Source: Candidatus Omnitrophota bacterium
GTDB lineage: Bacteria; Omnitrophota; Gorgyraeia; Duberdicusellales; 4484-171
DNA length: 64,000 bases
Reading direction: 5' to 3'
NCBI GenBank assembly: GCA_041652815.1
Contig: JBAZGN010000004.1
Coordinates: forward strand, 79,890 to 143,889
Every line of letters starts with the position of its first letter. Positions within the stretch are counted from its first letter, which is position 1. Position numbers and translations under genes: made by a program. Under the pieces are notes generated by a model. The model ran no database searches. It was not told where the DNA came from and was given only the letters and a program-made list of their open reading frames with translations. Positions 1 to 64,000 of the stretch are shown here, one piece after another.

Positions 1-660
1 AAATCAAGCAAGGCCGACATAAGAATGCGCATATTCAATGCTGACGGTTCCGAGGCTGAAATGTGCGGCAATGGCGCGAGGTGTGCAGCATTTTGGCAAA
101 GCGTAAAGCACAAAACGAGCAATACAAAATTAAAAATAGAAACTAAAGCAGGGGTTGTTGAGTCAGAAATAAATGGGGATAATGTAAGGATTAAGTTTAC
201 AGAGCCGAAAGATATAAGATTAGATATTCCGCTTAAAGTGAATAACCGGAATTTAAAAGTGAATTTCATAAATACCGGCGTTCCGCATGCGATAGTTTTT
301 GTAGAAGGGCTTGATAAAATCGATGTGCACACAATCGGCAGAGCTATCCGTTATCATCAAAAATTCCAGCCCAATGGAACTAACGTGGATTTTGTCGAAA
401 TCGTCAATGATGATTTTATAAAAGTACGTACTTACGAAAGAGGAGTAGAAGCTGAAACGCTTGCCTGCGGCACGGGTTCAACCGCATCTGCAATATTTTC
501 AAGTTACGGGTCAGAAAAATCCGGAAACAGAGTTATCAAGGTAAAAACGAGAGGCGGGGAGATACTAAAAGTTTTCTTCAGCAAGACTAATTCTAAGGTT
601 AGCAATATTTGGCTTGAAGGTTTGGTCAGGATAGTTTACAAGGGGGGTTACTATGTTTAA
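1..660 (+). CDS. dapF: Diaminopimelate epimerase, C-terminal part (gene starts upstream of window)
   Basis: ORF 25..660 open to window start; the translated sequence (CGNGARC..., two-domain fold) looks like DapF; followed by dapA/dapB/dapL. Confidence 0.8.
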   Translation, partial: KSSKADIRMRIFNADGSEAEMCGNGARCAAFWQSVKHKTSNTKLKIETKAGVVESEINGDNVRIKFTEPKDIRLDIPLKVNNRNLKVNFINTGVPHAIVFVEGLDKIDVHTIGRAIRYHQKFQPNGTNVDFVEIVNDDFIKVRTYERGVEAETLACGTGSTASAIFSSYGSEKSGNRVIKVKTRGGEILKVFFSKTNSKVSNIWLEGLVRIVYKGGYYV

Positions 661-1528
661 GGGTTCAATAGTTGCAATTGTTACTCCGTTTAAAAATGAT
701 AACGTTGACGAAAAAGCATTAAGAAAGCTTATTGAATTTCATATAAAGAACGGAACCAGCGCAATTGTTCCTTGCGGTACAACCGGTGAATCTGCGACTT
801 TGAACTATGAAGAGCATGAAAGAGTGATAGAAATCTGTATTGAAGAGGCAAAAGGAAGAATCCCGATAATTGCCGGAACAGGCTCAAATTCAACACAGGA
901 AGCCATAGTGCTTACAAAGCACGCAGCAAAAGCAGGAGCAGCCGCGTCGCTACAGGTTTCACCTTATTATAACAAGCCCACACAAAACGGTTTATATGAG
1001 CATTTTAAGGCTATCGCCGAGGCGGCTGATATTCCTATGATTTTATATAATATTGCTTCCCGAACCGGAGTAAACATTGAACCGGAAACAATCGCAAAAT
1101 TGGCCCGTGATTGCAAGAATATTATTGCGGTTAAGGAGGCATCCGGAAATTTGGAGCAAATGTCGCGCATAAAACTTTTATGCGGAAAGAATTTTAACTT
1201 ATTGTCCGGTGATGATGCGCTCACTCTGCCTGTACTTTCGATAGGCGGTGTAGGAGTTATCTCAGTTGTTGCCAACATAGCACCTCGTGATGTTGCTAAT
1301 TTGGTAAACGAGTTTCAAAAAGGAAATATCGAAGCATCTCAAAAAATTCATTATAAGCTTCTGCCGCTGATTAAGGCAATGTTTATTGAAACTAACCCCA
1401 TACCTGTAAAAACCGCTATGGGTTTGATGAAGCTTTGCGAGCCTAGCCTACGGCTTCCGATGTGTGCGATGTCTGAAGGGAATTTGAGCAAGCTTAAAAA
1501 AGCCCTCATAGAATATGGCATTATTTGA
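653..1528 (+). CDS. dapA: 4-hydroxy-tetrahydrodipicolinate synthase
   Basis: 291 aa; typical DapA N-terminus (VTPF..., GTTGES) and Lys-containing TIM barrel; 8-nt overlap with dapF. Confidence 0.9.
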   Translation: MFKGSIVAIVTPFKNDNVDEKALRKLIEFHIKNGTSAIVPCGTTGESATLNYEEHERVIEICIEEAKGRIPIIAGTGSNSTQEAIVLTKHAAKAGAAASLQVSPYYNKPTQNGLYEHFKAIAEAADIPMILYNIASRTGVNIEPETIAKLARDCKNIIAVKEASGNLEQMSRIKLLCGKNFNLLSGDDALTLPVLSIGGVGVISVVANIAPRDVANLVNEFQKGNIEASQKIHYKLLPLIKAMFIETNPIPVKTAMGLMKLCEPSLRLPMCAMSEGNLSKLKKALIEYGII

Positions 1529-1561
1529 CTTACATAACTAATTAACCGTACAACCTAATCT

Positions 1562-4147
1562 ATGCCTGTAAATAAATTTAAAAAGTGGCTGGTGCTTACT
1601 ATACTAATTGCCGGTTCCATCTCAATTAATGTTTACATGCGTCTTAATACTTTGCGTCTGGACAGTTTTTATCAAATTACAAAAGAGTCGGTACACGCGA
1701 AAATCTCAGCAAATTTAGAAAAACATCTTAACGAGAATTACCCTACGATTGCTTCCGCGACAAAACAAAGATTTTCGAAAAGTTTGCTTGATGAGTATCT
1801 CATAAAAAATAAAGAAGAAGTTTCAGGGCAGATAGCTAAAGACAGTCAAGAAGCTAAAGAGGTTTTCTTCGACGCTAACGGTATGCCATACCTTTTGGAA
1901 ATAGATCCTTACCGATGGATGCGCCGCATTGATAATTTTTTAAATACCGGCCATTTCGGTACCAGTATTAAAAATGGTATTGAGTGGGATAATCTGCAAT
2001 TTACGCCATTTGGAAGGAAAGTAGAACCTATTAGATTTCATTATTATTTAGGTGCATTTTTCTACAAATTACTCAATTTCCTAAACGACAAAATATCTTT
2101 AATGAATGCGCTCGCATTTTATCCTGTTTTTCTTTCTTCAATTATGGTTGTGGCTATATTCTTTTTTTGTGGAACATTTGGCATTTCCCGCTGGAGTGGT
2201 TTTATTGCCAGCGTAGTTATTGGGCTATCGGAAGTTTTGCTGGTAAGATCCAGCCTGGGGTGGTTTGATACTGACCTGTATAACATAATTTTTGCTTTGT
2301 TTATTGTTTCAGTTTTAGCGCGCGGATTAAATTTCGAAACTAAAGCAAAAAAATATGTGTTTTTACTAATATCGGCATTTTTGGTGGGTATTTATTCGGC
2401 CTTTTGGGCGACATGGTGGCTTGTATTTTTCTGTATAATCTTTGGCTTATTTTTATATAAACTTGAATTTATAATTTACGATGAATGCCATAATTTATTT
2501 CCGAAAATAAAAGATTCATTTCTAATCATGGCTTTTTTTATTATTTTTTCATATTTATTTGTTTTTTTAATATCTGGCTTAAGCGCAATAAAAAATTCGT
2601 TTTTGGAGCCTCTTTTGTATATGAAAGCCAGAACCGGTTTGACGATTGAAAATTTCTGGCCGGACATAGCCTTTAGTATAGCGGAGCTAAAACGGCCATC
2701 AATTCCCACAGCCATAAAAGCCTGCGGCGGCAATGTTGTAGTTTTTGGAGGCATTATCGGGCTTATCTTGCTTTTTATTTTGAAAAGAAGGGTAAAAGGT
2801 GCGGATCAAAAGCGTTTTCTTCTGTTCATTCTCTTTGCCTGGCTTTTAGCCGGAATATTTTTATCTTTTTTTGGAACAAGATTTCTTATTTTTTTAGTGA
2901 TTCCTTTAGGTATTCCATTCGCTATGCTTTGGGATCTTTTGGCTGAACGGCGTATTATAAATAGAAAATTGTCCTGGATGCCACAAATTAACCGTAAAGT
3001 TTTGATCTTACCTATTGTTTTTATTTTGATGGTTTTGCCATCGATCAAAAATGTATCTGCATTGAATCTTTTTCCAATGATGAATGATGTTTGGTTTAAT
3101 ATGCTTGAGAAAATAGAAAAAAATACGCCCAAAAACGCTGTCATCAACACGCAATGGGATTACGGTGATTATATAATGACTATATCTAAACGCGCAACAC
3201 TCTATGATGCAAGCTGGCAATATACGCCAGTTGCATACTGGATTTCGCGGGCTTTAATTTCACAAAACGAAGAAGAAGCAATGGGTATATTTCGCATGCT
3301 TGATTCCGGTGGCAATTTGGCATTTGATGAGCTATATAAGATAATCAAGGATAAAATATTAACGTTTAATCTGGTAAATAAAATGATTTCAATGAACGAG
3401 AATGACAGCCGTGAGCTTCTGAATAAATATGTTAAAGATAAGGAAAAACTTATCCAGATTTTAAAACTTATGTATGGCCCGCCCCCGCCTGGTTATGTGC
3501 TTCTTGCTGATAGAATTTTGGACACAATGCTCATAATGAGTTCCGTAGCAAACTGGGATTTTAAAAAATCCGAAGCATGGCAAAAATTCAATCAACTAAA
3601 TAAAGAAGATTTCATTAATTACGCAGTGGCAAACCTAGGTTATTCACATAAAGAAATCCAACAATTGTATTCGACGATGGCGTTAATGGATAAATCGGAA
3701 GCTATTTCTTGGATAGCCAATTCTGGCTACCGGTTTTACTTTGTTCGTTCAGCCCAGCTAATGAATGACGAAAATTTAGTAATATTTGATAGCGGAATTA
3801 TATTTGACAAGAAAGCCCCAAAGGTTTATCTTGTGAATGATTTTTTTAAGGTGGGAGCAACTATACCGGGGTGCCTATTTTTGGTGGAAGGAGATACAAT
3901 GAAAGAATACGCGTACAGTGACGGAAACGCCAATTATACGGCATTTATATTGAAAAACGGAGATGAATACGAATCGTTTCTCGTAGACGCTCCGCTGGCA
4001 AAGAGTTTATTGGTGAAATTATATTTTTTACGAGGCAAAGGCTTGAAACGTTTTGAGTTAGTTGCTGAGCAAAAAAATAAAGATACGCCATACCGCATGT
4101 ATTTATATAAAATTAATTGGCCGGATAGTAAAAAAGGAGTTAAATAG
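1562..4147 (+). CDS. STT3/AglB/PglB-like GT-C oligosaccharyltransferase-family membrane protein
   Basis: 861 aa; TM1 then a long loop then ~12 TM helices; WDYGDY motif directly after the last TM cluster (cf. WWDYG of STT3); large C-terminal soluble domain. Confidence 0.5.
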   Translation: MPVNKFKKWLVLTILIAGSISINVYMRLNTLRLDSFYQITKESVHAKISANLEKHLNENYPTIASATKQRFSKSLLDEYLIKNKEEVSGQIAKDSQEAKEVFFDANGMPYLLEIDPYRWMRRIDNFLNTGHFGTSIKNGIEWDNLQFTPFGRKVEPIRFHYYLGAFFYKLLNFLNDKISLMNALAFYPVFLSSIMVVAIFFFCGTFGISRWSGFIASVVIGLSEVLLVRSSLGWFDTDLYNIIFALFIVSVLARGLNFETKAKKYVFLLISAFLVGIYSAFWATWWLVFFCIIFGLFLYKLEFIIYDECHNLFPKIKDSFLIMAFFIIFSYLFVFLISGLSAIKNSFLEPLLYMKARTGLTIENFWPDIAFSIAELKRPSIPTAIKACGGNVVVFGGIIGLILLFILKRRVKGADQKRFLLFILFAWLLAGIFLSFFGTRFLIFLVIPLGIPFAMLWDLLAERRIINRKLSWMPQINRKVLILPIVFILMVLPSIKNVSALNLFPMMNDVWFNMLEKIEKNTPKNAVINTQWDYGDYIMTISKRATLYDASWQYTPVAYWISRALISQNEEEAMGIFRMLDSGGNLAFDELYKIIKDKILTFNLVNKMISMNENDSRELLNKYVKDKEKLIQILKLMYGPPPPGYVLLADRILDTMLIMSSVANWDFKKSEAWQKFNQLNKEDFINYAVANLGYSHKEIQQLYSTMALMDKSEAISWIANSGYRFYFVRSAQLMNDENLVIFDSGIIFDKKAPKVYLVNDFFKVGATIPGCLFLVEGDTMKEYAYSDGNANYTAFILKNGDEYESFLVDAPLAKSLLVKLYFLRGKGLKRFELVAEQKNKDTPYRMYLYKINWPDSKKGVK

Positions 4148-4873
4148 ATGTTACAATTGGCAATATCGGGATTTTGCGGGAAAATGGGCCAGCGTATTTT
4201 TGCTTTAGCGCGCAGCGATAAAAACTTTAAAGTAGTCGTAGGGTTAGAAAGAAAAGGCCATCCACAGGTTGGTAAGATTGTAGACGGCGTTCGCGTTACG
4301 GATAATCTGGAAGCAATAAAAGAATGTGACTGCGTTATTGATTTTACTATTGCAGTAGCTACTTTAGAAAATTTGCCACATATTGTAAAATACAAAAAAT
4401 GCGCAGTTATTGGTACAACCGGCCTTGATATGAGCCAGCAAGAACAATTAGAAGAAGCTTCAAAAAAAATAGCAATTGTTTTTTCTCCGAATATGAGTGT
4501 GGGTGTTAATCTTTTGTTTGCTCTGGCTAAGACGGCAGCTTCAACTTTACGCGGATATAAAGTGTTAATTGAAGAAGCGCATCATATCCATAAAAAAGAT
4601 GCTCCTTCCGGAACAGCAAAGCGCATTGCGCAAATAATAAACGAGGAAGGGCTATCCTGCCAGGCCGAAGATATACGAGCTATACGTGAAGGCGAAATCG
4701 TCGGGGATCACAGAATAATTCTTGAAAGCGAAGTGGACAGGATTGAATTATTCCATCATGCAAAAACCCGTGATATATTCGTTAAGGGTGCGCTGATTGC
4801 CGCAAGATGGGTTGTTAATAAAAAAACTGGGCTGTATTCAATGGATGATGTTTTATCGGACAAAAACAAATAA
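4148..4873 (+). CDS. dapB: 4-hydroxy-tetrahydrodipicolinate reductase
   Basis: 241 aa; N-terminal Rossmann GxxGxxG (GFCGKMG); the C-terminal E..HH.HK.DAPSGTA motif looks like DapB. Confidence 0.85.
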   Translation: MLQLAISGFCGKMGQRIFALARSDKNFKVVVGLERKGHPQVGKIVDGVRVTDNLEAIKECDCVIDFTIAVATLENLPHIVKYKKCAVIGTTGLDMSQQEQLEEASKKIAIVFSPNMSVGVNLLFALAKTAASTLRGYKVLIEEAHHIHKKDAPSGTAKRIAQIINEEGLSCQAEDIRAIREGEIVGDHRIILESEVDRIELFHHAKTRDIFVKGALIAARWVVNKKTGLYSMDDVLSDKNK

Positions 4874-4882
4874 ACTAAACCG

Positions 4883-6037
4883 ATGAGAAATTTTGAATTA
4901 TCAAAAAGGCTTACTTCACTGCCGCCTTATTTATTTGCGGAAATTGACCGGCAAAAAAAAGAGTTACGTGATAAAGGAATAAAATTCATTGATTTAAGCA
5001 TAGGTGATCCTGATGTAGCTGCGCCGCAAGGAGTTATAGATAACTTATATCAGGCAGCTAAGAATAAAGAAAACCAAAAGTACGCCTTGGATCAGGGAAA
5101 ACAGGCGCTTAGGTCAAGTATCAGCCGTTGGTTTTTAAAGCGATTTGGCGTTAGCCTTGATGAAAATAAGGAAATACTGCCTTTGATAGGGTCAAAAGAG
5201 GGGCTTGTACATTTTCCTTTGGCGTTTATTGACAAAGGCGACTATGTAATTATACCCAGCCCGGGATACCCCGGATACCGCGGAGCTGCCGTTTTCGCAG
5301 GTGCGAAAATATATGAGATGCCGCTTTTAGAAAAAAATAATTTTTTACCCGATTTAGACAAAATACCTGAAAGCGTCAGGAATAAAGCAAAAATCATTTA
5401 TGTGAATTATCCGAATAACCCAACCAGCGCGGTCGCACCGCTTGAATTTCTTAAAAAGCTGGTTGCTTTTTGCGCTAAATACGGGATTATCCTTGCGTAC
5501 GATAATGCTTATTCTGAAATTTATTTTGAAGAAAAGCCTCACAGTATTCTTGAGGTTCCTGGCGCGCGCGAAATTGCCATAGAATTCCATTCATTTTCCA
5601 AGACCTTTTGTATGACCGGTTTTAGAGTTGGCTGGGCTGCTGGCTGCGAAAATTTGATAAAAGGCCTTTTGAAAGTAAAAACCAATATTGATTCCGGAAT
5701 TTTTGGAGCGATACAGGATGCTGCAGGTTTTGCTTTAGAGAAGGAAACAGCATACATGGAAGATATGAGAAAAATATTTAAAGAAAGAAGGGATTTTTTT
5801 GTGCAAAATATAAGGGGTAAAATTTTCAAAAATGTTCACGCTGACGCTACATTTTACGTTTGGGTAAAATTGCCACGCAAATTTAAATCGTCTATTGAGT
5901 TCTCAAAATATCTTATCCAGGAAAAACGGATAGTAGCCACTCCTGGCGTAGGTTTCGGAAAATACGGCGAAGGTTTTATGCGGTTTGCTTTGACGCGTGA
6001 TAAGCAGGTTCTCAAAGAAGCAATTGACTTGTTGTAA
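4883..6037 (+). CDS. dapL: LL-diaminopimelate aminotransferase (class I aminotransferase)
   Basis: 384 aa; N-terminus LPPYLFAEID typical of DapL; PLP-fold aminotransferase with SFSK Lys motif; sits in the dap cluster. Confidence 0.75.
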   Translation: MRNFELSKRLTSLPPYLFAEIDRQKKELRDKGIKFIDLSIGDPDVAAPQGVIDNLYQAAKNKENQKYALDQGKQALRSSISRWFLKRFGVSLDENKEILPLIGSKEGLVHFPLAFIDKGDYVIIPSPGYPGYRGAAVFAGAKIYEMPLLEKNNFLPDLDKIPESVRNKAKIIYVNYPNNPTSAVAPLEFLKKLVAFCAKYGIILAYDNAYSEIYFEEKPHSILEVPGAREIAIEFHSFSKTFCMTGFRVGWAAGCENLIKGLLKVKTNIDSGIFGAIQDAAGFALEKETAYMEDMRKIFKERRDFFVQNIRGKIFKNVHADATFYVWVKLPRKFKSSIEFSKYLIQEKRIVATPGVGFGKYGEGFMRFALTRDKQVLKEAIDLL

Positions 6038-6049
6038 TACCTAATATAG

Positions 6050-6472
6050 ATGTATGTTTATATCGGTATCGGTTCAAATTTAGGGGATCGGCTGGCTAAT
6101 ATAAATAGCGCGATAGAAGAACTGAAAAATAATCCCGCTATCAGAATAGAGAAAATTTCTTCAATTATTGAGACCGCGCCGGTAGGTGGGCCTTCCCAGG
6201 GAAACTACCTAAACGGTGTTATCAAAATAAAAACCGAAATCTCTGCTAAAAAGCTTCTATGTACTTTGCAAAATATAGAGAAAAAATTAGGAAGAATGCG
6301 GGCAATAAAGGACGGCCCGCGTACAATAGATTTAGATATACTTTTATATGGTGATAAAATAATAGATGAACCTGGTTTACAGGTGCCGCATCCAAAAATG
6401 TTTGAGCGTGAGTTTGTAATGAATCCGCTTCTTGAGATAGAACCCGATATTTTGAAACAAATTAAAAAATAA
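6050..6472 (+). CDS. folK: 2-amino-4-hydroxy-6-hydroxymethyldihydropteridine pyrophosphokinase
   Basis: 140 aa; YIGIGSNLGDR ... IDLDILLYG are HPPK signatures. Confidence 0.85.
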   Translation: MYVYIGIGSNLGDRLANINSAIEELKNNPAIRIEKISSIIETAPVGGPSQGNYLNGVIKIKTEISAKKLLCTLQNIEKKLGRMRAIKDGPRTIDLDILLYGDKIIDEPGLQVPHPKMFEREFVMNPLLEIEPDILKQIKK

Positions 6473-6479
6473 GGTTGCG

Positions 6480-6600
6480 TTAACCGGTTACGCATCTCGT
6501 ATCGGTTGCGTTACTCGTTGATCGTTTTTTGAGACGTAACCGATAAACGGTAAACGAAACAAGCCGCGCAAACGCAACCGTAAAACGTAGCCATAAGCCT
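6480..6600. repeat. Word-palindrome element (GGTTGCG / CGCAACC and CGTAAAACG words around a T6 centre)
   Basis: Imperfect inverted repeat in the folK-panC spacer: ggttgcgtt ... aacgcaacc; the same word family occurs at 17562-17700. Confidence 0.6.
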
Positions 6601-7455
6601 ATGTTAATAGCAAAAACTATCAAACAAGCAAAAAAAGCAATCAGCGAAGCAAAACTAAAGAATAGAACCATTGGTTTTGTGCCGACAATGGGCGCTTTAC
6701 ATTATGGCCATCTTTCTCTGGTAAGAGCAGCAAGAAAGAGCTGCGATTTTGTTGCTGTAAGCATTTTTGTTAACCCGGCACAATTTGGGCCGAAGGAAGA
6801 TTTTAGAAAATATCCAAGGGCGTTTATCCGGGATGAACGGCTATTACAAAAGGAGAAGGTTGATTTAATTTTTTATCCTTCTGTTGCCGAAATGTACCCA
6901 AAAGATTTTTCTACCTATGTTGAAGAAATATATTTAAGTAAGCCGCTTTGTGGGTTAATACGCCCGGGCCATTTCAGGGGAGTTTGTACGGTTGTGGCAA
7001 AGTTATTTAATATAATAGAGCCGGACACCGCCTATTTTGGCCAGAAAGATTATCAGCAGGCGTGTATTATAAAGCGTATGGTAAAAGATTTAAATTTCCC
7101 CGTCACTGTAAAAGTGGTTTCTACGGTGCGCGAGAAAGACGGTTTGGCAATGAGCTCGAGGAATGCATATTTGAATTGTCAGGAGAGAAAGGATGCTTTG
7201 GTTTTATTTGAATCAATAGAGCTTGCAAAGAAACTTGTAAGAGGCGGCGGAAAAAACCCAAAGAAAATAATCGCTAAGATGCGCAAGCTTATACTTTCCA
7301 AAAAAAGCGCCAAGATAGACTATATCGAAATAGTTGATGCGCAAAGCCTGCAGAAAGTTGACAAAATGCAAAAAAATGTGTTAATCGCTATTGCTGTATA
7401 TATCGGTAAAACAAGATTGATTGACAACGTAATCGTGCATCTTAAAGGGAGTTAA
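6601..7455 (+). CDS. panC: Pantoate--beta-alanine ligase
   Basis: 284 aa; PTMGALHYGH HIGH-like motif typical of PanC. Confidence 0.9.
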   Translation: MLIAKTIKQAKKAISEAKLKNRTIGFVPTMGALHYGHLSLVRAARKSCDFVAVSIFVNPAQFGPKEDFRKYPRAFIRDERLLQKEKVDLIFYPSVAEMYPKDFSTYVEEIYLSKPLCGLIRPGHFRGVCTVVAKLFNIIEPDTAYFGQKDYQQACIIKRMVKDLNFPVTVKVVSTVREKDGLAMSSRNAYLNCQERKDALVLFESIELAKKLVRGGGKNPKKIIAKMRKLILSKKSAKIDYIEIVDAQSLQKVDKMQKNVLIAIAVYIGKTRLIDNVIVHLKGS

Positions 7456-7470
7456 AACCAAGGAGGTTTT

Positions 7471-8292
7471 ATGCAGAGGAATAAGAATAAAACAAAAATA
7501 GGAATAGTTGGTTGCGGCGCGATAGGAGAAGGTGTTGCAACTTTTATAGATAAGCAATTGCGCGGTAAAGCGGTGTTATGCGCTATTGCCGATAAAGACA
7601 GCGAAAAGGCCGAATTTCTGATTGAAAAGCTTTCGGTTGTTCCAAGACTAAGCAGTATTCATGAATTGGTTAAATCTGTAGACCTGGTAATTGAAGCGGC
7701 ATCAGTTGAAGCAGCCGGTATTGTGCTTAACGAAGCTATAAAATTTAAAAAAGATGTTGTAATCTTAAGCGTAGGTGCATTTATCAATGATAAAACCATA
7801 ATAAAAAGATGCGAAGAGCAGGGGATTAATATTTATGTCCCGTCTGGCGCGATATGCGGGGTAGACGGCTTAGGTTCATTAAGCCTTGGAGAGATAAAGA
7901 AGATTTCCCTCACAACCTCAAAACCGCCCCGTGGGCTTCAGGGGGTTGATTATCTAAAAAAGAACAATATAAACCTCGATAATCTAAAAACGGCGAAAAT
8001 TGTATTTAAAGGAAGAGTGAAAGAGGCGATAAAATATTTTCCGCAGAATATAAATGTTGCAGCAATTTTGCTTTTAGCCTCCTCATTTAAAGACGTGGAA
8101 GTTATGATAAAAGCTGATCCGCAAGTAAAACGCAATATACATCGTATAGAAATAGATACCGAAGAAGCCAAGATAAATATATCTGTTGAGAATGTTCCTT
8201 CTAAGGCAAACCCTAAAACAAGCACTCTGGCGATTCTTTCCACCCAGTATCTGCTGAAGAAGATTTTTTCTTCTTTTAAAATAGGTAGTTGA
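7471..8292 (+). CDS. nadX: L-aspartate dehydrogenase-like (NadX family)
   Basis: 273 aa; GIVGCGAIG Rossmann; PSGAICGVDGL, PQNINVAA, ADP...RNIHRIEI, ENVPSKANPKTS resemble Thermotoga-type aspartate dehydrogenase. Confidence 0.65.
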   Translation: MQRNKNKTKIGIVGCGAIGEGVATFIDKQLRGKAVLCAIADKDSEKAEFLIEKLSVVPRLSSIHELVKSVDLVIEAASVEAAGIVLNEAIKFKKDVVILSVGAFINDKTIIKRCEEQGINIYVPSGAICGVDGLGSLSLGEIKKISLTTSKPPRGLQGVDYLKKNNINLDNLKTAKIVFKGRVKEAIKYFPQNINVAAILLLASSFKDVEVMIKADPQVKRNIHRIEIDTEEAKINISVENVPSKANPKTSTLAILSTQYLLKKIFSSFKIGS

Positions 8293-8545
8293 TTGTATAA
8301 TACACAGATTAGCGCAGATTTGAATGGATGAGCACAGATTTTTAAATCACAATATACAAACCACAAATCACAAACAATATACAATAAACAATTCCGAAAT
8401 CACAAAGGGATTTAAAATTTTGGTCATTGTGATTTTGGAATTGTGATTTGTTTGTAATTTGTAAATTGTGGTTTGTAATTTTCAATAACATCTGCGATCA
8501 TCTGTGATTTCCAATCTGTGATCATCTGTGTAATAATATATAAAA
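8293..8545. repeat. Nested word-palindrome (outer CACAGAT/ATCTGTG words, inner AATCACAA/TTGTGATT words)
   Basis: About 250-bp intergenic region: left half has 3x (c)acagat and 5x aatcacaa-like words, right half has their reverse complements; centre gggatttaaaatttt. Confidence 0.65.
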
Positions 8546-11356
8546 ATGAATGACTATATCATAATAAAGGGTGCCAAAGAGCACAACTTAAAGAATATAG
8601 ATTTAAAAATTCCAAAGAATAAGCTTGTCTGTATAACCGGTTTATCCGGCTCCGGTAAATCTTCTTTGGCGTTTGATACGATTTACGCCGAAGGCCAACG
8701 CCGCTACGTTGAAAGCCTTTCAAGCTACGCCCGTCAATTTTTAGAGCAATTGCATAAACCTGAGGTTGAACATATTGAAGGTTTATCTCCTGCTATTGCC
8801 ATTGAGCAAAGAACCGCAGGAGGTTCGCCTCGCTCAATTGTTGCTACGCAAACAGAAGTGTATGATTACTTAAGGCTTCTTTTTGCGCGTATTGGTAAGC
8901 CTCATTGCTATAAATGCGGAAAACCAATCAGCAAGCAAACTTCCCAGGAAATCATCGAAAAAATATTAGCTGTACCTTCAGGTAACAAGATATACATTCT
9001 TTCGCCGGTAATTCGTGGCAAAAAAGGCGAGTATTCAGCTTTATTTAGCAGGCTTATCAAAGAAGGGTTTTCTCGTGTACGTATTGACGGTAGTATCTAT
9101 GAGCTATCGGAAGAAATAAGATTAGCAAAATATAAAATTCATAATATAGAAATTGTTGTCGACAGGATACAGATTTCTTCTAATTATGCAAAAAGAATAG
9201 GCGATTCTGTAGAAACTGCTCTTAAACACTCAAATGGGTTGGTTATTGTGTATGATGAAACTCAGAATAAAGAATTTCTTTATAATTCGCAAATGAGTTG
9301 TTCAACCTGCGGTATTTCCATAGGTGAACTTGAACCAAGGATGTTCAGTTTTAATTCTCCTGACGGGGCTTGTCCTGCTTGTCGTGGTCTCGGGACTAAA
9401 CCTGAATTTGATACTGATTTAATAATACCCGATAAGAAAAAAACCTTAGAAGAAGGAGCTATAGAAGTCTGGCATCATGGAAGCCGCGGTTACGTAATGT
9501 TTCATAAGGCTTTGCTTAGAGAGCTATCTCATGAAGCAAATTTTTCTATGAGTACTCCATTTAAAGATTTACCCAAAGAAACAAGGCGCCTTATTTTGTA
9601 TGGAGCAGATGATGTGTATGTATGGGGAAAGCCTTATGAAGGGGTATTCAAACGGCTTGGAAGAATGTTCAGCAAGACCGAAAGCGCGTACATGAAAGAA
9701 GAGATAGCTAAATATATGTCAAAACTGCCTTGTCCGGAATGTAATGGGGCAAGAATCAGAAAAGAAAGCATAGCGGTGCGTGTAGGAGGAAAGTCTATTT
9801 GGGATATAGTTAAAATGAGCATAGGTGGCTGCCATGATTTTTTTGTCAGCCTTAAGCTAACTTCATACGAGGAAAAAATCGCATATTACATAATAAAAGA
9901 AATAAAAAAACGGTTTAGTTTTTGCATTGACGTGGGGCTTTCTTATCTTTCCCTGGACAGGCTAAGTTCGACACTTTCCGGAGGAGAAGCACAAAGGATA
10001 AGGCTCGCAACACAGGTCGGTTCTTCGCTTTCAGGCGTCATTTATATACTTGATGAACCAACCATAGGCCTGCATTCGCGCGACGATAAAAAACTTATCA
10101 ATACTTTAAAAAACTTAAGAGTTTTAGGAAATACCGTTATTGTTGTTGAGCATGATGAGCAGATGATAGACGCAAGTGACTGGGTAATTGACCTTGGCCC
10201 CGGAGCAGGCATAAATGGCGGCAGCATTGTATATAATGGAGCAAAAAAGGATGTTTTTAAGGCCAACACTCTTACCGCAAAATATTTACGCGGCGAAGAA
10301 AGAATAGAAATTCCAAAACACAGAAGGCCTTATGCCGATAAGCCTTATTTACATATAAAAAAAGCAACCGAACATAATCTTAAAAATATCGACATAAAAA
10401 TACCTCTTGAAGTTTTTGTTTGTGTAACCGGAGTGTCAGGTTCAGGAAAATCAACTTTGGTTGAGGATATATTGTATAAAGTATTGGCCAAAAATTTATA
10501 CGATTCCAGAGAAAAACCAGGAGCGCATAAAAAAATAGAGGGGCTTAATTCTGTCGATAAAGTAATAATTGTTGACCAGTCTCCGATAGGCAGAACTCCG
10601 CGTTCAAACCCGGCAACCTATACCGGGGTATTTACTTACATACGGGATGTTTTTAGCCAGCTTCCAGAAGCAAAACAAAGAGGGTATAAACCATCAAGGT
10701 TTAGCTTTAATGTCACAGGAGGCAGGTGCGAGGCCTGCCAGGGGGATGGAACAAAGAAAATAGAAATGCATTTTTTACCTGATGTGTATGTTCCTTGCGA
10801 AGTATGCGAAGGAAAAAGATTTAATAAGCAAACGCTTGAGATAACTTTTAAAGGAAAAAGCATATACGACTGCCTCATGATGAGTGTTGGCCAGGCCTAT
10901 GAGCTTTTCGAAAATTTTCCTCACATAAGGAATATTCTTAAAACAGTAGAGGATGTAGGATTGGGTTATATTACTTTGGGACAGGCTGCCACCACTCTTT
11001 CCGGCGGCGAAGCCCAAAGGATAAAGCTTGCCTCGCAGCTACGTAAAAAAGCAACAGGTAAAACTATCTATATACTGGATGAGCCCACAACAGGCCTGCA
11101 CTTTGACGATACAAAGAAGCTTTTGTCTGTACTCCATCGGCTTGTAGATAAAAAAAATACTGTTTTAGTTATTGAGCATAACCTCGATGTTATCAAATGC
11201 GCCGACTACATAATAGATTTGGGGCCGGAAGGCGGAGAGGCGGGTGGCTATCTTGTTGCTTGCGGAGCACCTGAAGAAGTTATAAAATATAAGTCTTCGT
11301 ATACGGGTATTTTTTTGAAAGAAAAATTAAAGCTATTGCAACCTAAAAAAATATGA
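8546..11356 (+). CDS. uvrA: Excinuclease ABC subunit A
   Basis: 936 aa; two ABC ATPase modules (GLSGSGKSSL, GVSGSGKSTL), zinc-finger CxxC pairs, LSGGEAQRI signature x2. Confidence 0.95.
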   Translation: MNDYIIIKGAKEHNLKNIDLKIPKNKLVCITGLSGSGKSSLAFDTIYAEGQRRYVESLSSYARQFLEQLHKPEVEHIEGLSPAIAIEQRTAGGSPRSIVATQTEVYDYLRLLFARIGKPHCYKCGKPISKQTSQEIIEKILAVPSGNKIYILSPVIRGKKGEYSALFSRLIKEGFSRVRIDGSIYELSEEIRLAKYKIHNIEIVVDRIQISSNYAKRIGDSVETALKHSNGLVIVYDETQNKEFLYNSQMSCSTCGISIGELEPRMFSFNSPDGACPACRGLGTKPEFDTDLIIPDKKKTLEEGAIEVWHHGSRGYVMFHKALLRELSHEANFSMSTPFKDLPKETRRLILYGADDVYVWGKPYEGVFKRLGRMFSKTESAYMKEEIAKYMSKLPCPECNGARIRKESIAVRVGGKSIWDIVKMSIGGCHDFFVSLKLTSYEEKIAYYIIKEIKKRFSFCIDVGLSYLSLDRLSSTLSGGEAQRIRLATQVGSSLSGVIYILDEPTIGLHSRDDKKLINTLKNLRVLGNTVIVVEHDEQMIDASDWVIDLGPGAGINGGSIVYNGAKKDVFKANTLTAKYLRGEERIEIPKHRRPYADKPYLHIKKATEHNLKNIDIKIPLEVFVCVTGVSGSGKSTLVEDILYKVLAKNLYDSREKPGAHKKIEGLNSVDKVIIVDQSPIGRTPRSNPATYTGVFTYIRDVFSQLPEAKQRGYKPSRFSFNVTGGRCEACQGDGTKKIEMHFLPDVYVPCEVCEGKRFNKQTLEITFKGKSIYDCLMMSVGQAYELFENFPHIRNILKTVEDVGLGYITLGQAATTLSGGEAQRIKLASQLRKKATGKTIYILDEPTTGLHFDDTKKLLSVLHRLVDKKNTVLVIEHNLDVIKCADYIIDLGPEGGEAGGYLVACGAPEEVIKYKSSYTGIFLKEKLKLLQPKKI

Positions 11357-13806
11357 AAATAGCAAAAAGGATTATCCTGATTTTTATCTTGATGCTTTCC
11401 TTAACCCAGGCAATTTTTGCTCTGGATAATGAAGAAGAAAAATTTTTCGTAGCGAGTAAGGCCTTCTCCGACGGGTTTTACGAAGCAAGCTTTTCGCTTT
11501 TTAAAAAATTTACAGAAGACTTTCCAGGCAGTAAGAATGTTTACAATGCTAAATTGTATATGGCAAAATGCCTTTATTATAAGGGTGATTATTCTGCCGC
11601 GCTGCCTATCCTAAATGACTTACTCTCAAAGCCTGACGCATCAGATGTTTATGATGAAGTCAACTATTTGCTTGCTCAGGTTTATTCAAGAGGGAAGAAT
11701 TTTTCCAATTCGCTTATCTGCGCAAAAAAAATCATTTCTGATTATCCTCAATCAAAGTTTCTTTGGCAGGCTTACTATCTGGCAGGAGTGAATTCGCTTG
11801 AGCTGGGAGATGTGGCTGCAGCCCAGGATTATCTTGAGCAGGCAATCTCACAGAGTAAAGAAAATGATACTATCGATAATGCCTATTCCAGCCTTTTTGA
11901 TTTCTATTTTCAAAAAAAGAACTACCCACGTATTATTTCCCTTGGAGAAAAATACGAAAAATTTTTGAAAGCTTATCCGAAAAGCAAAATTATTGCTACC
12001 ACCTATTTTTATCTCGGAGAATCTTTTTATGACCGCAAGGATTTCGAGCGTGCCAGCCGATATTATCGTCGTGCCTTGGAGGCAAGCAGCGATGATTATC
12101 TTGATGATTTAATTTATCAGGGGCTCGTCTTTTCCTCAGTAGCTAGAGGGAACAATGAAGAAGCAAAGAGCAGTATTTCTGAAATAAAGGATGCGCAGGT
12201 TAAGCTTTTTTGCGAGGGCACTTTTTATTTTCGTACAGGCAACTATCAAAATGCTTTAGATGCTTTCGAGAAATTTTTGAGAGATTTTTCGCAAAGCAAG
12301 ATGGTTTCGAATATTTACCTCGCAAAAGCTGATACGTTGTATGAAATGGGCAGAATCAATGATTCTTTGTCAGCATACAAGTATATTCTCGATAAGTTTA
12401 AAAATGCTCAATATTCAGATGTGCTCGATAAGGCACATTACGGGCTCGCGTGGTGCTATCTTAAAAAGGGAGAGTTCAAAAAGGCAATTGACGAATTTAA
12501 GAATACCTTAAAATATACGAATAACCAGGTTGTTATGGTAAGTTCGCAGATTCAAATAGCCGATGCCTATCAGGAGGCAGGTAATTTTAATCAGGCGCTG
12601 GATGTATATAATGAAATTCTCGCAAATAACCCAAATACGGTTTATACGGATTATATACAATTTCAGATAGGCATGGTTTTTTTGAAAAGTAAAAAATTAG
12701 AAGAATCTCTTGTCGCGTTACGAAATTTACAGAAAAATTTCCCATCTTCTAAGCTTATTCCTCAAGCGCAATATTATCTGGCAGTCGGCTACTTTAGCCA
12801 GGATAATTATCAGGAAACAAAATTGCTTCTGGAAGATTTTATGAAAAAGTTCCCGCAGGACGAGTTACTTGCGCGCGTTTATTACTTGTATGGAAAATGC
12901 TTTTTTAATGAAGGGAAATATCAAAAAGCAGCCGACACCTTTAAGGAAATGATAGATAAATTTAAGGATAGCCAAACGCAAGAGCTTGGATTTATAGATA
13001 TAGGCAACTGTTATCTTAATTTATCGGAGTTTGATAAAGCAAGAAAAACATGGGAAGAGTTTCTGATTAAATTTAAATCCTCTCCATATGCAGCGTCTGT
13101 CGCGTTATATCTTGGCGGGTTATACGAAAAAGAGCAGAATTACGTTGAAGCAGAAAAATATTATAGGATGACACTTGATAATTACCAGGATTCTTCAATT
13201 GCCGCGGAAGCCATGTTTTCATTAGGGCATCTTGCCATGATGAAGGAAGATTATACAAAGGCAGAAGATTATTTTAGAAAAATAGCGCTTTCAGATGACC
13301 CGGTTTCCCTGAAAGCAAAAATTTATCTTGCAAAGATTTATGCGCGTAAAGGTTTAACTAAAGATGCGCTAGGCGTTTATGATGATTTGATAAGCGCTTC
13401 TCCCAGTATTTCAAAGGCAGCAATGCTGGAGAAGGCATTACTGCTTAAAGATACCAGGGAATACGAACCGGCAAGTAAGCTTTTTAAAAAGCTGATTGGT
13501 GAAGGGGTGGATTCTATGGAAGTGAGATTCTCTTTAGCCTTTTGTTTAGAAAAAATGGAAAAAAATAAGGAAGCCATAGAGGAATATTTTAAGGTAATTT
13601 ATCTATTTTCTTCGGCAAAAGATTCTTCGGTTAAGGAATCGGATAGCGACTATGATGTTAAGGCGTATTTTAGAATTGCAAAAATTTATGAGAAAGAAAA
13701 TAGAATAGAAGCTGCAAAAGAGCTTTATCAAAAGATAGCAGGTTTTAATACCGAAGAGTCAAAAATTGCCAAGGTGCGCCTGGAAGAACTAGGTAAGAGT
13801 AAGTAA
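11353..13806 (+). CDS. Secreted tetratricopeptide-repeat protein
   Basis: 817 aa; signal peptide; many TPR-like 34-aa repeats (A..Y..G..Y..A). Confidence 0.7.
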   Translation: MKIAKRIILIFILMLSLTQAIFALDNEEEKFFVASKAFSDGFYEASFSLFKKFTEDFPGSKNVYNAKLYMAKCLYYKGDYSAALPILNDLLSKPDASDVYDEVNYLLAQVYSRGKNFSNSLICAKKIISDYPQSKFLWQAYYLAGVNSLELGDVAAAQDYLEQAISQSKENDTIDNAYSSLFDFYFQKKNYPRIISLGEKYEKFLKAYPKSKIIATTYFYLGESFYDRKDFERASRYYRRALEASSDDYLDDLIYQGLVFSSVARGNNEEAKSSISEIKDAQVKLFCEGTFYFRTGNYQNALDAFEKFLRDFSQSKMVSNIYLAKADTLYEMGRINDSLSAYKYILDKFKNAQYSDVLDKAHYGLAWCYLKKGEFKKAIDEFKNTLKYTNNQVVMVSSQIQIADAYQEAGNFNQALDVYNEILANNPNTVYTDYIQFQIGMVFLKSKKLEESLVALRNLQKNFPSSKLIPQAQYYLAVGYFSQDNYQETKLLLEDFMKKFPQDELLARVYYLYGKCFFNEGKYQKAADTFKEMIDKFKDSQTQELGFIDIGNCYLNLSEFDKARKTWEEFLIKFKSSPYAASVALYLGGLYEKEQNYVEAEKYYRMTLDNYQDSSIAAEAMFSLGHLAMMKEDYTKAEDYFRKIALSDDPVSLKAKIYLAKIYARKGLTKDALGVYDDLISASPSISKAAMLEKALLLKDTREYEPASKLFKKLIGEGVDSMEVRFSLAFCLEKMEKNKEAIEEYFKVIYLFSSAKDSSVKESDSDYDVKAYFRIAKIYEKENRIEAAKELYQKIAGFNTEESKIAKVRLEELGKSK

Positions 13807-13905
13807 TAGAAGCGGATTACCGCGGATTAAAACGCGGATTGCCGAAAGCTGAGTTAGCGTGCGTAAATCCGCGTAAATATCCGCGGTAATCCGCTTCTAC
13901 AAAAA
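13807..13905. repeat. Word-palindrome (3x GCGGATT / 3x AATCCGC), probable terminator hairpin
   Basis: tagaagcggattaccgcggatt...aatccgcggtaatccgcttcta; the outer 22 nt are perfectly inverted. Confidence 0.7.
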
Positions 13906-13916
13906 AGGGGGACATA

Positions 13917-14552
13917 ATGTGGCTGTGGATATCTAAGGGTGGCTTAATGATGGTGCCTATTATGCTCTGTTCAGTATTTACTTTAGCTATTATTGTTGAG
14001 CGTATTTTATTCTATTTTTCAAAGATTAAAGTAAATAGCCAGGATTTACTCAATCAAATAGTAGATCGTGTGCGTAAAAACAAAATTTCAGAGGCGGTTG
14101 ATATGTGCGAAAAAAATCCGTATTATATGACAAACATATTAAAAGCAGGTTTGGTTTATTACGAAGATTCCAGAGAGGCCATAAAAGAGGCCATAGAAAC
14201 TGCTTCGCTTTATGAGTTGCCTAAATTGGAGAAAAATTTAAGTTTCTTAAATATGTTGGCCAATATAACACCATTGCTTGGGCTTTTAGGCACGGCTATC
14301 GGTTTATTCAAAAGCTTCTATGCAATTTCACAAAAAGCAATTAGTGTTGGGATCGTTGCACAAGCTGATATAGCAATCGGTTTATGGCAGTCGTTAATTG
14401 TTACGGTAAGCGCTCTGGCAGTTGCGCTACTTGCGTCAATATTCTATCAATATTTTGTGCACAAGGTTAATTTTTATATTCTTGAAGCAGAGAGAGCTTC
14501 CGGAGAAGTGCTGGAAGCTTTGTCTCAGAGGAGATATGCAGGTGAAATTTAA
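13917..14552 (+). CDS. exbB: MotA/TolQ/ExbB proton-channel family protein
   Basis: 211 aa; 3 TM; LGLLGTAIGL motif of the TolQ/ExbB family. Confidence 0.8.
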   Translation: MWLWISKGGLMMVPIMLCSVFTLAIIVERILFYFSKIKVNSQDLLNQIVDRVRKNKISEAVDMCEKNPYYMTNILKAGLVYYEDSREAIKEAIETASLYELPKLEKNLSFLNMLANITPLLGLLGTAIGLFKSFYAISQKAISVGIVAQADIAIGLWQSLIVTVSALAVALLASIFYQYFVHKVNFYILEAERASGEVLEALSQRRYAGEI

Positions 14553-14931
14553 AAGGCGCCTGGGAAAAACCTCTTATTTCAATCAGGTAAACAATATTTC
14601 TTTTTTAAATATATTATTGTTATTCTTTGCTTTTCTTATGCTCGGTACCGGCTTTGCGATTGTGCCGGGATTGAACGTTAAACTCCCAAATGTTGTAACC
14701 TCAAAAGAGTTAAGTAAGATGATTGATGTCAGGATTTCAGATGACGATACAATATATATACAGGGTAAGCCGGCATTTATCAAAGATGTGGCTATATTCT
14801 TGAAAAAAAACAAGTATGATACTGTTTTTATCAAGGCAGACAAAAATTCAAATGTAGGAGTTTTAACCGAAGTATGGCAGGCCTGCAAAGAAGCAGGCAT
14901 AGGACGGATAAGCTTTGTTACAAACCAGTGA
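14536..14931 (+). CDS. exbD: ExbD/TolR family biopolymer transport protein
   Basis: Internal ATG of ORF 14422..14931 preceded by GGAG; single TM then ExbD-like periplasmic domain; 17-nt overlap with exbB. Confidence 0.7.
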   Translation: MQVKFKRRLGKTSYFNQVNNISFLNILLLFFAFLMLGTGFAIVPGLNVKLPNVVTSKELSKMIDVRISDDDTIYIQGKPAFIKDVAIFLKKNKYDTVFIKADKNSNVGVLTEVWQACKEAGIGRISFVTNQ

Positions 14932-14934
14932 TTT

Positions 14935-15105
14935 AATATAATAGTAACGCCTATGAGACTAAATAACCAAGATACAAGAAACAATAACCAAACAATAAAC
15001 AATATTCAAATTCCAATAACCAAACATTTCTGTTTGGTTATTGGTGATTGAGATTTGAATATTGTTTGTGTCTTGTCTCTTGGTTATTGGTTATTTTAAT
15101 CATGC
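14935..15105. repeat. Word-palindrome (AATAACCAA words / TTGGTTATT words)
   Basis: 5 direct copies of (a)ataacca then their reverse complements in the exbD-lgt spacer. Confidence 0.6.
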
Positions 15106-15125
15106 GGCAATAAAATTAAATAAAA

Positions 15126-15902
15126 ATGCATCCAATACTTTTCAAATTCGGTTCATTTACCATATATACTTATGGATTTTTTGTTTTTTTAGGAGTTTTG
15201 TTCGGATACTTTTTCTGCCTAAAGCAAGCCAAACGGGAAAACATAAACAAAAGTGTATTCTCCGATATAATTTTCTGGACTCTTATTTTTTCTTTTCTTG
15301 GCGCAAGAGTTTTTTATATATTCGCAGATTTTGAAAATTTTCTGCTTAATCCCTTGGAAATATTATTAAGCAGAAGCGGGTTTGTTTTTTATGGAGGAGT
15401 AGTTTTCGGGATAATTGCGCTTTATGCCCTGGCTAAGCTGCATAAAATAAATTTTTTTAAATTATCTGATATAATTGTTTCAGGTGTTCCCCTGGCGCAT
15501 GCCTTTGGAAGGCTGGGGTGTTTTTCTTATGGTTGTTGTTACGGCCGGCCAACTGATTCGTTTCTTGGCGTTTTATTTCCGAAAGATTCTCCTGCGGGTT
15601 TCGCAGGAGTTCGTGTGATACCTACGCAGTTAATAGAAGCATTGTCGCTTTTCTTGCTTTTTCTTGCTCTAATATTTTTGAGAAAGCGAAAGAAGTTTGA
15701 CGGCCAGCTTTTGGCATTTTATCTGATTTTTTATTCAATCATCAGATTTATTATCGAATTTCTCCGGGGCGATCCAAGAGGCAGTGTATTCTTCCTTTCG
15801 CTTTCGCAGTTTATTTCAGTAATTCTTATGGTTTTCGGTATATTTTTGCATTTCTGGCTTAGGCTGCGCAAACAGCAGGAAAAAACGAATAAAACTATAT
15901 AA
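15126..15902 (+). CDS. lgt: Prolipoprotein diacylglyceryl transferase
   Basis: 258 aa; polytopic; GRLGCFSYGCCYGRPT resembles the Lgt signature GR.GNF.N.E.WG. Confidence 0.8.
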   Translation: MHPILFKFGSFTIYTYGFFVFLGVLFGYFFCLKQAKRENINKSVFSDIIFWTLIFSFLGARVFYIFADFENFLLNPLEILLSRSGFVFYGGVVFGIIALYALAKLHKINFFKLSDIIVSGVPLAHAFGRLGCFSYGCCYGRPTDSFLGVLFPKDSPAGFAGVRVIPTQLIEALSLFLLFLALIFLRKRKKFDGQLLAFYLIFYSIIRFIIEFLRGDPRGSVFFLSLSQFISVILMVFGIFLHFWLRLRKQQEKTNKTI

Positions 15903-15905
15903 TCT

Positions 15906-17516
15906 ATGAGTATGTTAAAAGTTGCATTAGCTCAAATAAATCCTTGCGTTGGAGATTTGGATTATAATGCGAATAAAATCATTTCTAATATCAAGAGGGC
16001 AAAGAAAGCAAAGGCAGATATCGTTATATTTCCGGAATTGTCCCTTACGGGTTATCCACCGGAGGACCTTTTACTTAAGCCGCATTTCATTGATGAAAAT
16101 CTGCGCTATTTGAAGATTATTGAGAAAGAGTCAAAAGGCATAATAGTGCTTTTAGGATTTGTAGATAAATGCAACGATAGGATATATAATTCCTGCGCTT
16201 TTTTAAAAGATGGTAAGTTAAAAGATGTTTACCGGAAAATTTATCTTCCGAATTATGGAGTTTTTGATGAAAAACGATATTTTGTGCCCGGAAATCTTCT
16301 GTCCTTCTATGCATTTAAGGGGTATAAATTCTGTGTTAGCATATGCGAGGACATATGGAGAAAAGGTTTTGTAAACAACTTGGCCAGTAAAAAACTCGAT
16401 TTTATCATTAATATATCTGCTTCTCCGTTTCATCTCGGGAAAATCTCCATGCGGGAAGAAATTATTTCAAATCTTGCTAAACAAACCAATGCTTTTGTGT
16501 TTTACGCTGATTTAGTAGGAGGCCAGGACGAGCTTGTGTTTGATGGCACCAGTATGGTAGTTTCTCCTTCTGGCAAGATAGCTGCGGTTGCGAACAGGTT
16601 TAAGGAAGATTTTCTGCTTTTTGAATTGGGTAACAATAAAAAGTATCCCGTAAAGAAGATATCCATAAAGCAAGAAGACGAGGCGTTTTCTGCACTTAGG
16701 CTTGGTTTATGCGATTATGTGCATAAAAATAGTTTCAAGCGGGTTATAATCGGTGTAAGCGGAGGAATTGATTCTGCTGTTGTTGCGGCTCTCGCGGCGT
16801 CTGCTCTTGGAAAAGATAATGTCTGTGCGCTTATTATGCCTTCACGCTATACATCCAAAGCAACTTTTACGGATGCGAAAATCTTATGCGAAAATCTAGG
16901 TATAGATTATAAAATTATAAATATAAATGAAATGCTTGACGCATATTTAAAAATACTTTGGCCGCTGTTTAAGAAAAAAGATGGCACCAAGACGGAAGAA
17001 AATCTACAGGCAAGAATAAGAGGCAATTTGCTTATGGCTTATTCCAACGAGTTCGGATACCTTGTATTAAATACAGGAAATAAGAGCGAGGTTTCCTGCG
17101 GTTATTGCACTCTTTATGGCGATATGGTGGGCGGGTTTGGGTTGCTGAAAGATATACCGAAAATGCTGGTTTATAAAATCGCACGCTACATTAATCATAT
17201 TTATCCTAAGCCGGCAATCCCGCTTTCGGTTATACGCAGGGCCCCTTCAGCGGAACTTAAGCCCAATCAGAAGGACACGGATAGCTTGCCGCCGTATTCA
17301 TTGCTTGACCCGATTGTAAAATTATATGTCGAAGATGATTTTTCACTTGAAAAAATCGTAAAAAAAGGCTTTAATCAGAAACTGGCCCGTAAGGTAATGA
17401 CAATGATTGACTCAAGTGAGTATAAGCGCAGGCAAGGCCCAATAGGTATAAAAATTACGCCCCGCGCTTTTGGCAAAGACAGGCGTATGCCGATTACCAA
17501 CAAATTTAATTATTGA
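15906..17516 (+). CDS. nadE: Glutamine-dependent NAD+ synthetase
   Basis: 536 aa; N-terminal CN-hydrolase domain plus C-terminal PP-loop SGGIDS NAD synthetase domain. Confidence 0.9.
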   Translation: MSMLKVALAQINPCVGDLDYNANKIISNIKRAKKAKADIVIFPELSLTGYPPEDLLLKPHFIDENLRYLKIIEKESKGIIVLLGFVDKCNDRIYNSCAFLKDGKLKDVYRKIYLPNYGVFDEKRYFVPGNLLSFYAFKGYKFCVSICEDIWRKGFVNNLASKKLDFIINISASPFHLGKISMREEIISNLAKQTNAFVFYADLVGGQDELVFDGTSMVVSPSGKIAAVANRFKEDFLLFELGNNKKYPVKKISIKQEDEAFSALRLGLCDYVHKNSFKRVIIGVSGGIDSAVVAALAASALGKDNVCALIMPSRYTSKATFTDAKILCENLGIDYKIININEMLDAYLKILWPLFKKKDGTKTEENLQARIRGNLLMAYSNEFGYLVLNTGNKSEVSCGYCTLYGDMVGGFGLLKDIPKMLVYKIARYINHIYPKPAIPLSVIRRAPSAELKPNQKDTDSLPPYSLLDPIVKLYVEDDFSLEKIVKKGFNQKLARKVMTMIDSSEYKRRQGPIGIKITPRAFGKDRRMPITNKFNY

Positions 17517-17519
17517 TAA

Positions 17520-19298
<1,779 letters not shown>

Positions 19299-19382
19299 GT
19301 TGTTACAATCTACAGCACAGATATTTGCTCATTGTTAGAAAATATATTCGCGGGGTGGAGCAGACAGGTAGCTCGCAAGGCT

Positions 19383-20044
19383 CGATGGATACAAAACTTA
19401 AAGCTGACATTGCGGAATCAGCCGTAATCACTGAACTTCTTAAAAGAGGTTTTAGGGTGTTACGGCCGTAGGCGATAGGCTTTCCTATGATTTGGGTGTA
19501 GATTTTCAAGGAGAGTTTATCCGTATCCAGGTAAAAAGCGCGTGGTTTAACACAAAGGACAAGTGTTATATCGTTGATGCTCGGCGAACTAAGACTAATC
19601 GCCGGCGTATGTTAAGAGCGCATTACCGCAAGAACGACTTTGATTTCGCAATTGTTTACATCGCTGATTCAAATGTGTTCTACGTTATGCCTATAGCCGC
19701 GTTCTCTGGTTATAAAAGCACCATACATTTGTTGAATCAAAAAAGCGGCAGCGTGGGCCAAAAACAGCGATTTACAGAGAGCGATGGGATTTGTTATCCA
19801 ATGGGTCCCTCAGTCGGTAACGATTGATGGAAAACTTGTCAAATTCGGTGAAACTCTCGATGTTAAGTCAGAGCAATACCGAGCCAAGCCTTGACATTGC
19901 GTCAAGGAAGGTGTAGAGACTAGGTGGCAGGGACCCAACGCTAATTTAAAGTGTAACATAATTAGTGCTGGGTTAAGGTATAGTCCAGACTACAAACTCT
20001 TAACAAGCAGTTGTTAGGGGGCAGTGAAAACTGTAGCAGTAAAG
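19383..20044 (+). ncRNA. Group I intron (IC3-like, Azoarcus/cyanobacterial tRNA-intron type) carrying an ORF
   Basis: Core elements tcaaattcggtgaaact (P3/P4), gagccaagcc, gtgtagagactag (P7 5'), aaggtatagtccaga (P7 3'); omega G before the 3' exon. Confidence 0.8.
19385..19827 (+). pseudogene. Intron-encoded PD-(D/E)XK (Hjc/YraN-like, I-Ssp6803I-type) homing endonuclease, -1 frameshifted
   Basis: Frame 1 MDTKLKADIAESAVITELLKRGFRVLRP* stops at 19469-71; it continues in ORF 19492..19827 frame (GDRLSYDLGVDFQGEFIRIQVKSAW...), giving an E...D...(I/V)xVK nuclease motif. Confidence 0.55.
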
Positions 20045-20224
20045 CATAACCTTGAGGTCACAGGTTCAAATCCTGTCCCCGCAATGTCTTCTTTTTTACA
20101 TCATTTTCAAGCCAACGACACCATTCTTTTAACAATAGTAATATTTGGATGTAATAGTGCCTTCGGCACACTCCGCCTTCGGCGGAGATTACATACAAAT
20201 CCTGTCCCCGCAATGTCTTAAATT

Positions 20225-20270
20225 GAAGGCGTAGATTGAAGAAATTCAGTCTACGCCTTCGTTGTTTTTC
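20225..20270 (+). terminator. Rho-independent terminator
   Basis: gaaggcgtagattgaagaaattcagtctacgccttc stem followed by gttgttttt. Confidence 0.6.
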
Positions 20271-20377
20271 TCCCAGCTAAATTATTATCAAAAGTTCTAC
20301 CAAAAATTTTATTCTGTAATATAATAGAATATAATATACTGATATTATTATAAGGTATTTGTGATAATAGGGAATTT

Positions 20378-21109
20378 ATGGTTAGCAAACTAAAACTTTT
20401 TATATTTTTGTTACTGTTTTTTTCTGTTGCCGGAACAATTTATCCTGAAAATGAAGAGATAAAACTTCCCGATGTATGCGTGAGCGGAATTTTATACGAT
20501 ACTGATAGTTCTTTGGCAGTTGTTAACGGAGAATCTTTAAGGCAGGGAGAACAGATTAATGGAATGACAATAGTAAAAATTTCGGATTCGACGGTTTCTT
20601 TCGAATACAAAGGGAAAACATTTGAAAAAACAATAGGAGAAGGCTGCCTTACTCCCCAGCTTATTTATAAAAAAACTGCAGAAATAACGAAATTTATTAA
20701 CCGTCCGAAGTCTCAGCAGGCATCTCGAAAAAAATCCGGCAATAACCGCAGGGTGTCTAGCCTTGGTTATGAAAGTATTTTTGTGCTTACTCTCCTGGCT
20801 GTATCGATTGTGCTTTATATCTATAATTCGTTATGCCTGTCTAAAATAGCCAATAAAACAAATACGCCTTTTGGCTGGTTTGCTTGGCTTCCCATATTAA
20901 ACATATTTCTTATGCTGATGATAGCGAGGAAATCATTCTGGTGGCTTATTCTTTTGTTAATTCCGTTAGTGAATTTTATATGTATAATTATCATTTGGAT
21001 GGAAATTGCGAAAATGCGCAATAAACCGGCATGGCTGGGCCTTTTGATGATGTTACCATTACCATTTGCAAATTTTATAATTATTGGATATCTTGCTTTT
21101 TCCAGGTAA
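20378..21109 (+). CDS. Secreted/membrane protein with C-terminal 2-TM W..W.P..N domain (GspB/PilP-like N-terminal region)
   Basis: 243 aa; signal peptide; C-terminal ~85 aa homologous to the C-terminus of ORF 54862..56706. Confidence 0.5.
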   Translation: MVSKLKLFIFLLLFFSVAGTIYPENEEIKLPDVCVSGILYDTDSSLAVVNGESLRQGEQINGMTIVKISDSTVSFEYKGKTFEKTIGEGCLTPQLIYKKTAEITKFINRPKSQQASRKKSGNNRRVSSLGYESIFVLTLLAVSIVLYIYNSLCLSKIANKTNTPFGWFAWLPILNIFLMLMIARKSFWWLILLLIPLVNFICIIIIWMEIAKMRNKPAWLGLLMMLPLPFANFIIIGYLAFSR

Positions 21110-21149
21110 AATATAATTTTATGAGGATAAAGCCTCAAGGAGGATTAGC

Positions 21150-21494
21150 ATGTACAATGGAGTAGAAAGGCGGCGTTACCCCAGGGCAAATGCAGGTTTC
21201 CTTGTCAGCTATAAAGATATGTATTCAGATTCTAATTTCAATATTTCACAAACGGTGAATGTAAGCCAGGGAGGCATGCTTATCACAACGAGCGAAGTTT
21301 TTCCAATAGGGGCAACGCTTAAGATGCTTACTTTTCTTCCGTTTTTTTCTGAACGCGTAAATTTGTCCGGAAAAGTAGTAAGGCAAAAGGAGGTTGCGAA
21401 AGGCTTTATATACGAAACAGGGGTGGAATTTACAAATTTGGAGCAAATTATTTTCGAGAAACTCGGCGAATTCATCCAAAGAAAACCGCGTTAA
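21150..21494 (+). CDS. PilZ domain protein
   Basis: RRRYPRAN (RxxxR) and NVSQGGML (D/NxSxGG) c-di-GMP-binding motifs. Confidence 0.7.
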   Translation: MYNGVERRRYPRANAGFLVSYKDMYSDSNFNISQTVNVSQGGMLITTSEVFPIGATLKMLTFLPFFSERVNLSGKVVRQKEVAKGFIYETGVEFTNLEQIIFEKLGEFIQRKPR

Positions 21495-21592
21495 CGTTAA
21501 GCGTAATATTGATATTGATATCAAGAGTATGGTATCAAATTTGTGATAGTAGGGTTTTTGTATGTATGGTTGGTCATTAAAAGGAGGTAGTT

Positions 21593-22057
21593 ATGAAGTC
21601 CGGTAAAATATTTACACTATTGATAGGTGTTTTATTCATTGCTATAGCCGCTGCTACAGCTCTTAATTTTAAGCTATACAAGGATTGTGACGACAAAATA
21701 GAGCTTTCGAAAAAACAATATAAATCTTTGGATAATAAACTGAATGAATTTGAGATGAATATATCAAGCTTTAAACTGAATATTGAAGAATTTAAAATTG
21801 ATTACGAGAAATACAAAAATGATCTTTCCGGAAAGTTTGGCCAATCGGAACAGATTAAATCCGAAATTAATGGCAAAATAGAAAGCCTGAAAAAAGAAAT
21901 GAAAAGCATTCAGGAAAGTTATAAAGCAATGCAGAGCGATATTAAAGATAAATTAGACAGCATAAAAAAGGAATTCGAAACAAGCATTAAAGAAGGGGCA
22001 GAAAAAGTTGACCTTGGGGAGATTTCCGTAAAAAATGAAGAGCCAGCCAAAGAATAA
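21593..22057 (+). CDS. Membrane-anchored coiled-coil protein
   Basis: 154 aa; N-terminal TM; heptad-rich K/E sequence. Confidence 0.5.
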   Translation: MKSGKIFTLLIGVLFIAIAAATALNFKLYKDCDDKIELSKKQYKSLDNKLNEFEMNISSFKLNIEEFKIDYEKYKNDLSGKFGQSEQIKSEINGKIESLKKEMKSIQESYKAMQSDIKDKLDSIKKEFETSIKEGAEKVDLGEISVKNEEPAKE

Positions 22058-22066
22058 AATATAACA

Positions 22067-22960
22067 ATGGAGAAGACACTTATCCGGTTGTCCGGTATCT
22101 ATGTTTTATGCGTAGGTGTCATTGTGTCTATCACAATGGCACTTGGGCTGTTGGCTCGCGGCAATTTAACCAAGAATCCGCCTTTTTTAGGCGCAATCAT
22201 TCTTTATTTGCTATTTTTGGTTTTATGGCCGATAGCAACCGGACTAGGGATAACATTTAAAAAAAACTGGGCAAGGTATTCTATCATCGTTATGTCGGTA
22301 TTTGCAATATTCATAGGGATATCATCTGCCGTTTCGCTCATATTTATCCCTCAATCTGTTTATGATGCGCAAACAAAACCTGCGAATTATATTCCAGAAT
22401 TTTTTATTTCTGTTACAAATTTTATTTTCTTTATATGCATCCCGATGTATTTTATGATTTTTTTTAATAAGGGTGCAGTAAAAACAATATTCGGTGCAAA
22501 AAAACTTCAAATTACGAATAAAAAGAGGCCGCTTGGTATAACCCTTATATCGATATTGACATTTTTTACCGCTTTGTTTAGCGCTATTTTTATTTTTGTA
22601 CCGACGTATCCTAAGTCTCCTTTAATCGGAGGACTGTTTCTTTCCGGAACCGGCGAAAAGATTTATTTTTTATTGGTAAGCGTAATCAATTTGTATATTT
22701 CTATAGGTTTCTTACGGATGCGAAAAAATGCATGGACAGCTTACATTGTTTTTTATATCGTAAGTATCATTATTGGGATAGTTAACAGTTTTACTGCCTC
22801 AAAGATGACTTTTTTCGAGATAGTCCCGAGTATCCAAGGCAGTTACCATGAGATGCCGAATATTCTTTATAAATTTTCCGGAGTTATAGGGCTTATTTTG
22901 CCAACATTTCTTTTAATGTACGTTGTTTCCAAAAAGCGTTTATTCACGGCTAACAAATAA
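22067..22960 (+). CDS. Polytopic membrane protein
   Basis: 297 aa; about 8 predicted TM helices. Confidence 0.5.
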   Translation: MEKTLIRLSGIYVLCVGVIVSITMALGLLARGNLTKNPPFLGAIILYLLFLVLWPIATGLGITFKKNWARYSIIVMSVFAIFIGISSAVSLIFIPQSVYDAQTKPANYIPEFFISVTNFIFFICIPMYFMIFFNKGAVKTIFGAKKLQITNKKRPLGITLISILTFFTALFSAIFIFVPTYPKSPLIGGLFLSGTGEKIYFLLVSVINLYISIGFLRMRKNAWTAYIVFYIVSIIIGIVNSFTASKMTFFEIVPSIQGSYHEMPNILYKFSGVIGLILPTFLLMYVVSKKRLFTANK

Positions 22961-23109
22961 TTTTATCCGCCTTCGCCCTTTATTAGGATAGAAATAGCTA
23001 TGACGGGCTTCCTCCTACGCTAAAGCTTCGGAGGACAAGTCGGCGGATGTCACTAAATAAACAGGCCCCACGGTAGGCATGCTTAAGTGTTACAGGTTAG
23101 TATATTAAG

Positions 23110-23895
23110 GTGTTTCATATGGATAGAGAACCGAAAATTTTGGAAGCAGAAGCATATTCATTCCTTTATCAGGAAAAATTTGATGAAGCTTTTGGCCTGT
23201 TTAGAAAAGCAGGAGATATCTATAAAACCAAAGGCAATCATAAACAAGCGGCTATATGCCTTGCTGCAGCAGGAAGTAGCTGGAGTATAAAATGTGGCGA
23301 AAAAACCTTTTATAATTCGGCTATGTGTTACGAGGAAGCTTCCAAAGAAGCAGAGAGGGCCGGGGATTATGAATATGCGTCGTTGTTGTATAAATACGCT
23401 GCCGCTAACTATGAAAGGGATATGGAGTTTCTTCAATTTGCCGATTGTTTTTATAATTCCAAAGAATGCCGCAGGAAATTTCTAAACTATTTGCTTTTAA
23501 ATCGAAAGAAATTACACCCAATAGCAAAAAGCGAAGAAGAAAGGGGTGTTATGCCGTTTGCAAGGCGTGTTTGTTCCTGGCTGGCTTTGACCTTTTCCTA
23601 TATTATCTGGGGCCATGGCGAACGGCCTTCAAGGACAGTTTTGTCAGGATTAGCCATAATTTTTGCCTCGGCATTACTGTATACTCTTGGTTATCTTGCC
23701 AGAGATGGTGTCACTTTTAAGCCAGACTTTTTTGAAGCTTTGTATTTTAGCGTGGTAACTTTTTCTACGGTTGGCTACGGAGACATAATCGCTGTGGGTG
23801 CTACTAAGGCAGTTGTCATGTTTGAGGCGATGTGTGGGATGTTTGTTATGTCGATATTTATCGTTGGCCTTTCGCGTAAGTACCTAAGAATATAG
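23110..23895 (+). CDS. Potassium channel (ion_trans_2) with N-terminal TPR-like cytoplasmic domain
   Basis: C-terminal 2-TM pore with TVGYGD selectivity filter; GTG at 23110, ATG at 23119. Confidence 0.75.
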   Translation: MFHMDREPKILEAEAYSFLYQEKFDEAFGLFRKAGDIYKTKGNHKQAAICLAAAGSSWSIKCGEKTFYNSAMCYEEASKEAERAGDYEYASLLYKYAAANYERDMEFLQFADCFYNSKECRRKFLNYLLLNRKKLHPIAKSEEERGVMPFARRVCSWLALTFSYIIWGHGERPSRTVLSGLAIIFASALLYTLGYLARDGVTFKPDFFEALYFSVVTFSTVGYGDIIAVGATKAVVMFEAMCGMFVMSIFIVGLSRKYLRI

Positions 23896-24300
23896 TTGAT
23901 TGGGTATATTTATTAAGAATTAGACATTGTATTTTTAGGTTGACATATTCATTAGTAGAGATATAATTTCTTCCGCTTTTTGGTTGTTACCGTTTTAAAG
24001 GTTCCGTGGCAAAGGCATGGAGGCAGATCATGACAGAAAAAGTATTCAAGATAATTTGTAGCTCCGGCGAGCATCTTACCGCAGAAACAATTGCTATGGC
24101 TTTGCTTAAACAGGTTAGCCTGGAGTCAAAGAAATCCAAGGTATTTTTTGCGGTGAAGGAAGTAAGGAAAGAAAACCAAAACCGGAAGAATTCAAAGCAA
24201 ATCTGCTTTATAGAATAACACATTTTTCGTAAACGACTTACCTTGTCAGGATCGTAACATTTCTGTTGAAAAAAAACAAAAACATAGTATCATAGGTTCA

Positions 24301-24477
24301 ATGAGACAGAGCAGTTTACTTTCGTTGTTTTTTCTATTTTTGTTTTGTATGATTTTGAGCGGTTGTGAATTGCTTACTTTACCGCTTCAGTTGGTGGGTT
24401 CTGCTATTGGGCTTGCAGGCGATGCAATGAGTTTAGCGGGAAGCTTACCAATGCCACCTCCGTGGGTATTTTTTTAA
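24301..24477 (+). CDS. Small lipoprotein (58 aa)
   Basis: MRQSSLLSLFFLFLFCMILSGC lipobox; below the ORF-track size cutoff. Confidence 0.35.
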   Translation: MRQSSLLSLFFLFLFCMILSGCELLTLPLQLVGSAIGLAGDAMSLAGSLPMPPPWVFF

Positions 24478-24487
24478 CTTAATTATT

Positions 24488-24868
24488 ATGGCAGAAGCAG
24501 CTAGAAAAAAAATACTTATAGTCGACGACGAAGAAGCTACTTTAAGTTATCTTTGCCGTATTTTGGAACGCGAAAATTACAAGGTTTTTTCAACTACTAA
24601 AGGAAAAGAGGTTTTTGACCTTGCTGCAAATAATAGGCCAGATGTTATAGTCCTGGATATAATCCTTCCAGATATAGACGGAGGAGAAGTTGCCTCTCTT
24701 CTTTCAAAAAATGCCGCTACTTCAAATATTCCTATTATATTTCTGACAGGAATCCTTACAAAGAGCGAAGAAAGCTTTGCGGGAAAAACTGGCAAACGTT
24801 ACGTATTGGCAAAGCCAATTGCAAAAGAAAAACTGTTGGAAATGATACAAAAAGTTCTCTCCGAATAA
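24488..24868 (+). CDS. Response regulator receiver domain protein (CheY-like, stand-alone)
   Basis: 126 aa; KKILIVDDEE ... VLDIILPDIDG ... K; conserved Asp/Lys positions. Confidence 0.8.
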   Translation: MAEAARKKILIVDDEEATLSYLCRILERENYKVFSTTKGKEVFDLAANNRPDVIVLDIILPDIDGGEVASLLSKNAATSNIPIIFLTGILTKSEESFAGKTGKRYVLAKPIAKEKLLEMIQKVLSE

Positions 24869-24937
24869 TTAGACGTTACGAAGATTTTCTGTTCTTTTAA
24901 TAATTAATTTCAGTAATTTTTTAGCTATAAGCTGTTT

Positions 24938-25011
24938 GCGCCCGTAGATCAATTGGATAGATCGTCTGGCTACGGACCAGAAGGTTGCAGGTTCAACTCC
25001 TGCCGGGCGCG
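24938..25011 (+). tRNA. tRNA-Arg(ACG)
   Basis: gcgcccg acceptor, anticodon stem tctgg/ccaga, loop ctACGga, T-arm gcaggttcaactcctgc. Confidence 0.85.
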
Positions 25012-25140
25012 TTTACTATGAAAGGTTACGAAAGTTACGTAGGTTACGCAGGTTACGAAGGTTACACTAAACCCCGATGTTTTATTGTAACCTTCGTAAC
25101 TTCCGTAACATTCGTAACCTTCGTAACAATATACTGAGGA
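25012..25140. repeat. Word-palindrome (4x GGTTACG / 5x CGTAACC variants)
   Basis: gaaaggttacgaaagttacgtaggttacgcaggttacgaaggttac ... gtaaccttcgtaacttccgtaacattcgtaaccttcgtaac. Confidence 0.7.
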
Positions 25141-25147
25141 GGATACC

Positions 25148-25621
25148 ATGTCTAAAGTCGTCATTATCTACTATACCCGCACCGGAACCACAAAGAAAAT
25201 GGCTGAGATTATTCATAAAGAGATAAAAAATAATGATATCGAGGCGGATATCTTTCCGGTAGAATCCGTAAAGCCAAAGCAGCTTCTAGGCTACGACGGA
25301 ATAATTATAGGCTCCCCTACGTATTATGGTACTTTAGCAGCCCCGATAAAACAGTTTCTTGACGATAGCGTTGCTTTTCATGGAAAATTTGATGGCAAGA
25401 TTGGAATGGCTTTTTCTTCTTCTGCGAATATTGCCGGTGGAAACGAAACTACCATTTTATCAATTCTGCAGGCGCTACTGATACATGGAATGATTATCCA
25501 GGGAGATTTTAAGGGCGACCATTATGGGCCGGTCGCTATAGGAAAAATAGATAAAAGATGCGAAGATAATTGCCGGAGAATGGCATTTAGATTTATAGAG
25601 CTCGCCAGAAAATTAGCGTAG
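25148..25621 (+). CDS. Flavodoxin-like fold protein (flavodoxin/WrbA-type FMN protein)
   Basis: 157 aa; VIIYYTRTGTTKKMA ... GSPTYYG FMN-binding motifs. Confidence 0.7.
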   Translation: MSKVVIIYYTRTGTTKKMAEIIHKEIKNNDIEADIFPVESVKPKQLLGYDGIIIGSPTYYGTLAAPIKQFLDDSVAFHGKFDGKIGMAFSSSANIAGGNETTILSILQALLIHGMIIQGDFKGDHYGPVAIGKIDKRCEDNCRRMAFRFIELARKLA

Positions 25622-25645
25622 CTGCTTATTCTAATTGGAGGTAAC

Positions 25646-25972
25646 ATGGTTATAGCCGTATTAGTTGCTATTCCGGAAAAAGATGCAGAATCGCTTGCGA
25701 AGATGCTTTTGGGAGAGCGTGTATGCGCTTGTGTAAACATAGTCAATGGAGTCAAATCGTTATTTTGGTGGAAGGGTAAGCTTGACGAAGCCAACGAGTC
25801 ATTGCTTATTATCAAGACAAAAGAAGCATTATTTGCTAAACTAAAAATGCTTATTAAAAATAATCATCCCTACGAAGTTCCTGAAATAATAAGTTTTAAA
25901 ATAGACAATATAAACCAGGAATATCTTGACTGGTTGAACAAAGAGGCGAATGCTTTACCATTTTCTTCATAA
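25646..25972 (+). CDS. cutA: Divalent-cation tolerance protein CutA
   Basis: 108 aa; CutA1 fold motifs (C.C ... HPYEVPEI). Confidence 0.8.
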   Translation: MVIAVLVAIPEKDAESLAKMLLGERVCACVNIVNGVKSLFWWKGKLDEANESLLIIKTKEALFAKLKMLIKNNHPYEVPEIISFKIDNINQEYLDWLNKEANALPFSS

Positions 25973-26657
25973 TTTAGAGGAAATTTTTAATTCGTCGCCG
26001 ACATTAGGGTTGGGAGCAAGTTTCTTGGCTGGTATTCTGGTGAGCTTTTCTCCCTGTATTTTTCCGCTTGTGCCTATAACTTTGGGCGTTGTCGGAGCCA
26101 CATCTGTTTCTTCCCGTACTAAAGGCTTTTTTGTAAGCGCAGTTTTCGTTTTGGGCATAGCAACTATCTACACAGTTTTAGGCGTTATAGCTGCTTTATT
26201 CCATGTTATTTTTGAAAAATTTTTCATAAATCCCATTACGTATATTTTCCTAGGCCTGTTTTTTATCATAATGGGCTTGTCTTTACTGGGATTAATTAAG
26301 ATAAACTTTTTTTCTTTCTCCCATAATTATAAACATAAGCCAACGTACCCTTCAATTTTTGTACTTGGTTTAATAAGCGGGCTAAGCATAATTCCCTGTA
26401 ATTTTCCGGTTTTGGGCTCAATACTTACGCTTATTTCACTTAAAAAAGATATAGTTTACGGAGCAATTGCGCTTTTAATTTTTTCGCTTGGCTACGGTAC
26501 AGTTTTGATAATTCTTGGGACATTTACTTCGTTGATTGCCAAATTGCCAAAGCGAAGTAAAATGGTTATAATTATAAATAAATCTTTGGGGGTTGTTATG
26601 CTGCTCATGGGTATTTATTTCTTTTTAAAATTTGTTTCAATGAATGGCTGGCTTTAA
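25950..26657 (+). CDS. ccdA: Cytochrome c-type biogenesis protein CcdA / DsbD transmembrane domain
   Basis: 235 aa; 6 TM; SFSPCIFPLVP and second Cys in IIPCNFPVL. Confidence 0.8.
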   Translation: MLYHFLHNLEEIFNSSPTLGLGASFLAGILVSFSPCIFPLVPITLGVVGATSVSSRTKGFFVSAVFVLGIATIYTVLGVIAALFHVIFEKFFINPITYIFLGLFFIIMGLSLLGLIKINFFSFSHNYKHKPTYPSIFVLGLISGLSIIPCNFPVLGSILTLISLKKDIVYGAIALLIFSLGYGTVLIILGTFTSLIAKLPKRSKMVIIINKSLGVVMLLMGIYFFLKFVSMNGWL

Positions 26658-26669
26658 AAAAAGGCCAAT

Positions 26670-27119
26670 ATGAAAAAAATAATAGCACTGTTTATCTTTT
26701 TTTCTTCAATGACAGGCGCGGTTGCTTTAGATGAGGCATTTGGCACACTTAGTGGAGCCCGTATATCTTATGAACAGAATATCGCGCAAGGCGACACAAT
26801 GCTTTTTATTTGGACAAGCCGGTGCCCTTATTGTATAAGTGAGCTTAGGGAAATGAACAAAAATGAAGATCTTTGTAAATATTTTAAATGTTTTTTCGTA
26901 AACGTTGGCGAAGGAGAATCAAGCGTTAAAGAGGTGGTTAATTCGCTAAAGCTTAAAAGCCACATTTCACAAAATATCATTATGGATAAGTCTGCCAGCC
27001 TTGCGGGTAAGTTTTCTATCGTAGGCGTGCCGACTTTTATCTTCATGCGTGACGGAAAAGTTTTAAATCGTTCCTATCATTTTGACGAGACTGCTGTAAA
27101 ACAAATTTTTAAAAAATGA
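26670..27119 (+). CDS. TlpA/ResA-like periplasmic thioredoxin
   Basis: Signal peptide; W.SRCPYC CxxC motif; follows ccdA. Confidence 0.75.
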   Translation: MKKIIALFIFFSSMTGAVALDEAFGTLSGARISYEQNIAQGDTMLFIWTSRCPYCISELREMNKNEDLCKYFKCFFVNVGEGESSVKEVVNSLKLKSHISQNIIMDKSASLAGKFSIVGVPTFIFMRDGKVLNRSYHFDETAVKQIFKK

Positions 27120-27324
27120 AAGAACAGGGAACCAAGCACAGAGGACACATAATAAAAAAAGAAAACCTTTTGTGTTTTCTGTGATTAAGTTTTGACAGAA
27201 CGACGGTATTTTACCCCTTGCGTCTGTATATCGGTTAAATTTCACGGCCTGCGGCCAGGAAATTTAACCGAGACGCTTCGGGGTTAATTTTCCCGACGAA
27301 CGTCGGGAAAATTAAGGAGGCTAA

Positions 27325-28110
27325 ATGTCTAAATGCTATTTGGTTTCGTTTTTTATTAGTTTAATCATATTTCCAGGTAAGGTTTTTTCTCAAGGAACGC
27401 AAAATTATGATAAACGCGATCCCGTTATCGTTGAATACAGCGATAGAATAAAAATAAGCCCTAACCTTGAGCAAGCATATTATAAGCGTGCAAACGAGGA
27501 GTTAGATGCAGGAGATTACGAGCTGGCTATCTACGATTATACACGGGCACTGGAAATAAATCCTAACGATGCAGAGATTTACAACAATCGGGGTATAGCT
27601 TACAGCAAAAAAACACAATACGATGAAGCAATTGCCGACTACGTAAAGGCTCTGGAAGTAAATCCGCAGTCCGCAGAAAGCTATTATAATAGAGGCATTG
27701 CTTACAGCAAAAAAGGAAATTATTCGAAAGCAGTTGAGGATTATACAAGAGCCATAAAAATCATGCCTGATAACGCCGAAATTTATTACGCCAGGGCAAG
27801 GGCTAATGATGCAATCGGTAAGCGCCGGCAGGCAGTTAGCGATTATAATTCAACCAACAATTTAGATTCCCGGTTGGCGCAAGCTTATTACCATAGAGCG
27901 CTTGCCTATAGTGAGAAAAGAGACTATGAGAAAGCAATAGAAGATTATTCAAAGGCAATCGAGGCTAATCCTAAGTATGCAGATGCATATATACGAAGAG
28001 GCCTTGCGTATGGGCAAAAACAAAAATACCGTAAGTGCTGGGAGGATGTAAAAAGAGCTTTTGAATTGGGAGTTGTAACCGAGGAAGAGAATTTAAACAT
28101 TAATCAATGA
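27325..28110 (+). CDS. Secreted TPR-repeat protein
   Basis: 261 aa; repeated AxxYxxRAxAYxxxGxYxxAIxDYxxAIE units. Confidence 0.7.
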   Translation: MSKCYLVSFFISLIIFPGKVFSQGTQNYDKRDPVIVEYSDRIKISPNLEQAYYKRANEELDAGDYELAIYDYTRALEINPNDAEIYNNRGIAYSKKTQYDEAIADYVKALEVNPQSAESYYNRGIAYSKKGNYSKAVEDYTRAIKIMPDNAEIYYARARANDAIGKRRQAVSDYNSTNNLDSRLAQAYYHRALAYSEKRDYEKAIEDYSKAIEANPKYADAYIRRGLAYGQKQKYRKCWEDVKRAFELGVVTEEENLNINQ

Positions 28111-28583
28111 AGAAAAAAGATTTTGATATTTTACCGGTAGCTGAACGTAGGCGTTTTATACGGCACCCCTTAAGTATCCCTATTAGCTATAAAATTCTCA
28201 AAAAGACGCGAGACATTAACGAAAAGGGTGTACCGGCAGTGACAGCTAATGTAAGCATGGGGGGGTTATTGTTTTCGACGAAACGCCCGGTTAAGGTGGG
28301 CGCTTTGATTGAAATAAAATTACCATTTAAAGATAAGATATTTAATGTTAAATCAAAAGTTGTGCATTGTGCTAAAAGCTCCGAAGCAAAAGTTTATAAT
28401 GTCGGTAGTAGTTTTTATCGCTTTAGTGATGCTTTTAAAACCAAGTTGATTGAGCAAATTTATCTAATTGCTGAATACCGCGATTTACGCAGTATTCAGT
28501 TGGGCAGAGAAATTTCTCTTGAAGAGGCATCTCGTGAATGGATAGAGCGCTATGCTGAACGTTTTAAGAGGCTCTACTGGTAA
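28107..28583 (+). CDS. PilZ domain protein
   Basis: RRRFIRHP and NVSMGGLLF motifs. Confidence 0.65.
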   Translation: MKKKDFDILPVAERRRFIRHPLSIPISYKILKKTRDINEKGVPAVTANVSMGGLLFSTKRPVKVGALIEIKLPFKDKIFNVKSKVVHCAKSSEAKVYNVGSSFYRFSDAFKTKLIEQIYLIAEYRDLRSIQLGREISLEEASREWIERYAERFKRLYW

Positions 28584-28715
28584 ACCCCGTTAGAGAATTT
28601 CGTTCTCTAACGGTATTGCTCGACGGTGGCTTTAAACCACCGTCTTCGCCTAGATAATTACCACCGATTTTATCGGTGGCTTTCTCTAACGGGGTAAAAG
28701 TTTGAGTTATTATGT

Positions 28716-28991
28716 ATGCATAAAAAACTGGCAATTGCTATTTTATTAAGCATATTTTTCTTTGTTACCTGCCAATTGTTTGCTCAGGATATCCCTCAAG
28801 AAATACAGAATCTCGGGTTTACGCAAAACCTGCTTATAAGTTATGATAGAGAAGGCAGTGAGGAGTTTTTTACCTTTTCAGAATTAACCGCTATCCAGGT
28901 GGGAGAAACTATAACATTTATAGTTGAGAATGGGAAGGTAAAACAAAGGATTAAGGGGCAAATCGCAAAGTTTTTGGAAAAGAGCTCATAG
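28716..28991 (+). CDS. Small secreted protein
   Basis: 91 aa; signal peptide. Confidence 0.4.
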   Translation: MHKKLAIAILLSIFFFVTCQLFAQDIPQEIQNLGFTQNLLISYDREGSEEFFTFSELTAIQVGETITFIVENGKVKQRIKGQIAKFLEKSS

Positions 28992-29223
28992 CGATACGAT
29001 ATATAAAATTTCTGATGAATCTACGAAAATAAGCCTGGAGAATTTCCTTCCTGTGCGTTGATTAACCTTTTTTATAGTAGATTTTTTTATCCTTGAATGA
29101 TATAATTTTGAAACACAGATGATTGCAGATGGCAGACACAGATGATCACAGATGTTTGAAAGGTAGAAAATAGAAGGATAAACAATAAATTTCTATTAAT
29201 TTCCTAATTTCTGCCAATTTCTA

Positions 29224-29275
29224 TTGTCCGCCACCGATGACTTTTTATATGTGGGCGGATCCGCCTCTGGCGGAA
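29224..29275. repeat. ~50-nt MITE-like hairpin element (CCGCCAC..GTGGGCGGATCCGCCTCTGGCGGAA)
   Basis: Near-identical copy at 34903-34953 and a diverged copy at 35107-35150; internal palindrome ggcggatccgcc. Confidence 0.65.
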
Positions 29276-29389
29276 AATTGATAGAAATTTGCTTCGCGAA
29301 ATTTATAGAAGTTAGTTGTTTGCTAAAAACTCTTTATTCTTAATATCTGCGATCATCCGCTTCAAAATCTGTGCTAATCTGTGTATATC

Positions 29390-29462
29390 GGGCCATTAGC
29401 TCAGTTGGTAGAGCAGGACACTCTTAATGTCAAGGTCGTAGGTTCAAGTCCTACATGGCCCA
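29390..29462 (+). tRNA. tRNA-Lys(CUU)
   Basis: gggccat acceptor, D-arm tagctcagttggtagagc, loop ctCTTaa, T-arm gtaggttcaagtcctac. Confidence 0.8.
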
Positions 29463-29519
29463 TGTCTTCTTACGCAGATGATCACAGATGAAAGATACAG
29501 ATAATCACAGATATTCTTT

Positions 29520-29954
29520 GTGTTCTATATGAAAAAGTATGAGATTCTCGAACACACCGCAGATATACGAGCCAGAATTTTCTCGAAAACGCAGGAAGAT
29601 TTGTTTGTTAATTCAGCTATTTGTCTTTTTGAACTTTTAACCGATAAAAAGCTTAAAGCCGACAAGATAAAAAGTGTTGAGCTGGAAGCATCTAAATTAG
29701 AGGATTTGCTTATTCTTTGGCTCAATGAATTGATTTCCATTTTTTATGCCGATAAATTTTTTCCGGTTGAATATAAAATATCCATCAAAGAATTTTCCGG
29801 CACGAAAAAGCTTTTTGCTGAGATAAAAGGGCAAGATTTTAATCCCTACGACAGTAAAAGCATAAAGTCAGAAATTAAAGCTGCTACCTACCACAACCTA
29901 AAAATAGAAGAAGATAGAAACGGTTTCATAGCGGAAATTATATTTGACGTGTAA
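29520..29954 (+). CDS. Archease
   Basis: YEILEHTADIRARIFSKT is the archease N-terminal signature; about 140 aa. Confidence 0.8.
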   Translation: MFYMKKYEILEHTADIRARIFSKTQEDLFVNSAICLFELLTDKKLKADKIKSVELEASKLEDLLILWLNELISIFYADKFFPVEYKISIKEFSGTKKLFAEIKGQDFNPYDSKSIKSEIKAATYHNLKIEEDRNGFIAEIIFDV

Positions 29955-29963
29955 GCGAAGGGG

Positions 29964-31370
29964 GTGCGTATGAAGAATCTGGTGATTTTTGTTTTTGGTT
30001 TTCTTTTTTGTTTTTCTGTGTGCGCGCAGGAGAATGTAGAACTTACGGTTTACAACCAGAATTTTGCTTTAGTAAAGGACCAACGCAGCCTAGATTTAAA
30101 AAAAGGATTGAATAAAGTAGACTTCAAAGACGTAGCCTCCCTTATTGAGCCGACTTCGGTTCATTTTGTTTCTTTAACCGCCCCTGATTCGTGTTCTATT
30201 CTGGAACAGAATTACGAATATGATTTGATGAGTTCCGAAAAGCTTCTTTCCAAATATATCGATAAAAACATAAAAATCATAACTAAAGATGCAAAGACAT
30301 ACGAAGGAGTACTTTCGAGCTTTGATGCTAACAATATTATAATTTCCGGTCAGGATGGTTTAAGCATGATTGTCCGGCCTGATAATATAGCTCAGATAAG
30401 TTTCGATAAAACTCCGGAAGGGCTTATTACAAAGCCAACGCTTGTCTGGGAAATTGAAAATGGCAAAGAAGGAAAACACTTAACTGAAGTATCGTATCTT
30501 ACCGGCGGCGTAAACTGGCTCGCCGAATATGTAACCGTTTTGGATAGGGATGATAAAAAAGTGAGCCTCGATGGTTGGGTAAGTATAACTAACAATAGCG
30601 GCGTAGGTTATAAAAATGCAAAACTAAAACTCATTGCCGGAGATGTAAAACGAGTGCAGCCACAAGCAGGCGCAGTTATTTACAATAAAATGGCTCTCAG
30701 GGAAAAGGACGAGGCTATGCCGCAATTTCAGGAAAAAGCATTTTTTGAGTATCATATGTATACTTTGCAAAGAAAGGCAACCCTCAAGAATAATCAGATA
30801 AAGCAAATCTCTCTGCTTTCCGCAAACAACATACCCGTAAAAAAGGTTTTTATATATGACCCGGTAGATTATTACGGTTGGAATTGGTATCGCTATGATA
30901 ATAACCAAACTACAAAAGAACAAAAAATAAAAGTGAAAATTGAGCTTACCAACAGTAAGCAAAATAATTTGGGAATGCCTTTACCGAAAGGAAAAGTAAA
31001 AGTTTATAAAAAAGACGATGATGGCAGTTTACAATTTATAGGGGAAGATCAGATTGACCATACCCCTAAAGATGAAACTATAAAATTATATTTGGGGGAT
31101 GCTTTTGATGTGGTTGGAGAGCGAAAGAAAATGAACTACCGGACTGGTAATGATTGGGCAGAGGAAAGCTTTGAAATAACTTTACGTAACCATAAAGAGA
31201 GCGATATTGAAGTTAATGTTATTGAACATATGTGGCGTTATTCAAACTGGAAAATAATCAACAAATCTCACGAGTTTACCAAGAAAGACGCTCAAACCAT
31301 AGAGTTTAAGGTTCCTGTGGTAAAAGATGGAGAGGCAAAAGTAACTTATACGGTCAGGTATTGGTGGTAG
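29964..31370 (+). CDS. Secreted DUF4139-like protein
   Basis: 468 aa; signal peptide; general resemblance to the DUF4139/MuiA family; sits between archease and rtcB. Confidence 0.4.
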   Translation: MRMKNLVIFVFGFLFCFSVCAQENVELTVYNQNFALVKDQRSLDLKKGLNKVDFKDVASLIEPTSVHFVSLTAPDSCSILEQNYEYDLMSSEKLLSKYIDKNIKIITKDAKTYEGVLSSFDANNIIISGQDGLSMIVRPDNIAQISFDKTPEGLITKPTLVWEIENGKEGKHLTEVSYLTGGVNWLAEYVTVLDRDDKKVSLDGWVSITNNSGVGYKNAKLKLIAGDVKRVQPQAGAVIYNKMALREKDEAMPQFQEKAFFEYHMYTLQRKATLKNNQIKQISLLSANNIPVKKVFIYDPVDYYGWNWYRYDNNQTTKEQKIKVKIELTNSKQNNLGMPLPKGKVKVYKKDDDGSLQFIGEDQIDHTPKDETIKLYLGDAFDVVGERKKMNYRTGNDWAEESFEITLRNHKESDIEVNVIEHMWRYSNWKIINKSHEFTKKDAQTIEFKVPVVKDGEAKVTYTVRYWW

Positions 31371-31422
31371 ATACAGAGAACAGATAACAGAGTACAGAGA
31401 ACAGAAGGATAAATGAACTAAA

Positions 31423-32874
31423 ATGGAGAAAGTCGAATTTGAAAAAATTGACGATTATAGGTTTAGGATTCCTAAGAGCTATAAGCCGGGAATGCGCGTG
31501 GACGGTATTATTTATGCAAGTGAGAAGCTTCTTTCCGGAGTAAAAAACGATAATGCTTTTGAGCAGGTTGCAAATGTAGCATTTTTGCCGGGAATTGTTA
31601 AACATTCCTTGGCGATGCCGGACATCCATTGGGGTTATGGTTTTCCTATCGGCGGAGTTGCAGCTACAGACCCGGAAAATGACGGAGTAATCTCACCCGG
31701 AGGCGTGGGTTATGATATAAATTGCGGTGTGCGCTTACTTCGGACTAATTTAACCCTTGAAGATGTGCAGGGGAAAATTTCTAACATCGTAAATAAACTA
31801 TATCAAGATGTTCCTTCGGGTGTAGGCTCAACCGGTGAGATTAGCGTATCGGGAAAAGAGGAAAGAAGAGTCCTTCTTGAGGGGGCAAAATGGGCGGTAT
31901 CGCGCGGTTTTGGAGTAAAAGATGATTTGGAATCTTGTGAAGAGTTCGGAGCTATTGAAGGCGCTGACCCTGACAGCGTTTCCGAGCGCGCATATAAGAG
32001 GGGCAAAGAACAGACTGGGACTCTCGGAAGCGGAAACCATTTCCTTGAAGCCCAGGTTATCAGTGATATCTTTGATGCAAAAACCGCCGAGAAATTAGGT
32101 TTAAACATAGGCCAGATTACAGTTATGATTCATTCAGGCTCAAGAGGTTTAGGCTACCAGGTATGCGACGATTATGTAAGGCAAATGATTAGCTGTCTTA
32201 GCAAATACGCAATAAACGTGCCGGACAGGCAGCTTGCCTGTGCGCCAGTAAACAGCCCTGAAGCAAAGGAATATATCGGTGCAATGCGTGCGGCAGCAAA
32301 TTATGCCTGGGCAAACCGGCAAGTTTTAATGCACCTTACACGCTTGGCTTTTGAGAAGGTTTTTTCCAAAAGCTGGCAGTCTTTGGGTATGGATTTAATT
32401 TATGATGTTGCGCATAATATAGCAAAATTTGAAAAACATATTGTTGACGGTAAAGAAAAACTTTTGTGCGTGCATCGAAAAGGTGCAACGCGTTCCTTTG
32501 GCCCGGGCCACCCTGAACTTCCAGAAAAGTATAAGGAAACAGGCCAGCCGGTGATTATACCGGGAGATATGGGAAGGGCATCATATCTACTGGTTGGTAC
32601 TAAAAAAAGCGAAGAAGAAACTTTCGCAAGTACTTGTCACGGAGCCGGCAGAGTTTCTTCGCGCCACGAAGCATTAAAGAGAATAGATGTAAATGTTCTT
32701 TTAAAAGAACTTAAGGCTAAAGGCATAGAAGTAAGGGCAACCGGAAAAAAAACTATTGTCGAAGAAGCTCCTTCAGTGTATAAGAATATAGATGATGTTA
32801 TAGAGGTCGTACAGGAAAGTGGTATTTCCCGTAAGGTTTGCAGAATGCGGCCGTTAGCGGTTGTTAAGGGATGA
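31423..32874 (+). CDS. rtcB: RNA-splicing ligase RtcB
   Basis: 483 aa; GYDINCGVR, HSGSRGLG, TCHGAGR metal/GTP-binding motifs. Confidence 0.9.
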   Translation: MEKVEFEKIDDYRFRIPKSYKPGMRVDGIIYASEKLLSGVKNDNAFEQVANVAFLPGIVKHSLAMPDIHWGYGFPIGGVAATDPENDGVISPGGVGYDINCGVRLLRTNLTLEDVQGKISNIVNKLYQDVPSGVGSTGEISVSGKEERRVLLEGAKWAVSRGFGVKDDLESCEEFGAIEGADPDSVSERAYKRGKEQTGTLGSGNHFLEAQVISDIFDAKTAEKLGLNIGQITVMIHSGSRGLGYQVCDDYVRQMISCLSKYAINVPDRQLACAPVNSPEAKEYIGAMRAAANYAWANRQVLMHLTRLAFEKVFSKSWQSLGMDLIYDVAHNIAKFEKHIVDGKEKLLCVHRKGATRSFGPGHPELPEKYKETGQPVIIPGDMGRASYLLVGTKKSEEETFASTCHGAGRVSSRHEALKRIDVNVLLKELKAKGIEVRATGKKTIVEEAPSVYKNIDDVIEVVQESGISRKVCRMRPLAVVKG

Positions 32875-32923
32875 TTGGGCTATTATGTTTTTATGTTGTT
32901 AGGTTGTTAAGCAAGAGGGAAAT

Positions 32924-34195
32924 ATGTTGGATGCAAAGTTTATAAGAGAAAATCCGGATACAGTAAGGCAGGCTTTAAAAGACAGGAATGATAAATTCGA
33001 CCTGGATGGTTTTCTTTCTTTAGACGAAGAGAGAAGGCGGCTTATGCGTCAAATAGAGGAATTATCCGCACTCCAAAATAAGATTGACGCTGAGATGAAA
33101 ATAATTATTAAGGAAAAGAAAGAGCCTGCTGCAAAGATTGCGGAAGGTAGAGAAATAAAAAAGCAGATTAGCGAGTTAAACAAAAATTTTAACGAATTAG
33201 AAGCCAGATTTAAAGACCAGTTGCTGAGAATCCCGAATGTTCCGCATCCGTCTATACCAAAAGGGCATCCGTCAAATAATAAGGTTATTAAAGAATGGGG
33301 GAATAAACGTAGGTTTGATTTTAAGCCGCTTGATCACATTACGCTTGCCGAACATCTGGATATCATAGATTTTAAGCGTGCTGCCAAAATAAGCGGTTCG
33401 AATTTCGTTTTGTTCAAGGGCGCTGGCGCACGGCTTGAAAGAGCGCTGATTAATTTTATGCTTGATTTGCATACGCAAAAGCATGGATTTAAAGAAGTGT
33501 TTCCGCCGATGCTGGTTAACCGTGATTCAATGCGTGCAACAGGCCAATTACCGAAGCTTGAAGAGGATATGTATAAACTTCACGATGACGAACTTTTTCT
33601 TATTCCCACGGCGGAAGTCCCTGTAACCAACATTCACCGAGACGAAGTTTTGCGCGAAGAGGATTTGCCAATCTACTATACTGCGTATACCGCGTGTTTT
33701 AGAAGAGAAGCTGGTTCTTATGGAAAAGATACAAAGGGGTTAACGCGGGTGCACCAATTCGATAAAGTAGAGCTTGTTAAATTTGTAAAGCCAGATACTT
33801 CTTACGAGGAGCTTGAAAAACTGCTCACAAATGCATATACGGTTTTAGAGTTGTTGAATATTCCTTATAGGATATTAGAACTTGCAACCGGCGATATCAG
33901 TTTTGCCGCGGCAAAATGTTATGATATTGAAATTTATGCGCCGGGGATCGATAAATGGCTTGAAGTTTCAAGCTGCAGCAATTTTGAGGATTTTCAGGCA
34001 AGGCGCGCAAATATTCGCTACAAAGAAAAAGAAACCGGAAAACTTAAGTTTGTTCATACCTTAAACGGCTCAGGGGTTGCTTTGGCGCGCCTGGTGGTTG
34101 CTATCCTTGAAAACTATCAGCAAGCCGATGGCACAATTACGATACCTGAAGTTTTACGGACATACATGGGCGGGCTGGAAAAAATTTCCGAATAA
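32924..34195 (+). CDS. serS: Seryl-tRNA synthetase
   Basis: 423 aa; N-terminal coiled coil plus class II core (FRREAGS, GSG..ARL). Confidence 0.9.
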   Translation: MLDAKFIRENPDTVRQALKDRNDKFDLDGFLSLDEERRRLMRQIEELSALQNKIDAEMKIIIKEKKEPAAKIAEGREIKKQISELNKNFNELEARFKDQLLRIPNVPHPSIPKGHPSNNKVIKEWGNKRRFDFKPLDHITLAEHLDIIDFKRAAKISGSNFVLFKGAGARLERALINFMLDLHTQKHGFKEVFPPMLVNRDSMRATGQLPKLEEDMYKLHDDELFLIPTAEVPVTNIHRDEVLREEDLPIYYTAYTACFRREAGSYGKDTKGLTRVHQFDKVELVKFVKPDTSYEELEKLLTNAYTVLELLNIPYRILELATGDISFAAAKCYDIEIYAPGIDKWLEVSSCSNFEDFQARRANIRYKEKETGKLKFVHTLNGSGVALARLVVAILENYQQADGTITIPEVLRTYMGGLEKISE

Positions 34196-34216
34196 TTTAC
34201 AAGAGAGAGGTGCAAA

Positions 34217-34804
34217 ATGGATGAAAAAGTTACAAAACAAAATTCTTTCTTTACTTTAATTAAATTTTTTCTTTTTTTAATTATATTTTGTTTCGTAATT
34301 TCTATAAGCAAAGAATTTTTTAAAGAAATAAGAGCGCAGGAAGCGCTTAATATAAATATTCTTTTTTTCTCGGCACTTTCTGCTTTTTCGTTTTACACTT
34401 TCCTTGTCGATTTAAATGGGATTTATAAAAAGATACAGAATTTTTTCTTCCATTCATCGTTTCTCTCATATCTTGTGCCTTCGTTTCTTGTTCTTTTAAG
34501 CCTTGGTTATTTTATACTTCCAAAAGCATTTAACCTGGAAATCGATAAAGGAATTTTTGTTTTCCTTGGCGGTTTTGTTTTTACATCGCACCTTATTTTT
34601 ATTGCGCGGGAAAACAAAGGCAAGAATTTTGCCAGTGTTATAAATTATTTGTTTAATTTCAGCATTCTATATATAATAAACCTTTTGTTATTGGGAGTGT
34701 ATTTAATGGCAGCGTTTGAAATAAATCTGGGGAAGGTCTTAGTTGAGGGTTTAACCGGCGGCGCCTTATTGATTAAAAACTTGTTTACGCAGATTTTGCA
34801 TTGA
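34217..34804 (+). CDS. Membrane protein
   Basis: 195 aa; 5 TM helices. Confidence 0.45.
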   Translation: MDEKVTKQNSFFTLIKFFLFLIIFCFVISISKEFFKEIRAQEALNINILFFSALSAFSFYTFLVDLNGIYKKIQNFFFHSSFLSYLVPSFLVLLSLGYFILPKAFNLEIDKGIFVFLGGFVFTSHLIFIARENKGKNFASVINYLFNFSILYIINLLLLGVYLMAAFEINLGKVLVEGLTGGALLIKNLFTQILH

Positions 34805-34881
34805 TAGAATAGTTATTTTAAAGATTTCTCGTCTCACTTTCGGTGAGACTCGAAATCCAAAAAATTACTTCGTAATTTTTT

Positions 34882-35150
34882 GGAGAGGTGGCCGAGTGGT
34901 TTTCCGCCACTGATGACTTTTTATATGTGGGCGGATCCGCCTCTGGCGGAAAGGCGCCGGTTTGTTCAATGAAACTTAGCCTTTTTGTGTGTAACCACAA
35001 AAAGGCTTTAGTTGAATTAATCCGACCAACGAAGTGGTGGCGGACTAAACCGGTGTACGATCGTAAGGTTGTACCTGGGGTTCCCCGCCACCTTAATAAA
35101 AAATATATAGGCGGGCGGGTCCGCCTGCGGCGGAAAATCCCCACCTTAAT
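34882..35150 (+). pseudogene. Degenerate tRNA-Ser-like copy disrupted by three insertions
   Basis: ggagaggtggccgagtggtt | insert | aaggcgccggtttg | insert | accggtgtacgatcgtaaggttgtacctggggttc | insert | tccccacc; the 3' acceptor does not pair. Confidence 0.6.
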
Positions 35151-35169
35151 TTATACATAAACAGCGCTT

Positions 35170-35445
35170 TTGCTAAGTAATATGCCGTGGATATATGTGT
35201 TGCGAAGTAGTAAAGATAATAAGCTTTACATCGGCAGTACGAGAGATTTAAAAAATCGTATAAAATTGCACAATGCGGGAAAAGTAAAATCGACAAAATC
35301 AAGAAAGCCATTTGAATTGTTACATAGTGAAGAATATGAGACAATAATAGAAGTACGCAAAGGAGAAAATTTTTTGAAAACTGGCCATGGTAGAGAATGG
35401 CTAAAGAATGAAATAGTAGCTTGGAAGGGTGGCCGAGTGGTTTAA
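35170..35445 (+). CDS. GIY-YIG domain nuclease (UPF0213/YhbQ-like, 91 aa)
   Basis: WIYVLRSSKDNKLYIGSTRDLKNRIKLHN is a GIY-YIG motif; the 3' end overlaps tRNA-Ser. Confidence 0.7.
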   Translation: MLSNMPWIYVLRSSKDNKLYIGSTRDLKNRIKLHNAGKVKSTKSRKPFELLHSEEYETIIEVRKGENFLKTGHGREWLKNEIVAWKGGRVV

Positions 35446-35513
35446 GGCGCCGGTTTGCTAAACCGGTGTACGATCGTAAGGTTGTACCTGGGGTTCAAAT
35501 CCCCACCCTTCCG
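35423..35513 (+). tRNA. tRNA-Ser(GCU)
   Basis: Type II tRNA: ggaaggg acceptor, loop ttGCTaa, long variable arm tgtacgatcgtaaggttgtac, T-arm tggggttcaaatcccca. Confidence 0.85.
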
Positions 35514-35546
35514 TGATTGATTAATAAATTAAATAATTAACGAATT

Positions 35547-37259
35547 ATGGACTACATCGCATTTGCTTTAAAGTATCGCCCGCAGAATTTTGATGAAGTT
35601 ATAGGCCAGGAAAATGTTGTAACTTCTATCAAAAACGCTATTCTTAAAAAGCATATTCATCACGCCTATCTTTTTAGTGGGCCGCGCGGGACCGGCAAAA
35701 CTTCCCTTGCGCGAATTTTTGCAAAGGCACTTAATTGCGAAAGTGAAAATTCGCCGGTGGTATCGCCTTGCGGTAAATGCATCAGCTGTGTTGAAATTAC
35801 CAAAGGTTCTTCTTTGGATATTATCGAGGTTGATGGCGCTTCAAACAGGGGTATTGATGAAATACGCACGCTTCGCGAGAATGTTAAATTGTCCCCTGCG
35901 CATTCGCGCTACAAAGTATATATCATTGATGAAGTGCATATGCTTACCCAAGAAGCTTTTAACGCTCTCCTAAAAACACTTGAAGAGCCGCCTACCCACG
36001 TTAAATTTATTTTCGCAACTACTCATCCGCATAAAGTAATACCTACGATTTTATCAAGATGCCAGAAATTTCAATTTAAGCTTGTTGCGCTGGAGAAAAT
36101 TGTAAATAAACTGAAAAGTATTACAAAAATTGAAGGAGTAAAAATAAACGATAATCTTCTATATGCTATAGCAAGAGCTTCCGGCGGAAGTATCAGAGAC
36201 GCTGAGTCATTGCTTGATCAGCTTGTTCCTGTAGTGCTTGAAAAAGGTTCTATGGAGGATGTTTTTTCATTTTTGGGAATAATTGACGAGGACAGCTTGA
36301 GTAAAATGGCAGGTTTTATCGTAAACAAGGATTTACAGTCTTCGTTGGATTTTGTAGATAGAGTAGTTCAGGACGGCAAAGACTTAAGTATATTCGTAAA
36401 CGCGCTTATCGAGTATCTAAGAAATTTTCTCTTAGCCAAGGTAAGCCTAAAAACTTTCAATAGCCTGGAGGATATATCTACAGAGTCCAAGGCGTCGATT
36501 CTTAAGGCGTGCAGTTCAATTACCCTTTCGCAAATTTTAAAAATAATCGATTTGCTGATAGAAGCAAAAGAACTTTCCCACAGGCTAAATACGGTAAGGA
36601 TACCGCTTGAGCTTGCGCTTGTAAAATTCATTTTGCCGCAGGAATCCGATTATAAGAAGTCTGAAGAAAAAATCATGAATATGCCTGTTGATAAAAAAAG
36701 CCTGCCTGATAAAAAAGTAAACGCTGAAACTAAACTTTCGGATTCAAATATCAAGCTGGAAGGGGATTTTGATATAGACGATGAAGAGGGTAGCGTTAAA
36801 AAAGTGTCTTTATCACAAGAGTCACAAACTGAAACAAAAATTGATAATGATGGCCTTTTGCTTTCCGAAATTAAGGCAAGATGGGCGGAGATAATCGTAA
36901 ATATACAGAAGGTCCGTGCGGCTATAAGTTCGCATCTTTCGTTTGCCGAGCCCCTTTCTTCAAGTTCAAATATCGTAAAAATAGGATTTTCCAACAAAGA
37001 TTATTTTCACAAAGAAATAGTTGAGGAACCCAAGAACGTAAAATTTATCGAGGACGTTGTTTCTAAAATATTGAATAAAAAAATCGGTATAAAATTTATC
37101 CTTTCGGATAGGATTACGTCAAAAACTGTTAATATTGCGCAACATAAAGCAAGTTCTGCCCAAACGCAGGCGGAGGGTAATCCTTCCGGGCAGCAAAATG
37201 AATTTATAAACGAACTGATGGATACTTTTGGCGGCCAGTTTCATACGGACGATGAGTAA
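35547..37259 (+). CDS. dnaX: DNA polymerase III subunit gamma/tau
   Basis: 570 aa; GPRGTGKTS Walker A, SRC motif, Zn module CGKCISC. Confidence 0.9.
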   Translation: MDYIAFALKYRPQNFDEVIGQENVVTSIKNAILKKHIHHAYLFSGPRGTGKTSLARIFAKALNCESENSPVVSPCGKCISCVEITKGSSLDIIEVDGASNRGIDEIRTLRENVKLSPAHSRYKVYIIDEVHMLTQEAFNALLKTLEEPPTHVKFIFATTHPHKVIPTILSRCQKFQFKLVALEKIVNKLKSITKIEGVKINDNLLYAIARASGGSIRDAESLLDQLVPVVLEKGSMEDVFSFLGIIDEDSLSKMAGFIVNKDLQSSLDFVDRVVQDGKDLSIFVNALIEYLRNFLLAKVSLKTFNSLEDISTESKASILKACSSITLSQILKIIDLLIEAKELSHRLNTVRIPLELALVKFILPQESDYKKSEEKIMNMPVDKKSLPDKKVNAETKLSDSNIKLEGDFDIDDEEGSVKKVSLSQESQTETKIDNDGLLLSEIKARWAEIIVNIQKVRAAISSHLSFAEPLSSSSNIVKIGFSNKDYFHKEIVEEPKNVKFIEDVVSKILNKKIGIKFILSDRITSKTVNIAQHKASSAQTQAEGNPSGQQNEFINELMDTFGGQFHTDDE

Positions 37260-37349
37260 TTTGAACAAAAAAAGTTAAACCGATGGCAAGCTACAGATAG
37301 CAGGTGATTTTATCTGCTATTTGCCAAGCTGTCATCTACCATCTGTAAA

Positions 37350-37946
37350 ATGAGTTTTCCAAAAATATTTAACGAGTTAGTTACGAGTTTAGCGCGTTTC
37401 CCGGGAATAGGCAGGCGCAGTGCCGAGCGTATTGCTTTTTATATCCTTAAAATGTCTCCGGAGGATGTAAAAGACCTGTCGCGTAAAATAGAGGAAATCC
37501 ATAATCATATAAAACCCTGTAAACTATGTAATAACTTTTCAACCCATGAAGTTTGTTCCATATGCAGCGACTATAAACGCGACAAGGAAATGGTTTGTAT
37601 CATTGAAGAGCCCAAGGATATTTTAGCCATTGAAAAGACTTCGCAATATAATGGCCTTTATTATGTTCTTTTAGGCTCAATTTCACCCCTTGATGGAGTA
37701 AACGGCGAAGATTTAAACTTAAGAAAACTAATGAACCGTATCGAACAAGGAGAAATAAAGGAAATTATAATTTCTACGGATGCCGATAACGACGGAGAGT
37801 TAACTGCGCAATATTTGATTGAAAAAATTTCTCCTTATAAAATCAAAATGTACCGTATAGCCATAGGAGTTCCGCTTGGTACCCAGATTGAATATATTGA
37901 TTCCGCAACTCTAGGCAAAGCATTGCTCGAGAAGAGGCCGGTATAG
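37350..37946 (+). CDS. recR: Recombination protein RecR
   Basis: 198 aa; HhH, C4 zinc finger CKLCNNFSTHEVCSIC, Toprim domain. Confidence 0.9.
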   Translation: MSFPKIFNELVTSLARFPGIGRRSAERIAFYILKMSPEDVKDLSRKIEEIHNHIKPCKLCNNFSTHEVCSICSDYKRDKEMVCIIEEPKDILAIEKTSQYNGLYYVLLGSISPLDGVNGEDLNLRKLMNRIEQGEIKEIIISTDADNDGELTAQYLIEKISPYKIKMYRIAIGVPLGTQIEYIDSATLGKALLEKRPV

Positions 37947-38009
37947 GGTAAATCCAAACTTAAGTGTGTGTTGACGTAAAATAACAATTACGCTATAATT
38001 ACCCCTCGT

Positions 38010-38180
38010 TTGTTCTTTTACAAATTTATTCCCCGGTAGCCAAATTCGCCTTTTTCCACAATTTTGATAAAGGCGAATTTGTCCCGACGAACTCGGGGTA
38101 AATTTATGAAAGAAATTTACCCCGTATCTAGGTGAGTCGGGATAATAACATTGTTCTTTTACAAATTTATTCCCCGGTAG
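38010..38180 (+). repeat. 31-nt direct repeat (ttgttcttttacaaatttattccccggtagc), second copy includes the tRNA 5' end
   Basis: Copies at 38010-38040 and 38148-38178; hairpins between them. Confidence 0.6.
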
Positions 38181-38493
38181 CTCAATTGGTAGAGCGGCTG
38201 GCTGTGCGAGGCCGAAGGCCGAGCATCTCGAGGCGATAGCCGAGAGATCTTGAACTCAAGGTGTTAGCAGCTCTTATGGGAAACCGTAAGATGAAAAAGC
38301 GAGTAAATTCAGGGAAACCCCGACGTTACGTTGGGGCAATCCTGAGCCAAGCCCTGTATGGGAAGGTGCAGAGACTAGACACTCGCTGCCTAAATCCGAT
38401 GTGGACATGGCAAAGGTATAGTCCGACTCTCACAGTAATGTGAGTCAGCGTGTAACCAGTAGGTCGTAGGTTCGAGCCCTACCCGGGGAGCCA
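38171..38493 (+). tRNA. tRNA (Thr-UGU if spliced after U33; alternatively Asn-GUU) interrupted by a 247-nt group I intron
   Basis: 5' exon tccccggtagctcaattggtagagcggctggct, 3' exon tgtaaccagtaggtcgtaggttcgagccctacccggggagcca; intron 38204..38450 carries gcagagactaga / ggtatagtccg P7 elements and aaattcagggaaacc, gagccaagcc. Confidence 0.8.
38204..38450 (+). ncRNA. ORF-less group I intron (IC3-like)
   Basis: Conserved P3/P4/P7 sequences as in the Azoarcus tRNA-Ile and cyanobacterial tRNA introns; omega G; P1 ggct/ggcc with U.G at the splice site. Confidence 0.8.
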
Positions 38494-40107
38494 ATTCATT
38501 CTCTTATCAAACTGAGAGATAGAGCTGCCAGAAGAGCCTTTTTTAAGTTCTTCTGGCGTCTTTATTTCTGGTAGGTCATAGAAGGTAATCCTAATCTTTG
38601 AGGGATTCTCGTGATAGATAATCTTTTTGATAAGAAGATGTAGCAGTTCGCCTTGTTTGGTAGACGGCAGCTTATCAAATGTTTCACTGAACAATCTTAG
38701 GGTCTGAACTATAATAGCAGGGTCAAGTATCTTCGATTTTTCTCTTTCAATCTCAAGATTAAGTTCTTGAAGTCTGTTTTCTAAAGCCTCTTTTACTTCT
38801 TCAAGCTTTTCCAATGCCTCTTCAACAAGAGAGAATTTCTTCCGTTCGATAGACGCTATTAAAGGCTGTGCCTTGTTATTATTTTTGGTCAGCTTACCAA
38901 TAATTTCGGCTTTTTCTTTTTGTAAACCGGGTAGCTTGTTCTTAGATGATTTCATAGCAGCACTGACAATAGAGTCTATGATATTTTTGTGATTCGCTAT
39001 AAATTTGATTCTATCTATAACCAGATGTTCTAATTCTCTGGCAGGAGTGCTTTTGATACAGCAGGCGTTTTTATCCGAATGACCTACTCGCGTACATTTG
39101 TAATATAGATACGGCCTTCCTTTCTTTAGAGAATAGTTGGGCGACATCTGTGATTTGCAATGGTCGCACCAAACCAAGCCTCTTAGTAAATGACCATATT
39201 TATTTTCACTTACTGAACCTTTTGTTTGAGCATTTGAGTTAATGATACGCTGCACTCTATCAAATAAATTCTTGCTGATAATGGTTTTCCAATTCGCTTG
39301 AAAATACTCTCGTTCTTCTTTATCCCCTTTTCTTGTTATAGCCACAGTTTTACCTATGTAAACAGGATTCTTGAGAATATTCAATATAATACCTTCGGTA
39401 AATTTATTTCCTCCCTTGACATCACCCGTCTTGGTTTTCCACGTTTTTGTGCGATAGCCAAGACCATTAAAATATGTAGCGATACGATTTGCAGATTGCA
39501 CTTCGGTATATTTTGCGAAAATACGCTTTGCTATTTTTGTTTCTTTTGGGTTTACTTTCAGTATGCCTTTTTCGCTTGGATGAAAATCGTACCCTAAGGG
39601 AGGATATCCGCCGTGGAATAGGCCTTTTTTTGCACGATACCTCATTCTGTCTCTGGTTCTTTCGCTGGCAAGACGTCTTTCGAACTCGGCGAAACTTAGG
39701 AGAACCTGTAAGATTAACTTACCAGTGGCGTCAGCAGTACTAAATGTTTGACTGGCACAACATATATTTATACCGTGTTCTTCCAATTTAGGCCATATTT
39801 GGAAGAATTGCACAAGGTCTCTACTAAAGCGGTCGATGCTTTTGACAATTATCATATCAAATTTGCCCTGCTCAGCATCCTGTAATAGTCGTTTTAAGGC
39901 AGGTCTATCCAAAGTTCCGCCAGAGTAATTTCTATCATCGTATCTTGTTGGAATGAGTTTCCAGTGAGGGCGGGTTTTAAAAAAACTTTCGCATATGTCT
40001 CTTTGGCTTTCTATTGTATCACTTGGCGAAATTTCTTCTGGATCTTGGTCAGATATCCTTGTATATACTACGCAGGTAAATTTCTTCTCAGCGTCTTTTG
40101 TGAACAT
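38479..40107 (-). CDS. Large serine recombinase (resolvase N-domain + recombinase + zinc ribbon + coiled coil)
   Basis: 542 aa; N-terminal YTRIS(D)QD catalytic Ser region, DRFSRD; C-terminal CxxC Zn ribbon and coiled coil; the 3' end overlaps the tRNA. Confidence 0.85.
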   Translation of the reverse strand: MFTKDAEKKFTCVVYTRISDQDPEEISPSDTIESQRDICESFFKTRPHWKLIPTRYDDRNYSGGTLDRPALKRLLQDAEQGKFDMIIVKSIDRFSRDLVQFFQIWPKLEEHGINICCASQTFSTADATGKLILQVLLSFAEFERRLASERTRDRMRYRAKKGLFHGGYPPLGYDFHPSEKGILKVNPKETKIAKRIFAKYTEVQSANRIATYFNGLGYRTKTWKTKTGDVKGGNKFTEGIILNILKNPVYIGKTVAITRKGDKEEREYFQANWKTIISKNLFDRVQRIINSNAQTKGSVSENKYGHLLRGLVWCDHCKSQMSPNYSLKKGRPYLYYKCTRVGHSDKNACCIKSTPARELEHLVIDRIKFIANHKNIIDSIVSAAMKSSKNKLPGLQKEKAEIIGKLTKNNNKAQPLIASIERKKFSLVEEALEKLEEVKEALENRLQELNLEIEREKSKILDPAIIVQTLRLFSETFDKLPSTKQGELLHLLIKKIIYHENPSKIRITFYDLPEIKTPEELKKGSSGSSISQFDKRMNWLPG

Positions 40108-40312
40108 ATCCTCTTGCCCCCTTAGCTTAATTGACTTTGATTATATAGCAAAGTATAATAAATGACAATATTGCACAAGGAATGGAGGAGACTATGAGAC
40201 AATGCAAGAATCGTTAATGATTACTCGCGAAGTGGCTGAGTTGAGTTCCTCAGGGCTCGACAGATGAATCAGCGAGTGTGCTATTAGAAAAGATTAAACT
40301 GGATAAGAAGAA

Positions 40313-42697
40313 ATGAATCTCAAACCACTGCTTACAAAAATAAAGTATTATGCAACTACCTCTTGGACTCGAACAATAACTTTAAGTTCACACCTTCTTG
40401 AGAACCTTAAGAAATGCATTGTTGCGACTCGTAAGCGTATGATTTCCATTCGCCATAAACTTAAATCGATGATGGCTACCGCGCGACAGCGCGCCGGATT
40501 ATCTTATATACGAGTAATGAATTGTTATTTCACCGTGGCAGGTAGCGCTAAGAAGTGCTTTACAATTATTAGTAATTGTGCGGCTTCTATCTTCGGCTTA
40601 TTTATACTCTTTATTCTTTATATGCCATTGGCGCAGAGCGTAGTTGGTAAGATTAGCAATCTCGACGCCATATTTCTTGCGATAGGGGGTTTGATAGGTA
40701 CTATATTGGCCTTAGTTATCTCACTCTCAATAATCCCTATTCAAGCAGCTGCCGAAAGTTTCTCGTCCTCGATTATTCGACTATACAGAGAGGACAAGGT
40801 AACTCGATATATATTTGCATTGTTGTCAATTTTCTGTCTTATTTCTTTCCTAATGGCGATAGGTGAAGCATTTGGGTACGCAAAGGCAGTATTATTACCT
40901 ATAGCAATCTTGTTTGTTGCAATGTCCATTGATCTATTAAGGTGGCATCATCGCCACATAACAAATCTATTAGGATCCAATGATGCTATTAGCCAATTAT
41001 CGAGCACAGTTAAGTCTTATCTGGACAAGACTTGCAAGAACATTGCCTTTTGGGCCAGATTTAAATGGATGTTTTTACCAAAAGCAGAACAGGATAAATT
41101 ACCCGTTAAGGCAATGGAGCAGTTTTTGTCTCAACAATCTTACAATATAGGGCCGTTAAAGATTTGGTTAAACGAATTTGCAGAAGTAGCACATAAGGCA
41201 ATTGTAAAGCAAGAAGTATTAAGAGCTCAACTCGCGATATTTGCAATGGCAGATATTGCTTGTTATTTCTTGGACAAACGAAAAGATAATCTCCGCATTT
41301 ATGCAGAAACAGAAGCATTGGGGTTAGTTTTAGGCAGTGACGTGAATGATATCTTGACCCCAATCTATGAGCATTATCGCAATATCTCTCGTAATGCAAT
41401 AGATAAGAAAGTGGAAACGGCTGCGATTTGTGTAGTCCAAGCATTGGGTAAAATTTCTATACATATAACCAACCTTAAGTCTCCGGCATTCCATAAGAAT
41501 ACGGCGCCCTTAACCTATCTTCCAGTAGGATATTTGAGTACTTGTGTCGAGATGGCTCAAATAGAAAAAATGAATGATGTTGCATTACAAGGAGCCAATA
41601 TTCTTTTGGATGTTGTAAAGGCTTCTCCTGTCAATGTTGATATAGCGGATGTTCACCTTACCATACTCAAAGAACTAACGAAGATAGCTGTGGAATTTCT
41701 TGCAAAAGGCAATGTCGCTCTTAGTAACCACGTTATAACAAATATAATGACTGTGGGGCATATTGCTGTTGCGGGGAAACACTTTAACGTTGATGCAATA
41801 ATGAAACAGCTTTTGGATTATATATACAGTCTATTGGTAGGCGCAGTAACTCAACAACGACTTGCTCCAGCGACTTTCCTTAATTTGCCATTGACACCAC
41901 CGTATGACTTAACCCAAGAGGTTTCTTTGGGATATCTTGTTGCAAGAGCTCAAGATTTAATTGAGAAACCAGATGAGGAAAAGCACTGGATAAATCCGTA
42001 CAGCGATTTTATTGAACTAAATGAATCGATTACGCGTCATTTGTATAAGATTGGCGAGCAGATTGATTTCGGCCCCAATTTCCTTCTTTGGCATATAATT
42101 CATACGATAATGCACATCTCAAAAATTTTCTTTAGTCTATTACAAAAGCCAATAACAGACAATAGCGACCATATCAAGGAACTGAAAGATTGCTTCAAAT
42201 GGTATCTTAGTTTCTTCTGGCTTGTGTTTTCAAATAAGAAAACCTTTATTGAGCTGACATTTGCTGAAGAAGCCACAGACGGTCTTGCGGTTATCGGGAT
42301 GCTTTTCTACAGCATCGACCATAAAGATATCACTCAGATGTGTATTGATAACATTGCCTCTATTGCAGAATCCTATCAGGAGATAGCCAAACCAAATTCA
42401 CTCCCACAAGCAGCTTTTTCTTTTAATATAGTCGATGTTATAATGCCTCTTTGGCAGGTTCGTATTTTAATGGAAGCCAAAACAGATGCAGATTTCCTTA
42501 ATAAAATTGATAATAAGTTGGCAGTCTTCCTTAAAGGAAGGGTGATGTCCTTAGTGGGTGTTGAGCCTTTAGAAACAAGAAAACGGCAGCTACAAAGACA
42601 GCTTCAGGAAGAATTGCATTTTAGTCAATGGGAGAAGGCAGTAGGAGTACTTCAGCAACTTCTCAAACCTAACGATGTCAAGAATGATACAGATTGA
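40313..42697 (+). CDS. Hypothetical protein: N-terminal 5-6 TM then large alpha-helical cytoplasmic domain (island operon gene 1)
   Basis: 794 aa; no recognisable catalytic motif. Confidence 0.5.
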   Translation: MNLKPLLTKIKYYATTSWTRTITLSSHLLENLKKCIVATRKRMISIRHKLKSMMATARQRAGLSYIRVMNCYFTVAGSAKKCFTIISNCAASIFGLFILFILYMPLAQSVVGKISNLDAIFLAIGGLIGTILALVISLSIIPIQAAAESFSSSIIRLYREDKVTRYIFALLSIFCLISFLMAIGEAFGYAKAVLLPIAILFVAMSIDLLRWHHRHITNLLGSNDAISQLSSTVKSYLDKTCKNIAFWARFKWMFLPKAEQDKLPVKAMEQFLSQQSYNIGPLKIWLNEFAEVAHKAIVKQEVLRAQLAIFAMADIACYFLDKRKDNLRIYAETEALGLVLGSDVNDILTPIYEHYRNISRNAIDKKVETAAICVVQALGKISIHITNLKSPAFHKNTAPLTYLPVGYLSTCVEMAQIEKMNDVALQGANILLDVVKASPVNVDIADVHLTILKELTKIAVEFLAKGNVALSNHVITNIMTVGHIAVAGKHFNVDAIMKQLLDYIYSLLVGAVTQQRLAPATFLNLPLTPPYDLTQEVSLGYLVARAQDLIEKPDEEKHWINPYSDFIELNESITRHLYKIGEQIDFGPNFLLWHIIHTIMHISKIFFSLLQKPITDNSDHIKELKDCFKWYLSFFWLVFSNKKTFIELTFAEEATDGLAVIGMLFYSIDHKDITQMCIDNIASIAESYQEIAKPNSLPQAAFSFNIVDVIMPLWQVRILMEAKTDADFLNKIDNKLAVFLKGRVMSLVGVEPLETRKRQLQRQLQEELHFSQWEKAVGVLQQLLKPNDVKNDTD

Positions 42698-43916
42698 AAT
42701 TAAAGACAATAAGAAAGTTGAGTTTGCCTTAGAGGAGTTGAAGAAAACAGTGCACGATAATGTATTTCACCACTCCTTATGTAGTAATATTCTGCTTTTT
42801 AACGTTGACATAAAGGGAATTAAAAAAATCAGGGAAAGACTAAATTTGCTTCTTGTTTCCATTTCGAGATTCCAGAAATACACTTCGCATTCAATAGAAG
42901 ATTTTAAGAGGGCGATTTTGGAAGAAATTGAAGCAAGGAAAGGAATAAAACCCGAAGTTTTCCGTTTTATTTTTTATCTTAACATCGAACGTAGTAGTAT
43001 TGAAAAGAAACGGTTTTTTGCATTAAGAGGAAGTAAGCTTTTTAGCAGGACCCATAGTTTTATTGATAGGAATTTTAATTTAGAAAAATTTATTGCGGAA
43101 TCAAGACTTTATGTCAATGTTAAAATCCCACCGAGCCCTGCGATGTTCCAACCTTTTGAATGTATAGTTTCAGGAAGGAATGATGGAGAGGCATTTTGGA
43201 AAGCGTTTGATATATTTGAATTATTTAGAGCTATACTCAATTTTAGTAATAATTTTGGTGTCATTTCTGTTCATTTCGGCAGTAGGCACGCTTACTTAAA
43301 TAGTTTTTTGCCTTCACCGTTTTGTTTAGTTTATAATTCGAAAAGAGAATACCTTCATTTTAGATATGATTTAATCGAATACAAATATAAGACCTTTAAT
43401 AGAACCGGGGCATTCTTTAAACCCGAAGTTTTTAGACTGCTATTAAAAGTTTTTCGAGATGAAATCAAGGAAGAAAGCATAGAGGTAATTATATTAGAAG
43501 CCCTATTTCATTATGTAAAAGCGCTGGATTCTTTGGAGTGGGAGACAGATTTTCTTAAATTATGGAGGATTTTGGAAGTAATTACATTCTATTCTGAAGA
43601 ATCGACTATTAAGCTAACAGGCAATCGAATTAAACTATTATTTCATCAAACTCCCAAATGGAATTATGTCATTGATTTTTTATGTTCACTAAGGAATGAA
43701 TTGGTCCACAAAGGTAACTTCCCGGAAGAAGGTTCAGACCAAGTAAGTGCCTTGAAGTTCATAGTTGAAAATGCAATATCGATATTGATATCTATGCGAA
43801 AAGACTTTAAAGACAAAGCTGCTTTGAGGCTCTTTTATGAAAATGATTCTTCTGGCACAGGTGATTTAAGAAAGAAAATCTCTGTGATTAAAAAAATATT
43901 AGCTTACAGGAAATGA
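42675..43916 (+). CDS. HEPN-domain (Rx4H) Abi-like protein (island operon gene 2)
   Basis: 413 aa; C-terminal LRNELVHKGNF HEPN-type R-X4-H motif; 23-nt overlap with gene 1. Confidence 0.5.
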   Translation: MSRMIQIEIKDNKKVEFALEELKKTVHDNVFHHSLCSNILLFNVDIKGIKKIRERLNLLLVSISRFQKYTSHSIEDFKRAILEEIEARKGIKPEVFRFIFYLNIERSSIEKKRFFALRGSKLFSRTHSFIDRNFNLEKFIAESRLYVNVKIPPSPAMFQPFECIVSGRNDGEAFWKAFDIFELFRAILNFSNNFGVISVHFGSRHAYLNSFLPSPFCLVYNSKREYLHFRYDLIEYKYKTFNRTGAFFKPEVFRLLLKVFRDEIKEESIEVIILEALFHYVKALDSLEWETDFLKLWRILEVITFYSEESTIKLTGNRIKLLFHQTPKWNYVIDFLCSLRNELVHKGNFPEEGSDQVSALKFIVENAISILISMRKDFKDKAALRLFYENDSSGTGDLRKKISVIKKILAYRK

Positions 43917-43946
43917 GCAATATACTTTAACGACGAATCGGCGCGC

Positions 43947-45269
43947 GTGTTGTTGGAAAAAATAAAGTCGAGTAAGAGGACGAAAAAAATGGAAGAAAAT
44001 AATTTAGTGCAACGTATAGAGGTACTTTATGGTCAGTTATCTTCGCTTGGAGAAACGATAAAATCATCTATCAACCATAAAGATAAAAGCGATTCTTCTT
44101 ATCCTCAGGCCGCCAAAAGATACAATGTTATACTAAAACAGCTACAAGAATTAACTAAAGACATCGACTATATTCGAGAAAGTATATCACAGTTCACCGA
44201 ATATGAAGAAAAGAGCTTTATGTATCACGGTAATTACGGATACGCAATCAACCTATTAACAGATATCAATATGTTAGTTTCTTCTATTTCTAAATTTAAG
44301 AGCAGTATTGCTTTGGAGGCGAAAAAGATACAAGGCGAAAAGCCCTTGATATTTATTAGCTACGATGGAGACGAATTAGCACTCGCGGATTTCGTAAAAG
44401 TTATTATTACCAGATGGGCAGCAGACAAGATTGAAACATTCGTTGCTCGAAGAGATATTGGTTCCGGAGACAATCCGCTCAAGACTATGATGGAACTTAA
44501 GTTAAAAAATGCTGATGCTATAATTACAATTTGTTCAATTAAGTCTAAAGAAAGTGGTTGGGTGTGGTGGGAATCGGCTGTTTTATGGGCTAAAGACCGG
44601 AAAATTTTTCCTTTATGTAGCAATATATCTCCGGGTGGTTTTGGTGCCCCACTTAATTTGGTATCTCAAGGAAAATACTTTTTCGACGAAACTGAGTTTA
44701 TGGAAACTATTCAAGTGGTTTGTTCTGAATTTGACATCCAGACAGTAATAAAAGAGTTTTCTCAGGAAGAGAAAAAAGAGTATGAAAAGCTAAAGAGTGA
44801 ATATTCAATACCGAAGACAACCTCAAAAATAGATGTTGTTTTTGAAACGCTGGAAATGACTCAAAACTTGCACAAGTATTCCTTGATATTTGATGTATGG
44901 AATCTTGGAGATAAGGCATTTGAGAACGTAGTGGCTGAACTGTGGTTTCCTACTAAATATCTTGAAAAGACTGAATGGAATTATTCTCATTTACAAGCGG
45001 TTGAGTCAGAAGAAAAGAGGGGATATACTTGTTTGACCTTTGATTTTTCTGCTTTGCCAGACACCGGGAAGAGACAATTTGGGAAAGATTTGTTGCCAAA
45101 GAAGCGCTTGAGAATATTTGGTAAAGGTGGGATTTCAATACTCCAATATCATATGACCCACGATTTATGGTGGGACGTAACGAAGTATGAAGTTGTATGG
45201 AAGGTATACATCAATGGTGGAGCTCCCCACGAAGGTAAGATTTCTTTGCAGTCACTTCAACAATTTTGA
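43947..45269 (+). CDS. Coiled-coil + TIR-like domain protein (island operon gene 3)
   Basis: 440 aa; residues ~125-230 read IFISYDGDE...RRDIGSGDN...SGWVWWE, resembling TIR box1/box2 and the SxWCxxE helix with a conserved Glu. Confidence 0.5.
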   Translation: MLLEKIKSSKRTKKMEENNLVQRIEVLYGQLSSLGETIKSSINHKDKSDSSYPQAAKRYNVILKQLQELTKDIDYIRESISQFTEYEEKSFMYHGNYGYAINLLTDINMLVSSISKFKSSIALEAKKIQGEKPLIFISYDGDELALADFVKVIITRWAADKIETFVARRDIGSGDNPLKTMMELKLKNADAIITICSIKSKESGWVWWESAVLWAKDRKIFPLCSNISPGGFGAPLNLVSQGKYFFDETEFMETIQVVCSEFDIQTVIKEFSQEEKKEYEKLKSEYSIPKTTSKIDVVFETLEMTQNLHKYSLIFDVWNLGDKAFENVVAELWFPTKYLEKTEWNYSHLQAVESEEKRGYTCLTFDFSALPDTGKRQFGKDLLPKKRLRIFGKGGISILQYHMTHDLWWDVTKYEVVWKVYINGGAPHEGKISLQSLQQF

Positions 45270-46468
45270 AGGAAGGAACTATGAAGATTGATTGGACAAA
45301 TATTTGGTCTTGGATAGTTGTAACGATAGCGTCTATAGCTGGGATAGTTACTTTTTTATTGAATATTGGCAAAATCTTTTCTGGAATCGGAAAGGCTTGG
45401 CATTGGCTTTATCGTAGAATTACTCGATATCAACCGCGAGTGCCGAAAGAGACATTACGTTTAATACCGAAACCACGTCATAGCTGGTGGAGTATGGGGA
45501 CATTCGATGGCGAACCTTCTATGCAGCTTGTCTGTGATTGGTACGTTACAAACATAACAAATCAAGCTGTTAAGGTGTGTGGCGCCAGAGTACGGAAACC
45601 GAAAGTTGATGGTCATATGATGGTTCGACATCAAAAAGAAAATATATACGGGGGATACTATATCCCTCCTCAGTATACCACTGACGGAAGGGCAGATTTT
45701 TGGATTCATCCGCCTATAAAGAAAATTGGAGAGCCATTAGTCCTTGATCTCGAATTTATTGACCAATACGGAAATATTCATAGGGTTAAAAAGGTTAAAT
45801 TTAACGCTCCTCAACCAAAGAAGAAGGATGTTGAACCACCGATGGAATCAATAGCAACCATAAAAGACCCTATCGAAAAAGAGATTTTAAGCGTTCTTCA
45901 AAGCGAGGCGCATCGCTATAAAGACTGCGGACGACGAGTTGGAGGACTTGGTAGTGTTGTTCTAAACTATCAGGGGCGCAAAGTTACGGGTGTGGGAACT
46001 GATTGGAGAACGGCTGATTCCCCAGAAATGCAATCGATTGTTCCTGACCCACAGAGCGCAAAACTTGAATCCGACAATGGGACAATCCTTGTACGCTATT
46101 TTCAATCACTTACAGGAAAAGATATACAACGATTTTGTGAAGTTTTGCTTCAACGAATATCCAAAGGCAATGCTTATGCGCCAATCGGCTATTTTTTTCT
46201 GTATGTAGGATATCGAACAAATATATTGAAAGGTGTATTAAAATCTGCTAAAGATAATTTGAAGGGTGATTCGGGGTACGGATTCAGTGATTTACTTCGA
46301 CTTTTAGATGGTATACTTAAATATGAATACCAAAACTTTAATTCAGAAACCTTAGATATTATAGAACAATTTATTGATGGGTTGGACGATGAGTGTCTCT
46401 TCCGTATCCCAGAACGTGTTCGAGCAATAAGGGCATATATTCTATCTAATAAAATTATCTCATCATAA
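45266..46468 (+). CDS. Membrane-anchored hypothetical protein (island operon gene 4)
   Basis: 400 aa; one N-terminal TM; ATGA overlap with gene 3. Confidence 0.45.
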   Translation: MKEGTMKIDWTNIWSWIVVTIASIAGIVTFLLNIGKIFSGIGKAWHWLYRRITRYQPRVPKETLRLIPKPRHSWWSMGTFDGEPSMQLVCDWYVTNITNQAVKVCGARVRKPKVDGHMMVRHQKENIYGGYYIPPQYTTDGRADFWIHPPIKKIGEPLVLDLEFIDQYGNIHRVKKVKFNAPQPKKKDVEPPMESIATIKDPIEKEILSVLQSEAHRYKDCGRRVGGLGSVVLNYQGRKVTGVGTDWRTADSPEMQSIVPDPQSAKLESDNGTILVRYFQSLTGKDIQRFCEVLLQRISKGNAYAPIGYFFLYVGYRTNILKGVLKSAKDNLKGDSGYGFSDLLRLLDGILKYEYQNFNSETLDIIEQFIDGLDDECLFRIPERVRAIRAYILSNKIISS

Positions 46469-46765
46469 GTCTAATAATTGCTAACAAATTATATAATGAA
46501 TTATGATATATTAAGTTTGTCAGTAAAGTATCTTCCGTAAGACAGGATTAAAAAAGGAGGCGGAGTATAATCTAACAATAAAGGTTTCTATATAGAACAT
46601 AGATTTTCCTGATTTACAAACCAACTTGCAAGAGGAAAAGACTATGTCTCGAGCGTACAAACGTTTCGGGGCAAGCGGTCTTTCACTTTTACTTGCAAGT
46701 TGGGTGAGGGACTTAAAAATGCTTGCCCCCCTTTTATTTTTGGGCAGGCAAGGAGGTGTCTGTAT

Positions 46766-47156
46766 GAAAGAAGCAATTTATCTGATAGTTATCTTAACGT
46801 TAGTAGGCGGCTGCGCAAGCTTATCTGAAAAAGGAGATATTTATCTTCATAATTTAGAAAGACATAAACACTCTAAGGAAATAGTAGTGAGCAGTTCTTA
46901 TGACGAGGCATTTAATGCAGTAATAGAAACTTTTCGCGATTTGGGCATCAATGTGCTCAAGAAGGATTATGAAAATAAGAAAATTTTAGGCTCGCTTTAT
47001 CCTGAGCATTATATGAATCATTACGGAGTGTTTTTTAGCGATATGGGAGATAACAAGATAAAAATCACCCTGAAGGCAACGGGTTTTCTTATTAACGAAG
47101 ATACGATTTTGGAGAAAATAAACGAAACATTATCACAACCTAAACTTAAAAAATAA
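46766..47156 (+). CDS. Lipoprotein
   Basis: The internal Met of ORF 46626..47156 gives MKEAIYLIVILTLVGGCAS lipobox. Confidence 0.45.
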
Positions 47157-47194
47157 GAGATTATTATTGTTTGGAGAACAAATAAAGAAGGAGG

Positions 47195-47512
47195 ATGGAT
47201 ATGAAAAATTTAATTCTGGTTTTTGTAGCTATTCTAATCTCTTCTGGTTGCGCAACGTGCTTTGAAGATTTACATATCAGGCAACAGGAAGCCTCTCTAT
47301 ATACTGGAATGTCATATTATGAAGTAGTAAAGATAGTAGGTAGAGAACCGAACCCTGCTCGAGATACGATTCTTCAGGGAACAGACTCAGAAGGTCAATG
47401 GATGACTTGGGTGGTCGGACAAAGCAAACTATTAAGGAGCAACTCAAATTTTACTCAGACTTATCATTTAAAATTCAGAAACAGGAAGCTTACTGAATGG
47501 TGGAGTTCTTAG
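47195..47512 (+). CDS. Lipoprotein
   Basis: LISSGCATC lipobox; 105 aa. Confidence 0.45.
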   Translation: MDMKNLILVFVAILISSGCATCFEDLHIRQQEASLYTGMSYYEVVKIVGREPNPARDTILQGTDSEGQWMTWVVGQSKLLRSNSNFTQTYHLKFRNRKLTEWWSS

Positions 47513-47576
47513 TAAATAATTATAAGCTTCTTGACACCAGCATTATATTAGTATATACTATTTAGTAAATACTAAT

Positions 47577-48191
47577 ATGAAATGGTCAATTTCTTCAAAT
47601 CAGCCAAAGCTTTGTAGCGCTACAAAAATACTTAAAGAGCTTGGTGGAAAACTTAGCAAGAAGATGTTTGAGTATCTCCGGGATACCTTTCGTCTAATTC
47701 CACCTCCCATCAAAAGAAGTGAAGGTAAAGGTATCATAGCCCTATATCCGGAATCCGTTGTGTTTTATTTGCGCCGAATTTTGATTAAGCAGAGCAAAGG
47801 ATTTACCTTCAAGCAGATTAAAGAAAAGCTAAAAATTGATACAGAGCGAATTTTCCAAGAAACCGATGCCTTGAAGCGTCAGTTCGAATTAGAGAAAGAA
47901 TTTAAGAGGCGCTTAGTTCGTGGTTTGAAGACGGGTGACCATCCCGCTTTTGATGATGGAAACGTTATTGGTAGTGCTAATAAGCAGAGTGAAGACATAG
48001 AGTCAATGATAGAGATTGTTAAGAAGGAGTTTAAGAGACAAGCAAGCAAATTAGACGATGTATCAATCAAGGCTATAAGGACCTTGAGAAAGAAATTGGA
48101 TGAACTGGAAAAGCTTGAAGGCGAAAAAAAATTTTCGCAATATGTAATCGAAGAAATTACAAAGGTGGCAAATGAAAAGACAAGGGATTAA
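47577..48191 (+). CDS. MerR/excisionase-like HTH protein with C-terminal coiled coil
   Basis: 204 aa; the N-terminal ~80 aa resemble MerR-type winged HTH; directly upstream of a recombinase. Confidence 0.35.
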   Translation: MKWSISSNQPKLCSATKILKELGGKLSKKMFEYLRDTFRLIPPPIKRSEGKGIIALYPESVVFYLRRILIKQSKGFTFKQIKEKLKIDTERIFQETDALKRQFELEKEFKRRLVRGLKTGDHPAFDDGNVIGSANKQSEDIESMIEIVKKEFKRQASKLDDVSIKAIRTLRKKLDELEKLEGEKKFSQYVIEEITKVANEKTRD

Positions 48192-48741
48192 ATATTTTAC
48201 AAGTGAATTAAAAGGAATCTTGATCAAGACATTAAAATTGCGCCGAGATGCAGTTAGATCATATGCGCTATACGATTTAATGCTTAATACTGGTTTGCGT
48301 TTGGCTGAGGTTATGGGACTTGATGTTGGAGACGTAGAAAACAGAACAGTTCTCGAGGTGATTGGCAAGGGTTCTAAATTTCGAGAAATACCTCTCAATA
48401 AGGCAATCAGAGAGCATATACAAGATTTTTTGAGTTGGAAGAAAAAGAAGGGTGAAGGTTTGTCTGCGGATTCGCCATTATTCGTTAGTAGACTTGGAAA
48501 ACGTCTTAGTAAGCGAGCCGTGCAGCGAGACCTCGCTAAATGGGTTAAGCAAGCTGGAATCGAGGGGCACTTTACGCCGCACTCTCTTAGGCATACGGTT
48601 GGAACAGAATTGTTAAATAAGACAGGGAATTTACGGGTAGTGCAGGAATTTCTCGGCCACGCAGATATATCAACAACTCAGATATATACTCACGTTAGCA
48701 GGGAGCAGATACAGCAGGCTGCTGACCTTTTGGCGATATAA
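48172..48741 (+). CDS. Tyrosine recombinase catalytic domain (truncated, no N-terminal core-binding domain)
   Basis: 189 aa; R(LRLAE)...HSLRHT...GH...Y(IYTHV) catalytic tetrad region. Confidence 0.6.
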   Translation: MKRQGIKYFTSELKGILIKTLKLRRDAVRSYALYDLMLNTGLRLAEVMGLDVGDVENRTVLEVIGKGSKFREIPLNKAIREHIQDFLSWKKKKGEGLSADSPLFVSRLGKRLSKRAVQRDLAKWVKQAGIEGHFTPHSLRHTVGTELLNKTGNLRVVQEFLGHADISTTQIYTHVSREQIQQAADLLAI

Positions 48742-48828
48742 CGACGCATTATATAGAAAAAGCGTCGTTCAATAGCGTTTTTGTGCATAAAGATGGTCAA
48801 AAAATAGGGTATAAAGCGGCGTTCGGAG

Positions 48829-49665
48829 GTGGACAAAATGGACAAAATTGGACCAAGATGGTATAGGGATGAGTCAGGTATTCACGTAGATGTCGAACTT
48901 TTGCCTGAAATAAATATCCTTGTTGAGTTTAACCTGACCGAGAACGAATACAATCAACAAATAGGTATGCTTCTTAATTGGCGTATTACTCGCATAGAAC
49001 AAGAAGCCAAACTGCATTTTGCTGAAAAGAAACCTTTCCGTGTGATAGCTGATATTGTTGGTGTCTCTAAGTCACAGGTTTGCAATGATATTGCTGATTA
49101 TCGTAGAACAATTTTAAAGAGCATCGGGCAAGATATACAAGCTAACGGGTCGGCGCTTGGTCTGTTGGTAGAATTAACTGTGCAGGTTGCGAGCAGAATA
49201 CAGCTTTATTGGGATAAGTATAACGAACTTCAGCGTTCATCGCAAGTGCTGGGAATTCTTTTAGATAGGACATATAACAGGCTTCAAAAGAATCCTAATG
49301 CGAGGGTAACGAATGCCAGCACCTTAAAGGATATAGCTCGAGAGAGACGCGCAATAGCAGAATCACAAAAGAATACCCTTGCGCAGCTTAGAGCAGAAAC
49401 CCAGCAATTGCTAAATATTTATGAGGCTTTTGGTTTGACCAGCATAGAGGCTCTCAGTTTGGTGAACACTGGCGAAGGATATCTACAACAAAAAATAGAT
49501 GAGGTTAAGAGTCTTATGCCTGTGTTAATAAAAATTATCAAGTTAGAAGTTACAGATGAGACACAAAAACGAAACATTTTCGGGAGGCTTGCAAATTTTA
49601 TTAGGGAAAATGCCCTTTCAAAACATTTAAACAATAGTGAGGTGGATTATGAATTTAGAGTATAG
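48829..49665 (+). CDS. Hypothetical protein with putative HTH
   Basis: 278 aa; RVIADIVGVSKSQVCNDI HTH-like segment. Confidence 0.35.
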   Translation: MDKMDKIGPRWYRDESGIHVDVELLPEINILVEFNLTENEYNQQIGMLLNWRITRIEQEAKLHFAEKKPFRVIADIVGVSKSQVCNDIADYRRTILKSIGQDIQANGSALGLLVELTVQVASRIQLYWDKYNELQRSSQVLGILLDRTYNRLQKNPNARVTNASTLKDIARERRAIAESQKNTLAQLRAETQQLLNIYEAFGLTSIEALSLVNTGEGYLQQKIDEVKSLMPVLIKIIKLEVTDETQKRNIFGRLANFIRENALSKHLNNSEVDYEFRV

Positions 49666-49939
49666 CCCAAAAGAAAGATACAACAAGATAGTCGAGATAT
49701 TAGCAGAGGGCGTTATTAGTCTTATCAGATACAGGTTGCGCTTATCTGCAATGTTACACAAGGGTATGAATGAATGCTTGAGTAGAATTATGGATATAAT
49801 GTCTAAGGATAAGTCAGTTAAGTCTTGTGCGATTAGTGGTTATTTTGTCGAGGCTACTATCGAGAAAAATAAACAAAAACGTTATATTGAGCCATTTGGA
49901 AAGGTTTATTCTTTTTCTCAAATGATTACACGCGATTAA
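49637..49939 (+). CDS. Hypothetical protein
   Basis: 100 aa; overlaps the previous ORF. Confidence 0.3.
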   Translation: MRWIMNLEYSPKERYNKIVEILAEGVISLIRYRLRLSAMLHKGMNECLSRIMDIMSKDKSVKSCAISGYFVEATIEKNKQKRYIEPFGKVYSFSQMITRD

Positions 49940-49953
49940 CGCGAGTATCGACA

Positions 49954-50745
49954 ATGTCTTATATTTGTAAAACAGGAAAAGGCGAAGAAGCAGACCCAAG
50001 TTTAGCCATTTTTCCAATCCTCAAAGAGGTAGATGGAAAAAGATTGGTTGTGGGCTCTGCTTTTTTTATTACTAATACGGGAATTTTTGTTACAGCAAAA
50101 CACGTTATAAAGGATGTATTCGACGAAAGAGGCAAGCAAAAATATCCAATATTTGGTTTACAAATTTTACCCGATGATAAATATATAATAAGACCAGTCC
50201 TTAGCTGTTATTCCAATACAAAATCTGATGTGGTGGTCGGTGCATTAGAGCAACAAAGGCATAAAATTACCGGTGAGCCACGATCCAATAAGCTTCTTGT
50301 TCTAACTTTAATTGAGCCAAAACAAGGGGCAAGGATAGTAACTTATGCTTATCCGGGGTCTAAAACCGAAATAGAAGGTAACGTGCAAACCCTTACATTA
50401 AAACCTGAATATTATGATGGAGTATTGGAAGATTATCTTCCGGAAGGTAGAGACAAATCAATGCTTCCTTTTCCGTGTTACAGGGGAAGTATAAGAATTA
50501 TTGGTGGGGCCAGTGGAGGTCCGGTGATGGATGAGCAAGGTCGAGTATTTGGGATAAATTGTACAGGATTCGAAGGAACGAACATCAGTTTTTTTGCCAG
50601 AATAAATGAAATTTTAGCATTGAGAGTTGACGATTTGGTGATAAATGGCGTTCACAGAGATAGTATTGATATTATTGAATTAGCTGAAAGAAAAGTAATT
50701 ATATTTGAACCGTCTTTTAAACGAAGTCAGATAATAAAAAAATAG
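49954..50745 (+). CDS. Trypsin-like (S1/chymotrypsin fold) serine peptidase
   Basis: TAKHV (His), GGASGGPV (Ser) motifs. Confidence 0.65.
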   Translation: MSYICKTGKGEEADPSLAIFPILKEVDGKRLVVGSAFFITNTGIFVTAKHVIKDVFDERGKQKYPIFGLQILPDDKYIIRPVLSCYSNTKSDVVVGALEQQRHKITGEPRSNKLLVLTLIEPKQGARIVTYAYPGSKTEIEGNVQTLTLKPEYYDGVLEDYLPEGRDKSMLPFPCYRGSIRIIGGASGGPVMDEQGRVFGINCTGFEGTNISFFARINEILALRVDDLVINGVHRDSIDIIELAERKVIIFEPSFKRSQIIKK

Positions 50746-50762
50746 TTCCCTCATTTATTTAG

Positions 50763-51026
50763 TTAAGACACGGGAAACATCCTTCTGAGATAATTAACTG
50801 GAATCCTTTCCTTCATTGATACTGGTAGGTCTTCAGGTATATAGTAAATCGGTTTTAAAATCAAACGTTTTTGTCCGTGGGCCGTTCTCAGGATATCAAA
50901 CTCAAATTCATCCGTAAATGCAGTTTGAAGAGAGAGCGTCTCGGGGAGCCATAAAAAAATTGCCCCACCCATTTTCGGGTGGGGTTTAATTTTTTTATGC
51001 TTTTTGTATAAGGCTCGAACCGTCAA
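50763..51026 (-). CDS. Hypothetical protein
   Basis: 87 aa; the only minus-strand ORF near the island right end. Confidence 0.3.
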   Translation of the reverse strand: MTVRALYKKHKKIKPHPKMGGAIFLWLPETLSLQTAFTDEFEFDILRTAHGQKRLILKPIYYIPEDLPVSMKERIPVNYLRRMFPVS

Positions 51027-51221
51027 GGGAGTTTGAGGGAAAGTATTTCCCTCAAATTATTTAAGCTTCTTCGTAAGGAAGGGGAGTGACAGGTGTGAAT
51101 CCGAAGGATGAGCCCGCCAGAGAGGGGAAACGTAGTTTCCTCTTTGTGGAGAGGAATGAGCGAAGTGAATGACGAAGGTTCGCCGAAGGGAAAGCCCTAC
51201 CCGGGGAGTTTTGACAAAAAT

Positions 51222-51248
51222 AGCCCAGCTTTATGCTGGGCTTTTTTG
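51222..51248 (+). terminator. Rho-independent terminator inside repeat copy A
   Basis: agcccagc ttta tgctgggct + tttttg; the same terminator occurs at 51972-51998 and 60273-60300. Confidence 0.6.
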
Positions 51249-51374
51249 TCAAATTGCCTTGGTAAAAGGGCGAGAACACCTGCCGAGTCTGTGTAAATTT
51301 ACTTCGTAAATTTACACAGTATCCAGCGAGGCGGGACGAGAGCCCATTCCAACTTCAAAAGACGGGGGAGTTTT

Positions 51375-51412
51375 TGACTTTTAAACCCTCTGTGATAATA
51401 TATTGCAGAGGG
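51375..51412 (+). promoter_or_regulatory. Promoter/operator module copy 1 (TTGACT-N16-TAATAT; palindrome AACCCTCTG..CAGAGGGTT around the -10)
   Basis: tttttgacttttaaaccctctgtgataatatattgcagagggtt. Confidence 0.6.
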
Positions 51413-51464
51413 TTTTTTGGTTTATTTTTTTAAAGTTAATTGGTATAAAAAAGGAGGGTTGGAT

Positions 51465-51908
51465 ATGAGAGGAAGGTGTATAATTATTTTATCCTTAGCG
51501 ATAAACCTATTTTTTTGTTTTGTTTCGTTTAGTGCGACTCTTCCTGATGAGAATGCTGCAAAAGATTTAACTAATAAAATTATGACAAAAATTGCCAACG
51601 GAGACATCGATAATGCCTTTAAGCTTATGAAGCCTTACGTCCCTATTAGTGCAACAGAAATTGATTCAGCTGCAATTCAGACGAAAGCACAATTAGAACA
51701 GTATGGGCAAAGGTATGGTGAACCGATTGGTTTTGAATTTATTGATTCAACAAAAATTGGTGATTCCGTGTTCAGATTTCGTTATCTTGCAAAAATGAAA
51801 AATAACGCTTTGCCCTGGGTTTTTATTTTTTATAAAACCACAGACGGATGGACATTGAATAACTTTAGTTGGAAGGATAGCGTAGTAAACTTATTTGAAA
51901 AGAATTAA
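51465..51908 (+). CDS. Secreted hypothetical protein
   Basis: ATG after AAGGAGGG; signal peptide MRGRCIIILSLAINLFFCFVSFSA. Confidence 0.5.
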   Translation: MRGRCIIILSLAINLFFCFVSFSATLPDENAAKDLTNKIMTKIANGDIDNAFKLMKPYVPISATEIDSAAIQTKAQLEQYGQRYGEPIGFEFIDSTKIGDSVFRFRYLAKMKNNALPWVFIFYKTTDGWTLNNFSWKDSVVNLFEKN

Positions 51909-51944
51909 CATTAGTTTCTTAACATCAACCAGTTGCTAAATTCG

Positions 51945-52200
51945 TCCAACCAGGGGAGTTTTGACAAAAATAGCCCAGCTTTATGCTGGGCTTTTTTGTC
52001 AAATTGCCTTGGTAAAAGGGCGAGAACACCTGCCGAGTCTGTGTAAATTTACGAAGTAAATTTACACAGTATCAGCGAGGCAGGTGGAGAGCCCTACCCA
52101 ACTCAACCTTAATATATGTATACAGAGAGTTGTCCCTTTAGGGGTTGGGGAGTTTTTGACTTTCTAACCCTCTGTGATAATATATTGCAGAGGGGTTTGT
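51945..52200. repeat. Long composite repeat, copy B
   Basis: Near-identical to copy C 60247-60500, including the perfect 31-nt palindrome ctgtgtaaatttacgaagtaaatttacacag (52039-52069). Confidence 0.7.
52154..52195 (+). promoter_or_regulatory. Promoter/operator module copy 2
   Basis: tttttgactttctaaccctctgtgataatatattgcagagggg. Confidence 0.6.
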
Positions 52201-52250
52201 TTACAATATAAAATACACATTATATATAGTAGAAAAACATAGGAGGTTCG

Positions 52251-53459
52251 ATGCTGAAAAAACATTTGTTATCCATAGTGGCTTTGCTGGCGATAAGCTT
52301 GAGTATGCCGCTTTCTAGGCTATGCGCTGAAGAATCAAATGGTGTTGTAGCTGCCAATAATCAATTTGCTTTTGAGCTTTATGCCAAATACAAATCAAAA
52401 GACGGAAATATTTTCTTCTCTCCTTACAGTATTTCTTCGGCATTAGCAATGACATATGAAGGCGCAAGGGGAAAGACCGCAGAGGAAATGCTGGTAGTGT
52501 TTCATTTTCCTAAGGATGGCGCTCTCCGTAGAGAAGGCTTCTTAGCCATAAATAATCAAATAAATAAGCAAGATAAAAAATATGAGCTACGTGTAGCAAA
52601 TGCTTTATGGGCAGAGAAGGATTACACATTCCTTGAGAATTATTTTAAGTTAATAAAAGATTACTATGGCGGAGGAGTGACAAATTTGGATTTTAAGTAT
52701 GACGCCGAAAATTCACGCCTTGCAATAAATACTTGGGTTGAAGAGCAAACAAATAATAAAATAAGGAATTTAATTCCTCCGGGCATAATTAATAATATGA
52801 CACGGTTAGTCCTTACTAATGCAATTTATTTTAAAGGAAAATGGCTTAAGCAGTTTGATGAAAAAAATACCATTGATGATGATTTTAGAATAAGCCCGGA
52901 GAAGTCTATTAAAGTTAAAATGATGAAATTAACCAGTAATAAACCAGATTTTAGTTATGCGGAAACAGACAAACTCCAGGTATTGGAATTACCTTATGAT
53001 GGCAAAGAGTTATCAATGTTGATACTTCTTCCCAAGGCGGGCGATTTAAAATCCGTAGAAGAATCACTAAATTCTCAAATGTTGACAGAATTAAAAAACA
53101 ACCTTTATGCAAACTACGTTGACATATTTTTACCAAAATTTAAGGTTGAAAGTAAATATTTTATGGCTGATGATCTTAAAGAAATGGGCATGCCTATGGC
53201 ATTTTCGGATAAGGATGCTGATTTTTCAGGTATGGATGGCATGAGAATTTTATTTATTGGACAAGTGATACACCAGGCTTTTGTTGAGGTGAACGAAGAA
53301 GGCACAGAGGCAGCTGCTGCAACAGCTGTAGTTATGGAATGCACGGGTATCTTTGAACGAAAAGTATTCAAAGCTGACCACCCATTTATATTTATAATTC
53401 AAGAAAAAAAATCCGGAAATATTTTATTTTTGGGAAGGGTTAATAATCCAGAAAGTTAA
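52251..53459 (+). CDS. Serpin (serine protease inhibitor), secreted
   Basis: 402 aa; signal peptide; NAIYFKGKW, reactive-centre-loop hinge EEGTEAAAATAV, C-terminal FKADHPFIFIIQE...ILFLGRVNNP serpin signature. Confidence 0.85.
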   Translation: MLKKHLLSIVALLAISLSMPLSRLCAEESNGVVAANNQFAFELYAKYKSKDGNIFFSPYSISSALAMTYEGARGKTAEEMLVVFHFPKDGALRREGFLAINNQINKQDKKYELRVANALWAEKDYTFLENYFKLIKDYYGGGVTNLDFKYDAENSRLAINTWVEEQTNNKIRNLIPPGIINNMTRLVLTNAIYFKGKWLKQFDEKNTIDDDFRISPEKSIKVKMMKLTSNKPDFSYAETDKLQVLELPYDGKELSMLILLPKAGDLKSVEESLNSQMLTELKNNLYANYVDIFLPKFKVESKYFMADDLKEMGMPMAFSDKDADFSGMDGMRILFIGQVIHQAFVEVNEEGTEAAAATAVVMECTGIFERKVFKADHPFIFIIQEKKSGNILFLGRVNNPES

Positions 53460-53470
53460 TCATGAGGTAT

Positions 53471-53505
53471 TTTTGACTTTCCAACCCTCTGTGATAATAT
53501 ATTGC
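53471..53505 (+). promoter_or_regulatory. Promoter/operator module copy 3 (right palindrome half absent)
   Basis: tttttgactttccaaccctctgtgataatatattgccagcc. Confidence 0.5.
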
Positions 53506-53564
53506 CAGCCTCGCATAGCTCGGTAGGCGGGCAGAGAGTTTCTGATTGAGGTGCAATTCAGTAT

Positions 53565-53906
53565 ATGGAAATAGTTACAAATACATTGGATCTTAATAGG
53601 CTTAGAGAGATGGCAGCTGGTATTTTTGGCAACCTAGTAAAAGCAGTTGTCGACGTTGATAAAGAACTACTCGCAGTTGACGGGGAGTTACATTCTGATT
53701 TAGAAGCGTTGTTACTTGAGAGCGGTTCAAGGCAAAAAAGCCTTTGGGGGATTAATCTTTATCCGGAGATGCAGGGGAAAGATTTTATTGAGTTTGATTC
53801 CGTGATAAATATGCGTCCTTCCCAAGATAACAGGAGCCGCGGAGTGGATGATGAACAAATACGCAAGAAAATTATAGAAGTTGTTAGCAAGAGGATTAAA
53901 CAATGA
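53565..53906 (+). CDS. Hypothetical protein
   Basis: 113 aa; 4-nt overlap with the next ORF. Confidence 0.4.
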   Translation: MEIVTNTLDLNRLREMAAGIFGNLVKAVVDVDKELLAVDGELHSDLEALLLESGSRQKSLWGINLYPEMQGKDFIEFDSVINMRPSQDNRSRGVDDEQIRKKIIEVVSKRIKQ

Positions 53907-54235
53907 GTTATCAACATAAAAGCCTTGCGGCTGGACGTTGGAAGCAATTATCATTTATTGAACAAATGGCAAACATTGGAAGCGAGGTAGAACGCGCTCT
54001 CAACTGGCAAGCTAAACATAATCCCGCCTACACGCAGCAGGCATTTGAGCGTTCTCTGGAATTAATAGATTTGACTATGGATAATTTAAAAGGGTTCCCC
54101 CGCCTTAAAGAACTCGCCCGTTTACGAGAAGCAATCGTGGATTATTTTTTTGGAGAAAACCAGTTTAAATTTACTGATAAATCTTTAAGGGGTTATTTCC
54201 TAAATTTTATATTTGCAGCCCGCAGGAACCATTAG
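53903..54235 (+). CDS. Hypothetical protein
   Basis: 110 aa; ATGA overlap with the upstream ORF. Confidence 0.4.
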   Translation: MSYQHKSLAAGRWKQLSFIEQMANIGSEVERALNWQAKHNPAYTQQAFERSLELIDLTMDNLKGFPRLKELARLREAIVDYFFGENQFKFTDKSLRGYFLNFIFAARRNH

Positions 54236-54333
54236 CGCTGTTAAACAGCATAACACATTTTTTTGTTTTATTCAGACTCACCAAAAAAAATCGAGCTCAA
54301 TAGACAATATAGATATTTTTCCCAATAGGGCAT

Positions 54334-54375
54334 TTTGACTTTTCAACCCTCTATGATAATAAATTGCAGAGGGTT
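54334..54375 (+). promoter_or_regulatory. Promoter/operator module copy 4
   Basis: attttgacttttcaaccctctatgataataaattgcagagggtt. Confidence 0.55.
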
Positions 54376-54416
54376 TTTTCTTTGGGATAAAATAATAAAG
54401 AAGATGGAGGTAGATT

Positions 54417-54653
54417 TTGATAGGTATCAGCTTACCGCAGGCTGACGATTTTAGTGCAGCAAAAATCTTCGCTTGCTTTATTTTTAGTACGATTGGGTTT
54501 GCTGTTTTTGTGTATGGTAAAAAAAATAAATTATTGCGGCCTATGATTATCGGGGCTGCCTTAATGGTGTATCCCTATTTTTTCTCAGAAACGCTTGTCA
54601 TTTATCTTGTCGGTATTGCCCTTACCGTGGCATTGTATTTCTGGCGGGAGTAG
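54417..54653 (+). CDS. Small 2-TM membrane protein
   Basis: 78 aa; followed by terminator 54692-54717. Confidence 0.4.
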   Translation: MIGISLPQADDFSAAKIFACFIFSTIGFAVFVYGKKNKLLRPMIIGAALMVYPYFFSETLVIYLVGIALTVALYFWRE

Positions 54654-54691
54654 ACAGAAGCAATTTAAATAATAATAGCCAATAAAAAAAT

Positions 54692-54717
54692 GCCCGTCTT
54701 TTTGACGGGCTTTTTTA
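54692..54717 (+). terminator. Rho-independent terminator
   Basis: gcccgtc tttttg acgggc + ttttttat. Confidence 0.65.
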
Positions 54718-54845
54718 TCGTTGTCCTCTGGCGGCGAGAGTTTTTTGGCGATAGCCAAGGTTAAGTAAGGGTAATTCTCGTAGCAATCGCAGGCATGTCT
54801 CTGTTCTTTACGCGGAAGTTCCCGCTATTTCAACGAAAAATTTTG

Positions 54846-54872
54846 ATTTTGACGAAATCTTGTGATAATATT
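54846..54872 (+). promoter_or_regulatory. Degenerate promoter/operator module copy 5 (TTGACG..TGTGATAATATTG)
   Basis: ttttgacgaaatcttgtgataatattgtgg just upstream of the ORF start. Confidence 0.4.
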
Positions 54873-56706
54873 GTGGCATATGAAAATAAGCTATAAAAGC
54901 TTATTTGTAACGATTGTTTTTCTGGCTTTTCTGGCAAGCGGACTGTTAGCCGATTCCTATGCCGACTCTGGGTCATATAAAAAACCCGTATATAAAATAA
55001 AACCCACTTACAAGAAACCACCCTCTACAGGCGGAGCAACGGTTTATCCGACTACAACAACTTCGCCTGAAACGCCTGTATATACAACAAAACCTACTTA
55101 CAAGAAACCACCTTCTACAGGCGGATCAACTGTTTACCCAACTACAACAACTTATCCTGAAAATCCAGTATATACAATAAACCCTAACTATAAGAAGCCA
55201 CCCGCTACAGGCGGAGCAACGGTTTATCCTCCTGCTACAACTTCGCCTGAAACGCCTGTATATATAATAAAGCCTACTTATCCGCTTCCTTCATTTTCGC
55301 CTTCGCTGCCTTCACAGCCGCAGCAGCAGGAAGACGAGCCAGAGCTTGGCCGGACACAGCATGCGCTTGGTCTTGGTGTCTTTAGTGACGCGTGGGACTA
55401 CGTCTCAGGTAAGGCAAGCGATGGTTATGATGCTTTAAGAGACCTCGCCGAAGGCGGTTATGATAGAGCTAGGGATGCTGCTAGCGACACCGGAAATTGG
55501 TTTTCGGATTGGTTTACGGATCCTGTGGGGGCGTCTAATGATTTGTTTAACGCGGCGGTTGATACGTTTCAGGATTTTTTAAACGGAGTCGCGGATTTCG
55601 GGCAAAGCATTTTTAACGGAGCAGTCGATGCATCTCAATATATCGGCAATCGTTTCGTAGATTTTTTCCAGGATATAACCGGCATTGACGGATTTGTAGA
55701 CAGGGCGCAGGGTTGGGCGAATGACGCTACAGACGCGATTCAGGATGGTATTAATGACTTTATAGATTCAGCGCAGGCTGTGCAAAATGACGCTATTGAT
55801 GCTGCTCAGGATGGTGCAAACAGCGTTTTTGATTCCATATATGATGCCGCAAGAAACGCCAGAGAAGCCTTTGAAGACGCGATTGATGCGGCACTGGGAC
55901 GAAACAGAGGGCAGACCGGAGCAGGCAGTCAGGGTGCTGAACCAGCCGTCGGACCCGAAGAAGAAGCGCCTTCTGGACAAGGACCTGCTGGACAAGGACC
56001 TGCTGGACAAGGACCTGCTGGACAAGGACCTGCTGGACAAGGACCTGCTGGACAAGGACCTGCTGGACAAGGACCTGCTGGACAAGGACCTGATGGACAA
56101 GGACCTGCTGGACAAGGACCTGCTGGACAAGGACCTGCTGGACAAGGACCTGCTGGACAAGGACCTGCTGGACAAGGACCTGCTGGACAAGGACTTCCTA
56201 ATCAGCCACCCGCTCAGATTATCGTTCCTAACGCTCCGGTCCAAGTTCTCCCAGGCCAGCCTGTGACAACTCAGACAACCGCCATTCCGAACGCGAGTTC
56301 TGGAGCGCAGCAGATTTCAAAACAGCCGGGAAGTGCGGAGTCATTAACGCCGCATCCTGAAAGGCTTCTCGTAAAAAAAGCAAGGCCGGCAACTCCTGCG
56401 TGGATTTTACTTCTATTATATGCCTACATGGCAATGTGCTTACAGCGTATCGCCAAAAAAACCGCTACGTCGAAGGGATGGTTAGCATGGGTGCCTTTTG
56501 TTAATTTGTATTTATCCTGTAAGATCGCACGAAAGCCTGGCTGGACGACATTATTTTTCTTTATTCCGGTTATGAATATAGTGATGGCAATTATCGTAAG
56601 TATCGGTATTGCCAAAGCGAGGGGTAAGCCTGGCTGGCTAGGCCTTTTTTCGTTCATTCCTGTAGCCAATCTTATACTGCCGGCATATCTGGCCCTTTCC
56701 AGGTAG
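54862..56706 (+). CDS. Secreted repeat protein: Pro-rich YKKPPSTGG-TVYPTTTTSPETPVYT repeats, D/A-rich region, ~13x GQGPAG collagen-like repeats, C-terminal 2-TM W..W.P..N domain
   Basis: 614 aa; signal peptide; 18-bp DNA tandem repeats at 55966-56202; C-terminus homologous to ORF 20378..21109. Confidence 0.6.
   Translation: MIILWHMKISYKSLFVTIVFLAFLASGLLADSYADSGSYKKPVYKIKPTYKKPPSTGGATVYPTTTTSPETPVYTTKPTYKKPPSTGGSTVYPTTTTYPENPVYTINPNYKKPPATGGATVYPPATTSPETPVYIIKPTYPLPSFSPSLPSQPQQQEDEPELGRTQHALGLGVFSDAWDYVSGKASDGYDALRDLAEGGYDRARDAASDTGNWFSDWFTDPVGASNDLFNAAVDTFQDFLNGVADFGQSIFNGAVDASQYIGNRFVDFFQDITGIDGFVDRAQGWANDATDAIQDGINDFIDSAQAVQNDAIDAAQDGANSVFDSIYDAARNAREAFEDAIDAALGRNRGQTGAGSQGAEPAVGPEEEAPSGQGPAGQGPAGQGPAGQGPAGQGPAGQGPAGQGPAGQGPDGQGPAGQGPAGQGPAGQGPAGQGPAGQGPAGQGLPNQPPAQIIVPNAPVQVLPGQPVTTQTTAIPNASSGAQQISKQPGSAESLTPHPERLLVKKARPATPAWILLLLYAYMAMCLQRIAKKTATSKGWLAWVPFVNLYLSCKIARKPGWTTLFFFIPVMNIVMAIIVSIGIAKARGKPGWLGLFSFIPVANLILPAYLALSR
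55966..56202 (+). repeat. 18-bp tandem repeat (ggacctgctggacaagga) x~13 inside a CDS, encoding (GQGPAG)n
   Basis: Near-perfect copies with one GAT variant. Confidence 0.8.
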
Positions 56707-56774
56707 CGCAAAGAATAAGGGGCAAGTTGTGCTAGTTCGATAATTCGTTAACTCCGTTTCCCCAAACATCAACC

Positions 56775-56858
56775 AGTTGCGAAATTCGTCTAATGAGCCA
56801 GCATCTTTTGAAGCTGAAGGCGCACAAAAGTGCGTTGGCGAATTATCCCCGAAGGGGA
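56775..56858 (+). repeat. ~85-nt repeated leader element (copy 1)
   Basis: agttgcgaaattcgtctaatgagccagcatcttttgaagctgaaggcgcacaaaagtgcgttggcgaattatccccgaaggggac is identical at 61751-61834. Confidence 0.7.
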
Positions 56859-56873
56859 CTACTATGTCAGTTT

Positions 56874-56913
56874 TTGACTTTCCAACCCTTTGTGATAATA
56901 TATCACAAAGGGT
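56874..56913 (+). promoter_or_regulatory. Promoter/operator module copy 6 (extended perfect palindrome ccctttgtgata-ata-tatcacaaaggg)
   Basis: tttttgactttccaaccctttgtgataatatatcacaaagggtt. Confidence 0.6.
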
Positions 56914-56964
56914 TTTTATTTTAAGTCAAATAGGAGGATCATAGAATTAGATAAAGGATTAGGC

Positions 56965-57744
56965 ATGGATAACATTAAGATTTGGTTACCGTTATTATTA
57001 GCTTTTTTGGCTGGGCTCTTTACATTGCTTGGTAGCCTTGTTTGTTTTCTTGTAAGAGACCTTAAGAAATCTTATCTGGAATTTTCTCTGGGGTTGTCAG
57101 CTGGAGTAATGATTTATATTGCCTTTGTAGAATTATTAACTTCGTCAATTAGAAACATCGGTTTCTTAAAAGCAAATATGTCATTCTTCGGAGGTATTAT
57201 CCTGATTATGTTTCTCGATTTTGTTATTCCCCACGAATATATTGACGAACATATTCAAAGGACAGGGGGAGATAAGAAAATTATGAAAGCCGGAATATTT
57301 ATTGCCATTGGCTTGGCAATTCATAATTTTCCGGAGGGCTTAGCGGTTTTTATGAGCTCTATGGTAAATATTAAATTAGGTATTTCTTTAGCTGTAGCAA
57401 TAGCGTTGCATAATATTCCCGAAGGTGTAGCTATAGCAATGCCGATTTTTTACGCCACCAAAAGCAGAAGAAAAGCATTCTGGTATTCTTCTTTATCAGG
57501 GATTGCCGAACCCATTGGAGCTATTGTAGGTATGTTGGTATTAATGCCATTTCTTAAATCAAACGTTTTATCTTATTGTCTTGCTGCTATTGCCGGGATA
57601 ATGGTTTTTATCAGTTTTGATGAACTTCTGCCTTTATCATGCGAGAATAAGAAGTCGCATGTGACTATTTTAGGTATTATATTAGGAATGTTAATGATCT
57701 TCCCCCGAAAAAGTGGACACAACGAAGAGTTGGTATTAGCATAA
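56965..57744 (+). CDS. zupT: ZIP-family zinc transporter ZupT
   Basis: 259 aa; HNFPEGLAVF and HNIPEGVAIA metal-binding helices. Confidence 0.8.
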   Translation: MDNIKIWLPLLLAFLAGLFTLLGSLVCFLVRDLKKSYLEFSLGLSAGVMIYIAFVELLTSSIRNIGFLKANMSFFGGIILIMFLDFVIPHEYIDEHIQRTGGDKKIMKAGIFIAIGLAIHNFPEGLAVFMSSMVNIKLGISLAVAIALHNIPEGVAIAMPIFYATKSRRKAFWYSSLSGIAEPIGAIVGMLVLMPFLKSNVLSYCLAAIAGIMVFISFDELLPLSCENKKSHVTILGIILGMLMIFPRKSGHNEELVLA

Positions 57745-57773
57745 AAACCGACTCTTAAAAAGGAGGATGTCCA

Positions 57774-58082
57774 ATGGAAGGTCAAAGCGTCAGAATGAAA
57801 CGGTTTGATAAGGCATTTAAGATTCAAGCTGTCAAAATGGTTACTGAAGAAGGCCAAAAAGCCTCAGAGGTAGCCCGTTCATTAGGAATCCATGCTAACA
57901 TGCTCTACAATTGGAAAAAAAGATACTCCGCTGAAGGCGACAAAACCTTCGTAGGCAAAGGTCATCTGAGTGAGATAGTATCTCTGCGGCGGAAGCTACG
58001 TGACGCCGAGATGGAGATAGAAATCCTAAAAAAAGCAGTCGGCATATTTTCAAAAACGACCGAGAACGGTGCGAGTTTATAG
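57774..58082 (+). CDS. IS3-family transposase OrfA (HTH)
   Basis: 102 aa; HTH; ends just past the A7G slippery site ctaaaaaaagc. Confidence 0.75.
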   Translation: MEGQSVRMKRFDKAFKIQAVKMVTEEGQKASEVARSLGIHANMLYNWKKRYSAEGDKTFVGKGHLSEIVSLRRKLRDAEMEIEILKKAVGIFSKTTENGASL

Positions 58083-58114
58083 ACTCAAATCGTTTAAGCT
58101 ATCCGCTTGAGAAA

Positions 58115-58930
58115 ATGTGCCGGGCAGTAGAAGTATCCAGGAGCGGATACTATGACTTCAAAAGAAGGCCTAAAAGTAAGAACAGAATCAATAACGAGAA
58201 GCTGCTCATTGAAATACGCAGGGTATTCTGGGATAATAACCGTAATTACGGTAGCCCTCGAGTATGGGATCAGTTGCGTAATAAGGAACAGATTCTTTGT
58301 TCTTTGAATCGCGTTGCCAGGCTTATGCGCTACAATAACCTGGTTGCCATACAAAGGCGTAAATTCCGGGTAACAACAAATTCAAAGCATAACTATCCCG
58401 TATGGCCGAATGTCTTAAATAGAAACTTCTCTGTAGAAAAGCCCAACGCTGTCTGGGTAACGGATATAACCTATATCTGGACATTTGAGGGCTGGCTGTA
58501 TCTTGCGGCAATCATGGATTTGCATTCCAGAGGTATCGTAGGCCTTGCTATGGATAAGACTATTTCCGATACCTTGACGCTGCAGGCATTGGGACAGGCA
58601 ATCCTAAGACGTTCACCGCCCAAAGGGTTGATTTGTCATTCCGACAGAGGAACTCAGTATGCCTGCAACGATTTTAAGGCATTATTGGCTCAGCATGAAC
58701 TTATCGGCAGCATGAGCAAAAAAGGCGATTGCTGGGATAATGCCGTTGCTGAGAGTTTTTTCCATACGCTTAAAGTAGAGCTTATACACCGGATGAAATT
58801 CAGAACCAGAGAAGAAGCGAAAAGAAAGATATTTGAATACGTGGAAATGTATTACAACACCAAGAGGGCACATTCAACACTTGGCTACTTAAGCCCTTTT
58901 GAGTATGAAAAGCAGGCGCTAGTATTTTAA
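58115..58930 (+). CDS. IS3-family transposase OrfB (integrase core DDE)
   Basis: 271 aa; D...D...E rve domain (WVTDITYI, HSDRGTQY, E in VAESFF); -1 frame relative to orfA. Confidence 0.8.
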   Translation: MCRAVEVSRSGYYDFKRRPKSKNRINNEKLLIEIRRVFWDNNRNYGSPRVWDQLRNKEQILCSLNRVARLMRYNNLVAIQRRKFRVTTNSKHNYPVWPNVLNRNFSVEKPNAVWVTDITYIWTFEGWLYLAAIMDLHSRGIVGLAMDKTISDTLTLQALGQAILRRSPPKGLICHSDRGTQYACNDFKALLAQHELIGSMSKKGDCWDNAVAESFFHTLKVELIHRMKFRTREEAKRKIFEYVEMYYNTKRAHSTLGYLSPFEYEKQALVF

Positions 58931-58944
58931 AGGAGAAAGGAAAT

Positions 58945-59559
58945 ATGAAAAAATTAATAATTTCAACACTTTTATCATTTTGCTTTTTATCTCTTGTGTA
59001 TGCGAGCGAGTCTGATAATTTCCTTAAAAAAGGAAATCAGTATTTTAGAGAAAAATCATATGAGAAGGCTTTAGGACAATATCAAGAGGCTCTGAAAATG
59101 TCACCCAATGATGCTGAGGCATATTTCAATATTGGCCTCATATACAGGGAGAAAGGGAATTATAAAGAGGCTAAAGAAAAATTTCTAAAGGCTGAAGAAT
59201 TATACACACTGCGCAATCAACAAGAAAAAAAGAAAGAGGCAGAAAAGTTACGAAGATCAATGGAGCTTGTGTTAAGAAATCAAAGAAGGGCCGGATATCT
59301 ATTATTTATCTTTATCCCTTTATTCATCTTTAGCGTGTTTCAAATGAACAAAAAAAGAATAAAATTCTCTCAAGCTAATAATGTAATAGCCTTCCTTCTA
59401 ATCATAACAAGTTTATTAGCTAATCGTTTTTTGCCATTTTTTCAACGGCAGTCTTTATTGTGGTGGAATAGAGCGATTATATGTTTTGGAACAGGTGTTG
59501 GGGGTTTATTTTTTCTTGTAAAAGGTTTATTAACCTATTATAAGCTAAGAAAAAAATAA
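58945..59559 (+). CDS. TPR-repeat protein with C-terminal TM helices
   Basis: 204 aa; signal peptide; 2 TPR; 2 C-terminal TM. Confidence 0.5.
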   Translation: MKKLIISTLLSFCFLSLVYASESDNFLKKGNQYFREKSYEKALGQYQEALKMSPNDAEAYFNIGLIYREKGNYKEAKEKFLKAEELYTLRNQQEKKKEAEKLRRSMELVLRNQRRAGYLLFIFIPLFIFSVFQMNKKRIKFSQANNVIAFLLIITSLLANRFLPFFQRQSLLWWNRAIICFGTGVGGLFFLVKGLLTYYKLRKK

Positions 59560-59718
59560 AATGGAGTTTTTAGTCACTGAAAACAGGCGTTATTATCTTA
59601 ACAATCTGTCCACTAAAGAGGGGAAGGTCATAATAATTGCTTTGAGCCTATACTTGTTTTAAGGATACTATTTTGATCGAGTTTTAATTTAGTAAAGTAT
59701 AATCAGTTACTGCGAGTT

Positions 59719-59758
59719 TTGACTTTCTAACCCTCTGTGATAATATATTGCAGAGGGT
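59719..59758 (+). promoter_or_regulatory. Promoter/operator module copy 7
   Basis: gttttgactttctaaccctctgtgataatatattgcagagggtt. Confidence 0.6.
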
Positions 59759-59796
59759 TTTTTTGATTGGGGTGAAATAAAGAAGAAGGAGAAAAG

Positions 59797-60183
59797 ATGG
59801 AGATTAAACGACCAAGAGGCGTCATAATTTTTACTTTATTAGGCATATTTTTCCTTGTTATGGGTTCAACAAGATGGTTGCCTTTCAAACCACTACAATT
59901 AAGCATATTTATAATTTGGCTAATTTTATATTATTTCCTTTTTCAATTAAAGAATTGGAGCAGGATTGTTCTTTTGATTCTTAATATATTTTTAGGTGGG
60001 GCGGTTATTTTGCTTGTTGTTGGATTCATAGTATTATATATTTTTAAACCAGATATGCTTCTTATGGATAGAATAACCAATCAACCAATTTCTTACTGGC
60101 TTGGTTTTGCTCTACAAATGATTTATGTCTATACTTTTATCTATTATTTTACTCGTCCCGCAGTAAAGGCACAGTTTAAATAA
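59797..60183 (+). CDS. Small 4-TM membrane protein
   Basis: 128 aa. Confidence 0.45.
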   Translation: MEIKRPRGVIIFTLLGIFFLVMGSTRWLPFKPLQLSIFIIWLILYYFLFQLKNWSRIVLLILNIFLGGAVILLVVGFIVLYIFKPDMLLMDRITNQPISYWLGFALQMIYVYTFIYYFTRPAVKAQFK

Positions 60184-60246
60184 TCAGAGTCATTTCTTTG
60201 GTCAGTTTTTCCGCTTCCCTAAACATCACCCAGTTGCTAAATTCGT

Positions 60247-60500
60247 CCAGCCCGGGGAGTTTTGACAAAAATAGCCCAGCTTTATGCTGGGCTATTTTTG
60301 TCAAATTGCCTTGGTGAAAGGGCGAGAACACCTGCCGAGTCTGTGTAAATTTACGAAGTAAATTTACACAGTATCCAGCGAGGCAGGTGGAGAGCCCTAC
60401 CCAACTCAACCTTAATATATGTATACAGAGAGTTGTCCCTTTAGGGGTTGGGGAGTTTTTGACTTTCTAACCCTCTGTGATAATATATTGCAGAGGGTTT
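60247..60500. repeat. Long composite repeat, copy C
   Basis: cccggggagttttgacaaaaatagcccagc...; perfect palindrome 60341-60371; promoter module at the 3' end. Confidence 0.7.
60458..60500 (+). promoter_or_regulatory. Promoter/operator module copy 8
   Basis: tttttgactttctaaccctctgtgataatatattgcagagggtt. Confidence 0.6.
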
Positions 60501-60535
60501 TTTATTTTAAATAATACCGTTAAAAAGGAGAGCGA

Positions 60536-61678
60536 ATGTTTTTAAAAAAAATGCGCATAGTAAAATTTATTATTTTTATTTCCCTGGCGTTATCTTTTGG
60601 TTTAAGCAATGTTTTAGCACGAGAAACTCCCGCAGAAGCTTTTACGATTTATGATAAGGGAATAAAATATAATGAGAAAGGCAGTTATGATGAGGCAATA
60701 AGTGCGTTTAACAAAGTTATAGAACTTGATTCTAACTTTGTGAACGCTTATATACAACGTGGCTTTGCATATTATTCTAAAGGCAATTTTGATAAGGCTA
60801 TCTCTGACCTCACCAAAGCTATTGAAATTAATCCTACTAATGATGTTTCTTACTATTATAGAGGTGTGGTTTACTTTAGTAAGAATAACTACGACAAAGC
60901 TATATTAGACTATACTAAAGCCATTGAATCAAATCCTAAATATGCAGAGGCTTATTACAGACGTGGGCTTACCTATGGGATGCAAGGTAGCTTTGCCCAG
61001 GCTATATATGACTTTAACAAAGCCATTGAATTAAATCCTAAATATGCAGAGGCTTATTACGGACGTGCTGGGTTTGCCTATGCTAAGCAAGGTAAGCGCT
61101 TTCAAGCTATCTCTGATTTTACTAAGGCTATTGAATTAAATCCTAACTTTGCAGAGGCCTATTGCGGCCGTGGGGTTATCTATGGAATGCAAGGCAATTT
61201 TTCCCAAGCCATATCTGACCACACTAAAGCCATTGAAATAAATCCTAACATTGCAAAAGCCTATTACGGACGTGGGTATGGCTATGCCAAACAAGGCAAT
61301 TTTTCCCAAGCCATATCTGACTATACTAAAGCCATTGAAATAAATCCTAAAGATGAAAAAGCTTATACTAATCGGGCAGATGTGTATCTTAAGAAAGGTG
61401 ATTATGACAAAGCTATTTTAGATAGCACAAAGGCAATACAAATCAATCCCAATGGGTTTATAGCCTATTACAACCGAGGGCTTGCTTATTATTGTATGGG
61501 GCAATACGATAAAGCGTTAGCAGGTTACAAAGAAGCTATAAAGATAAAGCCAGATAAGGAAGCTTATGACGACTTTGTTAAATATGTTCCAGAGAAGAAG
61601 TCTTCTGATGCTAAAGACATAAGAGAGGAAATACTTCAACTTCTTAAAGAAAAACTGGATTTAACGGATAAGAAGTAA
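60536..61678 (+). CDS. Secreted TPR-repeat protein
   Basis: 380 aa; signal peptide; ~9 tandem 34-aa TPR units (AISD.TKAIE.NP..A.AYY.RG..Y). Confidence 0.75.
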   Translation: MFLKKMRIVKFIIFISLALSFGLSNVLARETPAEAFTIYDKGIKYNEKGSYDEAISAFNKVIELDSNFVNAYIQRGFAYYSKGNFDKAISDLTKAIEINPTNDVSYYYRGVVYFSKNNYDKAILDYTKAIESNPKYAEAYYRRGLTYGMQGSFAQAIYDFNKAIELNPKYAEAYYGRAGFAYAKQGKRFQAISDFTKAIELNPNFAEAYCGRGVIYGMQGNFSQAISDHTKAIEINPNIAKAYYGRGYGYAKQGNFSQAISDYTKAIEINPKDEKAYTNRADVYLKKGDYDKAILDSTKAIQINPNGFIAYYNRGLAYYCMGQYDKALAGYKEAIKIKPDKEAYDDFVKYVPEKKSSDAKDIREEILQLLKEKLDLTDKK

Positions 61679-61750
61679 TGTTCTTAGACTATCTTAGCGC
61701 AATTTGACCCAGTTTTTCACATAATTCTTTTTGATTATCGAACAGTAGAA

Positions 61751-61834
61751 AGTTGCGAAATTCGTCTAATGAGCCAGCATCTTTTGAAGCTGAAGGCGCA
61801 CAAAAGTGCGTTGGCGAATTATCCCCGAAGGGGA
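61751..61834 (+). repeat. ~85-nt repeated leader element (copy 2)
   Basis: Identical to 56775-56858. Confidence 0.7.
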
Positions 61835-61848
61835 CAACCCGGGGAGTT

Positions 61849-61885
61849 TTTGACTTTCCAATCCCCTGTGATAATATATTAAGAA
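61849..61885 (+). promoter_or_regulatory. Promoter/operator module copy 9 (diverged palindrome)
   Basis: tttttgactttccaatcccctgtgataatatattaagaagg. Confidence 0.5.
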
Positions 61886-61917
61886 GGTTTTTGTCCTAAT
61901 TTTAATATCTAAAAACT

Positions 61918-62460
61918 ATGGGAAACGAAGAAAAAAACAAACAACAGGAAATCCAGGAGGCGCGTGAATATGCGGAGTGTATCATTAACGCTGTGCGTGA
62001 GCCACTGGTGGTTCTGGATCAAGATTTAAAGATAATTTCAGTCAGTAATTCTTTTTACGATATTTTTAAAGTAAAACCTGAAGAGACTATCGGGAAGCTT
62101 ATCTATGACGTAGGCAATCGTCAATGGGATGTTTCTAAGCTGAGAGAGTTATTGGAGACTATTCTTCCAAAAAGTGCCAGTTTTGATAATTTTGAGATTG
62201 AGCATGATTTCCCCGGCCTTGGCAAGCGTATAATGCTTCTAAACGCCCGGAAAATTCCAAGGCCTTCAGGAAAACCAAACATAATTCTCTTAGCCATTGA
62301 AGATATCACTGAAGCTAAAAAGATATTGGATGGGCTGCGCGAAGAGATAAGGCGGTTAGAAGCATTACAGAGAGCAGCGTCTACCCGAGAACACACTATG
62401 ATGGAATTAAAAAGGAAAGTAGACGAACTGGAAAGAAGGGTATTACGGAGGCATTCATAG
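61918..62460 (+). CDS. PAS-domain protein with C-terminal coiled coil
   Basis: 180 aa; PAS-like segment IINAVREPLVVLDQDLKIISVSNSFYDIF; no output domain. Confidence 0.55.
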   Translation: MGNEEKNKQQEIQEAREYAECIINAVREPLVVLDQDLKIISVSNSFYDIFKVKPEETIGKLIYDVGNRQWDVSKLRELLETILPKSASFDNFEIEHDFPGLGKRIMLLNARKIPRPSGKPNIILLAIEDITEAKKILDGLREEIRRLEALQRAASTREHTMMELKRKVDELERRVLRRHS

Positions 62461-62518
62461 CCGCGCATTTGTTCCTTCCATGAGAATATATTGCAAGAGA
62501 TTTATTTGAGCGAATATT

Positions 62519-63280
62519 ATGAAAATAATAAAAAAAATTATTATCTTTTTTGGCATAATCTTTTTAACCTTAGTCTTGCTGTTGTCTGTTTTATTCTTAG
62601 TGATAAGAAATATCAAAGCAAAAGAGTTGATTGTAAATGAAATTAAAAAAGAGTTAGGGATAGACGTTACAATAAAAGAATTAGAATTTTCGCCACTGCT
62701 TACGTTGATTCGCGCAAAAGGTATAACTGTTTATAATCCTGATGGTTTTGAGGAAAAGGAGTTAGCTTATTTGGGTTCCCTAAACCTTGTCTGGGACCCG
62801 ATGGAAATAATTATCCATAAGCGGCCCAACATATATATTGCAACGCTGGATTTGAGGCGTTTAAATATTATTAAAAATAAACAGGGCAAAGTTAACATAA
62901 AAGAATTAATTCCTGTTAAAAATGCAAATGTTTCCGATAATAAAGATGAAACTCCTTTCCATTTCGATTTATTGATTTTAAGTATAGGGGAAATAAATTA
63001 TACTGAATACAGCGGCGACGTGAAAAAGGTAAGTAAACATAAAATAGGGATAAAAAACCAGGTATTCGTCAATTTGAAAGATGAAGACGAACTGGTGCGA
63101 TTGGTCATTTATAAGGCAATACAAAATACCGAAATCGGAAAATTAATTAATTTGACTTTAATTCCTGTTACTTCCAACGTTTTTGGTACCGTCGATGAGG
63201 CAATCGGCACAGCTAAAACCGGAGCACGAAGCCTTTTTGATGCAGCTTCAGTGCCTTTTAAAATGCTTTTGGGCAAATGA
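62519..63280 (+). CDS. Membrane-anchored hypothetical protein
   Basis: 253 aa; one N-terminal TM. Confidence 0.4.
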   Translation: MKIIKKIIIFFGIIFLTLVLLLSVLFLVIRNIKAKELIVNEIKKELGIDVTIKELEFSPLLTLIRAKGITVYNPDGFEEKELAYLGSLNLVWDPMEIIIHKRPNIYIATLDLRRLNIIKNKQGKVNIKELIPVKNANVSDNKDETPFHFDLLILSIGEINYTEYSGDVKKVSKHKIGIKNQVFVNLKDEDELVRLVIYKAIQNTEIGKLINLTLIPVTSNVFGTVDEAIGTAKTGARSLFDAASVPFKMLLGK

Positions 63281-63453
63281 AGCTCCCTGGCTACCCGGAC
63301 TTTTTCATTTCAGGATTTCTCTCGTTGTGCGAAATCCTGAGCAGTTTCGCCAAGGCGGGGTTATTGAATGGGTAATTTTTCAAGTATGAATTTGCTAGTT
63401 TGATGATAATTTTTTACAAACGGTTTCACAAAATAAAGCAAAGAGGAGGTAGA

Positions 63454-63945
63454 ATGGGGAAAAATAAATTGTTTAATTTTCTTATAATATTTTTTGGATT
63501 AATGTTTATTGTTAATACAGCGAAAACAGAAAACCTTACATCTGACGATAAAAAAATATTAGTTAAAAATCTAGTTAATGAAGCAGCTGAACTCATCGAA
63601 ACAAAGGGGCAGGCTGGAGTTGATGCTATCGCAGATAAAAACGGAAAGTTCAACACAAAAGATGCATATGTTTTTGTTACATCTGAGTCCGGCGCTGACT
63701 TGATAAATCCTGCCTTTGAGGATATTGAAGGCTTACCGTTAGAAGCATATACTGATACTGACGCGAAAGCAGCACAGATAGCAATAGTTGATGCTGTAAA
63801 AGATAAAGATACAGCATGGATAGAATATTTATGGCCGAAGCCGGGAGAAACAAAACCATCTAAAAAGATTTGCTATTTGAAAAAAATAGTTGTTAACGGG
63901 AAAATACGTATTGTGGGAGCGGGTTTTTATCCTGAGGGGCAGTAA
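63454..63945 (+). CDS. Secreted hypothetical protein
   Basis: ATG after AGAGGAGG; signal peptide; start refined from ORF 63400..63945. Confidence 0.45.
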   Translation: MGKNKLFNFLIIFFGLMFIVNTAKTENLTSDDKKILVKNLVNEAAELIETKGQAGVDAIADKNGKFNTKDAYVFVTSESGADLINPAFEDIEGLPLEAYTDTDAKAAQIAIVDAVKDKDTAWIEYLWPKPGETKPSKKICYLKKIVVNGKIRIVGAGFYPEGQ

Positions 63946-64000
63946 ATTTAATTATTTTTTAGGGGCACGAAAGTTCATTTATCCTGTAGCGTTTTATACC

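What the first reader, a model, noticed from the sequence alone, without database searches (positions are those of the whole stretch)
6480..31410. Intergenic word-palindromes: hairpins built from tandem short words followed by their reverse complements
At least eight spacers carry 100-250-bp imperfect inverted repeats built from a 7-9-nt word repeated 3-5 times and then mirrored. The words are GGTTGCG/CGTAAAACG (6480-6600, 17562-17700), CACAGAT and AATCACAA (8293-8545, 17520-17755, 29090-29170, 29335-29389, 29463-29520), GCGGATT (13807-13905), AATAACCAA (14935-15105), GGTTACG (25012-25140) and ACAGAGAACAGA (31371-31410). CACAGAT words also flank tRNA-Lys on both sides. They could act as terminators, attenuators or protein-binding arrays. 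The word-array-plus-mirror architecture across different words is not a standard REP/BIME/MITE layout that I recognise.
Basis: seen in the sequence. Interest (0 to 1): 0.6.

Follow-up and report, generated by a model that had tools for sequence, protein, structure and literature searches.

The report
Nested foldback word-repeats in Omnitrophota spacers
The short gaps between genes in this uncultured Omnitrophota bacterium hold families of small hairpin-forming repeats, whose arms are short words repeated in tandem and then mirrored; they behave like miniature mobile DNA that nests inside itself, not like terminators or conserved regulatory sites.

Summary
Seven spacers in the stated range, plus one outside it, carry 80-290-nt imperfect palindromes whose arms are 3-5 tandem copies of a 6-9-nt word. 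A strict detector finds 6 against 0.1 in local dinucleotide shuffles. Fold z-scores are -5 to -9, but only -2.2 for the 6473 hairpin. Two listed sites (29463-29520, 31371-31410) are unmirrored solo arrays.

The window is from a Candidatus Omnitrophota MAG. In syntenic congeners the same gene pairs are often 4-25 nt apart or overlap, so these hairpins are lineage-specific insertions. One uvrA-upstream site shows three states: empty, outer hairpin only, and outer hairpin with different inner hairpins at its apex.

The families are dispersed, and arms are 86-91% identical between genomes whose AspDH proteins are 41-66% identical.

None has a terminator U-tract. The + strand shows no G·U excess over A·C (18 vs 21).

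Best reading: non-autonomous foldback/MITE-like repeats that land in hairpin apices. No transposase partner and no clean target-site duplication were found. I rate it a new variant of a known kind, of moderate interest.

The parts
6473..6598 (.). GGTTRCG-family foldback between folK (HPPK) and panC. GGTTGCG/GGTTACG/GGTTGCG, then CGTAACC/CGCAACC/CGTAGCC; irregular spacing.
   Evidence: dG -41, z -2.2. The same spacer is 19-22 nt in L004, L083, L084 and L085. L006 has an independent GGTTACG x5 foldback there.
8303..8339 (.). Left arm of the outer CAGAT-family foldback (CACAGAT, CGCAGAT, degenerate GGATGAG, CACAGAT) in the aspDH-uvrA spacer.
   Evidence: Orthologous outer-only copies in L003 and L083. 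Empty site in L004.
8345..8481 (.). Inner A/C-rich foldback (AATCACAA / AACCACAA / AAACAAT words, then TTGTGATT / TTTGTAA) sitting exactly in the apex of the outer CAGAT hairpin.
   Evidence: (I3, I6). A 36-nt stretch of the right arm is 92% identical in the distant L008.
8490..8530 (.). Right arm of the outer CAGAT-family foldback (ATCTGCG, ATCTGTG x3).
   Evidence: The whole spacer 8293-8545 folds with dG -84.8, z -9.0.
13807..13899 (.). GC-rich CAGAT-family variant (GCGGAT x3, then ATCCGC x3), flanked by TA on both sides, between the TPR/BamD-like gene and exbB.
   Evidence: dG -60, z -9.0. Relatives have 21-283-nt spacers holding other hairpin families or none.
14958..15097 (.). AATAACCAA-family foldback between exbD and lgt.
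   Evidence: (I1); z -9.2. Seven of the eight relatives compared have 10-53-nt spacers here. The closest congener fragment, L087, has a different (CTAAAC/CGAAAT) foldback in the same spacer.
17520..17743 (.). Nested element between nadE and eno. Outer CAGAT arms are 17520-17558 and 17673-17743. Inner GGTTGCG/CGYAACC foldback is 17566-17672. An extra small ATCCT hairpin at 17690-17718 interrupts the right arm.
   Evidence: z -5.3. By tblastn coordinates nadE and eno are 4 nt apart in L083 and L085. The L083 sequence itself shows about 30 nt between the nadE stop and the eno ATG, with conserved flanks.
25020..25130 (.). GGTTACG-family foldback, 5 + 5 words at an exact 9-nt period, directly 3' of tRNA-Arg.
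   Evidence: (I2); z -7.6. Its arm is 89% identical over 45 nt to the L006 element at a different locus. L083 lacks it after tRNA-Arg.
29114..29383 (.). Triple-nested element in the tRNA-Lys 5' leader. Outer CAGAT arms are 29114-29153 and 29345-29383. The middle TAGAAA/TTTCTA hairpin is 29160-29335. The innermost 50-nt TTCCGCC..GGCGGATCCGCC..GGCGGAA element is 29226-29278.
   Evidence: L091 has the same TGATATAAT box and tRNA-Lys but no element.
29473..29512 (+). Solo CAGAT-family arm (4 words, no mirror) between tRNA-Lys and archease. It can pair with the upstream ATCTG arm across the tRNA.
31373..31405 (+). Solo period-7 ACAGA array upstream of rtcB (no mirror, dG 0).
   Evidence: The genes abut in L094, and L093 has a weak related array.
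37275..37345 (.).
   Evidence: (z -5.1). L091 has a solo ATCTGNN x4 array at this site; L094 has a 9-nt spacer.

Best explanation
These are families of small, non-coding, foldback-type repeats that are or recently were mobile. They are MITE-like, with each arm a tandem array of a short word.

Shown:
(a) They are insertions into spacers that are 0-25 nt long in many of the syntenic relatives compared.
(b) They belong to dispersed families. The CAGAT family has a roughly 45-nt arm consensus, A-CRCAGAT-GAT-CACAGAT-TTKGAAA-CRGAT-GAT-CACAGAT. Other families are GGTTRCG and A/C-rich types.
(c) Related arms occur in distantly related Omnitrophota genomes.
(d) New copies sit in the apex of older copies, giving two- and three-deep nests.
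(e) Copy density differs sharply between congeners.

Inferred:
- A trans-acting enzyme recognises the repeated words as multiple binding sites per arm, as in Galileo/FB foldback elements or Tc1 IR/DR ends. Alternatively it recognises the hairpin itself.
- It inserts at AT-rich (possibly TA) sites in permissive spacers, and at the single-stranded tips of extruded palindromes.
- Slippage within the arrays then changes word number and period.
- Once inserted, the element is co-transcribed in operons and leaders as a 40-60-bp imperfect double-stranded RNA stem. By analogy with Correia elements this is a likely RNase III substrate. It does not act as an intrinsic terminator.
For: Enrichment and structure:
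- 6 strict word-palindromes in the window against 0.1 in shuffles.
- z = -5 to -9 for six of the seven mirrored spacers in range, and -2.2 for 6473.

Insertion polymorphism in syntenic congeners:
- folK-panC: 128 nt here, 19-22 nt in L004, L083, L084 and L085, and overlapping genes in L005 and L007.
- exbD-lgt: 194 nt here, 10-53 nt in seven of the eight relatives compared.
- nadE-eno: 224 nt here, 4 nt in L083 and L085 by tblastn coordinates, with conserved flanks.
- dnaX-recR: 90 nt here, 9 nt in L094.
- The JAQTUC genome (L004 + L094, 25 kb) has none.

Graded states at one site, aspDH-uvrA:
- Empty in L004.
- Outer CAGAT hairpin only in L003 and L083.
- Outer hairpin plus an AATCACAA inner in the window.
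- Outer hairpin plus a different TAGAAAT inner in L084.

Family homology goes beyond the words. Thirteen CAGAT arms from four loci in the window and from L083, L084 and L086 align over about 45 nt, including their spacers.

Sharing across lineages:
- The L087 arm and the L043 arm match at about 41 of 45 positions (my count from the alignment). L043's AspDH is about 41% identical to the window's.
- Window 25020 and L006 2363 are 89% identical over 45 nt, at different loci, with AspDH 66% identical.
- CACAGAT words also occur in the L060 spacer.

Apex nesting:
- Four of four inner elements lie between the innermost words of the outer CAGAT hairpin.
- The 50-nt GGCGG element sits in a hairpin apex at 29226.
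- Copies of it also lie in the D-loop and T-loop of a tRNA-Ser copy, and in the T-loop of a tRNA-Met fragment in L086.

Density varies like a burst. The strict detector gives 5 real hits in the window, all between 8 and 30 kb, about 1 per 20 kb in L083-L085, 0 per 25 kb in JAQTUC, and 3 in the 5.9 kb of L006 plus a CAGAT foldback it misses.

Strand symmetry:
- + and - strand MFEs are similar.
- G·T vs A·C is 18 vs 21, as expected for a DNA-level palindrome rather than a sense-RNA element.

Literature:
- Prokaryotic MITEs are under 500 bp, AT-rich, intergenic and form stable stem-loops. Their direct repeats fade with age. Correia transcripts are cut by RNase III (PMC10969869).
- Tandem repeats inside foldback inverted repeats carry extra transposase-binding sites (PMC4079207).
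Against: - No autonomous partner was found. No mirrored word arrays flank an ORF in about 1.3 Mb of Omnitrophota loci.
- The only transposase in the window is a degenerate IS3 with unrelated ends.
- There is no clean target-site duplication. TA precedes 7 of 13 CAGAT arms and flanks 13807 and 8293 on both sides, but the flanks are AT-rich and other copies lack it.
- Copies within the window are only about 75-85% alike, so no recent transposition is documented. No strain-level polymorphism was available, because L001 and L002 are identical to the window.
- Several unrelated words share one architecture in a single genome. One sequence-specific transposase explains this poorly.
- The uvrA and recR upstream sites carry CAGAT-type arrays in several genomes, and uvrA carries two sub-families (period 10 and period 7). 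This could hint at function or at site preference.
Confidence: 0.58

Rival explanations
1. These are cis-acting RNA hairpins selected in place. They would act as unusual terminators or attenuators, as mRNA 3'-end protectors like REP in E. coli operons, or as RNase III processing stems (including a stem enclosing tRNA-Lys). On this view the word structure is incidental.
For: - They lie between co-directional genes or in 5' leaders, and they leave the Shine-Dalgarno region free.
- The stems are very stable.
- The ATCTG array upstream and the CAGAT array downstream of tRNA-Lys can pair across the tRNA.
- Hairpin potential at the uvrA leader is kept in five genomes despite sequence change.
- Correia-type stems are known RNase III substrates (PMC10969869).
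Against: - There is no U-tract, and no + strand terminator hit falls on any element.
- Many close relatives with the same operons lack them.
- There is no G·U over A·C bias on the sense strand (18 vs 21) and no consistent MFE advantage for the + strand.
- Word nucleotides are paired (89%) more than spacer nucleotides (67%). This points to the word, not the helix, as the conserved unit.
- The same families occur at unrelated loci and in unrelated genomes.
Confidence: 0.15
2. These are arrays of binding sites for host DNA-binding proteins, such as operators, nucleoid-associated proteins or partition proteins. Direct arrays in two orientations would bind protein cooperatively or loop the DNA. The CAGAT word might mark a DNA/RNA-repair regulon (uvrA, recR, rtcB-archease).
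For: - Words are better conserved than the spacers between them.
- CAGAT-type arrays lie upstream of uvrA in six genomes and of recR in two. They also lie upstream of archease and rtcB.
- Unrelated phage contigs show the same 3 + 3 direct/inverted layout for GGTGGTTACG words, which I read as iteron-type protein-binding clusters.
- Solo arrays exist (29473, 31373).
Against: - L004, L005 and L007 have no CAGAT motif upstream of uvrA. L094 has none before recR or rtcB.
- The same word family also sits before eno, exbB, tRNA-Lys and tRNA-Met.
- The word period varies between 7 and 10 nt, so helical phasing is not kept.
- At least five unrelated words in one genome would need as many regulators.
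- Nesting would disrupt any operator geometry.
Confidence: 0.12
3. These are locally generated, non-mobile palindromes. Replication slippage makes a tandem word array in an AT-rich spacer. Template switching or hairpin-primed repair then mirrors it. Centre-break repair adds material at the apex.
For: - Solo arrays that could be precursors exist (29473, 31373, 32883).
- Word number and period differ between orthologous copies, for example L085 against L083.
- There are no target-site duplications and no partner transposase.
Against: - Arms are homologous over about 45 nt, including the spacers, between different loci and between genomes with 41-66% AspDH identity.
- The inner elements are themselves members of dispersed families. 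GGTTGCG occurs alone at 6473 and as an inner element at 17566. TAGAAA is an inner element both in the window and in L084.
Confidence: 0.12
4. These are chance products of low-GC, low-complexity intergenic sequence.
For: The spacers are AT-rich (26-48% GC).
Against: - Six observed against 0.1 expected in shuffles that keep local composition.
- z down to -9.
- Families recur across genomes.
Confidence: 0.01

Closest known systems
Prokaryotic MITEs (Correia/NEMIS, ERIC, QMITE, Chunjie, Nezha)
   Same: Under 500 bp, non-coding, AT-rich and intergenic. They form terminal inverted repeats that fold into stable stem-loops, occur as dispersed families, and show presence/absence polymorphism between relatives. 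Degraded or solo copies exist, and they are co-transcribed with neighbouring genes (features as listed in PMC10969869).
   Different: - The arms are 35-60 nt and consist almost wholly of 3-5 tandem words, compared with typical 4-30-nt unique inverted repeats.
- There is almost no unique core.
- No clear target-site duplication and no cognate IS were found.
- They nest systematically at the apex.
Eukaryotic foldback elements (Drosophila FB, Galileo, Tetris; plant and sea-urchin relatives)
   Same: Long inverted arms are built from tandem short repeats, with variable repeat number between copies and little or no middle domain. They are mostly non-autonomous. The tandem repeats are proposed to be extra transposase-binding sites (PMC4079207).
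   Different: - The size is one to two orders of magnitude smaller (about 100-290 nt against kilobases), and the units are 7-10 nt.
- The host is bacterial.
- No MULE, P or THAP-type transposase is known here.
- This is a resemblance of architecture only. Common descent is not implied.
REP / BIME / REPIN elements with RAYT transposases
   Same: Extragenic palindromic repeats in short spacers of operons, at high copy number, forming hairpins. REPINs are inverted doublets. REP sequences are known targets for insertion of other elements (from my own knowledge and the reference list of PMC3116915).
   Different: - REPs are 20-40-nt single palindromes with a conserved GTAG or CGTC tag.
- BIMEs alternate orientation rather than placing an array and then its mirror.
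- No tag is present on the window's elements, and no RAYT gene lies in the window.
Cyanobacterial STRR heptamer arrays and small dispersed repeats (Elhai et al. 2008, Genome Res 18:1484; from my own knowledge, paper not held)
   Same: Tandem 7-nt words in intergenic DNA. Very small (20-50 nt) hairpin repeats insert into one another, into tandem heptamer arrays and into structured RNA genes.
   Different: STRR arrays are not described as obligatory array-plus-mirror palindromes. The phylum and the words are different.
Iteron or operator clusters of phages and plasmids
   Same: Three to five direct copies of a 7-10-nt word, followed by inverted copies. An example is GGTGGTTACG x3 plus inverted copies in IMG/VR contigs.
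   Different: Those clusters are single-copy, flank an AT-rich core next to replication or packaging genes, and are not dispersed families nested in each other.
Rho-independent terminators
   Same: A hairpin downstream of a gene.
   Different: Here the stems are 40-60 bp, imperfect and AT-rich, with no U-tract. Many lie in 5' leaders.

Membership tests
MITE | Short (<500 bp), non-coding, with terminal inverted repeats | tested here: met
   The elements are 80-290 nt. I saw no ORF confined to an element in the sequences read, though this was not tested formally. The arms are complementary.
MITE | Multiple dispersed copies forming sequence families | tested here: met
   The CAGAT family occupies at least 5 loci in the window and also occurs in L003, L083, L084, L086 and L060. 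GGTTRCG occurs at 3 loci here and in L006.
MITE | Flanking target-site duplication | tested here: inconclusive
   TA flanks both ends of the 8303-8530 and 13807-13899 elements, and precedes 7 of 13 CAGAT arms. The flanks are AT-rich, other copies lack it, and filled and empty sites are too diverged for a clean comparison.
MITE | Cognate autonomous IS sharing the terminal repeats | tested here: not met
   No word arrays flank an ORF in about 1.3 Mb of loci. The IS3 remnant at 57774-58930 has unrelated ends. Only a small part of any one genome was searched.
MITE | Insertion (presence/absence) polymorphism between related genomes | tested here: met
Foldback element (architecture) | Inverted arms composed of tandem short repeats, with variable copy number and a minimal middle domain | tested here: met
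   Three to five words per arm. The period is 7 in L085 and 10 in L083 at the same site. Loops are 4-21 nt.
Foldback element (membership) | Mobilised by a MULE, P or other eukaryotic DDE transposase | not testable with these tools
   No partner was identified. The host is bacterial, so membership by descent is not claimed.
REP/REPIN | 20-40-nt palindromic unit with a conserved GTAG or CGTC tag at one end | tested here: not met
   The window elements start with CRCAGAT, GGTTRCG, AATAACC and similar words, with no tag.
REP/REPIN | Associated RAYT (Y1 transposase) gene | tested here: not met
   No Y1_Tnp hit among the roughly 40 window proteins scanned, nor in the Pfam tables for the other genes. 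A few ORFs beyond 58.9 kb were not scanned, and the rest of the genome was not available.
Intrinsic terminator | GC-rich stem followed by a U-tract on the transcribed strand | tested here: not met
   No + strand terminator-like hit overlaps any element. The sequences end in A-rich or mixed tails.
Integron attC | Conserved R''/R' core sites (RYYYAAC ... GTTRRRY), and cassette genes that vary between relatives | tested here: not met
   The flanking genes are syntenic housekeeping genes. GGTTACG does not fit GTTRRRY.
Known RNA family (Rfam) | A match to a curated covariance model | tested here: not met
   Only tRNAs and two group I introns reach the gathering score in the window.

The most novel reading that the evidence does not exclude
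The small palindromic elements of this lineage may be inserted by a structure-directed mechanism that targets the single-stranded apex of hairpins, whatever the sequence. This would explain three things: why unrelated words share one architecture, why every nested copy sits exactly at the apex of its host, and why GGCGG-type insertions (about 50 nt) lie in the D-loop and T-loop, and an unrelated 82-nt insertion in the anticodon loop, of a tRNA-Ser copy, with another GGCGG copy in the T-loop of a tRNA-Met fragment in another genome. If so, this would be a hairpin-loop-specific transposition or integration system not yet described in bacteria. It could act on DNA, or conceivably on RNA; rtcB and archease lie next door.
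Probability: 0.18. Interest if true: 0.75.

Novelty: new variant of a known kind. Interest (0 to 1): 0.5.

Why it matters
- Omnitrophota genomes are compact and known only from metagenomes, and their non-coding DNA has hardly been examined. My literature searches found no description of these repeats.
- Much of the "extra" intergenic DNA of one lineage turns out to be fast-turnover foldback repeats. This gives strain-level markers and warns against reading the hairpins as terminators or riboswitch-like regulators. It also helps explain why such MAGs fragment in assembly.
- The elements are a bacterial counterpart to eukaryotic foldback elements, with arms made of tandem binding-site-like words.
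- The consistent apex nesting, extended by the small GGCGG element to tRNA loops, points to a testable preference for hairpin tips. That could reveal a new insertion mechanism.

Tried and rejected
- Exact-word searches for the window's words in 80 other Omnitrophota loci hit only the nearest relatives. A general detector was needed.
- RNALfold over all loci timed out. It was replaced by a k-mer antidiagonal scan, which is noisy below 32 covered nt.
- Sense-strand RNA selection was rejected: + and - MFEs are similar, and G·T vs A·C is 18 vs 21.
- Terminator function was rejected.
- Search for an autonomous partner found nothing. Mirrored arrays 0.3-6 kb apart and TA-CRCAGAT ends 0.6-4 kb apart gave only chance pairs. 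The IS3 remnant is unrelated.
- Viral-contig scans: the CACAGAT pattern gave 4 chance hits, and the two exact family patterns gave none. The GGTTACG x3 pattern hit unrelated phage iteron clusters.
- Target-site duplications could not be resolved by comparing filled and empty sites.
- A LexA-like operator reading of CAGAT was considered and dropped. The words are in the wrong relative orientation and spacing, and they are absent upstream of uvrA in L004, L005 and L007.
- attC and CRISPR were considered and rejected on layout.
- Two look-ups of the archease protein found nothing on record.
- The Elhai 2008 paper is not held.

Full report
**Source and setting.** The window is about 38% GC, with nearly all genes on the + strand. 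Its aspartate dehydrogenase gene finds its best relatives only in Candidatus Omnitrophota MAGs. These are L003 (JAQVOZ, 90% aa), L004 (JAQTUC, 86%), L005 (67%), L006 (66%) and L007 (57%), then about 75 loci at roughly 40%. Two independent assemblies (L001 from ENA, L002 from JGI) carry the identical 8293-8545 spacer, so the structures are not assembly artefacts.

**Checking the observation.** Reading the listed sites and locating the words by pattern confirms word-plus-mirror hairpins at:
- 6473-6598
- 8303-8530
- 13807-13899
- 14958-15097
- 17520-17743
- 25020-25130
- 29114-29383

The repeat tools recover the arms independently (I1-I14). These spacers fold far better than dinucleotide shuffles, with z = -9.0, -9.0, -9.2, -5.3, -7.6 and -4.1. 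The 6473 hairpin reaches only -2.2.

A strict detector finds 6 regions in the window, against a mean of 0.1 and a maximum of 1 in 100 shuffles that keep local composition. It requires a 6-mer at least 3 times in 60 nt and its reverse complement at least twice within 260 nt.

Two listed sites are not palindromes. 29473-29512 and 31373-31405 are solo tandem arrays, and the 31371 spacer folds with dG 0. One further member lies outside the stated range at 37275-37345.

The words fall into fewer families than listed. CACAGAT, CGCAGAT and (C)GCGGAT differ only by transitions, as do GGTTGCG and GGTTACG.

**Anatomy.** Thirteen CAGAT arms, with right arms reverse-complemented, come from four loci in the window and from L083, L084 and L086. 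They align over about 45 nt to the consensus A-CRCAGAT-GAT-CACAGAT-TTKGAAA-CRGAT-GAT-CACAGAT. The arms are therefore homologous modules, not merely convergent word arrays.

In the minimum-free-energy folds, word nucleotides are paired 89% of the time and inter-word nucleotides 67%. The stems are 6-7-bp helices separated by small internal loops.

Three sites are nests:
- At 8293-8545, an A/C-rich AATCACAA hairpin sits in the apex of a CAGAT hairpin.
- At 17517-17745, a GGTTGCG hairpin does the same, and a further small hairpin interrupts the right arm.
- At 29105-29389 there are three levels: CAGAT outside, TAGAAA/TTTCTA in the middle, and a 50-nt TTCCGCC..GGCGGATCCGCC..GGCGGAA element at the core.

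**Comparison with relatives.** A metagenome scan with the TPR protein gave congeners L083-L090. An RtcB homologue search gave L091-L096, which include further contigs of the JAQVOZ, JAQTUC and Ga0265297 genomes. Gene order is conserved, so spacers can be compared one to one.

| Spacer | Window | Relatives |
|---|---|---|
| folK-panC | 128 nt | 19-22 nt in L004, L083, L084, L085; genes overlap in L005, L007 |
| exbD-lgt | 194 nt | 10-53 nt in seven of the eight relatives compared |
| nadE-eno | 224 nt | 4 nt in L083, L085 by tblastn coordinates, with near-identical flanks |
| TPR-exbB | 110 nt | 21-283 nt, holding other hairpin families or none |
| pilZ-next gene | 132 nt | 17 nt in L091 |
| dnaX-recR | 90 nt | 9 nt in L094 |
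| DUF4139-rtcB | 52 nt | genes abut in L094 |

The nadE-eno figure of 4 nt comes from tblastn coordinates. The L083 sequence itself shows about 30 nt between the nadE stop and the eno ATG.

The aspDH-uvrA site shows graded states:
- Empty (15 nt) in L004.
- Outer CAGAT hairpin only in L003 and L083.
- Outer hairpin plus an AATCACAA inner in the window.
- Outer hairpin plus a different TAGAAAT-word inner in L084.
- A period-7 CAGAT variant in L085 and L006.

At tRNA-Lys, L091 has the same TGATATAAT box about 40 nt upstream of the tRNA and no element. In the window, the 270-nt nest lies between that box and the tRNA 5' end. L086 has a CAGAT foldback 6 nt upstream of tRNA-Met.

The JAQTUC genome has no word-palindrome in 25 kb. 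L083-L085 have about one per 20 kb. In L006 the strict detector finds three in 5.9 kb, and a CAGAT foldback near uvrA makes four. The hairpins are therefore dispensable, lineage-specific gains with burst-like density.

**Spread across the phylum.** The same architecture with other words occurs in other Omnitrophota loci:
- AAATTCCAA in L005
- GTGTAAT and CTAAAC/CGAAAC in L043
- TGACAAA/TCAAAAT in L059
- GTTCTA in L060
- CGAATAAACG in L071
- AGTGATA in L073

The strict detector gives 19 hits in 1.24 Mb, at least 16 of them clear word-palindromes on inspection. The shuffle rate predicts about 2 by extrapolation.

Family members are shared between distant genomes:
- The L087 element is in the exbD-lgt spacer of the closest congener fragment (best TPR segment 91%). 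Its arm matches L043 at about 41 of 45 positions (my count from the alignment), although L043's AspDH is only about 41% identical to the window's.
- The window GGTTACG element at 25020 is 89% identical over 45 nt to an element at a different locus in L006.
- CACAGAT words occur in the folK-panC spacer of L060.

Different families colonise the same spacer in sister lineages. In exbD-lgt the window has AATAACCAA and L087 has CTAAAC. In folK-panC the window has an irregular GGTTGCG element and L006 has a regular GGTTACG one.

**What they are not.**
- No + strand terminator-like site overlaps any element, and none is followed by a T-tract.
- Rfam finds only tRNAs and two group I introns.
- Folding energies of the two strands are similar.
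- In symmetric 1x1 and 2x2 stem mismatches across 27 elements, G·T (18) does not exceed A·C (21) on the sense strand. Selection on a sense-strand RNA hairpin would favour G·U. The symmetry fits a DNA-level palindrome.
- Host-operator readings fail because the sites are absent from relatives, the word period varies between 7 and 10, and nesting would destroy operator geometry.

**Most likely mechanism.**

Shown: insertion into otherwise minimal spacers; family homology; cross-lineage sharing; apex nesting; burst-like density.

Inferred:
- These are non-autonomous foldback/MITE-like elements mobilised in trans.
- The tandem words serve as multiple binding sites per arm, as proposed for Galileo and other foldback elements (PMC4079207). 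Alternatively the hairpin itself is the recognised feature.
- Insertion is biased to AT-rich (possibly TA) sites and to the tips of existing palindromes.
- Slippage within the arrays explains the variation in word number and period, and deletion explains the solo arms.
- Once inserted, the elements are transcribed within operons and leaders as long imperfect double-stranded RNA. By analogy with Correia elements these would be RNase III substrates (PMC10969869).

Weaknesses:
- No partner transposase was found.
- No clean target-site duplication was found.
- Copies are only 75-85% alike, and no strain-level polymorphism was available.
- One sequence-specific enzyme cannot easily serve five unrelated words.

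**Apex targeting.** All four inner elements in CAGAT hairpins lie between the innermost words. With a 6-20-nt apex in a roughly 100-nt element, about 10-20% would be expected by chance per event; this is my estimate, not a computed figure.

The 50-nt GGCGG element is 98% identical at 29226-29278, a hairpin apex, and at 34903-34952. The second site is the D-loop of a duplicated tRNA-Ser gene. That gene carries two more insertions, one exactly in the anticodon loop and one exactly in the T-loop. A related copy sits in the T-loop of a tRNA-Met 3' fragment in L086. Shorter versions lie in-frame in the TPR gene of L083 and L084, and in L042, L048 and L056.

This supports the more novel reading that insertion is directed by structure. 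I give it about 0.18.

**Comparison with known systems.** The closest functional class is the prokaryotic MITE. The closest architecture is the eukaryotic foldback element. REP/BIME/REPIN membership fails on the tag, and no RAYT gene lies in the window. Cyanobacterial STRR and small dispersed repeats share the heptamer arrays and the nesting (from my own knowledge; the paper is not held). Literature searches found no description of such repeats in Omnitrophota.

**Verdict.** This is a real and statistically strong feature. It is best explained as new families of foldback-type miniature repeats in a poorly studied phylum: a new variant of a known kind, of moderate interest. Apex-targeted insertion is an open and more interesting possibility.

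Noticed in passing
window 19348-20085: tRNA-Met(CAU) is split in its anticodon loop by a 661-nt group I intron that carries a PD-(D/E)XK endonuclease ORF (19492-19827). The exon halves at 19348-19383 and 20045-20085 match the intact tRNA-Met that follows eno in L083-L086. A 19-nt duplicate of the tRNA 3' end lies at 20196-20214.
   Followed up: partly
window 38171-38491: tRNA-Asn(GUU) appears to be split by a second group I intron (Rfam hit 38242-38445). The halves are at 38171-38205 and 38468-38491. A large serine recombinase gene (38479-40107, - strand) abuts it. Relatives have an intact tRNA-Asn after recR.
   Followed up: partly
window 34882-35145 (intact copy 35422-35514): A second tRNA-Ser(GCU) copy carries three insertions, placed exactly in the D-loop (52 nt), the anticodon loop (82 nt) and the T-loop (51 nt). 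The D-loop and T-loop inserts are the TTCCGCC..GGCGGATCCGCC..GGCGGAA element. A GIY-YIG gene (35170-35445) lies between the two tRNA copies.
   Followed up: partly
window 29226-29278, 34901-34952, 35084-35134; L086 11230-11280; L083/L084 11057-11080; L042, L048, L056: A small (30-52 nt) GGCGG/CCGCC palindromic element is shared across Omnitrophota genomes. It is found in hairpin apices and tRNA loops. A roughly 30-nt in-frame version (+10 aa) lies in the TPR/BamD-like gene of two congeners, reminiscent of Rickettsia palindromic elements.
   Followed up: partly
window 51195-51420, 51945-52200, 60245-60500: Three near-identical copies of a roughly 250-nt, highly structured non-coding element. 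Each has two perfect 20-nt hairpins and ends in a terminator-like stem. The containing spacers have z = -8.5 to -9.8. No Rfam family matches, even at E <= 1.
   Followed up: partly
window 27120-27324, 28584-28715; L083, L088-L090, L084, L086, L005 spacers: Other hairpin families without word structure also turn over in the same spacers. One is GCACTATYATTTTTTC..GAAAAAATRATGTGCTCATTAAAAAGGAGG, directly abutting the Shine-Dalgarno sequence in five relatives. Another is TTAATTTYC..GRAAATTAAGGAGG, in the window (27283-27315) and in L083 and L089.
   Followed up: partly
window 38479-50745 and 57774-58930: A possible integrated island lies downstream of tRNA-Asn. It holds a serine recombinase, a TIR-domain protein (43947-45269), a tyrosine integrase (48172-48741) and several ORFs with no Pfam hit. 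A degenerate IS3 (orfA/orfB) without recognisable inverted ends lies at 57774-58930.
   Followed up: no
window 29390-32874: tRNA-Lys is followed directly by archease, a DUF4139/LSM-like protein and the RNA ligase RtcB. This genome also has at least two intron-split tRNAs and a multiply interrupted tRNA copy. Relatives have three extra genes between g28716 and archease.
   Followed up: no
L091 6677-6815: In the congener, tRNA-Lys is followed by a roughly 115-nt insert bounded by a 25-nt direct repeat of the tRNA 3' end. This looks like an att-like scar of a very small integrated element.
   Followed up: no
L034 11189-11330, L048 16910-17064, L049 7436-7660 / 11170-11248 / 17264-17453, L055 17186-17338: Another Omnitrophota clade carries a REP-like family with conserved ends, GGGGACGGTTCTNTTTTT..AAAAANAGAACCGTCCCC. 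These enclose variable inner hairpins and nest inside each other.
   Followed up: no
L102-L131 (IMG/VR contigs): Unrelated phage contigs (34-67% GC) carry clusters of GGTGGTTACG or CGGTTACG x3 with inverted copies nearby. These are probably protein-binding iterons. It shows that an array-plus-mirror layout also arises as a binding-site cluster.
   Followed up: partly

Follow-up and report, generated by a model that had tools for sequence, protein, structure and literature searches.

An initiator tRNA gene of an Omnitrophota bacterium split by a probably self-splicing group I intron with an apparently dead endonuclease gene

The closest described counterpart of the locus reported here is the intron in the tRNA-fMet gene of Synechocystis sp. 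PCC 6803, which is 655 nt long and contains a 150-aa ORF for I-Ssp6803I (Table 1, PMC1995217). A survey published in 2026 recorded 333 tRNA group I introns in 4,934 complete bacterial genomes; 12 of these introns had endonuclease genes, and only two of the 12, both in Cyanobacteriota, were tRNA-fMet introns with a PF11645 gene (PMC13011429). Its supplementary table also includes a 252-nt tRNA-fMet intron from an Omnitrophota genome (GCF_004102945.1), and prints the label IC3 beside the entries for tRNA-fMet 33/34, which is the source of the subgroup name used here (PMC13011429). PMC1995217 attributes a cyclical model of homing endonuclease gain, fixation, degeneration and loss to Goddard and Burt (1999). 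A literature search found no paper on an endonuclease-bearing tRNA-fMet intron in Omnitrophota.

The DNA analysed here, hereafter the window, is a 64-kb stretch of an Omnitrophota genome, and all features described below lie on its forward (+) strand. It very probably contains a chromosomal tRNA-fMet gene split between positions 33 and 34 by an IC3-type self-splicing intron with a dead endonuclease gene, at the stage where the intron is fixed and the gene decays. Gene and insertion site (33/34, CU|CAUAA) are the same as in the Synechocystis intron (GenBank U10482; PDB 2OST), and the two introns measure 662 and 655 nt, with an ORF of 145 aa (after repair) in the window and 150 aa in Synechocystis. 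In contrast, the host phylum is Omnitrophota rather than Cyanobacteriota, the ORF is, unlike that of I-Ssp6803I, inactivated by two 1-nt deletions, and the anticodon stem at the target site reads CAAGG/CCUUG, whereas the cyanobacterial loci L074 and L076 have UCGGG/CCCGA. ORF-less IC3 introns of tRNA-fMet genes, found in cyanobacteria and one Omnitrophota genome, share the insertion site, and the core of the window intron can be aligned with theirs (L022, L043, L074 and others, within an alignment of 71 introns). These are only 205-325 nt long with a short P1 loop, while the P1 loop of the window intron holds a 436-nt endonuclease pseudogene. Going by sequence, the element is of a known type that is common in Omnitrophota and the window is a further, fairly ordinary example; relatives of its endonuclease are already named 'group I intron-associated PD-(D/E)XK endonuclease' in NCBI annotation.

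The 5' exon of the tRNA-fMet gene (tRNA positions 1-33, ending in GGCU) was located at 19349-19382, and the 3' exon (CAUAA...CCCCGCAA), placed by in-silico splicing, at 20045-20084, with CCA not encoded. When joined, the two exons gave a 74-nt sequence that ARAGORN called as tRNA-Met(cat), and intron-aware ARAGORN on the window reported the same tRNA with a 662-nt intron, which bears out the earlier note's reading of a tRNA-fMet gene split by an insert; default-mode ARAGORN on the window called no tRNA at 19349-20084. Bacterial initiator tRNAs are marked by a C1 x A72 mismatch, an A11:U24 pair, and three consecutive G:C pairs at 29-31:39-41. The spliced tRNA has a CAU anticodon and a standard cloverleaf, its ends (CGCGGGG...CCCCGCAA) leave 1:72 unpaired as C1 x A72, and its D stem GAGC/GCUC contains A11:U24, but the anticodon stem CAAGG/CCUUG has A29:U41 followed by only two G:C pairs, so that its previous description as canonical holds for all of these marks except the run of three G:C pairs. 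The same anticodon stem is the commonest among the Omnitrophota tRNA-fMet genes recovered, and as most of them carry it, it looks like a trait of the clade and not like a defect. The window also holds a second tRNA intron.

The tRNA is preceded, at a distance of around 40 nt, by a promoter-like site (TTGACA, 16 nt, TACAAT, with a TG extension; 19282-19309) that matches the consensus at 11 of 12 positions. Its -35 hexamer falls within the end of divIC, and the same arrangement is present at L091, an orthologous locus without the intron. Downstream, a 17-pair terminator-like hairpin with a T run behind it (20224-20261), which likewise matches the consensus, closes the tRNA transcription unit. 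The two signals appear to frame a unit consisting of the tRNA.

The intron occupies 19383-20044 and separates U33 from C34 in the anticodon loop. Its boundaries are those expected of a group I intron, with U19382 as the base before the 5' splice site and G20044, the omega G, as the last base. The Rfam model Intron_gpI (RF00028) matched 19783-19996 with 63.7 bits (E 8e-14) against a gathering score of 50, and the group I structure proposed earlier is hence accepted by the covariance model; the four core strings quoted in support of it were found at 19841-19855, 19881-19890, 19913-19923, and 19976-19986, along with the omega G at 20044. Related introns were gathered by a genome scan and exact look-ups, and 71 distinct sequences were aligned, each made up of the ends of the exons, the first bases of the intron, and the entire part that begins with the guide sequence.

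In the 5' strand of P1 (19379-19390), GGCU|C (19379-19383) pairs with GGGUC, with 97% canonical pairs in the 71 introns. Its 3' strand (19796-19807) consists of AUCCA at 19796-19800, which forms an extension of P1, and of the internal guide GGGUC at 19803-19807, and both parts lie within the final codons of the ORF (LSNGS). All 71 introns have the U.G pair at the splice site, and the next exon pairs alternate between G:C and G:U. The conserved sequence AAUGGGUCC at 19800-19808 agrees with the P1 hairpin of the ORF-less relatives. Another guide candidate, UGGGCC at about 19756-19761 (pairing as GGCUCG/UGGGCC), was rejected because it is not found in L002 and L003. Nor was the hairpin that opens the Rfam alignment (GGGAUUUGU.../...GGGUCCC) retained as a separate helix, since the P1 guide sequence forms its 3' arm. 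P1 is followed by the P2 hairpin (UCAGUCG-GUAA-CGAUUGA, 19810-19827), which is 97% canonical with 136 cells changed on both sides.

The catalytic core was placed at 19835-19986 from the Rfam match and the pair counts in the 71 introns. It comprises P3 (19835-19840/19926-19931), P4 (19845-19849/19878-19882), P6a (19889-19907; 196 cells changed on both sides), P7 (19918-19922/19981-19985), and P8 (19932-19974; 123 cells changed on both sides), all of which show compensatory changes, as well as P6 (19883-19885/19910-19912) and the variable P5 (19854-19873; 62-79% canonical). Pair counts also covered a 3' domain at 19989-20044 with P9.0 (19989-19993/20036-20040), P9a (19997-20020), and P9 with a GAAA loop (20021-20034). 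P1, P2, P3, P4, P6, P6a, P7, P8, P9.0, and P9 were 94-100% canonical across the 71 introns with many compensatory changes, compared to a canonical fraction of 1-70% in a control in which the 3' partner was slid by one or two columns, and RNAalifold on the same introns recovered P1, P2, P3, P4, P6a, P8, P9a, and P9. Covariation thus backs the conserved P3-P9 core, including the P3/P7 pseudoknot. In the window itself, all P1-P9 pairs are canonical save for one A x C mismatch in P9.0, which is probably tolerated because it is shared with L001, whose ORF is intact. L001 (JGI Ga0172381_10101023; protein P0002) is the closest intact relative. From these pairings I infer a P1-P9 group I ribozyme that is active in splicing.

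ORF-less relatives of 205-325 nt have a small P1 hairpin in which exon GGCU and intron C face a GGGYN a few bases downstream. In the window, the guide GGGUC sits 420 nt past the splice site, which means that the ORF fills the P1 loop (L1). Its ATG at 19385 is intron position +3, in keeping with an earlier claim that the ORF starts right after the 5' splice site. Upstream of this ATG, only AAGG is rich in purines; it belongs to the anticodon stem, lies four bases away from the ATG, and may double as the ribosome-binding site. The AUGGAY of the start region can pair with RUCCA located directly 5' of the guide, and this P1 extension, whose 5' strand UGGAU (19386-19390) includes two bases of the start codon and whose partner is AUCCA at 19796-19800, shows covariation: the variable pair is C:G in 29, U:A in 14, and U:G in three of 47 distinct ORF-containing introns, with one non-pairing case. 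The changes are synonymous on both strands (Asp GAU/GAC and Leu UUA/UUG), which argues for a constraint at the RNA level. Formation of P1 would consequently sequester the start codon, and since the final codons of the ORF (…LSNGSLSR) also supply the guide sequence and the 5' arm of P2, the RNA probably cannot be translated and folded into a ribozyme at the same time. The ORF originally ended at a UAA (19818-19820) that falls within the GNRA loop (GUAA) of P2.

The pseudogene of an I-Ssp6803I-type PD-(D/E)XK homing endonuclease extends over 19385-19820 and is spread over three frames (19385-19468, 19469-19725, and 19726-19820). Frame A begins at 19385 and reaches a TAG at 19469-19471 after 28 codons, while frame B runs on to a TGA at 19825-19827. 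Alignment with L001 placed the first frameshift at 19468/19469, where one G was lost (CCGGTA in L001, CCGTA in the window) and where the loss creates the TAG stop, and a second one at 19725/19726, where one A was lost (GTAACA in L001, ATACA in the window). A translation joined across the first frameshift was used as the query for both database matches. Against PDB 2OST chain A (I-Ssp6803I), it gave a 118-residue alignment with an E of 1.5e-37 that remained ungapped across the frameshift junction, and against Pfam PF11645, the family that also contains the Synechocystis enzyme, it scored 137.2 bits (gathering score 26.1), so that the parallel to I-Ssp6803I drawn in the earlier note is one of homology. 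Frames A and B had been read as together giving the nuclease, and their joined match to 2OST agrees with this as far as it goes, but the last 31 codons of the gene are in the third frame owing to the second deletion. Likewise, a single frameshift had been reported at 19469: the 1-nt loss is there, best placed after 19468, and the deletion after 19725 had been missed. PDB entry 2OST refers to the protein as 'putative endonuclease'.

Restoring both bases yielded a 145-aa protein that terminates at the UAA in P2 and aligns end to end with 19 relatives, with every invariant column kept (E11, Y35-D36, Q49-V-K51, RRTKTNRR, and KRQRxP); no NCBIfam family was returned for it. D36 and Q49-V50-K51 are invariant in the resulting alignment of 20 sequences and align with YDL and VQVK of 2OST, and I take D36 (YDL) and the QVK segment to be the catalytic residues. 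With two 1-nt deletions, the window has no uninterrupted reading frame across the whole domain: the gene is split into three frames that part the catalytic Asp from the QVK motif, and the longest fragment (111 aa) starts only past D36, while its final 38 residues are out of frame. Judged from these lesions, the endonuclease gene is dead in this genome.

That the enzyme is nevertheless made, by programmed frameshifting or from interacting fragments, and that the intron is still mobile, has next to no probability. The 111-aa middle fragment does have a possible TTG start at 19492 and appears among the annotated proteins of public records. However, two shifts would be required and neither site has a slippery heptamer, the fragment starts past the invariant Y35-D36 and has its 38 out-of-frame residues in place of the conserved C-terminus KRQRxP...YRERWDLL, and in close relatives, a single frame covers the protein.

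The earlier note had left open whether the frameshift reflects decay or a sequencing error, and the evidence favours decay. Both lesions are losses of a single base in two-base runs (GG to G, and AA to A), as consensus errors can produce, and indels aside, the ORF retains all invariant residues of the family, which is what would be expected if the gene were intact in the organism and both frameshifts had arisen in sequencing or assembly. Yet 6.3 kb around the locus, including both deletions, are 100% identical in two other public assemblies with contigs of differing size, namely contig k141_293713 of ENA ERZ27247363 (18.8 kb), whose k141-style name suggests a MEGAHIT short-read assembly, and contig JALOCC010000032.1 of NCBI GCA_023227945.1 (22.2 kb). 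These identical contigs bear the label Candidatus Omnitrophica/Omnitrophota; an exact-sequence look-up with the enolase of the window gave no match. The 111-aa fragment is also present in NCBI and JGI gene calls, and in a protein cluster it is recorded for a 209-kb contig and for a second NCBI accession as well. The three assemblies with the deletions may come from related samples, and hence not be independent. In addition, the + strand of the window contains 38 stretches of 200 codons or more without a stop, which amount to 44 kb, and two indels within 438 nt compared with none evident in these 44 kb point to real mutations. The overlapping ORFs at 13917-14552 and 14422-14931 were considered as a further frameshift, but are separate ExbB and ExbD genes. 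Independent lesions affect the same gene in five other species, so that decay is common in this endonuclease family. An artefact at both sites is accordingly very improbable, and decay of the gene is the reading adopted here.

In a comparison with L001, the part of the RNA that has to fold proved far better conserved than the intron ORF or a nearby protein gene. The exons are identical at 74 of 74 positions and the ribozyme part (19783-20044) at 259 of 263 (98.5%), as opposed to 375 of 400 (93.8%) for the ORF part and 273 of 300 (91%) for divIC upstream. This pattern fits purifying selection on ribozyme and exons, and a ribozyme that is still needed for tRNA production, presumably because the cell still needs the tRNA. 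Alternatively, the interrupted gene could be a non-functional relic in a cell that uses another, uninterrupted tRNA-fMet gene and for which splicing of the intron is dispensable. The opposite order of conservation would be expected of a relic, and although the mismatch in P9.0 and the decay of the endonuclease gene might be seen as first signs of one, this mismatch is the single exception among the P1-P9 pairs, and the promoter-like site and the terminator-like hairpin flank the gene. Its position after eno and divIC is conserved, with a tRNA-fMet gene there in relatives with or without the intron, and ARAGORN in default and intron-aware mode found no other tRNA-fMet gene within the window, which is the only 64 kb of the genome examined. 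I consider a relic improbable, and a gene that is still in use remains the preferred interpretation.

The following sequence of events is proposed for such a gene. Transcription of the tRNA would begin at the promoter-like site of the gene itself and end at the terminator-like hairpin. P1 would form in the precursor as GGCU|C pairs with the guide GGGUC, which places the U.G pair at the splice site, and guanosine-initiated splicing, catalysed by the P3-P9 core, would then join CU to CAUAA and free a normal initiator tRNA. The intron would formerly have spread by homing through the I-Ssp6803I-type endonuclease gene in its P1 loop, as it still might in intact relatives, where the enzyme would cut intron-less tRNA-fMet genes and repair would copy the intron in. 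Both 1-nt deletions of the window fall into this loop, which should be dispensable for the ribozyme. An essential initiator tRNA gene might in this way stay hostage to a mobile ribozyme long after the death of its mobility gene.

A more far-reaching idea is that the supply of initiator tRNA in Omnitrophota commonly depends on a GTP-requiring self-splicing ribozyme. I regard this as improbable. If it were true, the intron would outlast repeated rounds of endonuclease invasion and decay, and with the endonuclease start codon held in P1, a single transcript would be contested by splicing and endonuclease translation. Should the efficiency of splicing also respond to guanosine nucleotide levels, the intron could link the capacity for translation initiation to the cellular energy state and would not be a neutral parasite.

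A protein search returned 731 homologues of the endonuclease at E <= 1e-5, the best of which were almost all from Omnitrophota, and with one genome counted per species, at least 118 species-level genomes proved to carry the gene, the majority of them Omnitrophota. Loci were fetched for the best 80 of these 118. Most of them were labelled Omnitrophota or 'uncultured Planctomycetia', where the latter may, at a guess, be misassigned Omnitrophota MAGs, and a few came from Bacteroidota, 'Deltaproteobacteria', Patescibacteria, Margulisiibacteriota, Melainabacteria, and Cyanobacteriota. As in the window, the endonuclease gene is located inside a tRNA-fMet intron at 33/34 in most of these best 80 loci. 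The view that this arrangement is rare outside cyanobacteria therefore agrees with surveys of complete genomes, in which the two known cases are both cyanobacterial (PMC13011429), but not with the databases at large: the supposedly cyanobacterial I-Ssp6803I arrangement is widespread in a different and uncultured phylum. As default tRNA finders miss such a tRNA and gene callers annotate the dead fragment, estimates of completeness and tRNA inventories of Omnitrophota MAGs would be wrong unless an intron-aware search is used.

Four states of the locus were found at tRNA-fMet genes of Omnitrophota, namely an empty site, an intron with a live gene, an intron with a dead gene, and an ORF-less intron, assigned in each case from sequence. 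When metagenomes were scanned for an anticodon arm without interruption, at least 120 contigs matched, and among the matches listed, 13 (L091 and 12 others) had the eno-divIC-tRNA order of the window with an uninterrupted tRNA. At the empty site of L091, the tRNA is identical to the spliced tRNA of the window at 72 of 74 positions and the enolase has 78% aa identity; the empty sites and several occupied ones retain one eno-divIC gene order. For the live state (L001, L002, and others), the fetched loci L001-L085 contained 51 tRNA-fMet introns at 33/34 with an ORF of at least 130 codons and an ATG in the first 20 nt, and six more introns from other phyla had an intact ORF beginning further in. 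Broken copies arose independently in five species besides the window, through nonsense codons (L019 and L036) or frameshifts (L078, L059, and L063). The presence of all four states at tRNA-fMet within one phylum is the pattern expected from the cyclical homing-endonuclease model, with the difference that an essential tRNA gene of a bacterium is targeted here instead of a yeast mitochondrial rRNA gene. The locus in the window would thus be in the phase of a fixed intron with a decaying endonuclease gene. ORF-less introns (L022 and others) occurred in 13 species, in which the endonuclease gene lies outside the tRNA. Some endonuclease genes are free-standing and located beside intron-protected tRNA genes.

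The guide sequence and P2 of the tRNA-fMet intron are encoded by the 3' end of the endonuclease ORF itself, and a RUCCA motif at 19796-19800, adjoining the guide sequence, pairs with the start region of the same gene, AUGGAY (19386-19390). Across 47 related introns this start-region pair covaries through synonymous changes (C:G in 29, U:A in 14, U:G in three and another combination in one), and the pairing with its covariation therefore places the endonuclease start codon within an extension of P1. This intron gene has also been inactivated independently in five other species (loci L019, L036, L078, L059, and L063), two of which have a nonsense codon, at position 32 or 110, while the other three each carry a frameshift of their own.

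Among the related loci fetched, 13 species carry an ORF-less tRNA-fMet intron of 205-325 nt (L022, L043, L048, L056, L062, L065, L067, L068, L070, the Nostoc locus L074, L076, L077, and L085) and have a free-standing PF11645 endonuclease gene instead, mostly 57-330 nt 3' of the tRNA terminator. Unlike most of these, L076 has the gene upstream of tRNA-fMet, and in L022 it lies ~1.1 kb away. Behind the endonuclease gene of L065 lies a second copy of the tRNA 3' exon, beginning precisely at CATAA, and partial copies of the tRNA 3' end follow the gene in L056 and L077. A free-standing endonuclease gene next to an intron-protected target resembles 'collaborative homing', an arrangement known from phages. 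Reading the printed DNA of L022 by eye, I noted two apparent coding regions at 375-1500, between the intron-bearing tRNA-fMet and the PD-(D/E)XK gene, one for a small helix-turn-helix-like protein and the other for a protein with an HNH motif; this may be a mobile-element gene cluster at the tRNA.

Downstream of the split tRNA-fMet gene in the window, its final 18 nt together with 6 nt of flank (CAAATCCTGTCCCCGCAATGTCTT, 20067-20090) recur as an exact copy 129 nt further on (20196-20219). The segment between the two copies is missing from both L001, the closest relative with an intact ORF, and L091, the syntenic locus with an uninterrupted tRNA. It is predicted to fold into a stem with two UUCG-loop hairpins; the folding z-score of -6.1 belongs to the whole stretch 20085-20275, terminator included, and not to the insert (20091-20219) alone. 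The insert resembles a scar left behind by the integration of an element at the tRNA-fMet 3' end. Comparable tRNA 3'-end duplications occur at L043 and L056, and Arthrobacter phages contain a 38-nt match (95%) to the tRNA-fMet 3' exon, the kind of match that attachment sites within tRNA-fMet genes would produce.

A second split tRNA gene lies at 38171-38493, with a group I intron at 38206-38452 (Rfam match of 82.3 bits at 38242-38445). ARAGORN reads this gene as tRNA-Thr(UGU) and places the intron at 33/34. However, a U1-A72 pair with a G73 discriminator, a 6-bp P1 (GGCUGU with GCAGCU at 38267-38272, the splice site being U.G), and the in-silico splice point instead to a tRNA-Asn(GUU) gene interrupted at 35/36. 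The same miscall has been described, in a study that found 35/36 tRNA introns enriched in Patescibacteria and rare elsewhere, with Omnitrophota absent from its list of phyla for that position (PMC13011429).

Default tRNA detection overlooked the interrupted initiator tRNA gene of the window, and the tRNA inventories of such genomes therefore likely appear incomplete. The 111-aa middle piece of the pseudogene (19492-19827) is listed publicly as a protein (MCK9615337.1 and MFA5305415.1) under the name 'group I intron-associated PD-(D/E)XK endonuclease'.

Follow-up and report, generated by a model that had tools for sequence, protein, structure and literature searches.

Free-standing GIY-YIG homing genes of phages, with segB of the T4 tRNA gene cluster (PMC2330249) as an example, lie among tRNA genes and outside introns, have a patchy distribution and are presumably inherited with flanking DNA after break repair. 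We analyzed a stretch of 64,000 nucleotides (the window) from a Candidatus Omnitrophota bacterium, in which a GIY-YIG nuclease gene with these same traits adjoins a tRNA-Ser(GCU) gene. It differs from the segB type in several respects. Whereas SegB-type enzymes have at least 200 aa and a DNA-binding domain, the protein here is an 87-aa Slx1/UPF0213 catalytic core. Its gene is chromosomal in uncultured bacteria, and its cassette lies between an incomplete and a full copy of one tRNA, the loops of the incomplete copy being filled by palindromic hairpins.

The best sequence matches of the protein are UPF0213 proteins (YhbQ, BH0048, and EF2693; PDB 1zg2 and 1ywl), which have the same size and a single domain. 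Prokaryotic Slx1-like proteins are viewed as vertically inherited DNA repair factors, and Slx1-family enzymes are described, in background text, as cutting at single-strand/duplex junctions (PMC1564403). In contrast to what we describe here, no link of UPF0213/Slx1-like proteins to tRNA genes, duplication, or mobility is reported in that paper, nor did our literature searches turn one up.

The arrangement of a complete tRNA and a partial direct repeat of it on either side of an element is also known from integrative elements, namely, the attL and attR sites of phages and islands. Unlike these, the unit described here measures only ~300 bp and has no integrase, and no tyrosine or serine recombinase gene was present between the tRNA repeats. 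Moreover, the repeat may be a 5' or a 3' part of the tRNA, its length varies, and it is interrupted by hairpins. Inserts in tRNA loops, one of them in the anticodon loop, likewise recall intron-containing tRNAs (bacterial group I introns and archaeal multi-intron tRNAs), but here a ribozyme signature, a complete set of exons, and a paired acceptor are all missing, and a redundant intact gene lies alongside.

Like the 30-nt double hairpin found here, REP/BIME with RAYT transposases (PMC3733652) and Rickettsia palindromic elements (mentioned in PMC1779305) are small, palindromic, and present in many copies. The Rickettsia elements insert in frame in genes and are translated, a trait that the double hairpin shares. 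The double hairpin differs from both in its sequence family, (TCCGCCnnnGGCGGA)x2, and the GTAG/CGTC tag of the REP type was not seen in the hairpins. It also differs from REP in its preference for loops and in being coupled to a GIY-YIG gene instead of a Y1 transposase. Our literature searches yielded no account of either the module or the hairpin; the string GGCGGATCCGCC occurred in cloning primers only.

Anatomy of the tRNA-Ser(GCU) locus

The locus consists, from 5' to 3', of an interrupted partial tRNA-Ser copy, a GIY-YIG open reading frame (ORF), and an intact tRNA-Ser(GCU) gene (Table 1). Alignment to the intact tRNA showed that the segment from 34882 to 35147 is a copy of tRNA positions 1 to ~68, split into four blocks by three palindromic inserts of 48 nt in the D-loop, 80 nt in the anticodon loop, and 51 nt in the T-loop. 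An earlier note on this DNA, made from the letters alone, had described a near-duplicate of tRNA-Ser interrupted in these three loops, and the alignment bears this out. At this locus, ARAGORN and Rfam called the downstream tRNA-Ser(GCU) alone.

Mismatches between the blocks and the intact tRNA were confined to the 5' acceptor strand (GGAGAGG versus GGAAGGG), and block 3 is a 39/39 identical direct repeat of 35458-35496. The 3' acceptor strand is absent from the partial copy, as judged by alignment to the intact tRNA, and the end of the copy lies ~2 nt beyond the T-arm foot (offset, +2). When the three inserts were removed in silico, 3 positions of the acceptor stem formed Watson-Crick pairs, 2 formed G-T pairs, and 2 were mismatched. 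The GIY-YIG ORF is the sole ORF with a protein family match between the tRNA repeats, and it overlaps the intact tRNA by 23 nt, so that its stop codon lies inside the tRNA and would be removed if RNase P cut a transcript shared by the two; its position between the two copies and its overlap with the 5' end of the intact gene were thus read correctly at the outset. In a promoter and terminator scan of 34600-35600, promoter-like sites were about as frequent as chance would give (3 found; 2.5 expected). A stretch of 2.6 kb that holds the locus is present, with 100% identity, in the NCBI metagenome-assembled genome (MAG) GCA_023227945.1 and in an ENA assembly contig; as the NCBI and ENA contigs possibly derive from the same reads, this is not an independent confirmation of the assembly.

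Table 1. Features of the tRNA-Ser(GCU) locus and the solitary hairpin copy, in window coordinates
Feature	Position	Strand	Basis
Partial tRNA-Ser(GCU), block 1: acceptor 5' strand GGAGAGG, D-stem, D-loop to GGTTT	34882..34902	+	Alignment to intact tRNA
D-loop insert after GGTTT: double hairpin TCCGCCAC..GTGGGCGGA + TCCGCCtctGGCGGA	34903..34950	+	Repeat match, fold
Block 2: D-stem 3' strand, anticodon stem 5' strand, to G34	34951..34964	+	Identical to intact tRNA
Anticodon-loop insert between G34 and C35: long AT-rich hairpin + TCC..GGA hairpin	34965..35044	+	Fold
Block 3: anticodon C35 to T-loop C56, including variable arm	35045..35083	+	Exact direct repeat
T-loop insert after GTTC: double hairpin CCCGCCACC..GGCGGGCGGG + TCCGCCtgcGGCGGA	35084..35134	+	Repeat match, pattern, fold
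Block 4: remaining T-loop and T-stem 3' strand	35135..35147	+	Alignment to intact tRNA (35135-35145)
GIY-YIG nuclease ORF, 87 aa; ATG 35182, alternative TTG 35170	35182..35445	+	Pfam PF01541
Intact tRNA-Ser(GCU), acceptor GGAAGGG/CCCTTCC	35423..35513	+	ARAGORN; Rfam RF00005, 60.3 bits
Solitary double hairpin copy of the D-loop type	29227..29274	+	Repeat match, pattern, fold

The encoded protein matched the Pfam GIY-YIG family over residues 1 to 71 with 60.5 bits (cut-off, 22.6; E=1.9e-16). In an alignment of six GIY-YIG homologues, Y5, Y16, R26, H30, and E62 were invariant, and we take these residues, from what is known of the family, to be catalytic. The protein is a single GIY-YIG domain and amounts to the catalytic core alone, an auxiliary DNA-binding domain being absent from its 87 residues; its homologues have 81 to 119 aa. 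Among solved relatives, the UPF0213 structures ranked first (1zg2, 2.3e-13; 1ywl, 1.2e-11), followed by SLX1 (6seh, 2.7e-4), with UvrC and I-TevI (1.4e-3) behind them, and on these matches the nuclease is classed with the minimal Slx1-like/UPF0213 family. The NCBIfam model for group I intron endonucleases gave 25 bits against a cut-off of 56, through the N-terminal motif only. Lacking a DNA-binding domain, the protein is unlikely to home to specific sites as I-TevI and SegB do; it may cut in a structure-specific way. A defense or phage origin was considered and dropped, as PADLOC and PHROGs returned only weak matches (E about 1e-3) to the N-terminal GIY motif.

Recurrence beside other tRNA genes and in close relatives

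Using a three-sequence GIY-YIG alignment as the query, we collected the 80 best metagenomic loci, whose tRNA spectrum is biased because they are the best matches to a query linked to tRNA-Ser; most of the sequences are MAGs or metagenome contigs, in which repeats can be misassembled. A same-strand tRNA lay within 300 nt of the nuclease gene in 68 of the 80 homologues, compared with a chance linkage of ~4% calculated from the tRNA density of hairpin-selected genome loci. In 58 of these 68 loci, a partial duplicate of the linked tRNA (exact, at least 11 nt) was found across the ORF, and 10 had no such duplicate. Both polarities occurred, with the intact tRNA downstream in 47 loci and upstream in 21 (e.g., L073). 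In pairs of nearest homologues that both had a nearby tRNA, the anticodon was the same for 40 of 59 (expectation, 8%), which could reflect vertical inheritance and not target specificity. In L212 and L213, nuclease relatives interrupt a non-tRNA gene.

The partial copies ended at varied points, from position 12 to position 68 in the traced upstream copies. At least one hairpin was present in 55 of the 80 loci, and hairpins numbered 9.2 per kb within 150 nt on the upstream side of the ORF, ~11-fold more than the 0.86 per kb counted far from it. We identified 34 distinct inserts in partial copies, every one a GC-rich palindrome, of which 14 were located in the D-arm, 13 in the anticodon loop, 3 in the T-arm, and 4 elsewhere. 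The spacing between hairpin and junction was regular: 24 of 27 traced upstream partial copies carried at least one hairpin and ended 4 to 17 nt (median, 9) after the last of them, and 27 of 37 partial-copy ends, in both polarities, fell within −4 to +8 nt of the foot of the hairpin-bearing arm, where a uniform end point would place roughly a quarter by our own estimate. Because the hairpins sit in tRNA loops and the copies end at the foot of the hairpin-bearing arm, this pattern points to a mechanical coupling between the hairpins and the cassette junction. Partial copies without hairpins (L149, L163, and L174) and hairpin-bearing partial copies without a GIY-YIG gene (L104, L119, L204, and L208) were also seen.

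These counts bear on the idea that the layout is a coincidence, in which a tandem tRNA-Ser duplicate decayed, a GIY-YIG gene landed between the copies, and hairpins later accumulated in the copy that had become dispensable, its loops being suitable sites for them. Such a history would agree with the double hairpin being an abundant independent repeat of several phyla, found in coding as well as intergenic DNA, and with the hairpin-bearing dead copies in L104 and L119. Recurrence already disfavors it, given that 58 of 80 independent loci combine the nuclease gene with a tRNA and a partial duplicate, for many different tRNAs and in either polarity, and that copy ends cluster at the arm's foot well beyond the estimated quarter. 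We regard coincidence as improbable.

Among the 231 hairpins examined, those within tRNA sequence lay in redundant copies and never in a sole tRNA. In silico excision restored a tRNA for 4 of the 231, and all 4 adjoin an intact copy of the same tRNA. The earlier note had also raised the alternative of an unusual multi-intron tRNA, that is, a functional gene whose inserts are removed from the RNA and perhaps sealed by RtcB and archease. Outside the acceptor stem, the tRNA-derived blocks are indeed 100% identical to the functional tRNA, and the inserts fall precisely within the three loops. Genes for archease and RtcB lie 2 to 5 kb upstream, at 29520-32874, and group I introns are tolerated in two other tRNAs of the same genome; the only group I introns assigned by Rfam in the window are at 19783-19996 and 38242-38445. 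Against this reading, the interrupted copy has no 3' acceptor strand, an intact copy is always adjacent, and in an Rfam scan at gathering thresholds, the inserts matched no RNA family. Equivalent copies end anywhere from position 12 to 68 and therefore cannot be tRNAs. We accordingly rejected the multi-intron alternative, which is barely credible in light of the variable end points, the missing acceptor strand, and the restriction of hairpins to redundant copies. The gene order RtcB-SerS-membrane protein is kept in relatives with and without the cassette, so we treat the proximity of RtcB and archease as a coincidence and discarded RNA splicing by these proteins.

We compared the locus among relatives of the source MAG; percentages give the identity of the neighboring membrane protein. 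The locus was empty in L201, L205, and L207 (90 to 92%). L202 (83%) carried a decayed GIY-YIG gene downstream of the tRNA, while L208 (87%) and L204 (61%) had a hairpin-bearing partial copy from which the GIY-YIG gene was absent. One and the same locus is therefore polymorphic for presence and absence, being filled in the window, empty in L201, L205, and L207, and filled differently in L202. Filled (window) and empty (L201 and L207) alleles are found together, in related strains, in the source sample (ENA ERZ27247363). The GGAGAGG acceptor of the dead copy is the resident allele of L201, L202, L205, and L208, whereas the functional copy in the window has a compensated acceptor, GGAAGGG/CCCTTCC, that is unique among the clade. 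Homologues of the anticodon-loop insert occupied the same position between G34 and C35 in L204 and L208, with conserved ends (TTAATGA and GAATTAATCC) and 10 compensated pairs.

The retention of this fold in three loci and the scars kept in L204 and L208 would suit a module that serves its host, whether the nuclease maintains or repairs heavily transcribed tRNA genes or the truncated, hairpin-bearing transcript acts as a regulatory or decoy RNA, and vertical inheritance is what prokaryotic Slx1-like repair factors are credited with (PMC1564403). Yet the module is empty, filled, or differently filled among relatives whose membrane proteins are 83 to 92% identical, its ORF has decayed in L202, its sites include many different tRNAs as well as one or more non-tRNA targets, and the interior of the conserved hairpin appears replaced, not mutated. 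A host-serving role is, in our judgment, very improbable.

A candidate cassette that regenerates its tRNA target

We consider the region to be, probably, a mobile or selfish GIY-YIG cassette that resides at tRNA-Ser(GCU) in this Omnitrophota bacterium and regenerates its tRNA target. Since the three-part layout recurs beside many different tRNA genes of uncultured bacteria, it seems to represent selfish DNA of a kind not described before. The anatomy, its recurrence, the linkage to tRNA genes, the patchiness among relatives, and the regular hairpin spacing are observed; where the nuclease cuts, how the break is repaired, and what the hairpins contribute, if anything, we infer.

The cassette is flanked by two tRNA direct repeats, namely, the dead 5' copy (positions 1 to ~68) and the complete 3' tRNA. 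The dead copy would be the displaced one, still retaining the resident acceptor allele, while the complete tRNA would maintain the viability of the host. We propose that the nuclease may cut in a structure-dependent manner at the foot of a tRNA-gene arm that has been lengthened by a palindromic insert. Repair of the break on a template that bears the cassette, in which the two tRNA-derived repeats act as homology arms, would copy the cassette in and regenerate an intact tRNA. The outcome would be equivalent to a single-crossover (Campbell-type) integration of a unit that carries a tRNA fragment. The hairpins, by disrupting the homology between the repeats, may further slow the recombinational loss of the cassette. 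One objection to the cassette model is that the intact tRNA copy stays a potential target of any tRNA-directed nuclease.

If this model is correct, at least one branch of the bacterial Slx1-like/UPF0213 nucleases would have a biological role in selfish spread at tRNA genes. Duplication and regeneration of the target gene would then be a third route to the harmless insertion of a nuclease gene, besides introns and inteins. In MAGs, it would also account for many "tRNA pseudogene" fragments and for many genes annotated as "GIY-YIG family protein" next to a tRNA. Because hairpin and junction are regularly spaced, the cleavage site can be predicted in a directly testable way.

The palindromic hairpin inserts

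All inserts fold as two adjacent hairpins, with z scores from -2.8 to -4.9 (D-loop insert, -4.9; anticodon-loop insert, -4.8). The D-loop insert is a long-loop variant of a 30-nt element and is identical at 51 of 53 positions to the solitary copy (compared over 29224-29276). The latter sits within a host inverted repeat, in the loop between the arms aatttctat and atagaaatt, and precedes a tRNA-Lys gene by 115 nt. The T-loop insert is 60% identical in an ungapped comparison and shares the two-hairpin build and the 3' half with the D-loop type; the early observation that the D- and T-loop inserts copy a hairpin found near 29224 thus holds for both, at these different degrees of identity. The core hairpin pattern had 3 matches in the window against 0.06 expected. 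The repeat family extends well beyond these three copies, to at least 119 genome stretches from several phyla, and the double hairpin spans the CPR, Omnitrophota, and PVC phyla, where it occurs in coding regions and intergenic DNA. The same placements recur elsewhere: a hairpin nearly identical to that of the T-loop lies at the same position (TTC/AAAT, the slash marking the insertion point) in a dead tRNA-Met copy (L104), and the D-loop variant lies at the same D-loop position in L204.

At the three insertion points in the window (GGTTT/AAGG, TTTG/CTAAA, and GTTC/AAAT), no base was duplicated, and no target-site duplication was found. As a double hairpin of 30 nt that lacks target-site duplication, the element is no classical MITE. 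The suggestion of a GIY-YIG-associated tRNA duplication followed by MITE invasion was therefore right as to the duplication (68 of 80 homologues tRNA linked, 58 of those 68 duplicated) and as to invasion by a small hairpin element, whereas the MITE label fails; the hairpins, which sit in tRNA loops and are coupled to the copy end, are also not a random later invasion.

The hairpins could instead be nonautonomous elements that the GIY-YIG nuclease moves, as RAYT moves REP, so that both form one transposable system; this reading partly overlaps with the selfish cassette. The nuclease would nick the single-stranded loops of extruded stem-loops, with tRNA loops as the best targets. The ~11-fold enrichment beside GIY-YIG genes and the coupling to the junction are consistent with such movement, as is hairpin orientation, which is biased 25:5 relative to the tRNA/GIY-YIG direction. 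The same can be said of loop insertion without target-site duplication, of nested inserts in which a hairpin lies within the loop of another (L094, L153, and L204), of the many solitary copies centered in host palindromes, and of the junction cutting attributed to the Slx1 family (PMC1564403). However, of the 119 genome stretches selected by hairpin, each covered over up to 8 kb, only 5 contained a GIY-YIG homologue, strand transfer is not a known activity of GIY-YIG nucleases, and the hairpin families are diverse while the nucleases are similar to one another. We hold movement by the nuclease to be possible but rather unlikely. Separately, the hairpins were considered as terminal inverted repeats of the GIY-YIG gene; this was discarded, as downstream copies share the orientation of upstream copies.

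A more far-reaching proposal, which we offer tentatively and think unlikely, is that the 30-nt double hairpins and the minimal Slx1-like GIY-YIG gene together constitute mobile DNA of a new class, guided by structure. Its palindromic mini-elements would seek out the single-stranded loops of stem-loops, whether in tRNA-gene arms, in other hairpins, or at coding sites, where in-frame translation would turn them into a short, flexible peptide rich in Gly and Ser; the nuclease would cut at the base of the arm so lengthened, and the nuclease gene would be copied in together with a fresh tRNA copy. On that reading, a family presumed to do housekeeping repair would be selfish DNA that is widespread in CPR, Omnitrophota, and related uncultured phyla. 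In coding regions, the 30-nt double hairpin preserves the reading frame, and most coding sites read as SAxGGSAxGG. The palindromic element of 30 nt revealed here crosses phyla and also gives proteins additional loops of 10 residues.

Anatomy of the interrupted tRNA-Ser copy

ARAGORN and Rfam called a single tRNA-Ser(GCU) at the locus, and the stretch upstream of it aligned to this intact gene as four blocks separated by three inserts, which bears out the near-duplicate with interruptions in the D, anticodon, and T loops described in the earlier note. No target-site duplication was found at any of the three inserts, each of which is predicted by folding to form two neighboring hairpins. A solitary hairpin copy is identical to the D-loop insert at 51 of 53 positions, the T-loop insert has its architecture and 3′ hairpin (TCCGCCnnnGGCGGA) in common with the D-loop insert, and the hairpin core pattern matched three times in the window, compared with 0.06 matches expected. 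The 5′ acceptor strand reads GGAGAGG in the partial copy and GGAAGGG in the intact gene, and the 3′ acceptor strand is absent from the partial copy. When the inserts were deleted in silico, two mismatches and two G-T pairs remained, in agreement with the earlier remark that this acceptor stem does not pair. It is established that the interrupted copy is dead.

Features of the window
Feature	Position	Details
Interrupted tRNA-Ser copy	34882-35147	
Block 1	34882-34902	aligned to intact tRNA
D-loop insert	34903-34950	48 nt, 3′ of GGTTT
Block 2	34951-34964	aligned to intact tRNA
Anticodon-loop insert	34965-35044	80 nt, splits G34 from C35
Block 3	35045-35083	exact repeat, 39/39 (family D20)
T-loop insert	35084-35134	51 nt, 3′ of GTTC
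Block 4	35135-35145	aligned to intact tRNA
GIY-YIG ORF	35182-35445	87 aa; PF01541, E=1.9e-16
Intact tRNA-Ser(GCU)	35423-35513	
Solitary hairpin copy	29224-29276	
tRNA-fMet(CAU) with group I intron	19350-20080	intron 19783-19996, RF00028, 63.7 bits
PD-(D/E)XK endonuclease ORF	19492-19827	PF11645, E=4e-23
Double hairpin past tRNA-fMet	20157-20219	GTGCCttcgGCAC + TCCGCCttcGGCGGA
Second group I intron tRNA	38174-38500	intron 38242-38445, RF00028, 82 bits
Large serine recombinase gene	38479-40107(-)	Resolvase, Recombinase, Zn-ribbon domains
CACAGATGAT-like repeat arrays	29115-29160, 29470-29515	both sides of tRNA-Lys(CUU)
Copies similar to CACAGATGAT	8503, 17716	30 nt
TTGACTTTCTAACCCTCTGTGATAATATATTGCAGAGGGTTTTTT units	51364-62509	eight copies, ~45-70 nt

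The GIY-YIG domain of the intervening ORF and its overlap with the intact tRNA were as first described; the overlap spans 23 nt, and the product has 87 residues. No DNA-binding domain is present in this protein, searches of NCBIfam, PADLOC, and PHROGs gave motif-level matches only, and among solved structures the best relatives are 1zg2 and 1ywl, both UPF0213 proteins, with SLX1 next. In a 2006 superfamily survey, the Slx1-like proteins of bacteria were regarded as repair enzymes inherited vertically, tRNA genes were not mentioned, and Slx1 enzymes were described as cleaving on the 3′ side of junctions (PMC1564403). The Candidatus Omnitrophica MAG GCA_023227945.1 is 100% identical to the window across 2.6 kb.

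Recurrence beside tRNA genes and distribution among relatives

A search of metagenome contigs with the nuclease alone returned 432 relatives. Among the best 80 of these (42 to 59% identity; sequences from MAGs and metagenomes, skewed toward relatives of the query), 68 had a tRNA on the same strand no more than 300 nt away, and usually no more than 50 nt away, so that the tRNA linkage seen in the window extends to homologues elsewhere. The tRNAs at these 68 loci were those for Ser, Leu, Lys, Cys, Arg, Gly, Gln, Asn, Pro, Glu, and Phe, and in 58 of the 68 an exact partial duplicate (at least 11 nt) of the linked tRNA lay across the ORF. The order was partial 5′ copy, GIY-YIG gene, and intact tRNA at 47 loci and intact tRNA, GIY-YIG gene, and 5′-truncated copy at 21. 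The existence of the module, with strong tRNA linkage, is established. The earlier note had offered an unusual multi-intron tRNA as an alternative; partial copies usually have tRNA position 1 as their exact start, their end points differ among loci, and they are therefore not intron-containing tRNAs.

Two tandem homologues (L212 and L213; ERZ25039459 contig_35342, 547984-551418) each interrupt an ORF, whose N terminus resembles by eye a four-helix-bundle (23S rRNA intervening-sequence-type) protein. There is no tRNA near these two homologues, and therefore the nuclease family also invades non-tRNA targets.

Orthologous loci were found via homologues of the adjacent membrane protein, to which the identities given here refer. 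Because the gene order RtcB-SerS-membrane protein was kept at all orthologous loci compared, the nearby RtcB and archease genes are no evidence for splicing. Loci L201, L205/L206, and L207 (90 to 92%) have one tRNA-Ser and lack both a GIY-YIG gene and a 5′ partial copy; L201 and L207 were obtained from the sample that also yielded the window. In L202 (83%), the GIY-YIG ORF 3′ of the tRNA-Ser (3431-3760) is decayed, contains an internal stop, and lies between the arms of a perfect inverted repeat of 15 nt (TTTTACTTCGCCCCT / AGGGGCGAAGTAAAA). L208/L209 (87%) and L204 (61%) have a partial copy of positions 1 to 41 with a homologous anticodon-loop insert, followed by the intact tRNA, and no GIY-YIG gene; these partial copies look like scars. 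The D-loop hairpin variant is common to L204 and the window. The patchy distribution of the module among close relatives is established. The dead copy in the window retains the GGAGAGG acceptor of the clade, and the acceptor of the live tRNA-Ser, GGAAGGG/CCCTTCC, is unique and doubly compensated, a difference that fits recombination of a resident with an incoming tRNA. At positions 1 to 1063 of L204 (Omnitrophota MAG JAQTOI010000004), the RtcB gene has an intein (PF14890; product, 995 aa).

Hairpins within and beyond the module

The partial copies are interrupted by 34 distinct inserts, all of them GC-rich palindromes of 16 to 95 nt from several sequence families, located in the D arm (14), anticodon loop (13), T arm (3), or elsewhere (4). 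Within 150 nt upstream of the ORF, perfect GC-rich hairpins have a density of 9.2 per kb, compared with 0.86 per kb in the remainder of these loci, and asymmetric double hairpins have the same orientation relative to the tRNA and ORF in 25 of 30 cases. Of 27 upstream partial copies traced, 24 contain at least one hairpin and end 4 to 17 nt (median, 9) past the last one. When both polarities were placed on the ARAGORN structure, 27 of 37 copies (the window's at +2) ended −4 to +8 nt from the foot of the arm bearing the last hairpin, a range expected by our estimate to hold a uniformly placed end in about one-quarter of cases. The coupling between hairpin and junction is established. In silico excision restored a detectable tRNA for only 4 of 231 hairpins, all four in redundant copies.

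Scanning one genome per species with GGCGGRTCCGCCNNNGGCGGAA revealed at least 119 stretches, taking the element beyond the three window copies. Among the matches listed, nearly all host lineages are uncultured, and the groups are CPR/Patescibacteria, Omnitrophota, Kiritimatiellae, Lentisphaerae, Planctomycetes, and Elusimicrobia. The basic form is a 30-nt double hairpin, (TCCGCCnnnGGCGGA)x2, of which the window copies are long-loop variants. Long ORFs contain 38 of the 139 double-hairpin sites among the matches listed (L002-L120; e.g., L049 at 4933-4954, L095, L020, and L096), translated mostly as SAxGGSAxGG and more rarely as PPxADPPxAE or RRRRIRLxRK. In a Saccharibacteria ValRS, the element is an extra loop of ~8 to 10 residues missing from Thermus ValRS (PDB 1gax). 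Rickettsia palindromic elements show similar in-gene behavior, whereas the double hairpin spans many uncultured phyla. The tRNA-like matches (L048, L073, L094, L104, and L119) are always located in a loop and beside an intact version of that tRNA; in three of them, the two tRNA copies have between them a homologue of the GIY-YIG protein from the window.

A putative mobile cassette and further features of the window

On sequence comparison, we interpret the module as a mobile GIY-YIG cassette, one that would make its insertion harmless because a complete tRNA is left in place or created. The nuclease may cut the foot of a tRNA-gene arm lengthened by a hairpin, and the break would then be repaired from a cassette-bearing template, for which both tRNA repeats would supply the homology arms. 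If a unit bearing a tRNA fragment recombined by a single crossover, the product would be the same, and both polarities could be explained. The nuclease might conceivably move the hairpins as well. T4 segB, too, is a free-standing GIY-YIG gene located in a region of tRNA genes (PMC2330249), integrases also regenerate their tRNA target, and REP and Rickettsia elements are palindromic repeats, as are the hairpins here. The components are each of known kinds; no description of their combination or of this enzyme family was found in the literature searched.

Elsewhere in the window, the anticodon loop of tRNA-fMet(CAU) is split by a group I intron with an endonuclease ORF. A double hairpin ~105 nt past the 3′ end of the intact tRNA-fMet is followed by a 24-nt duplicate of that end and looks like a scar left by this type of module with its polarity reversed; a spacer motif of this region, TAGTAATATTTGGATG, was seen again 3′ of tRNA-Ser in L205. 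The second intron-containing tRNA has an encoded CCA end, and the serine recombinase gene adjoining its 3′ end suggests an integrated element. The TTGACTTTCTAACCCTCTGTGATAATATATTGCAGAGGGTTTTTT units stand ahead of successive genes, and in every unit a hairpin follows a promoter-like hexamer.

Follow-up and report, generated by a model that had tools for sequence, protein, structure and literature searches.

A tRNA-Asn(GUU) gene of Candidatus Omnitrophota with a group I intron at position 35/36 and a putative recombinase-borne island at its 3' end

The classical IC3 introns of bacterial tRNA genes are exemplified by those of Azoarcus tRNA-Ile and of cyanobacterial tRNA-Leu(UAA) and tRNA-fMet. 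The four classical intron-bearing bacterial tRNAs were extended to 21 settings by Williams (2020; bioRxiv 10.1101/2020.01.27.920355), including a class, "Asn.4Ug", that is occasionally miscalled "Thr.2Ug", as cited by Nakagawa et al. (2026; PMC13011429). The latter authors described group I introns between positions 35 and 36 (35/36) of tRNA-Asn, tRNA-Asp, and tRNA-Tyr, found that ARAGORN and tFind often call such introns Thr 33/34, and obtained precise in vitro self-splicing at 35/36 for one Asn and one Asp intron from Patescibacteria. [quoted passage not shown] In the parts of the supplement of that paper available to us, Omnitrophota appear once, with an fMet 33/34 intron, and no description of tRNA-Asn 35/36 introns in this phylum was found in the literature searched. 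A first-pass annotation of the DNA considered here had held that tRNA-Thr and tRNA-Asn are not classical hosts of group I introns; this is true of the classical cases but outdated, as the Asn class is present in both of the reports cited above.

The window analyzed in this study is a 64,000-nucleotide stretch of a Candidatus Omnitrophota contig (JBAZGN010000004.1), and nucleotides 38171 to 38493 of it constitute a tRNA gene split by a group I intron of 247 nt, recognized by the RF00028 covariance model (match at 38242-38445; 82.3 bits, E 2.2e-19; gathering score, 50). The exons and the 247-nt insert proposed in the first-pass annotation are present, the four group I core motifs that it quoted were all found in the sequence, and the observation of a group I intron in a split tRNA gene is thereby confirmed. 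Default ARAGORN found no tRNAs in the window other than those for Arg, Lys, and Ser, missing both of its split tRNA genes, the second of which is considered below; with introns allowed (ARAGORN -i), the gene at 38171-38493 was called tRNA-Thr(tgt) with an intron at 33-34. The features of the locus and its upstream region are as follows.

37971..37999, plus strand: sigma-70-type promoter (TTGACG, 17-nt spacer, TATAAT; 11 of 12 consensus matches), upstream of the tRNA gene
38010..38150, plus strand: 141-bp insertion in the interval between promoter and tRNA gene, consisting of a first leader copy with tRNA nucleotides 1-11 (38010-38040) and then a 110-nt, strongly folding insert (38041-38150)
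38171..38205, plus strand: tRNA-Asn 5' exon, positions 1-35, ending C32 U33 G34 U35; identity of 100% with nucleotides 1-35 of the uninterrupted gene in relative L002
38206..38452, plus strand: group I intron, 247 nt, without an ORF, ending in omega-G 38452; supported by RF00028, our own covariance model, and covariation
38453..38493, plus strand: tRNA-Asn 3' exon, U36 to A76, CCA encoded; likewise 100% identical to the L002 gene, over its final 41 nt

Removal of the 247 nt leaves a perfect 76-nt cloverleaf in three registers, namely, Thr-UGU (spliced after U33), Thr-GGU, and Asn-GUU (spliced after U35), and only in Thr-UGU and Asn-GUU is the intron preceded by U and terminated by G. Splicing after U33 to give Thr-UGU had been the preferred reading of the first-pass annotation, with Asn spliced after position 35 as its second option, and comparison with orthologous tRNA loci had been named there as a check. 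We made this comparison with relatives, defined as Candidatus Omnitrophota MAG loci encoding homologues of the adjacent RecR, and it fixed the register at 35/36. In L002, whose RecR is 96% identical, an uninterrupted tRNA gene occupies the same position downstream of recR; it matches 38171-38205 joined to 38453-38493 at 76 of 76 nt and has the anticodon loop CTGTTAA. A junction displaced by 1 or 2 nt yields a product that differs from this intron-less allele, and the 35/36 register alone reproduces it. Five further loci (L028-L031 and L041) contain intron-less tRNA genes that are 96-97% identical.

Group I introns were also found at the same point of tRNA-Asn in 13 other Omnitrophota loci (RF00028 scores of 75-101 bits). 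All 13 end in CUG, UUG, or UCG before TAACC, with the terminal G in the 35/36 register, and in none of them is the base two positions before the intron end a G; the Thr register thus lacks a terminal G in the 13 homologues, and 35/36 alone provides both the U preceding the intron and the omega-G. The alternative register combining U33 with a G is possible in the window copy uniquely. It is therefore exceedingly improbable that the gene is tRNA-Thr(UGU), spliced after U33 with an intron at 38204-38450, even though that register has the U and the terminal G, yields a product that folds into a cloverleaf, and is the one called by ARAGORN in intron mode. The Thr(UGU) product, GGCUUGUAACC, does not match the intron-less orthologues, GGCTGTTAACC; the conserved P1 pairs U33 with A and not with G; U1-A72 and G73 are as in the Asn orthologues; and the miscalling of 35/36 introns as Thr by ARAGORN and tFind has been published together with its experimental correction (PMC13011429). 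Because of the intron-less orthologue, the 3' ends of the homologous introns, and the P1 and P10 pairings described below, we regard the assignment as settled by sequence comparison: the gene is tRNA-Asn(GUU), with the intron, 38206-38452, between positions 35 and 36.

The structural elements of the intron are as follows.

38206..38262, plus strand: P1 loop extension L1, remnant of an HNH insert; ~22 nt on its 5' side and ~30 nt on its 3' side correspond to the two ends of endonuclease-bearing L1 sequences
38263..38272, plus strand: internal guide sequence, GUUA (P10 with 3' exon UAAC) and then GCAGCU (P1 with 5' exon GGCUGU)
38273..38290, plus strand: P2 hairpin, CUUAUGG-GAAA-CCGUAAG, with a GAAA tetraloop; both-side changes in six of seven pairs among homologues
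38299..38444, plus strand: catalytic core P3-P9, with the P3/P7 pseudoknot, P4-P6, the P8 tetraloop-receptor-like motif CCUAAA...CAUGG, and a P9 GUAA loop

P1 comprises 6 bp between GCAGCU (38267-38272) and exon GGCUGU (38200-38205) and places U35 in the wobble pair U38205·G38267; 12 of the 14 sequences in the alignment have U·G at this pair. Immediately before GCAGCU, GUUA forms a 4-bp P10 with UAAC, the first four bases of the 3' exon, a helix that is 2 bp or absent in some published relatives, and GCAGC is followed directly by P2 in all Omnitrophota copies as well as in 14 of 14 published Asn, Asp, and Tyr 35/36 introns (tables of PMC13011429). The helices after P2 follow in the order P3, P4-P6, P7, P3', P8, P7', P9, and the terminal G; in the window intron P3' comes directly after P7, with no hairpin between them. 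P7 (38371-38377 with 38419-38424) is nearly invariant, with 88% of cells paired, and P3, with which it forms the pseudoknot, shows compensatory changes in six of six pairs. The receptor-like motif in P8 has the canonical form CCUAAG...UAUGG in L020, L025, and L009.

A covariance model that we built from the window intron and its three closest relatives recovered 13 full-length homologues in Omnitrophota tRNA-Asn genes, together with one copy cut by a contig end, and also matched the fMet intron of the window, more weakly (79.6 bits). In the alignment fitted to this model, a procedure that favors the structure, 93.9% of cells pair and 36 of 61 pairs change on both sides, neither value being reached in any of 500 shuffles; controls in which the pairing partners were slid gave 38-49% pairing. 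Compensatory changes in P2, P3, P5, P8, and P9 are visible in a plain MAFFT alignment too, and the pattern argues that the structure is under selection. The compact architecture makes IC3, the label of the first-pass annotation, a candidate subgroup, although the published 35/36 introns are mostly classed IA; IC3 introns are distinguished by the absence of P7.1/P7.2 and other peripheral domains and by contacts of L2 with P8 and of L9 with P5.

The promoter of tRNA-Asn is also kept in L002, and in L003 and L005 the tRNA comes directly after the promoter. Homology between the window and the latter two loci runs from recR through the first leader copy, after which they pass straight into their own tRNA; in the window, a second leader copy, from 38151 onward, continues into the real tRNA gene. 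The insertion is marked by the direct repeat D14 (37 nt, 95% identity), and the 110-nt insert at 38041-38150 has a predicted fold of -47.7 kcal/mol. So unusual a 141-bp insertion between promoter and tRNA-Asn could affect expression. Together with the deletion of an endonuclease gene from the intron, which is considered below, the separation of the promoter from the gene by 141 bp might be taken as a sign of decay, the intron being a degenerate ribozyme that no longer splices and the locus a tRNA pseudogene. We consider this very unlikely: no core helix is disrupted; the omega-G, the U·G of P1, the GAAA loop, the GUAA loop, and the receptor-like motif are all preserved; an intact orthologue has exactly the same exon sequences; and loss of the endonuclease with retention of an active ribozyme is usual for tRNA introns, of which 12 in 333 carry such a gene (PMC13011429). 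Rather than a pseudogene, the locus would then be a tRNA-Asn(GUU) gene with an intron at 35/36 that is almost certainly functional.

We suggest that tRNA-Asn would be transcribed from the promoter at 37971-37999 and that the intron would fold into P1-P10, the pairing of GCAGCU with GGCUGU defining the 5' splice site by the U·G wobble of U35. An external guanosine would attack immediately 3' of U35, GUUA would hold the 3' exon sequence UAAC in P10 while the terminal G (38452) enters the G-site, and the joining of the exons would produce a normal 76-nt tRNA-Asn.

The description of the intron as ORF-less in the first-pass annotation needs qualification. It stands insofar as there is no gene, the only ORF of at least 60 aa in the window intron (38261-38443) lying over the ribozyme core and having no Pfam hit, but the P1 loop keeps remnants of an endonuclease gene. 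In endonuclease-bearing copies, such as L082 and L107, L1 measures 280-390 nt, and the introns of L009, L005, and L037 (516-626 nt) contain a P1-loop ORF with a CxxC...HH...CxxCH pattern; an HNH-like ORF was read in these three and in eight metagenome copies. The L037 ORF scores above the Pfam PF01844 cut-off, the L009 and L005 ORFs gave a Pfam HNH match under the cut-off or none, and the L009 ORF is 55% identical (E 4e-44, BLASTP) to the endonuclease of a Paceibacteria tRNA-Asn intron (table of PMC13011429). The HNH assignment thus follows from the L037 match above the cut-off, the CxxC...HH...CxxCH motif, and the BLASTP match to a published endonuclease.

A metagenome scan with a 31-nt P7'-P9 segment matched 31 contigs, about 24 of them in tRNA-Asn, and where the 5' exon lay on the contig, the tRNA-Asn introns were mostly 500-570 nt long, a length that indicates a large L1 insert. 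The P1 loops of these metagenome copies start with GCGAAGCCGAAGGCCGAGCA and end with CAYCGNGARNTNCAYGCNCAAGTTA immediately before GCAGC. Since the 57-nt P1 loop of the window, which runs from GCGAGGCCGAAGGCCGAGCA to CCGAGAGATCTTGAACTCAAGGTGTTA before GCAGC, matches the insert at both ends, the window intron is most simply explained as a copy that lost its endonuclease gene by deletion. The presence/absence polymorphism among relatives and the existence of HNH-encoding copies support the view that the Asn intron is mobile as a lineage, and the coexistence of intron-less, endonuclease-bearing, and deleted copies is what the usual homing cycle would generate. We suggest that the Asn 35/36 lineage spreads by means of the P1-loop HNH homing endonuclease and that the window copy, its gene deleted, would now be immobile. 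The 31-nt scan also matched introns beside 23S-rRNA-like sequence, in a tRNA-Met, and in one unknown context. Recent movement of the intron between host genes was considered and dropped, the metagenome hits in other contexts scoring 33-71 bits with the Asn-intron model; these introns share a module with the Asn introns and do not represent a recent switch of site.

The second intron-bearing tRNA that had been proposed 18 kb upstream, an fMet gene spliced after U33, was borne out by RF00028 and by ARAGORN -i.

19349..20084, plus strand: split tRNA-fMet(CAU), exons 19349-19382 and 20045-20084, with a 662-nt group I intron (19383-20044) at 33/34

Its RF00028 match spans 19783-19996 (63.7 bits), and the intron carries a frameshifted PD-(D/E)XK endonuclease gene (PF11645). 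The first-pass annotation had further taken two introns 18 kb apart as a sign of active spread. Proximity alone is insufficient for that conclusion, and among the introns compared the best match of the fMet intron by pairwise score is the fMet intron of another member of the Omnitrophota, GCF_004102945.1 (268, versus 178 for the Asn intron of the window). In the aligned core columns the fMet and Asn introns are 65% identical, roughly the level seen between subtypes of the Asn intron, so that core identity is not enough to tell the two lineages apart. Judged by the pairwise scores and by its different endonuclease, the fMet intron is a separate, site-specific lineage, and neither intron of the window is a copy of the other. 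When the Asn intron was aligned globally, pair by pair, with 17 published tRNA introns, scores of 129-186 were obtained and no nearest relative was singled out.

The 3' end of the tRNA-Asn gene adjoins a large serine recombinase gene, and an exact 16-nt repeat of the tRNA end lies downstream.

38475..38490, plus strand: left 16-nt direct repeat, AGCCCTACCCGGGGAG, covering the end of the T-loop, the T-stem and acceptor 3' strands, and the discriminator
38479..40107, minus strand: large serine recombinase, 542 aa (Pfam Resolvase, Recombinase, and Zn_ribbon_recom), the last four codons and stop of which lie inside the tRNA 3' end and the repeat
38491..51192, strand not assigned: putative integrated island, ~12.7 kb, encoding the recombinase, a trypsin-like peptidase, a TIR-domain protein, and unknowns, and including a weak DUF2254 match
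51193..51208, plus strand: right copy of the 16-nt repeat, AGCCCTACCCGGGGAG, followed by flank and a terminator like the native sequence after the L005 tRNA-Asn

The repeat was found through a BLAST match of L005 to window positions 51193-51229 and then confirmed; the window contains it in two identical copies, against a chance expectation of 0.03, and the flank after the right copy agrees with the L005 sequence after tRNA-Asn at 17 of 21 nt. A search of the window for 21- to 25-nt repeats of the tRNA 3' end, allowing up to three mismatches, was negative. The island also holds a 189-aa tyrosine-integrase ORF that comprises the catalytic domain only. Among the relatives, L004 and L014 have divergent recombinases (~30% identity) at the same tRNA that end inside its 3' end, and L008 has another recombinase ~390 nt from tRNA-Asn. 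In eight other relatives there is no recombinase within 2-6 kb downstream, the downstream genes are unlike those of the window beyond 51209, and the 21-nt native-like flank alone matches. Short elements in relatives end in the same tRNA 3' sequence, which shows that a single integration does not account for the full history of the region.

The recombinase and the genes downstream of it might instead be ordinary variable genome content that happens to adjoin the tRNA, a reading that is compatible with the fact that serine recombinases need no long repeats. The gene order downstream varies among relatives, with no clean empty site found and no conserved order marking the far end of the island in a tblastx comparison of the downstream sequence of 16 relatives with the window, and PADLOC matched the island cargo to no system model beyond a protease-domain hit. 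We nevertheless think this explanation unlikely in the face of an exact repeat of the tRNA end 12.7 kb away that would arise by chance so rarely, a recombinase stop codon inside that repeat, three different recombinases that in relatives lie beside this tRNA (two terminating within its 3' end), and the resemblance of the sequence after the right repeat to the native flank of L005. The first-pass annotation had proposed a mobile island at this tRNA, and the recombinase adjoining the tRNA and the 16-nt repeat bounding ~12.7 kb uphold that proposal for tRNA-Asn. We infer that the 12.7-kb island was integrated by its recombinase at the tRNA 3' end, which it would have rebuilt with its own 16-nt copy. 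The proposed attachment is at tRNA positions 58-73 and is unrelated to the intron. In L002, which lacks the intron, the 42 nt that follow the tRNA are identical to those in the window, and island and intron thus vary independently.

Taken together, the comparisons of sequence make it very probable that the locus is a tRNA-Asn(GUU) gene with an ORF-less 35/36 group I intron from an HNH-spread lineage and a separate recombinase island at its 3' end. The Asn 35/36 class is already known; its range now extends to Omnitrophota, and the understanding of group I introns is unchanged. Of the roughly 35 tRNA-Asn loci recovered, 14 have the intron, so that the class is common in this phylum, and HNH-bearing 35/36 copies exist outside Patescibacteria. 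A gene of this kind that is missed, or miscalled as Thr, would leave the genome seemingly without tRNA-Asn and distort the tRNA-based completeness of Omnitrophota MAGs; the published remedy, comparison with intron-less homologues, is unambiguous here. More tentatively, and with the balance in our judgment somewhat against it, the Omnitrophota Asn introns could be an undescribed branch of 35/36 introns that combines a compact, IC3-like ribozyme with the same HNH endonuclease as the IA-type introns of Patescibacteria. Were this true, the endonuclease or the whole intron would have been transferred between two phyla of ultra-small bacteria, and all stages of the homing cycle (endonuclease-bearing, deleted, and intron-less) would be represented at one Omnitrophota locus.

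The usual recombinase of tRNA-targeting islands is a tyrosine integrase. The window has in common with islands that target tRNA genes a recombinase at the tRNA 3' end, a repeat of that end at the far boundary, and variable cargo, but its recombinase is a large serine enzyme whose reading frame ends within the tRNA. The fMet intron of the window resembles the cyanobacterial and Omnitrophota fMet 33/34 introns that have I-Ssp6803I-type endonucleases in both site and endonuclease family (PF11645), whereas the Asn intron has the general core alone in common with the fMet intron of the window. With the classical IC3 tRNA introns, the Asn intron shares a compact P1-P10 architecture of ~200-250 nt, the P2 GAAA loop, the receptor-like motif in P8, the P9 GNRA loop, and the core motifs AAUUCAGGGAAACC, GAGCCAAGCC, GCAGAGACUAG, and AUAGUCC; it differs from them in host tRNA, guide sequence, and position in the anticodon loop (35/36, as opposed to 34/35, 33/34, and 36/37). 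Published 35/36 introns of cyanobacteria, Nitrospirota, and several Patescibacteria have an extra P7/P3' hairpin, in contrast to the window intron. The host phylum, Omnitrophota, is absent from those of the 28 surveyed 35/36 introns, and the window copy is without the gene for the homologous P1-loop HNH endonuclease (55% identity) that related Omnitrophota copies share with the Asn.4Ug class, in which the gene is an optional feature. In host tRNA, in insertion point, in GCAGC followed by P2, and in the two-base annotation trap between Asn and Thr, the window intron and the Asn.4Ug class are alike.

The exact 31-nt segment spanning P7'-P9 of the tRNA-Asn intron (AUAGUCCGACUCUCRCAGUAAUGYGAGUCAG) was also present in introns outside tRNA-Asn on metagenome contigs. 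The segment-bearing introns of contigs L085, L086, L092, L096, and L108 are followed by 23S-rRNA-like sequence (GCTTAAGGTAGCGTAAT.CCTTGTC...), and the segment was found in a tRNA-Met intron (L100) and in one further context (L087). Outside the segment, the non-Asn introns are only distantly similar, scoring 33 to 71 bits with a covariance model built from the window intron and its three closest relatives.

The other split tRNA gene of the window is as follows.

19349-20084: tRNA-fMet, split at site 33/34 by a 662-nt group I intron (19383-20044)

A frameshift interrupts this intron's homing endonuclease gene, which is of the PD-(D/E)XK type (PF11645): MDTK...VLRP lies in frame 0 and ends at a stop, and the remainder (GDRLSYDLGVDFQGEF...) lies in frame +2, reflecting either a pseudogene or a sequencing error.

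The tRNA-Asn gene is separated from its promoter by an insertion.

38010-38187 region: 141-bp insertion separating the promoter from tRNA-Asn

Here, a 110-nt insert containing two long hairpins (predicted fold, -47.7 kcal/mol) is flanked by a 31- to 37-nt direct repeat that comprises the leader and the first 11 to 16 nt of tRNA-Asn; in the Omnitrophota relatives L003 and L005, the first repeat copy runs directly into the tRNA. Upstream of the recR region in another relative, a complete Omnitrophota chromosome, there is a match to the c-di-GMP-I-GGC riboswitch (L020:87-204; RF03167, 66.8 bits).

Downstream of tRNA-Asn, short noncoding elements of about 200 to 340 nt terminate in a second copy of the tRNA 3' 14-mer.

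L003:6746-6947: short element
L005:7353-7660: short element
L025:10563-10916: short element
L030:7233-7498: short element
window 51080-51208: short element, forming the right boundary of the 12.7-kb island

The 14-mer copy covaries with the host tRNA (CCCTCGCC in L003, which has an additional copy at 7824). In L003, L005, and the window, a conserved motif, ...GGTTCGYCGAAGGGNAAA..., lies ahead of the element's 14-mer copy. These elements may be island scars or miniature derivatives.

Window positions 51160-62510 contain seven to eight repeated intergenic modules of one family (TTTTGACTTT..CCCTCTGTGATAATATATTGCAGAGGGTTTTTT), each promoter-like with a hairpin and positioned ahead of successive small genes, together with longer repeats of 128 to 142 nt and the following features.

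55906-56244: tandem 15-nt repeats within a 614-amino-acid ORF
58115-58930: IS-type rve transposase

In relative L030 (6866-7249), a copy of tRNA-Asn nt 1 to 21 precedes the intact, intronless gene by 308 nt, and an ORF between them resembles, by eye, a small GIY-YIG protein; this arrangement looks like a cassette that would insert into the 5' part of the tRNA gene and restore the gene. The same theme recurs at tRNA-Ser(GCU) in the window (34880-35514).

34880-34902: first 23 nt of tRNA-Ser(GCU), upstream of the GIY-YIG gene
35045-35083: exact 39-nt internal copy of tRNA-Ser(GCU), upstream of the GIY-YIG gene
35170-35445: small GIY-YIG gene (PF01541, E 2e-16)
35422-35514: intact tRNA-Ser(GCU), overlapped by the end of the GIY-YIG gene
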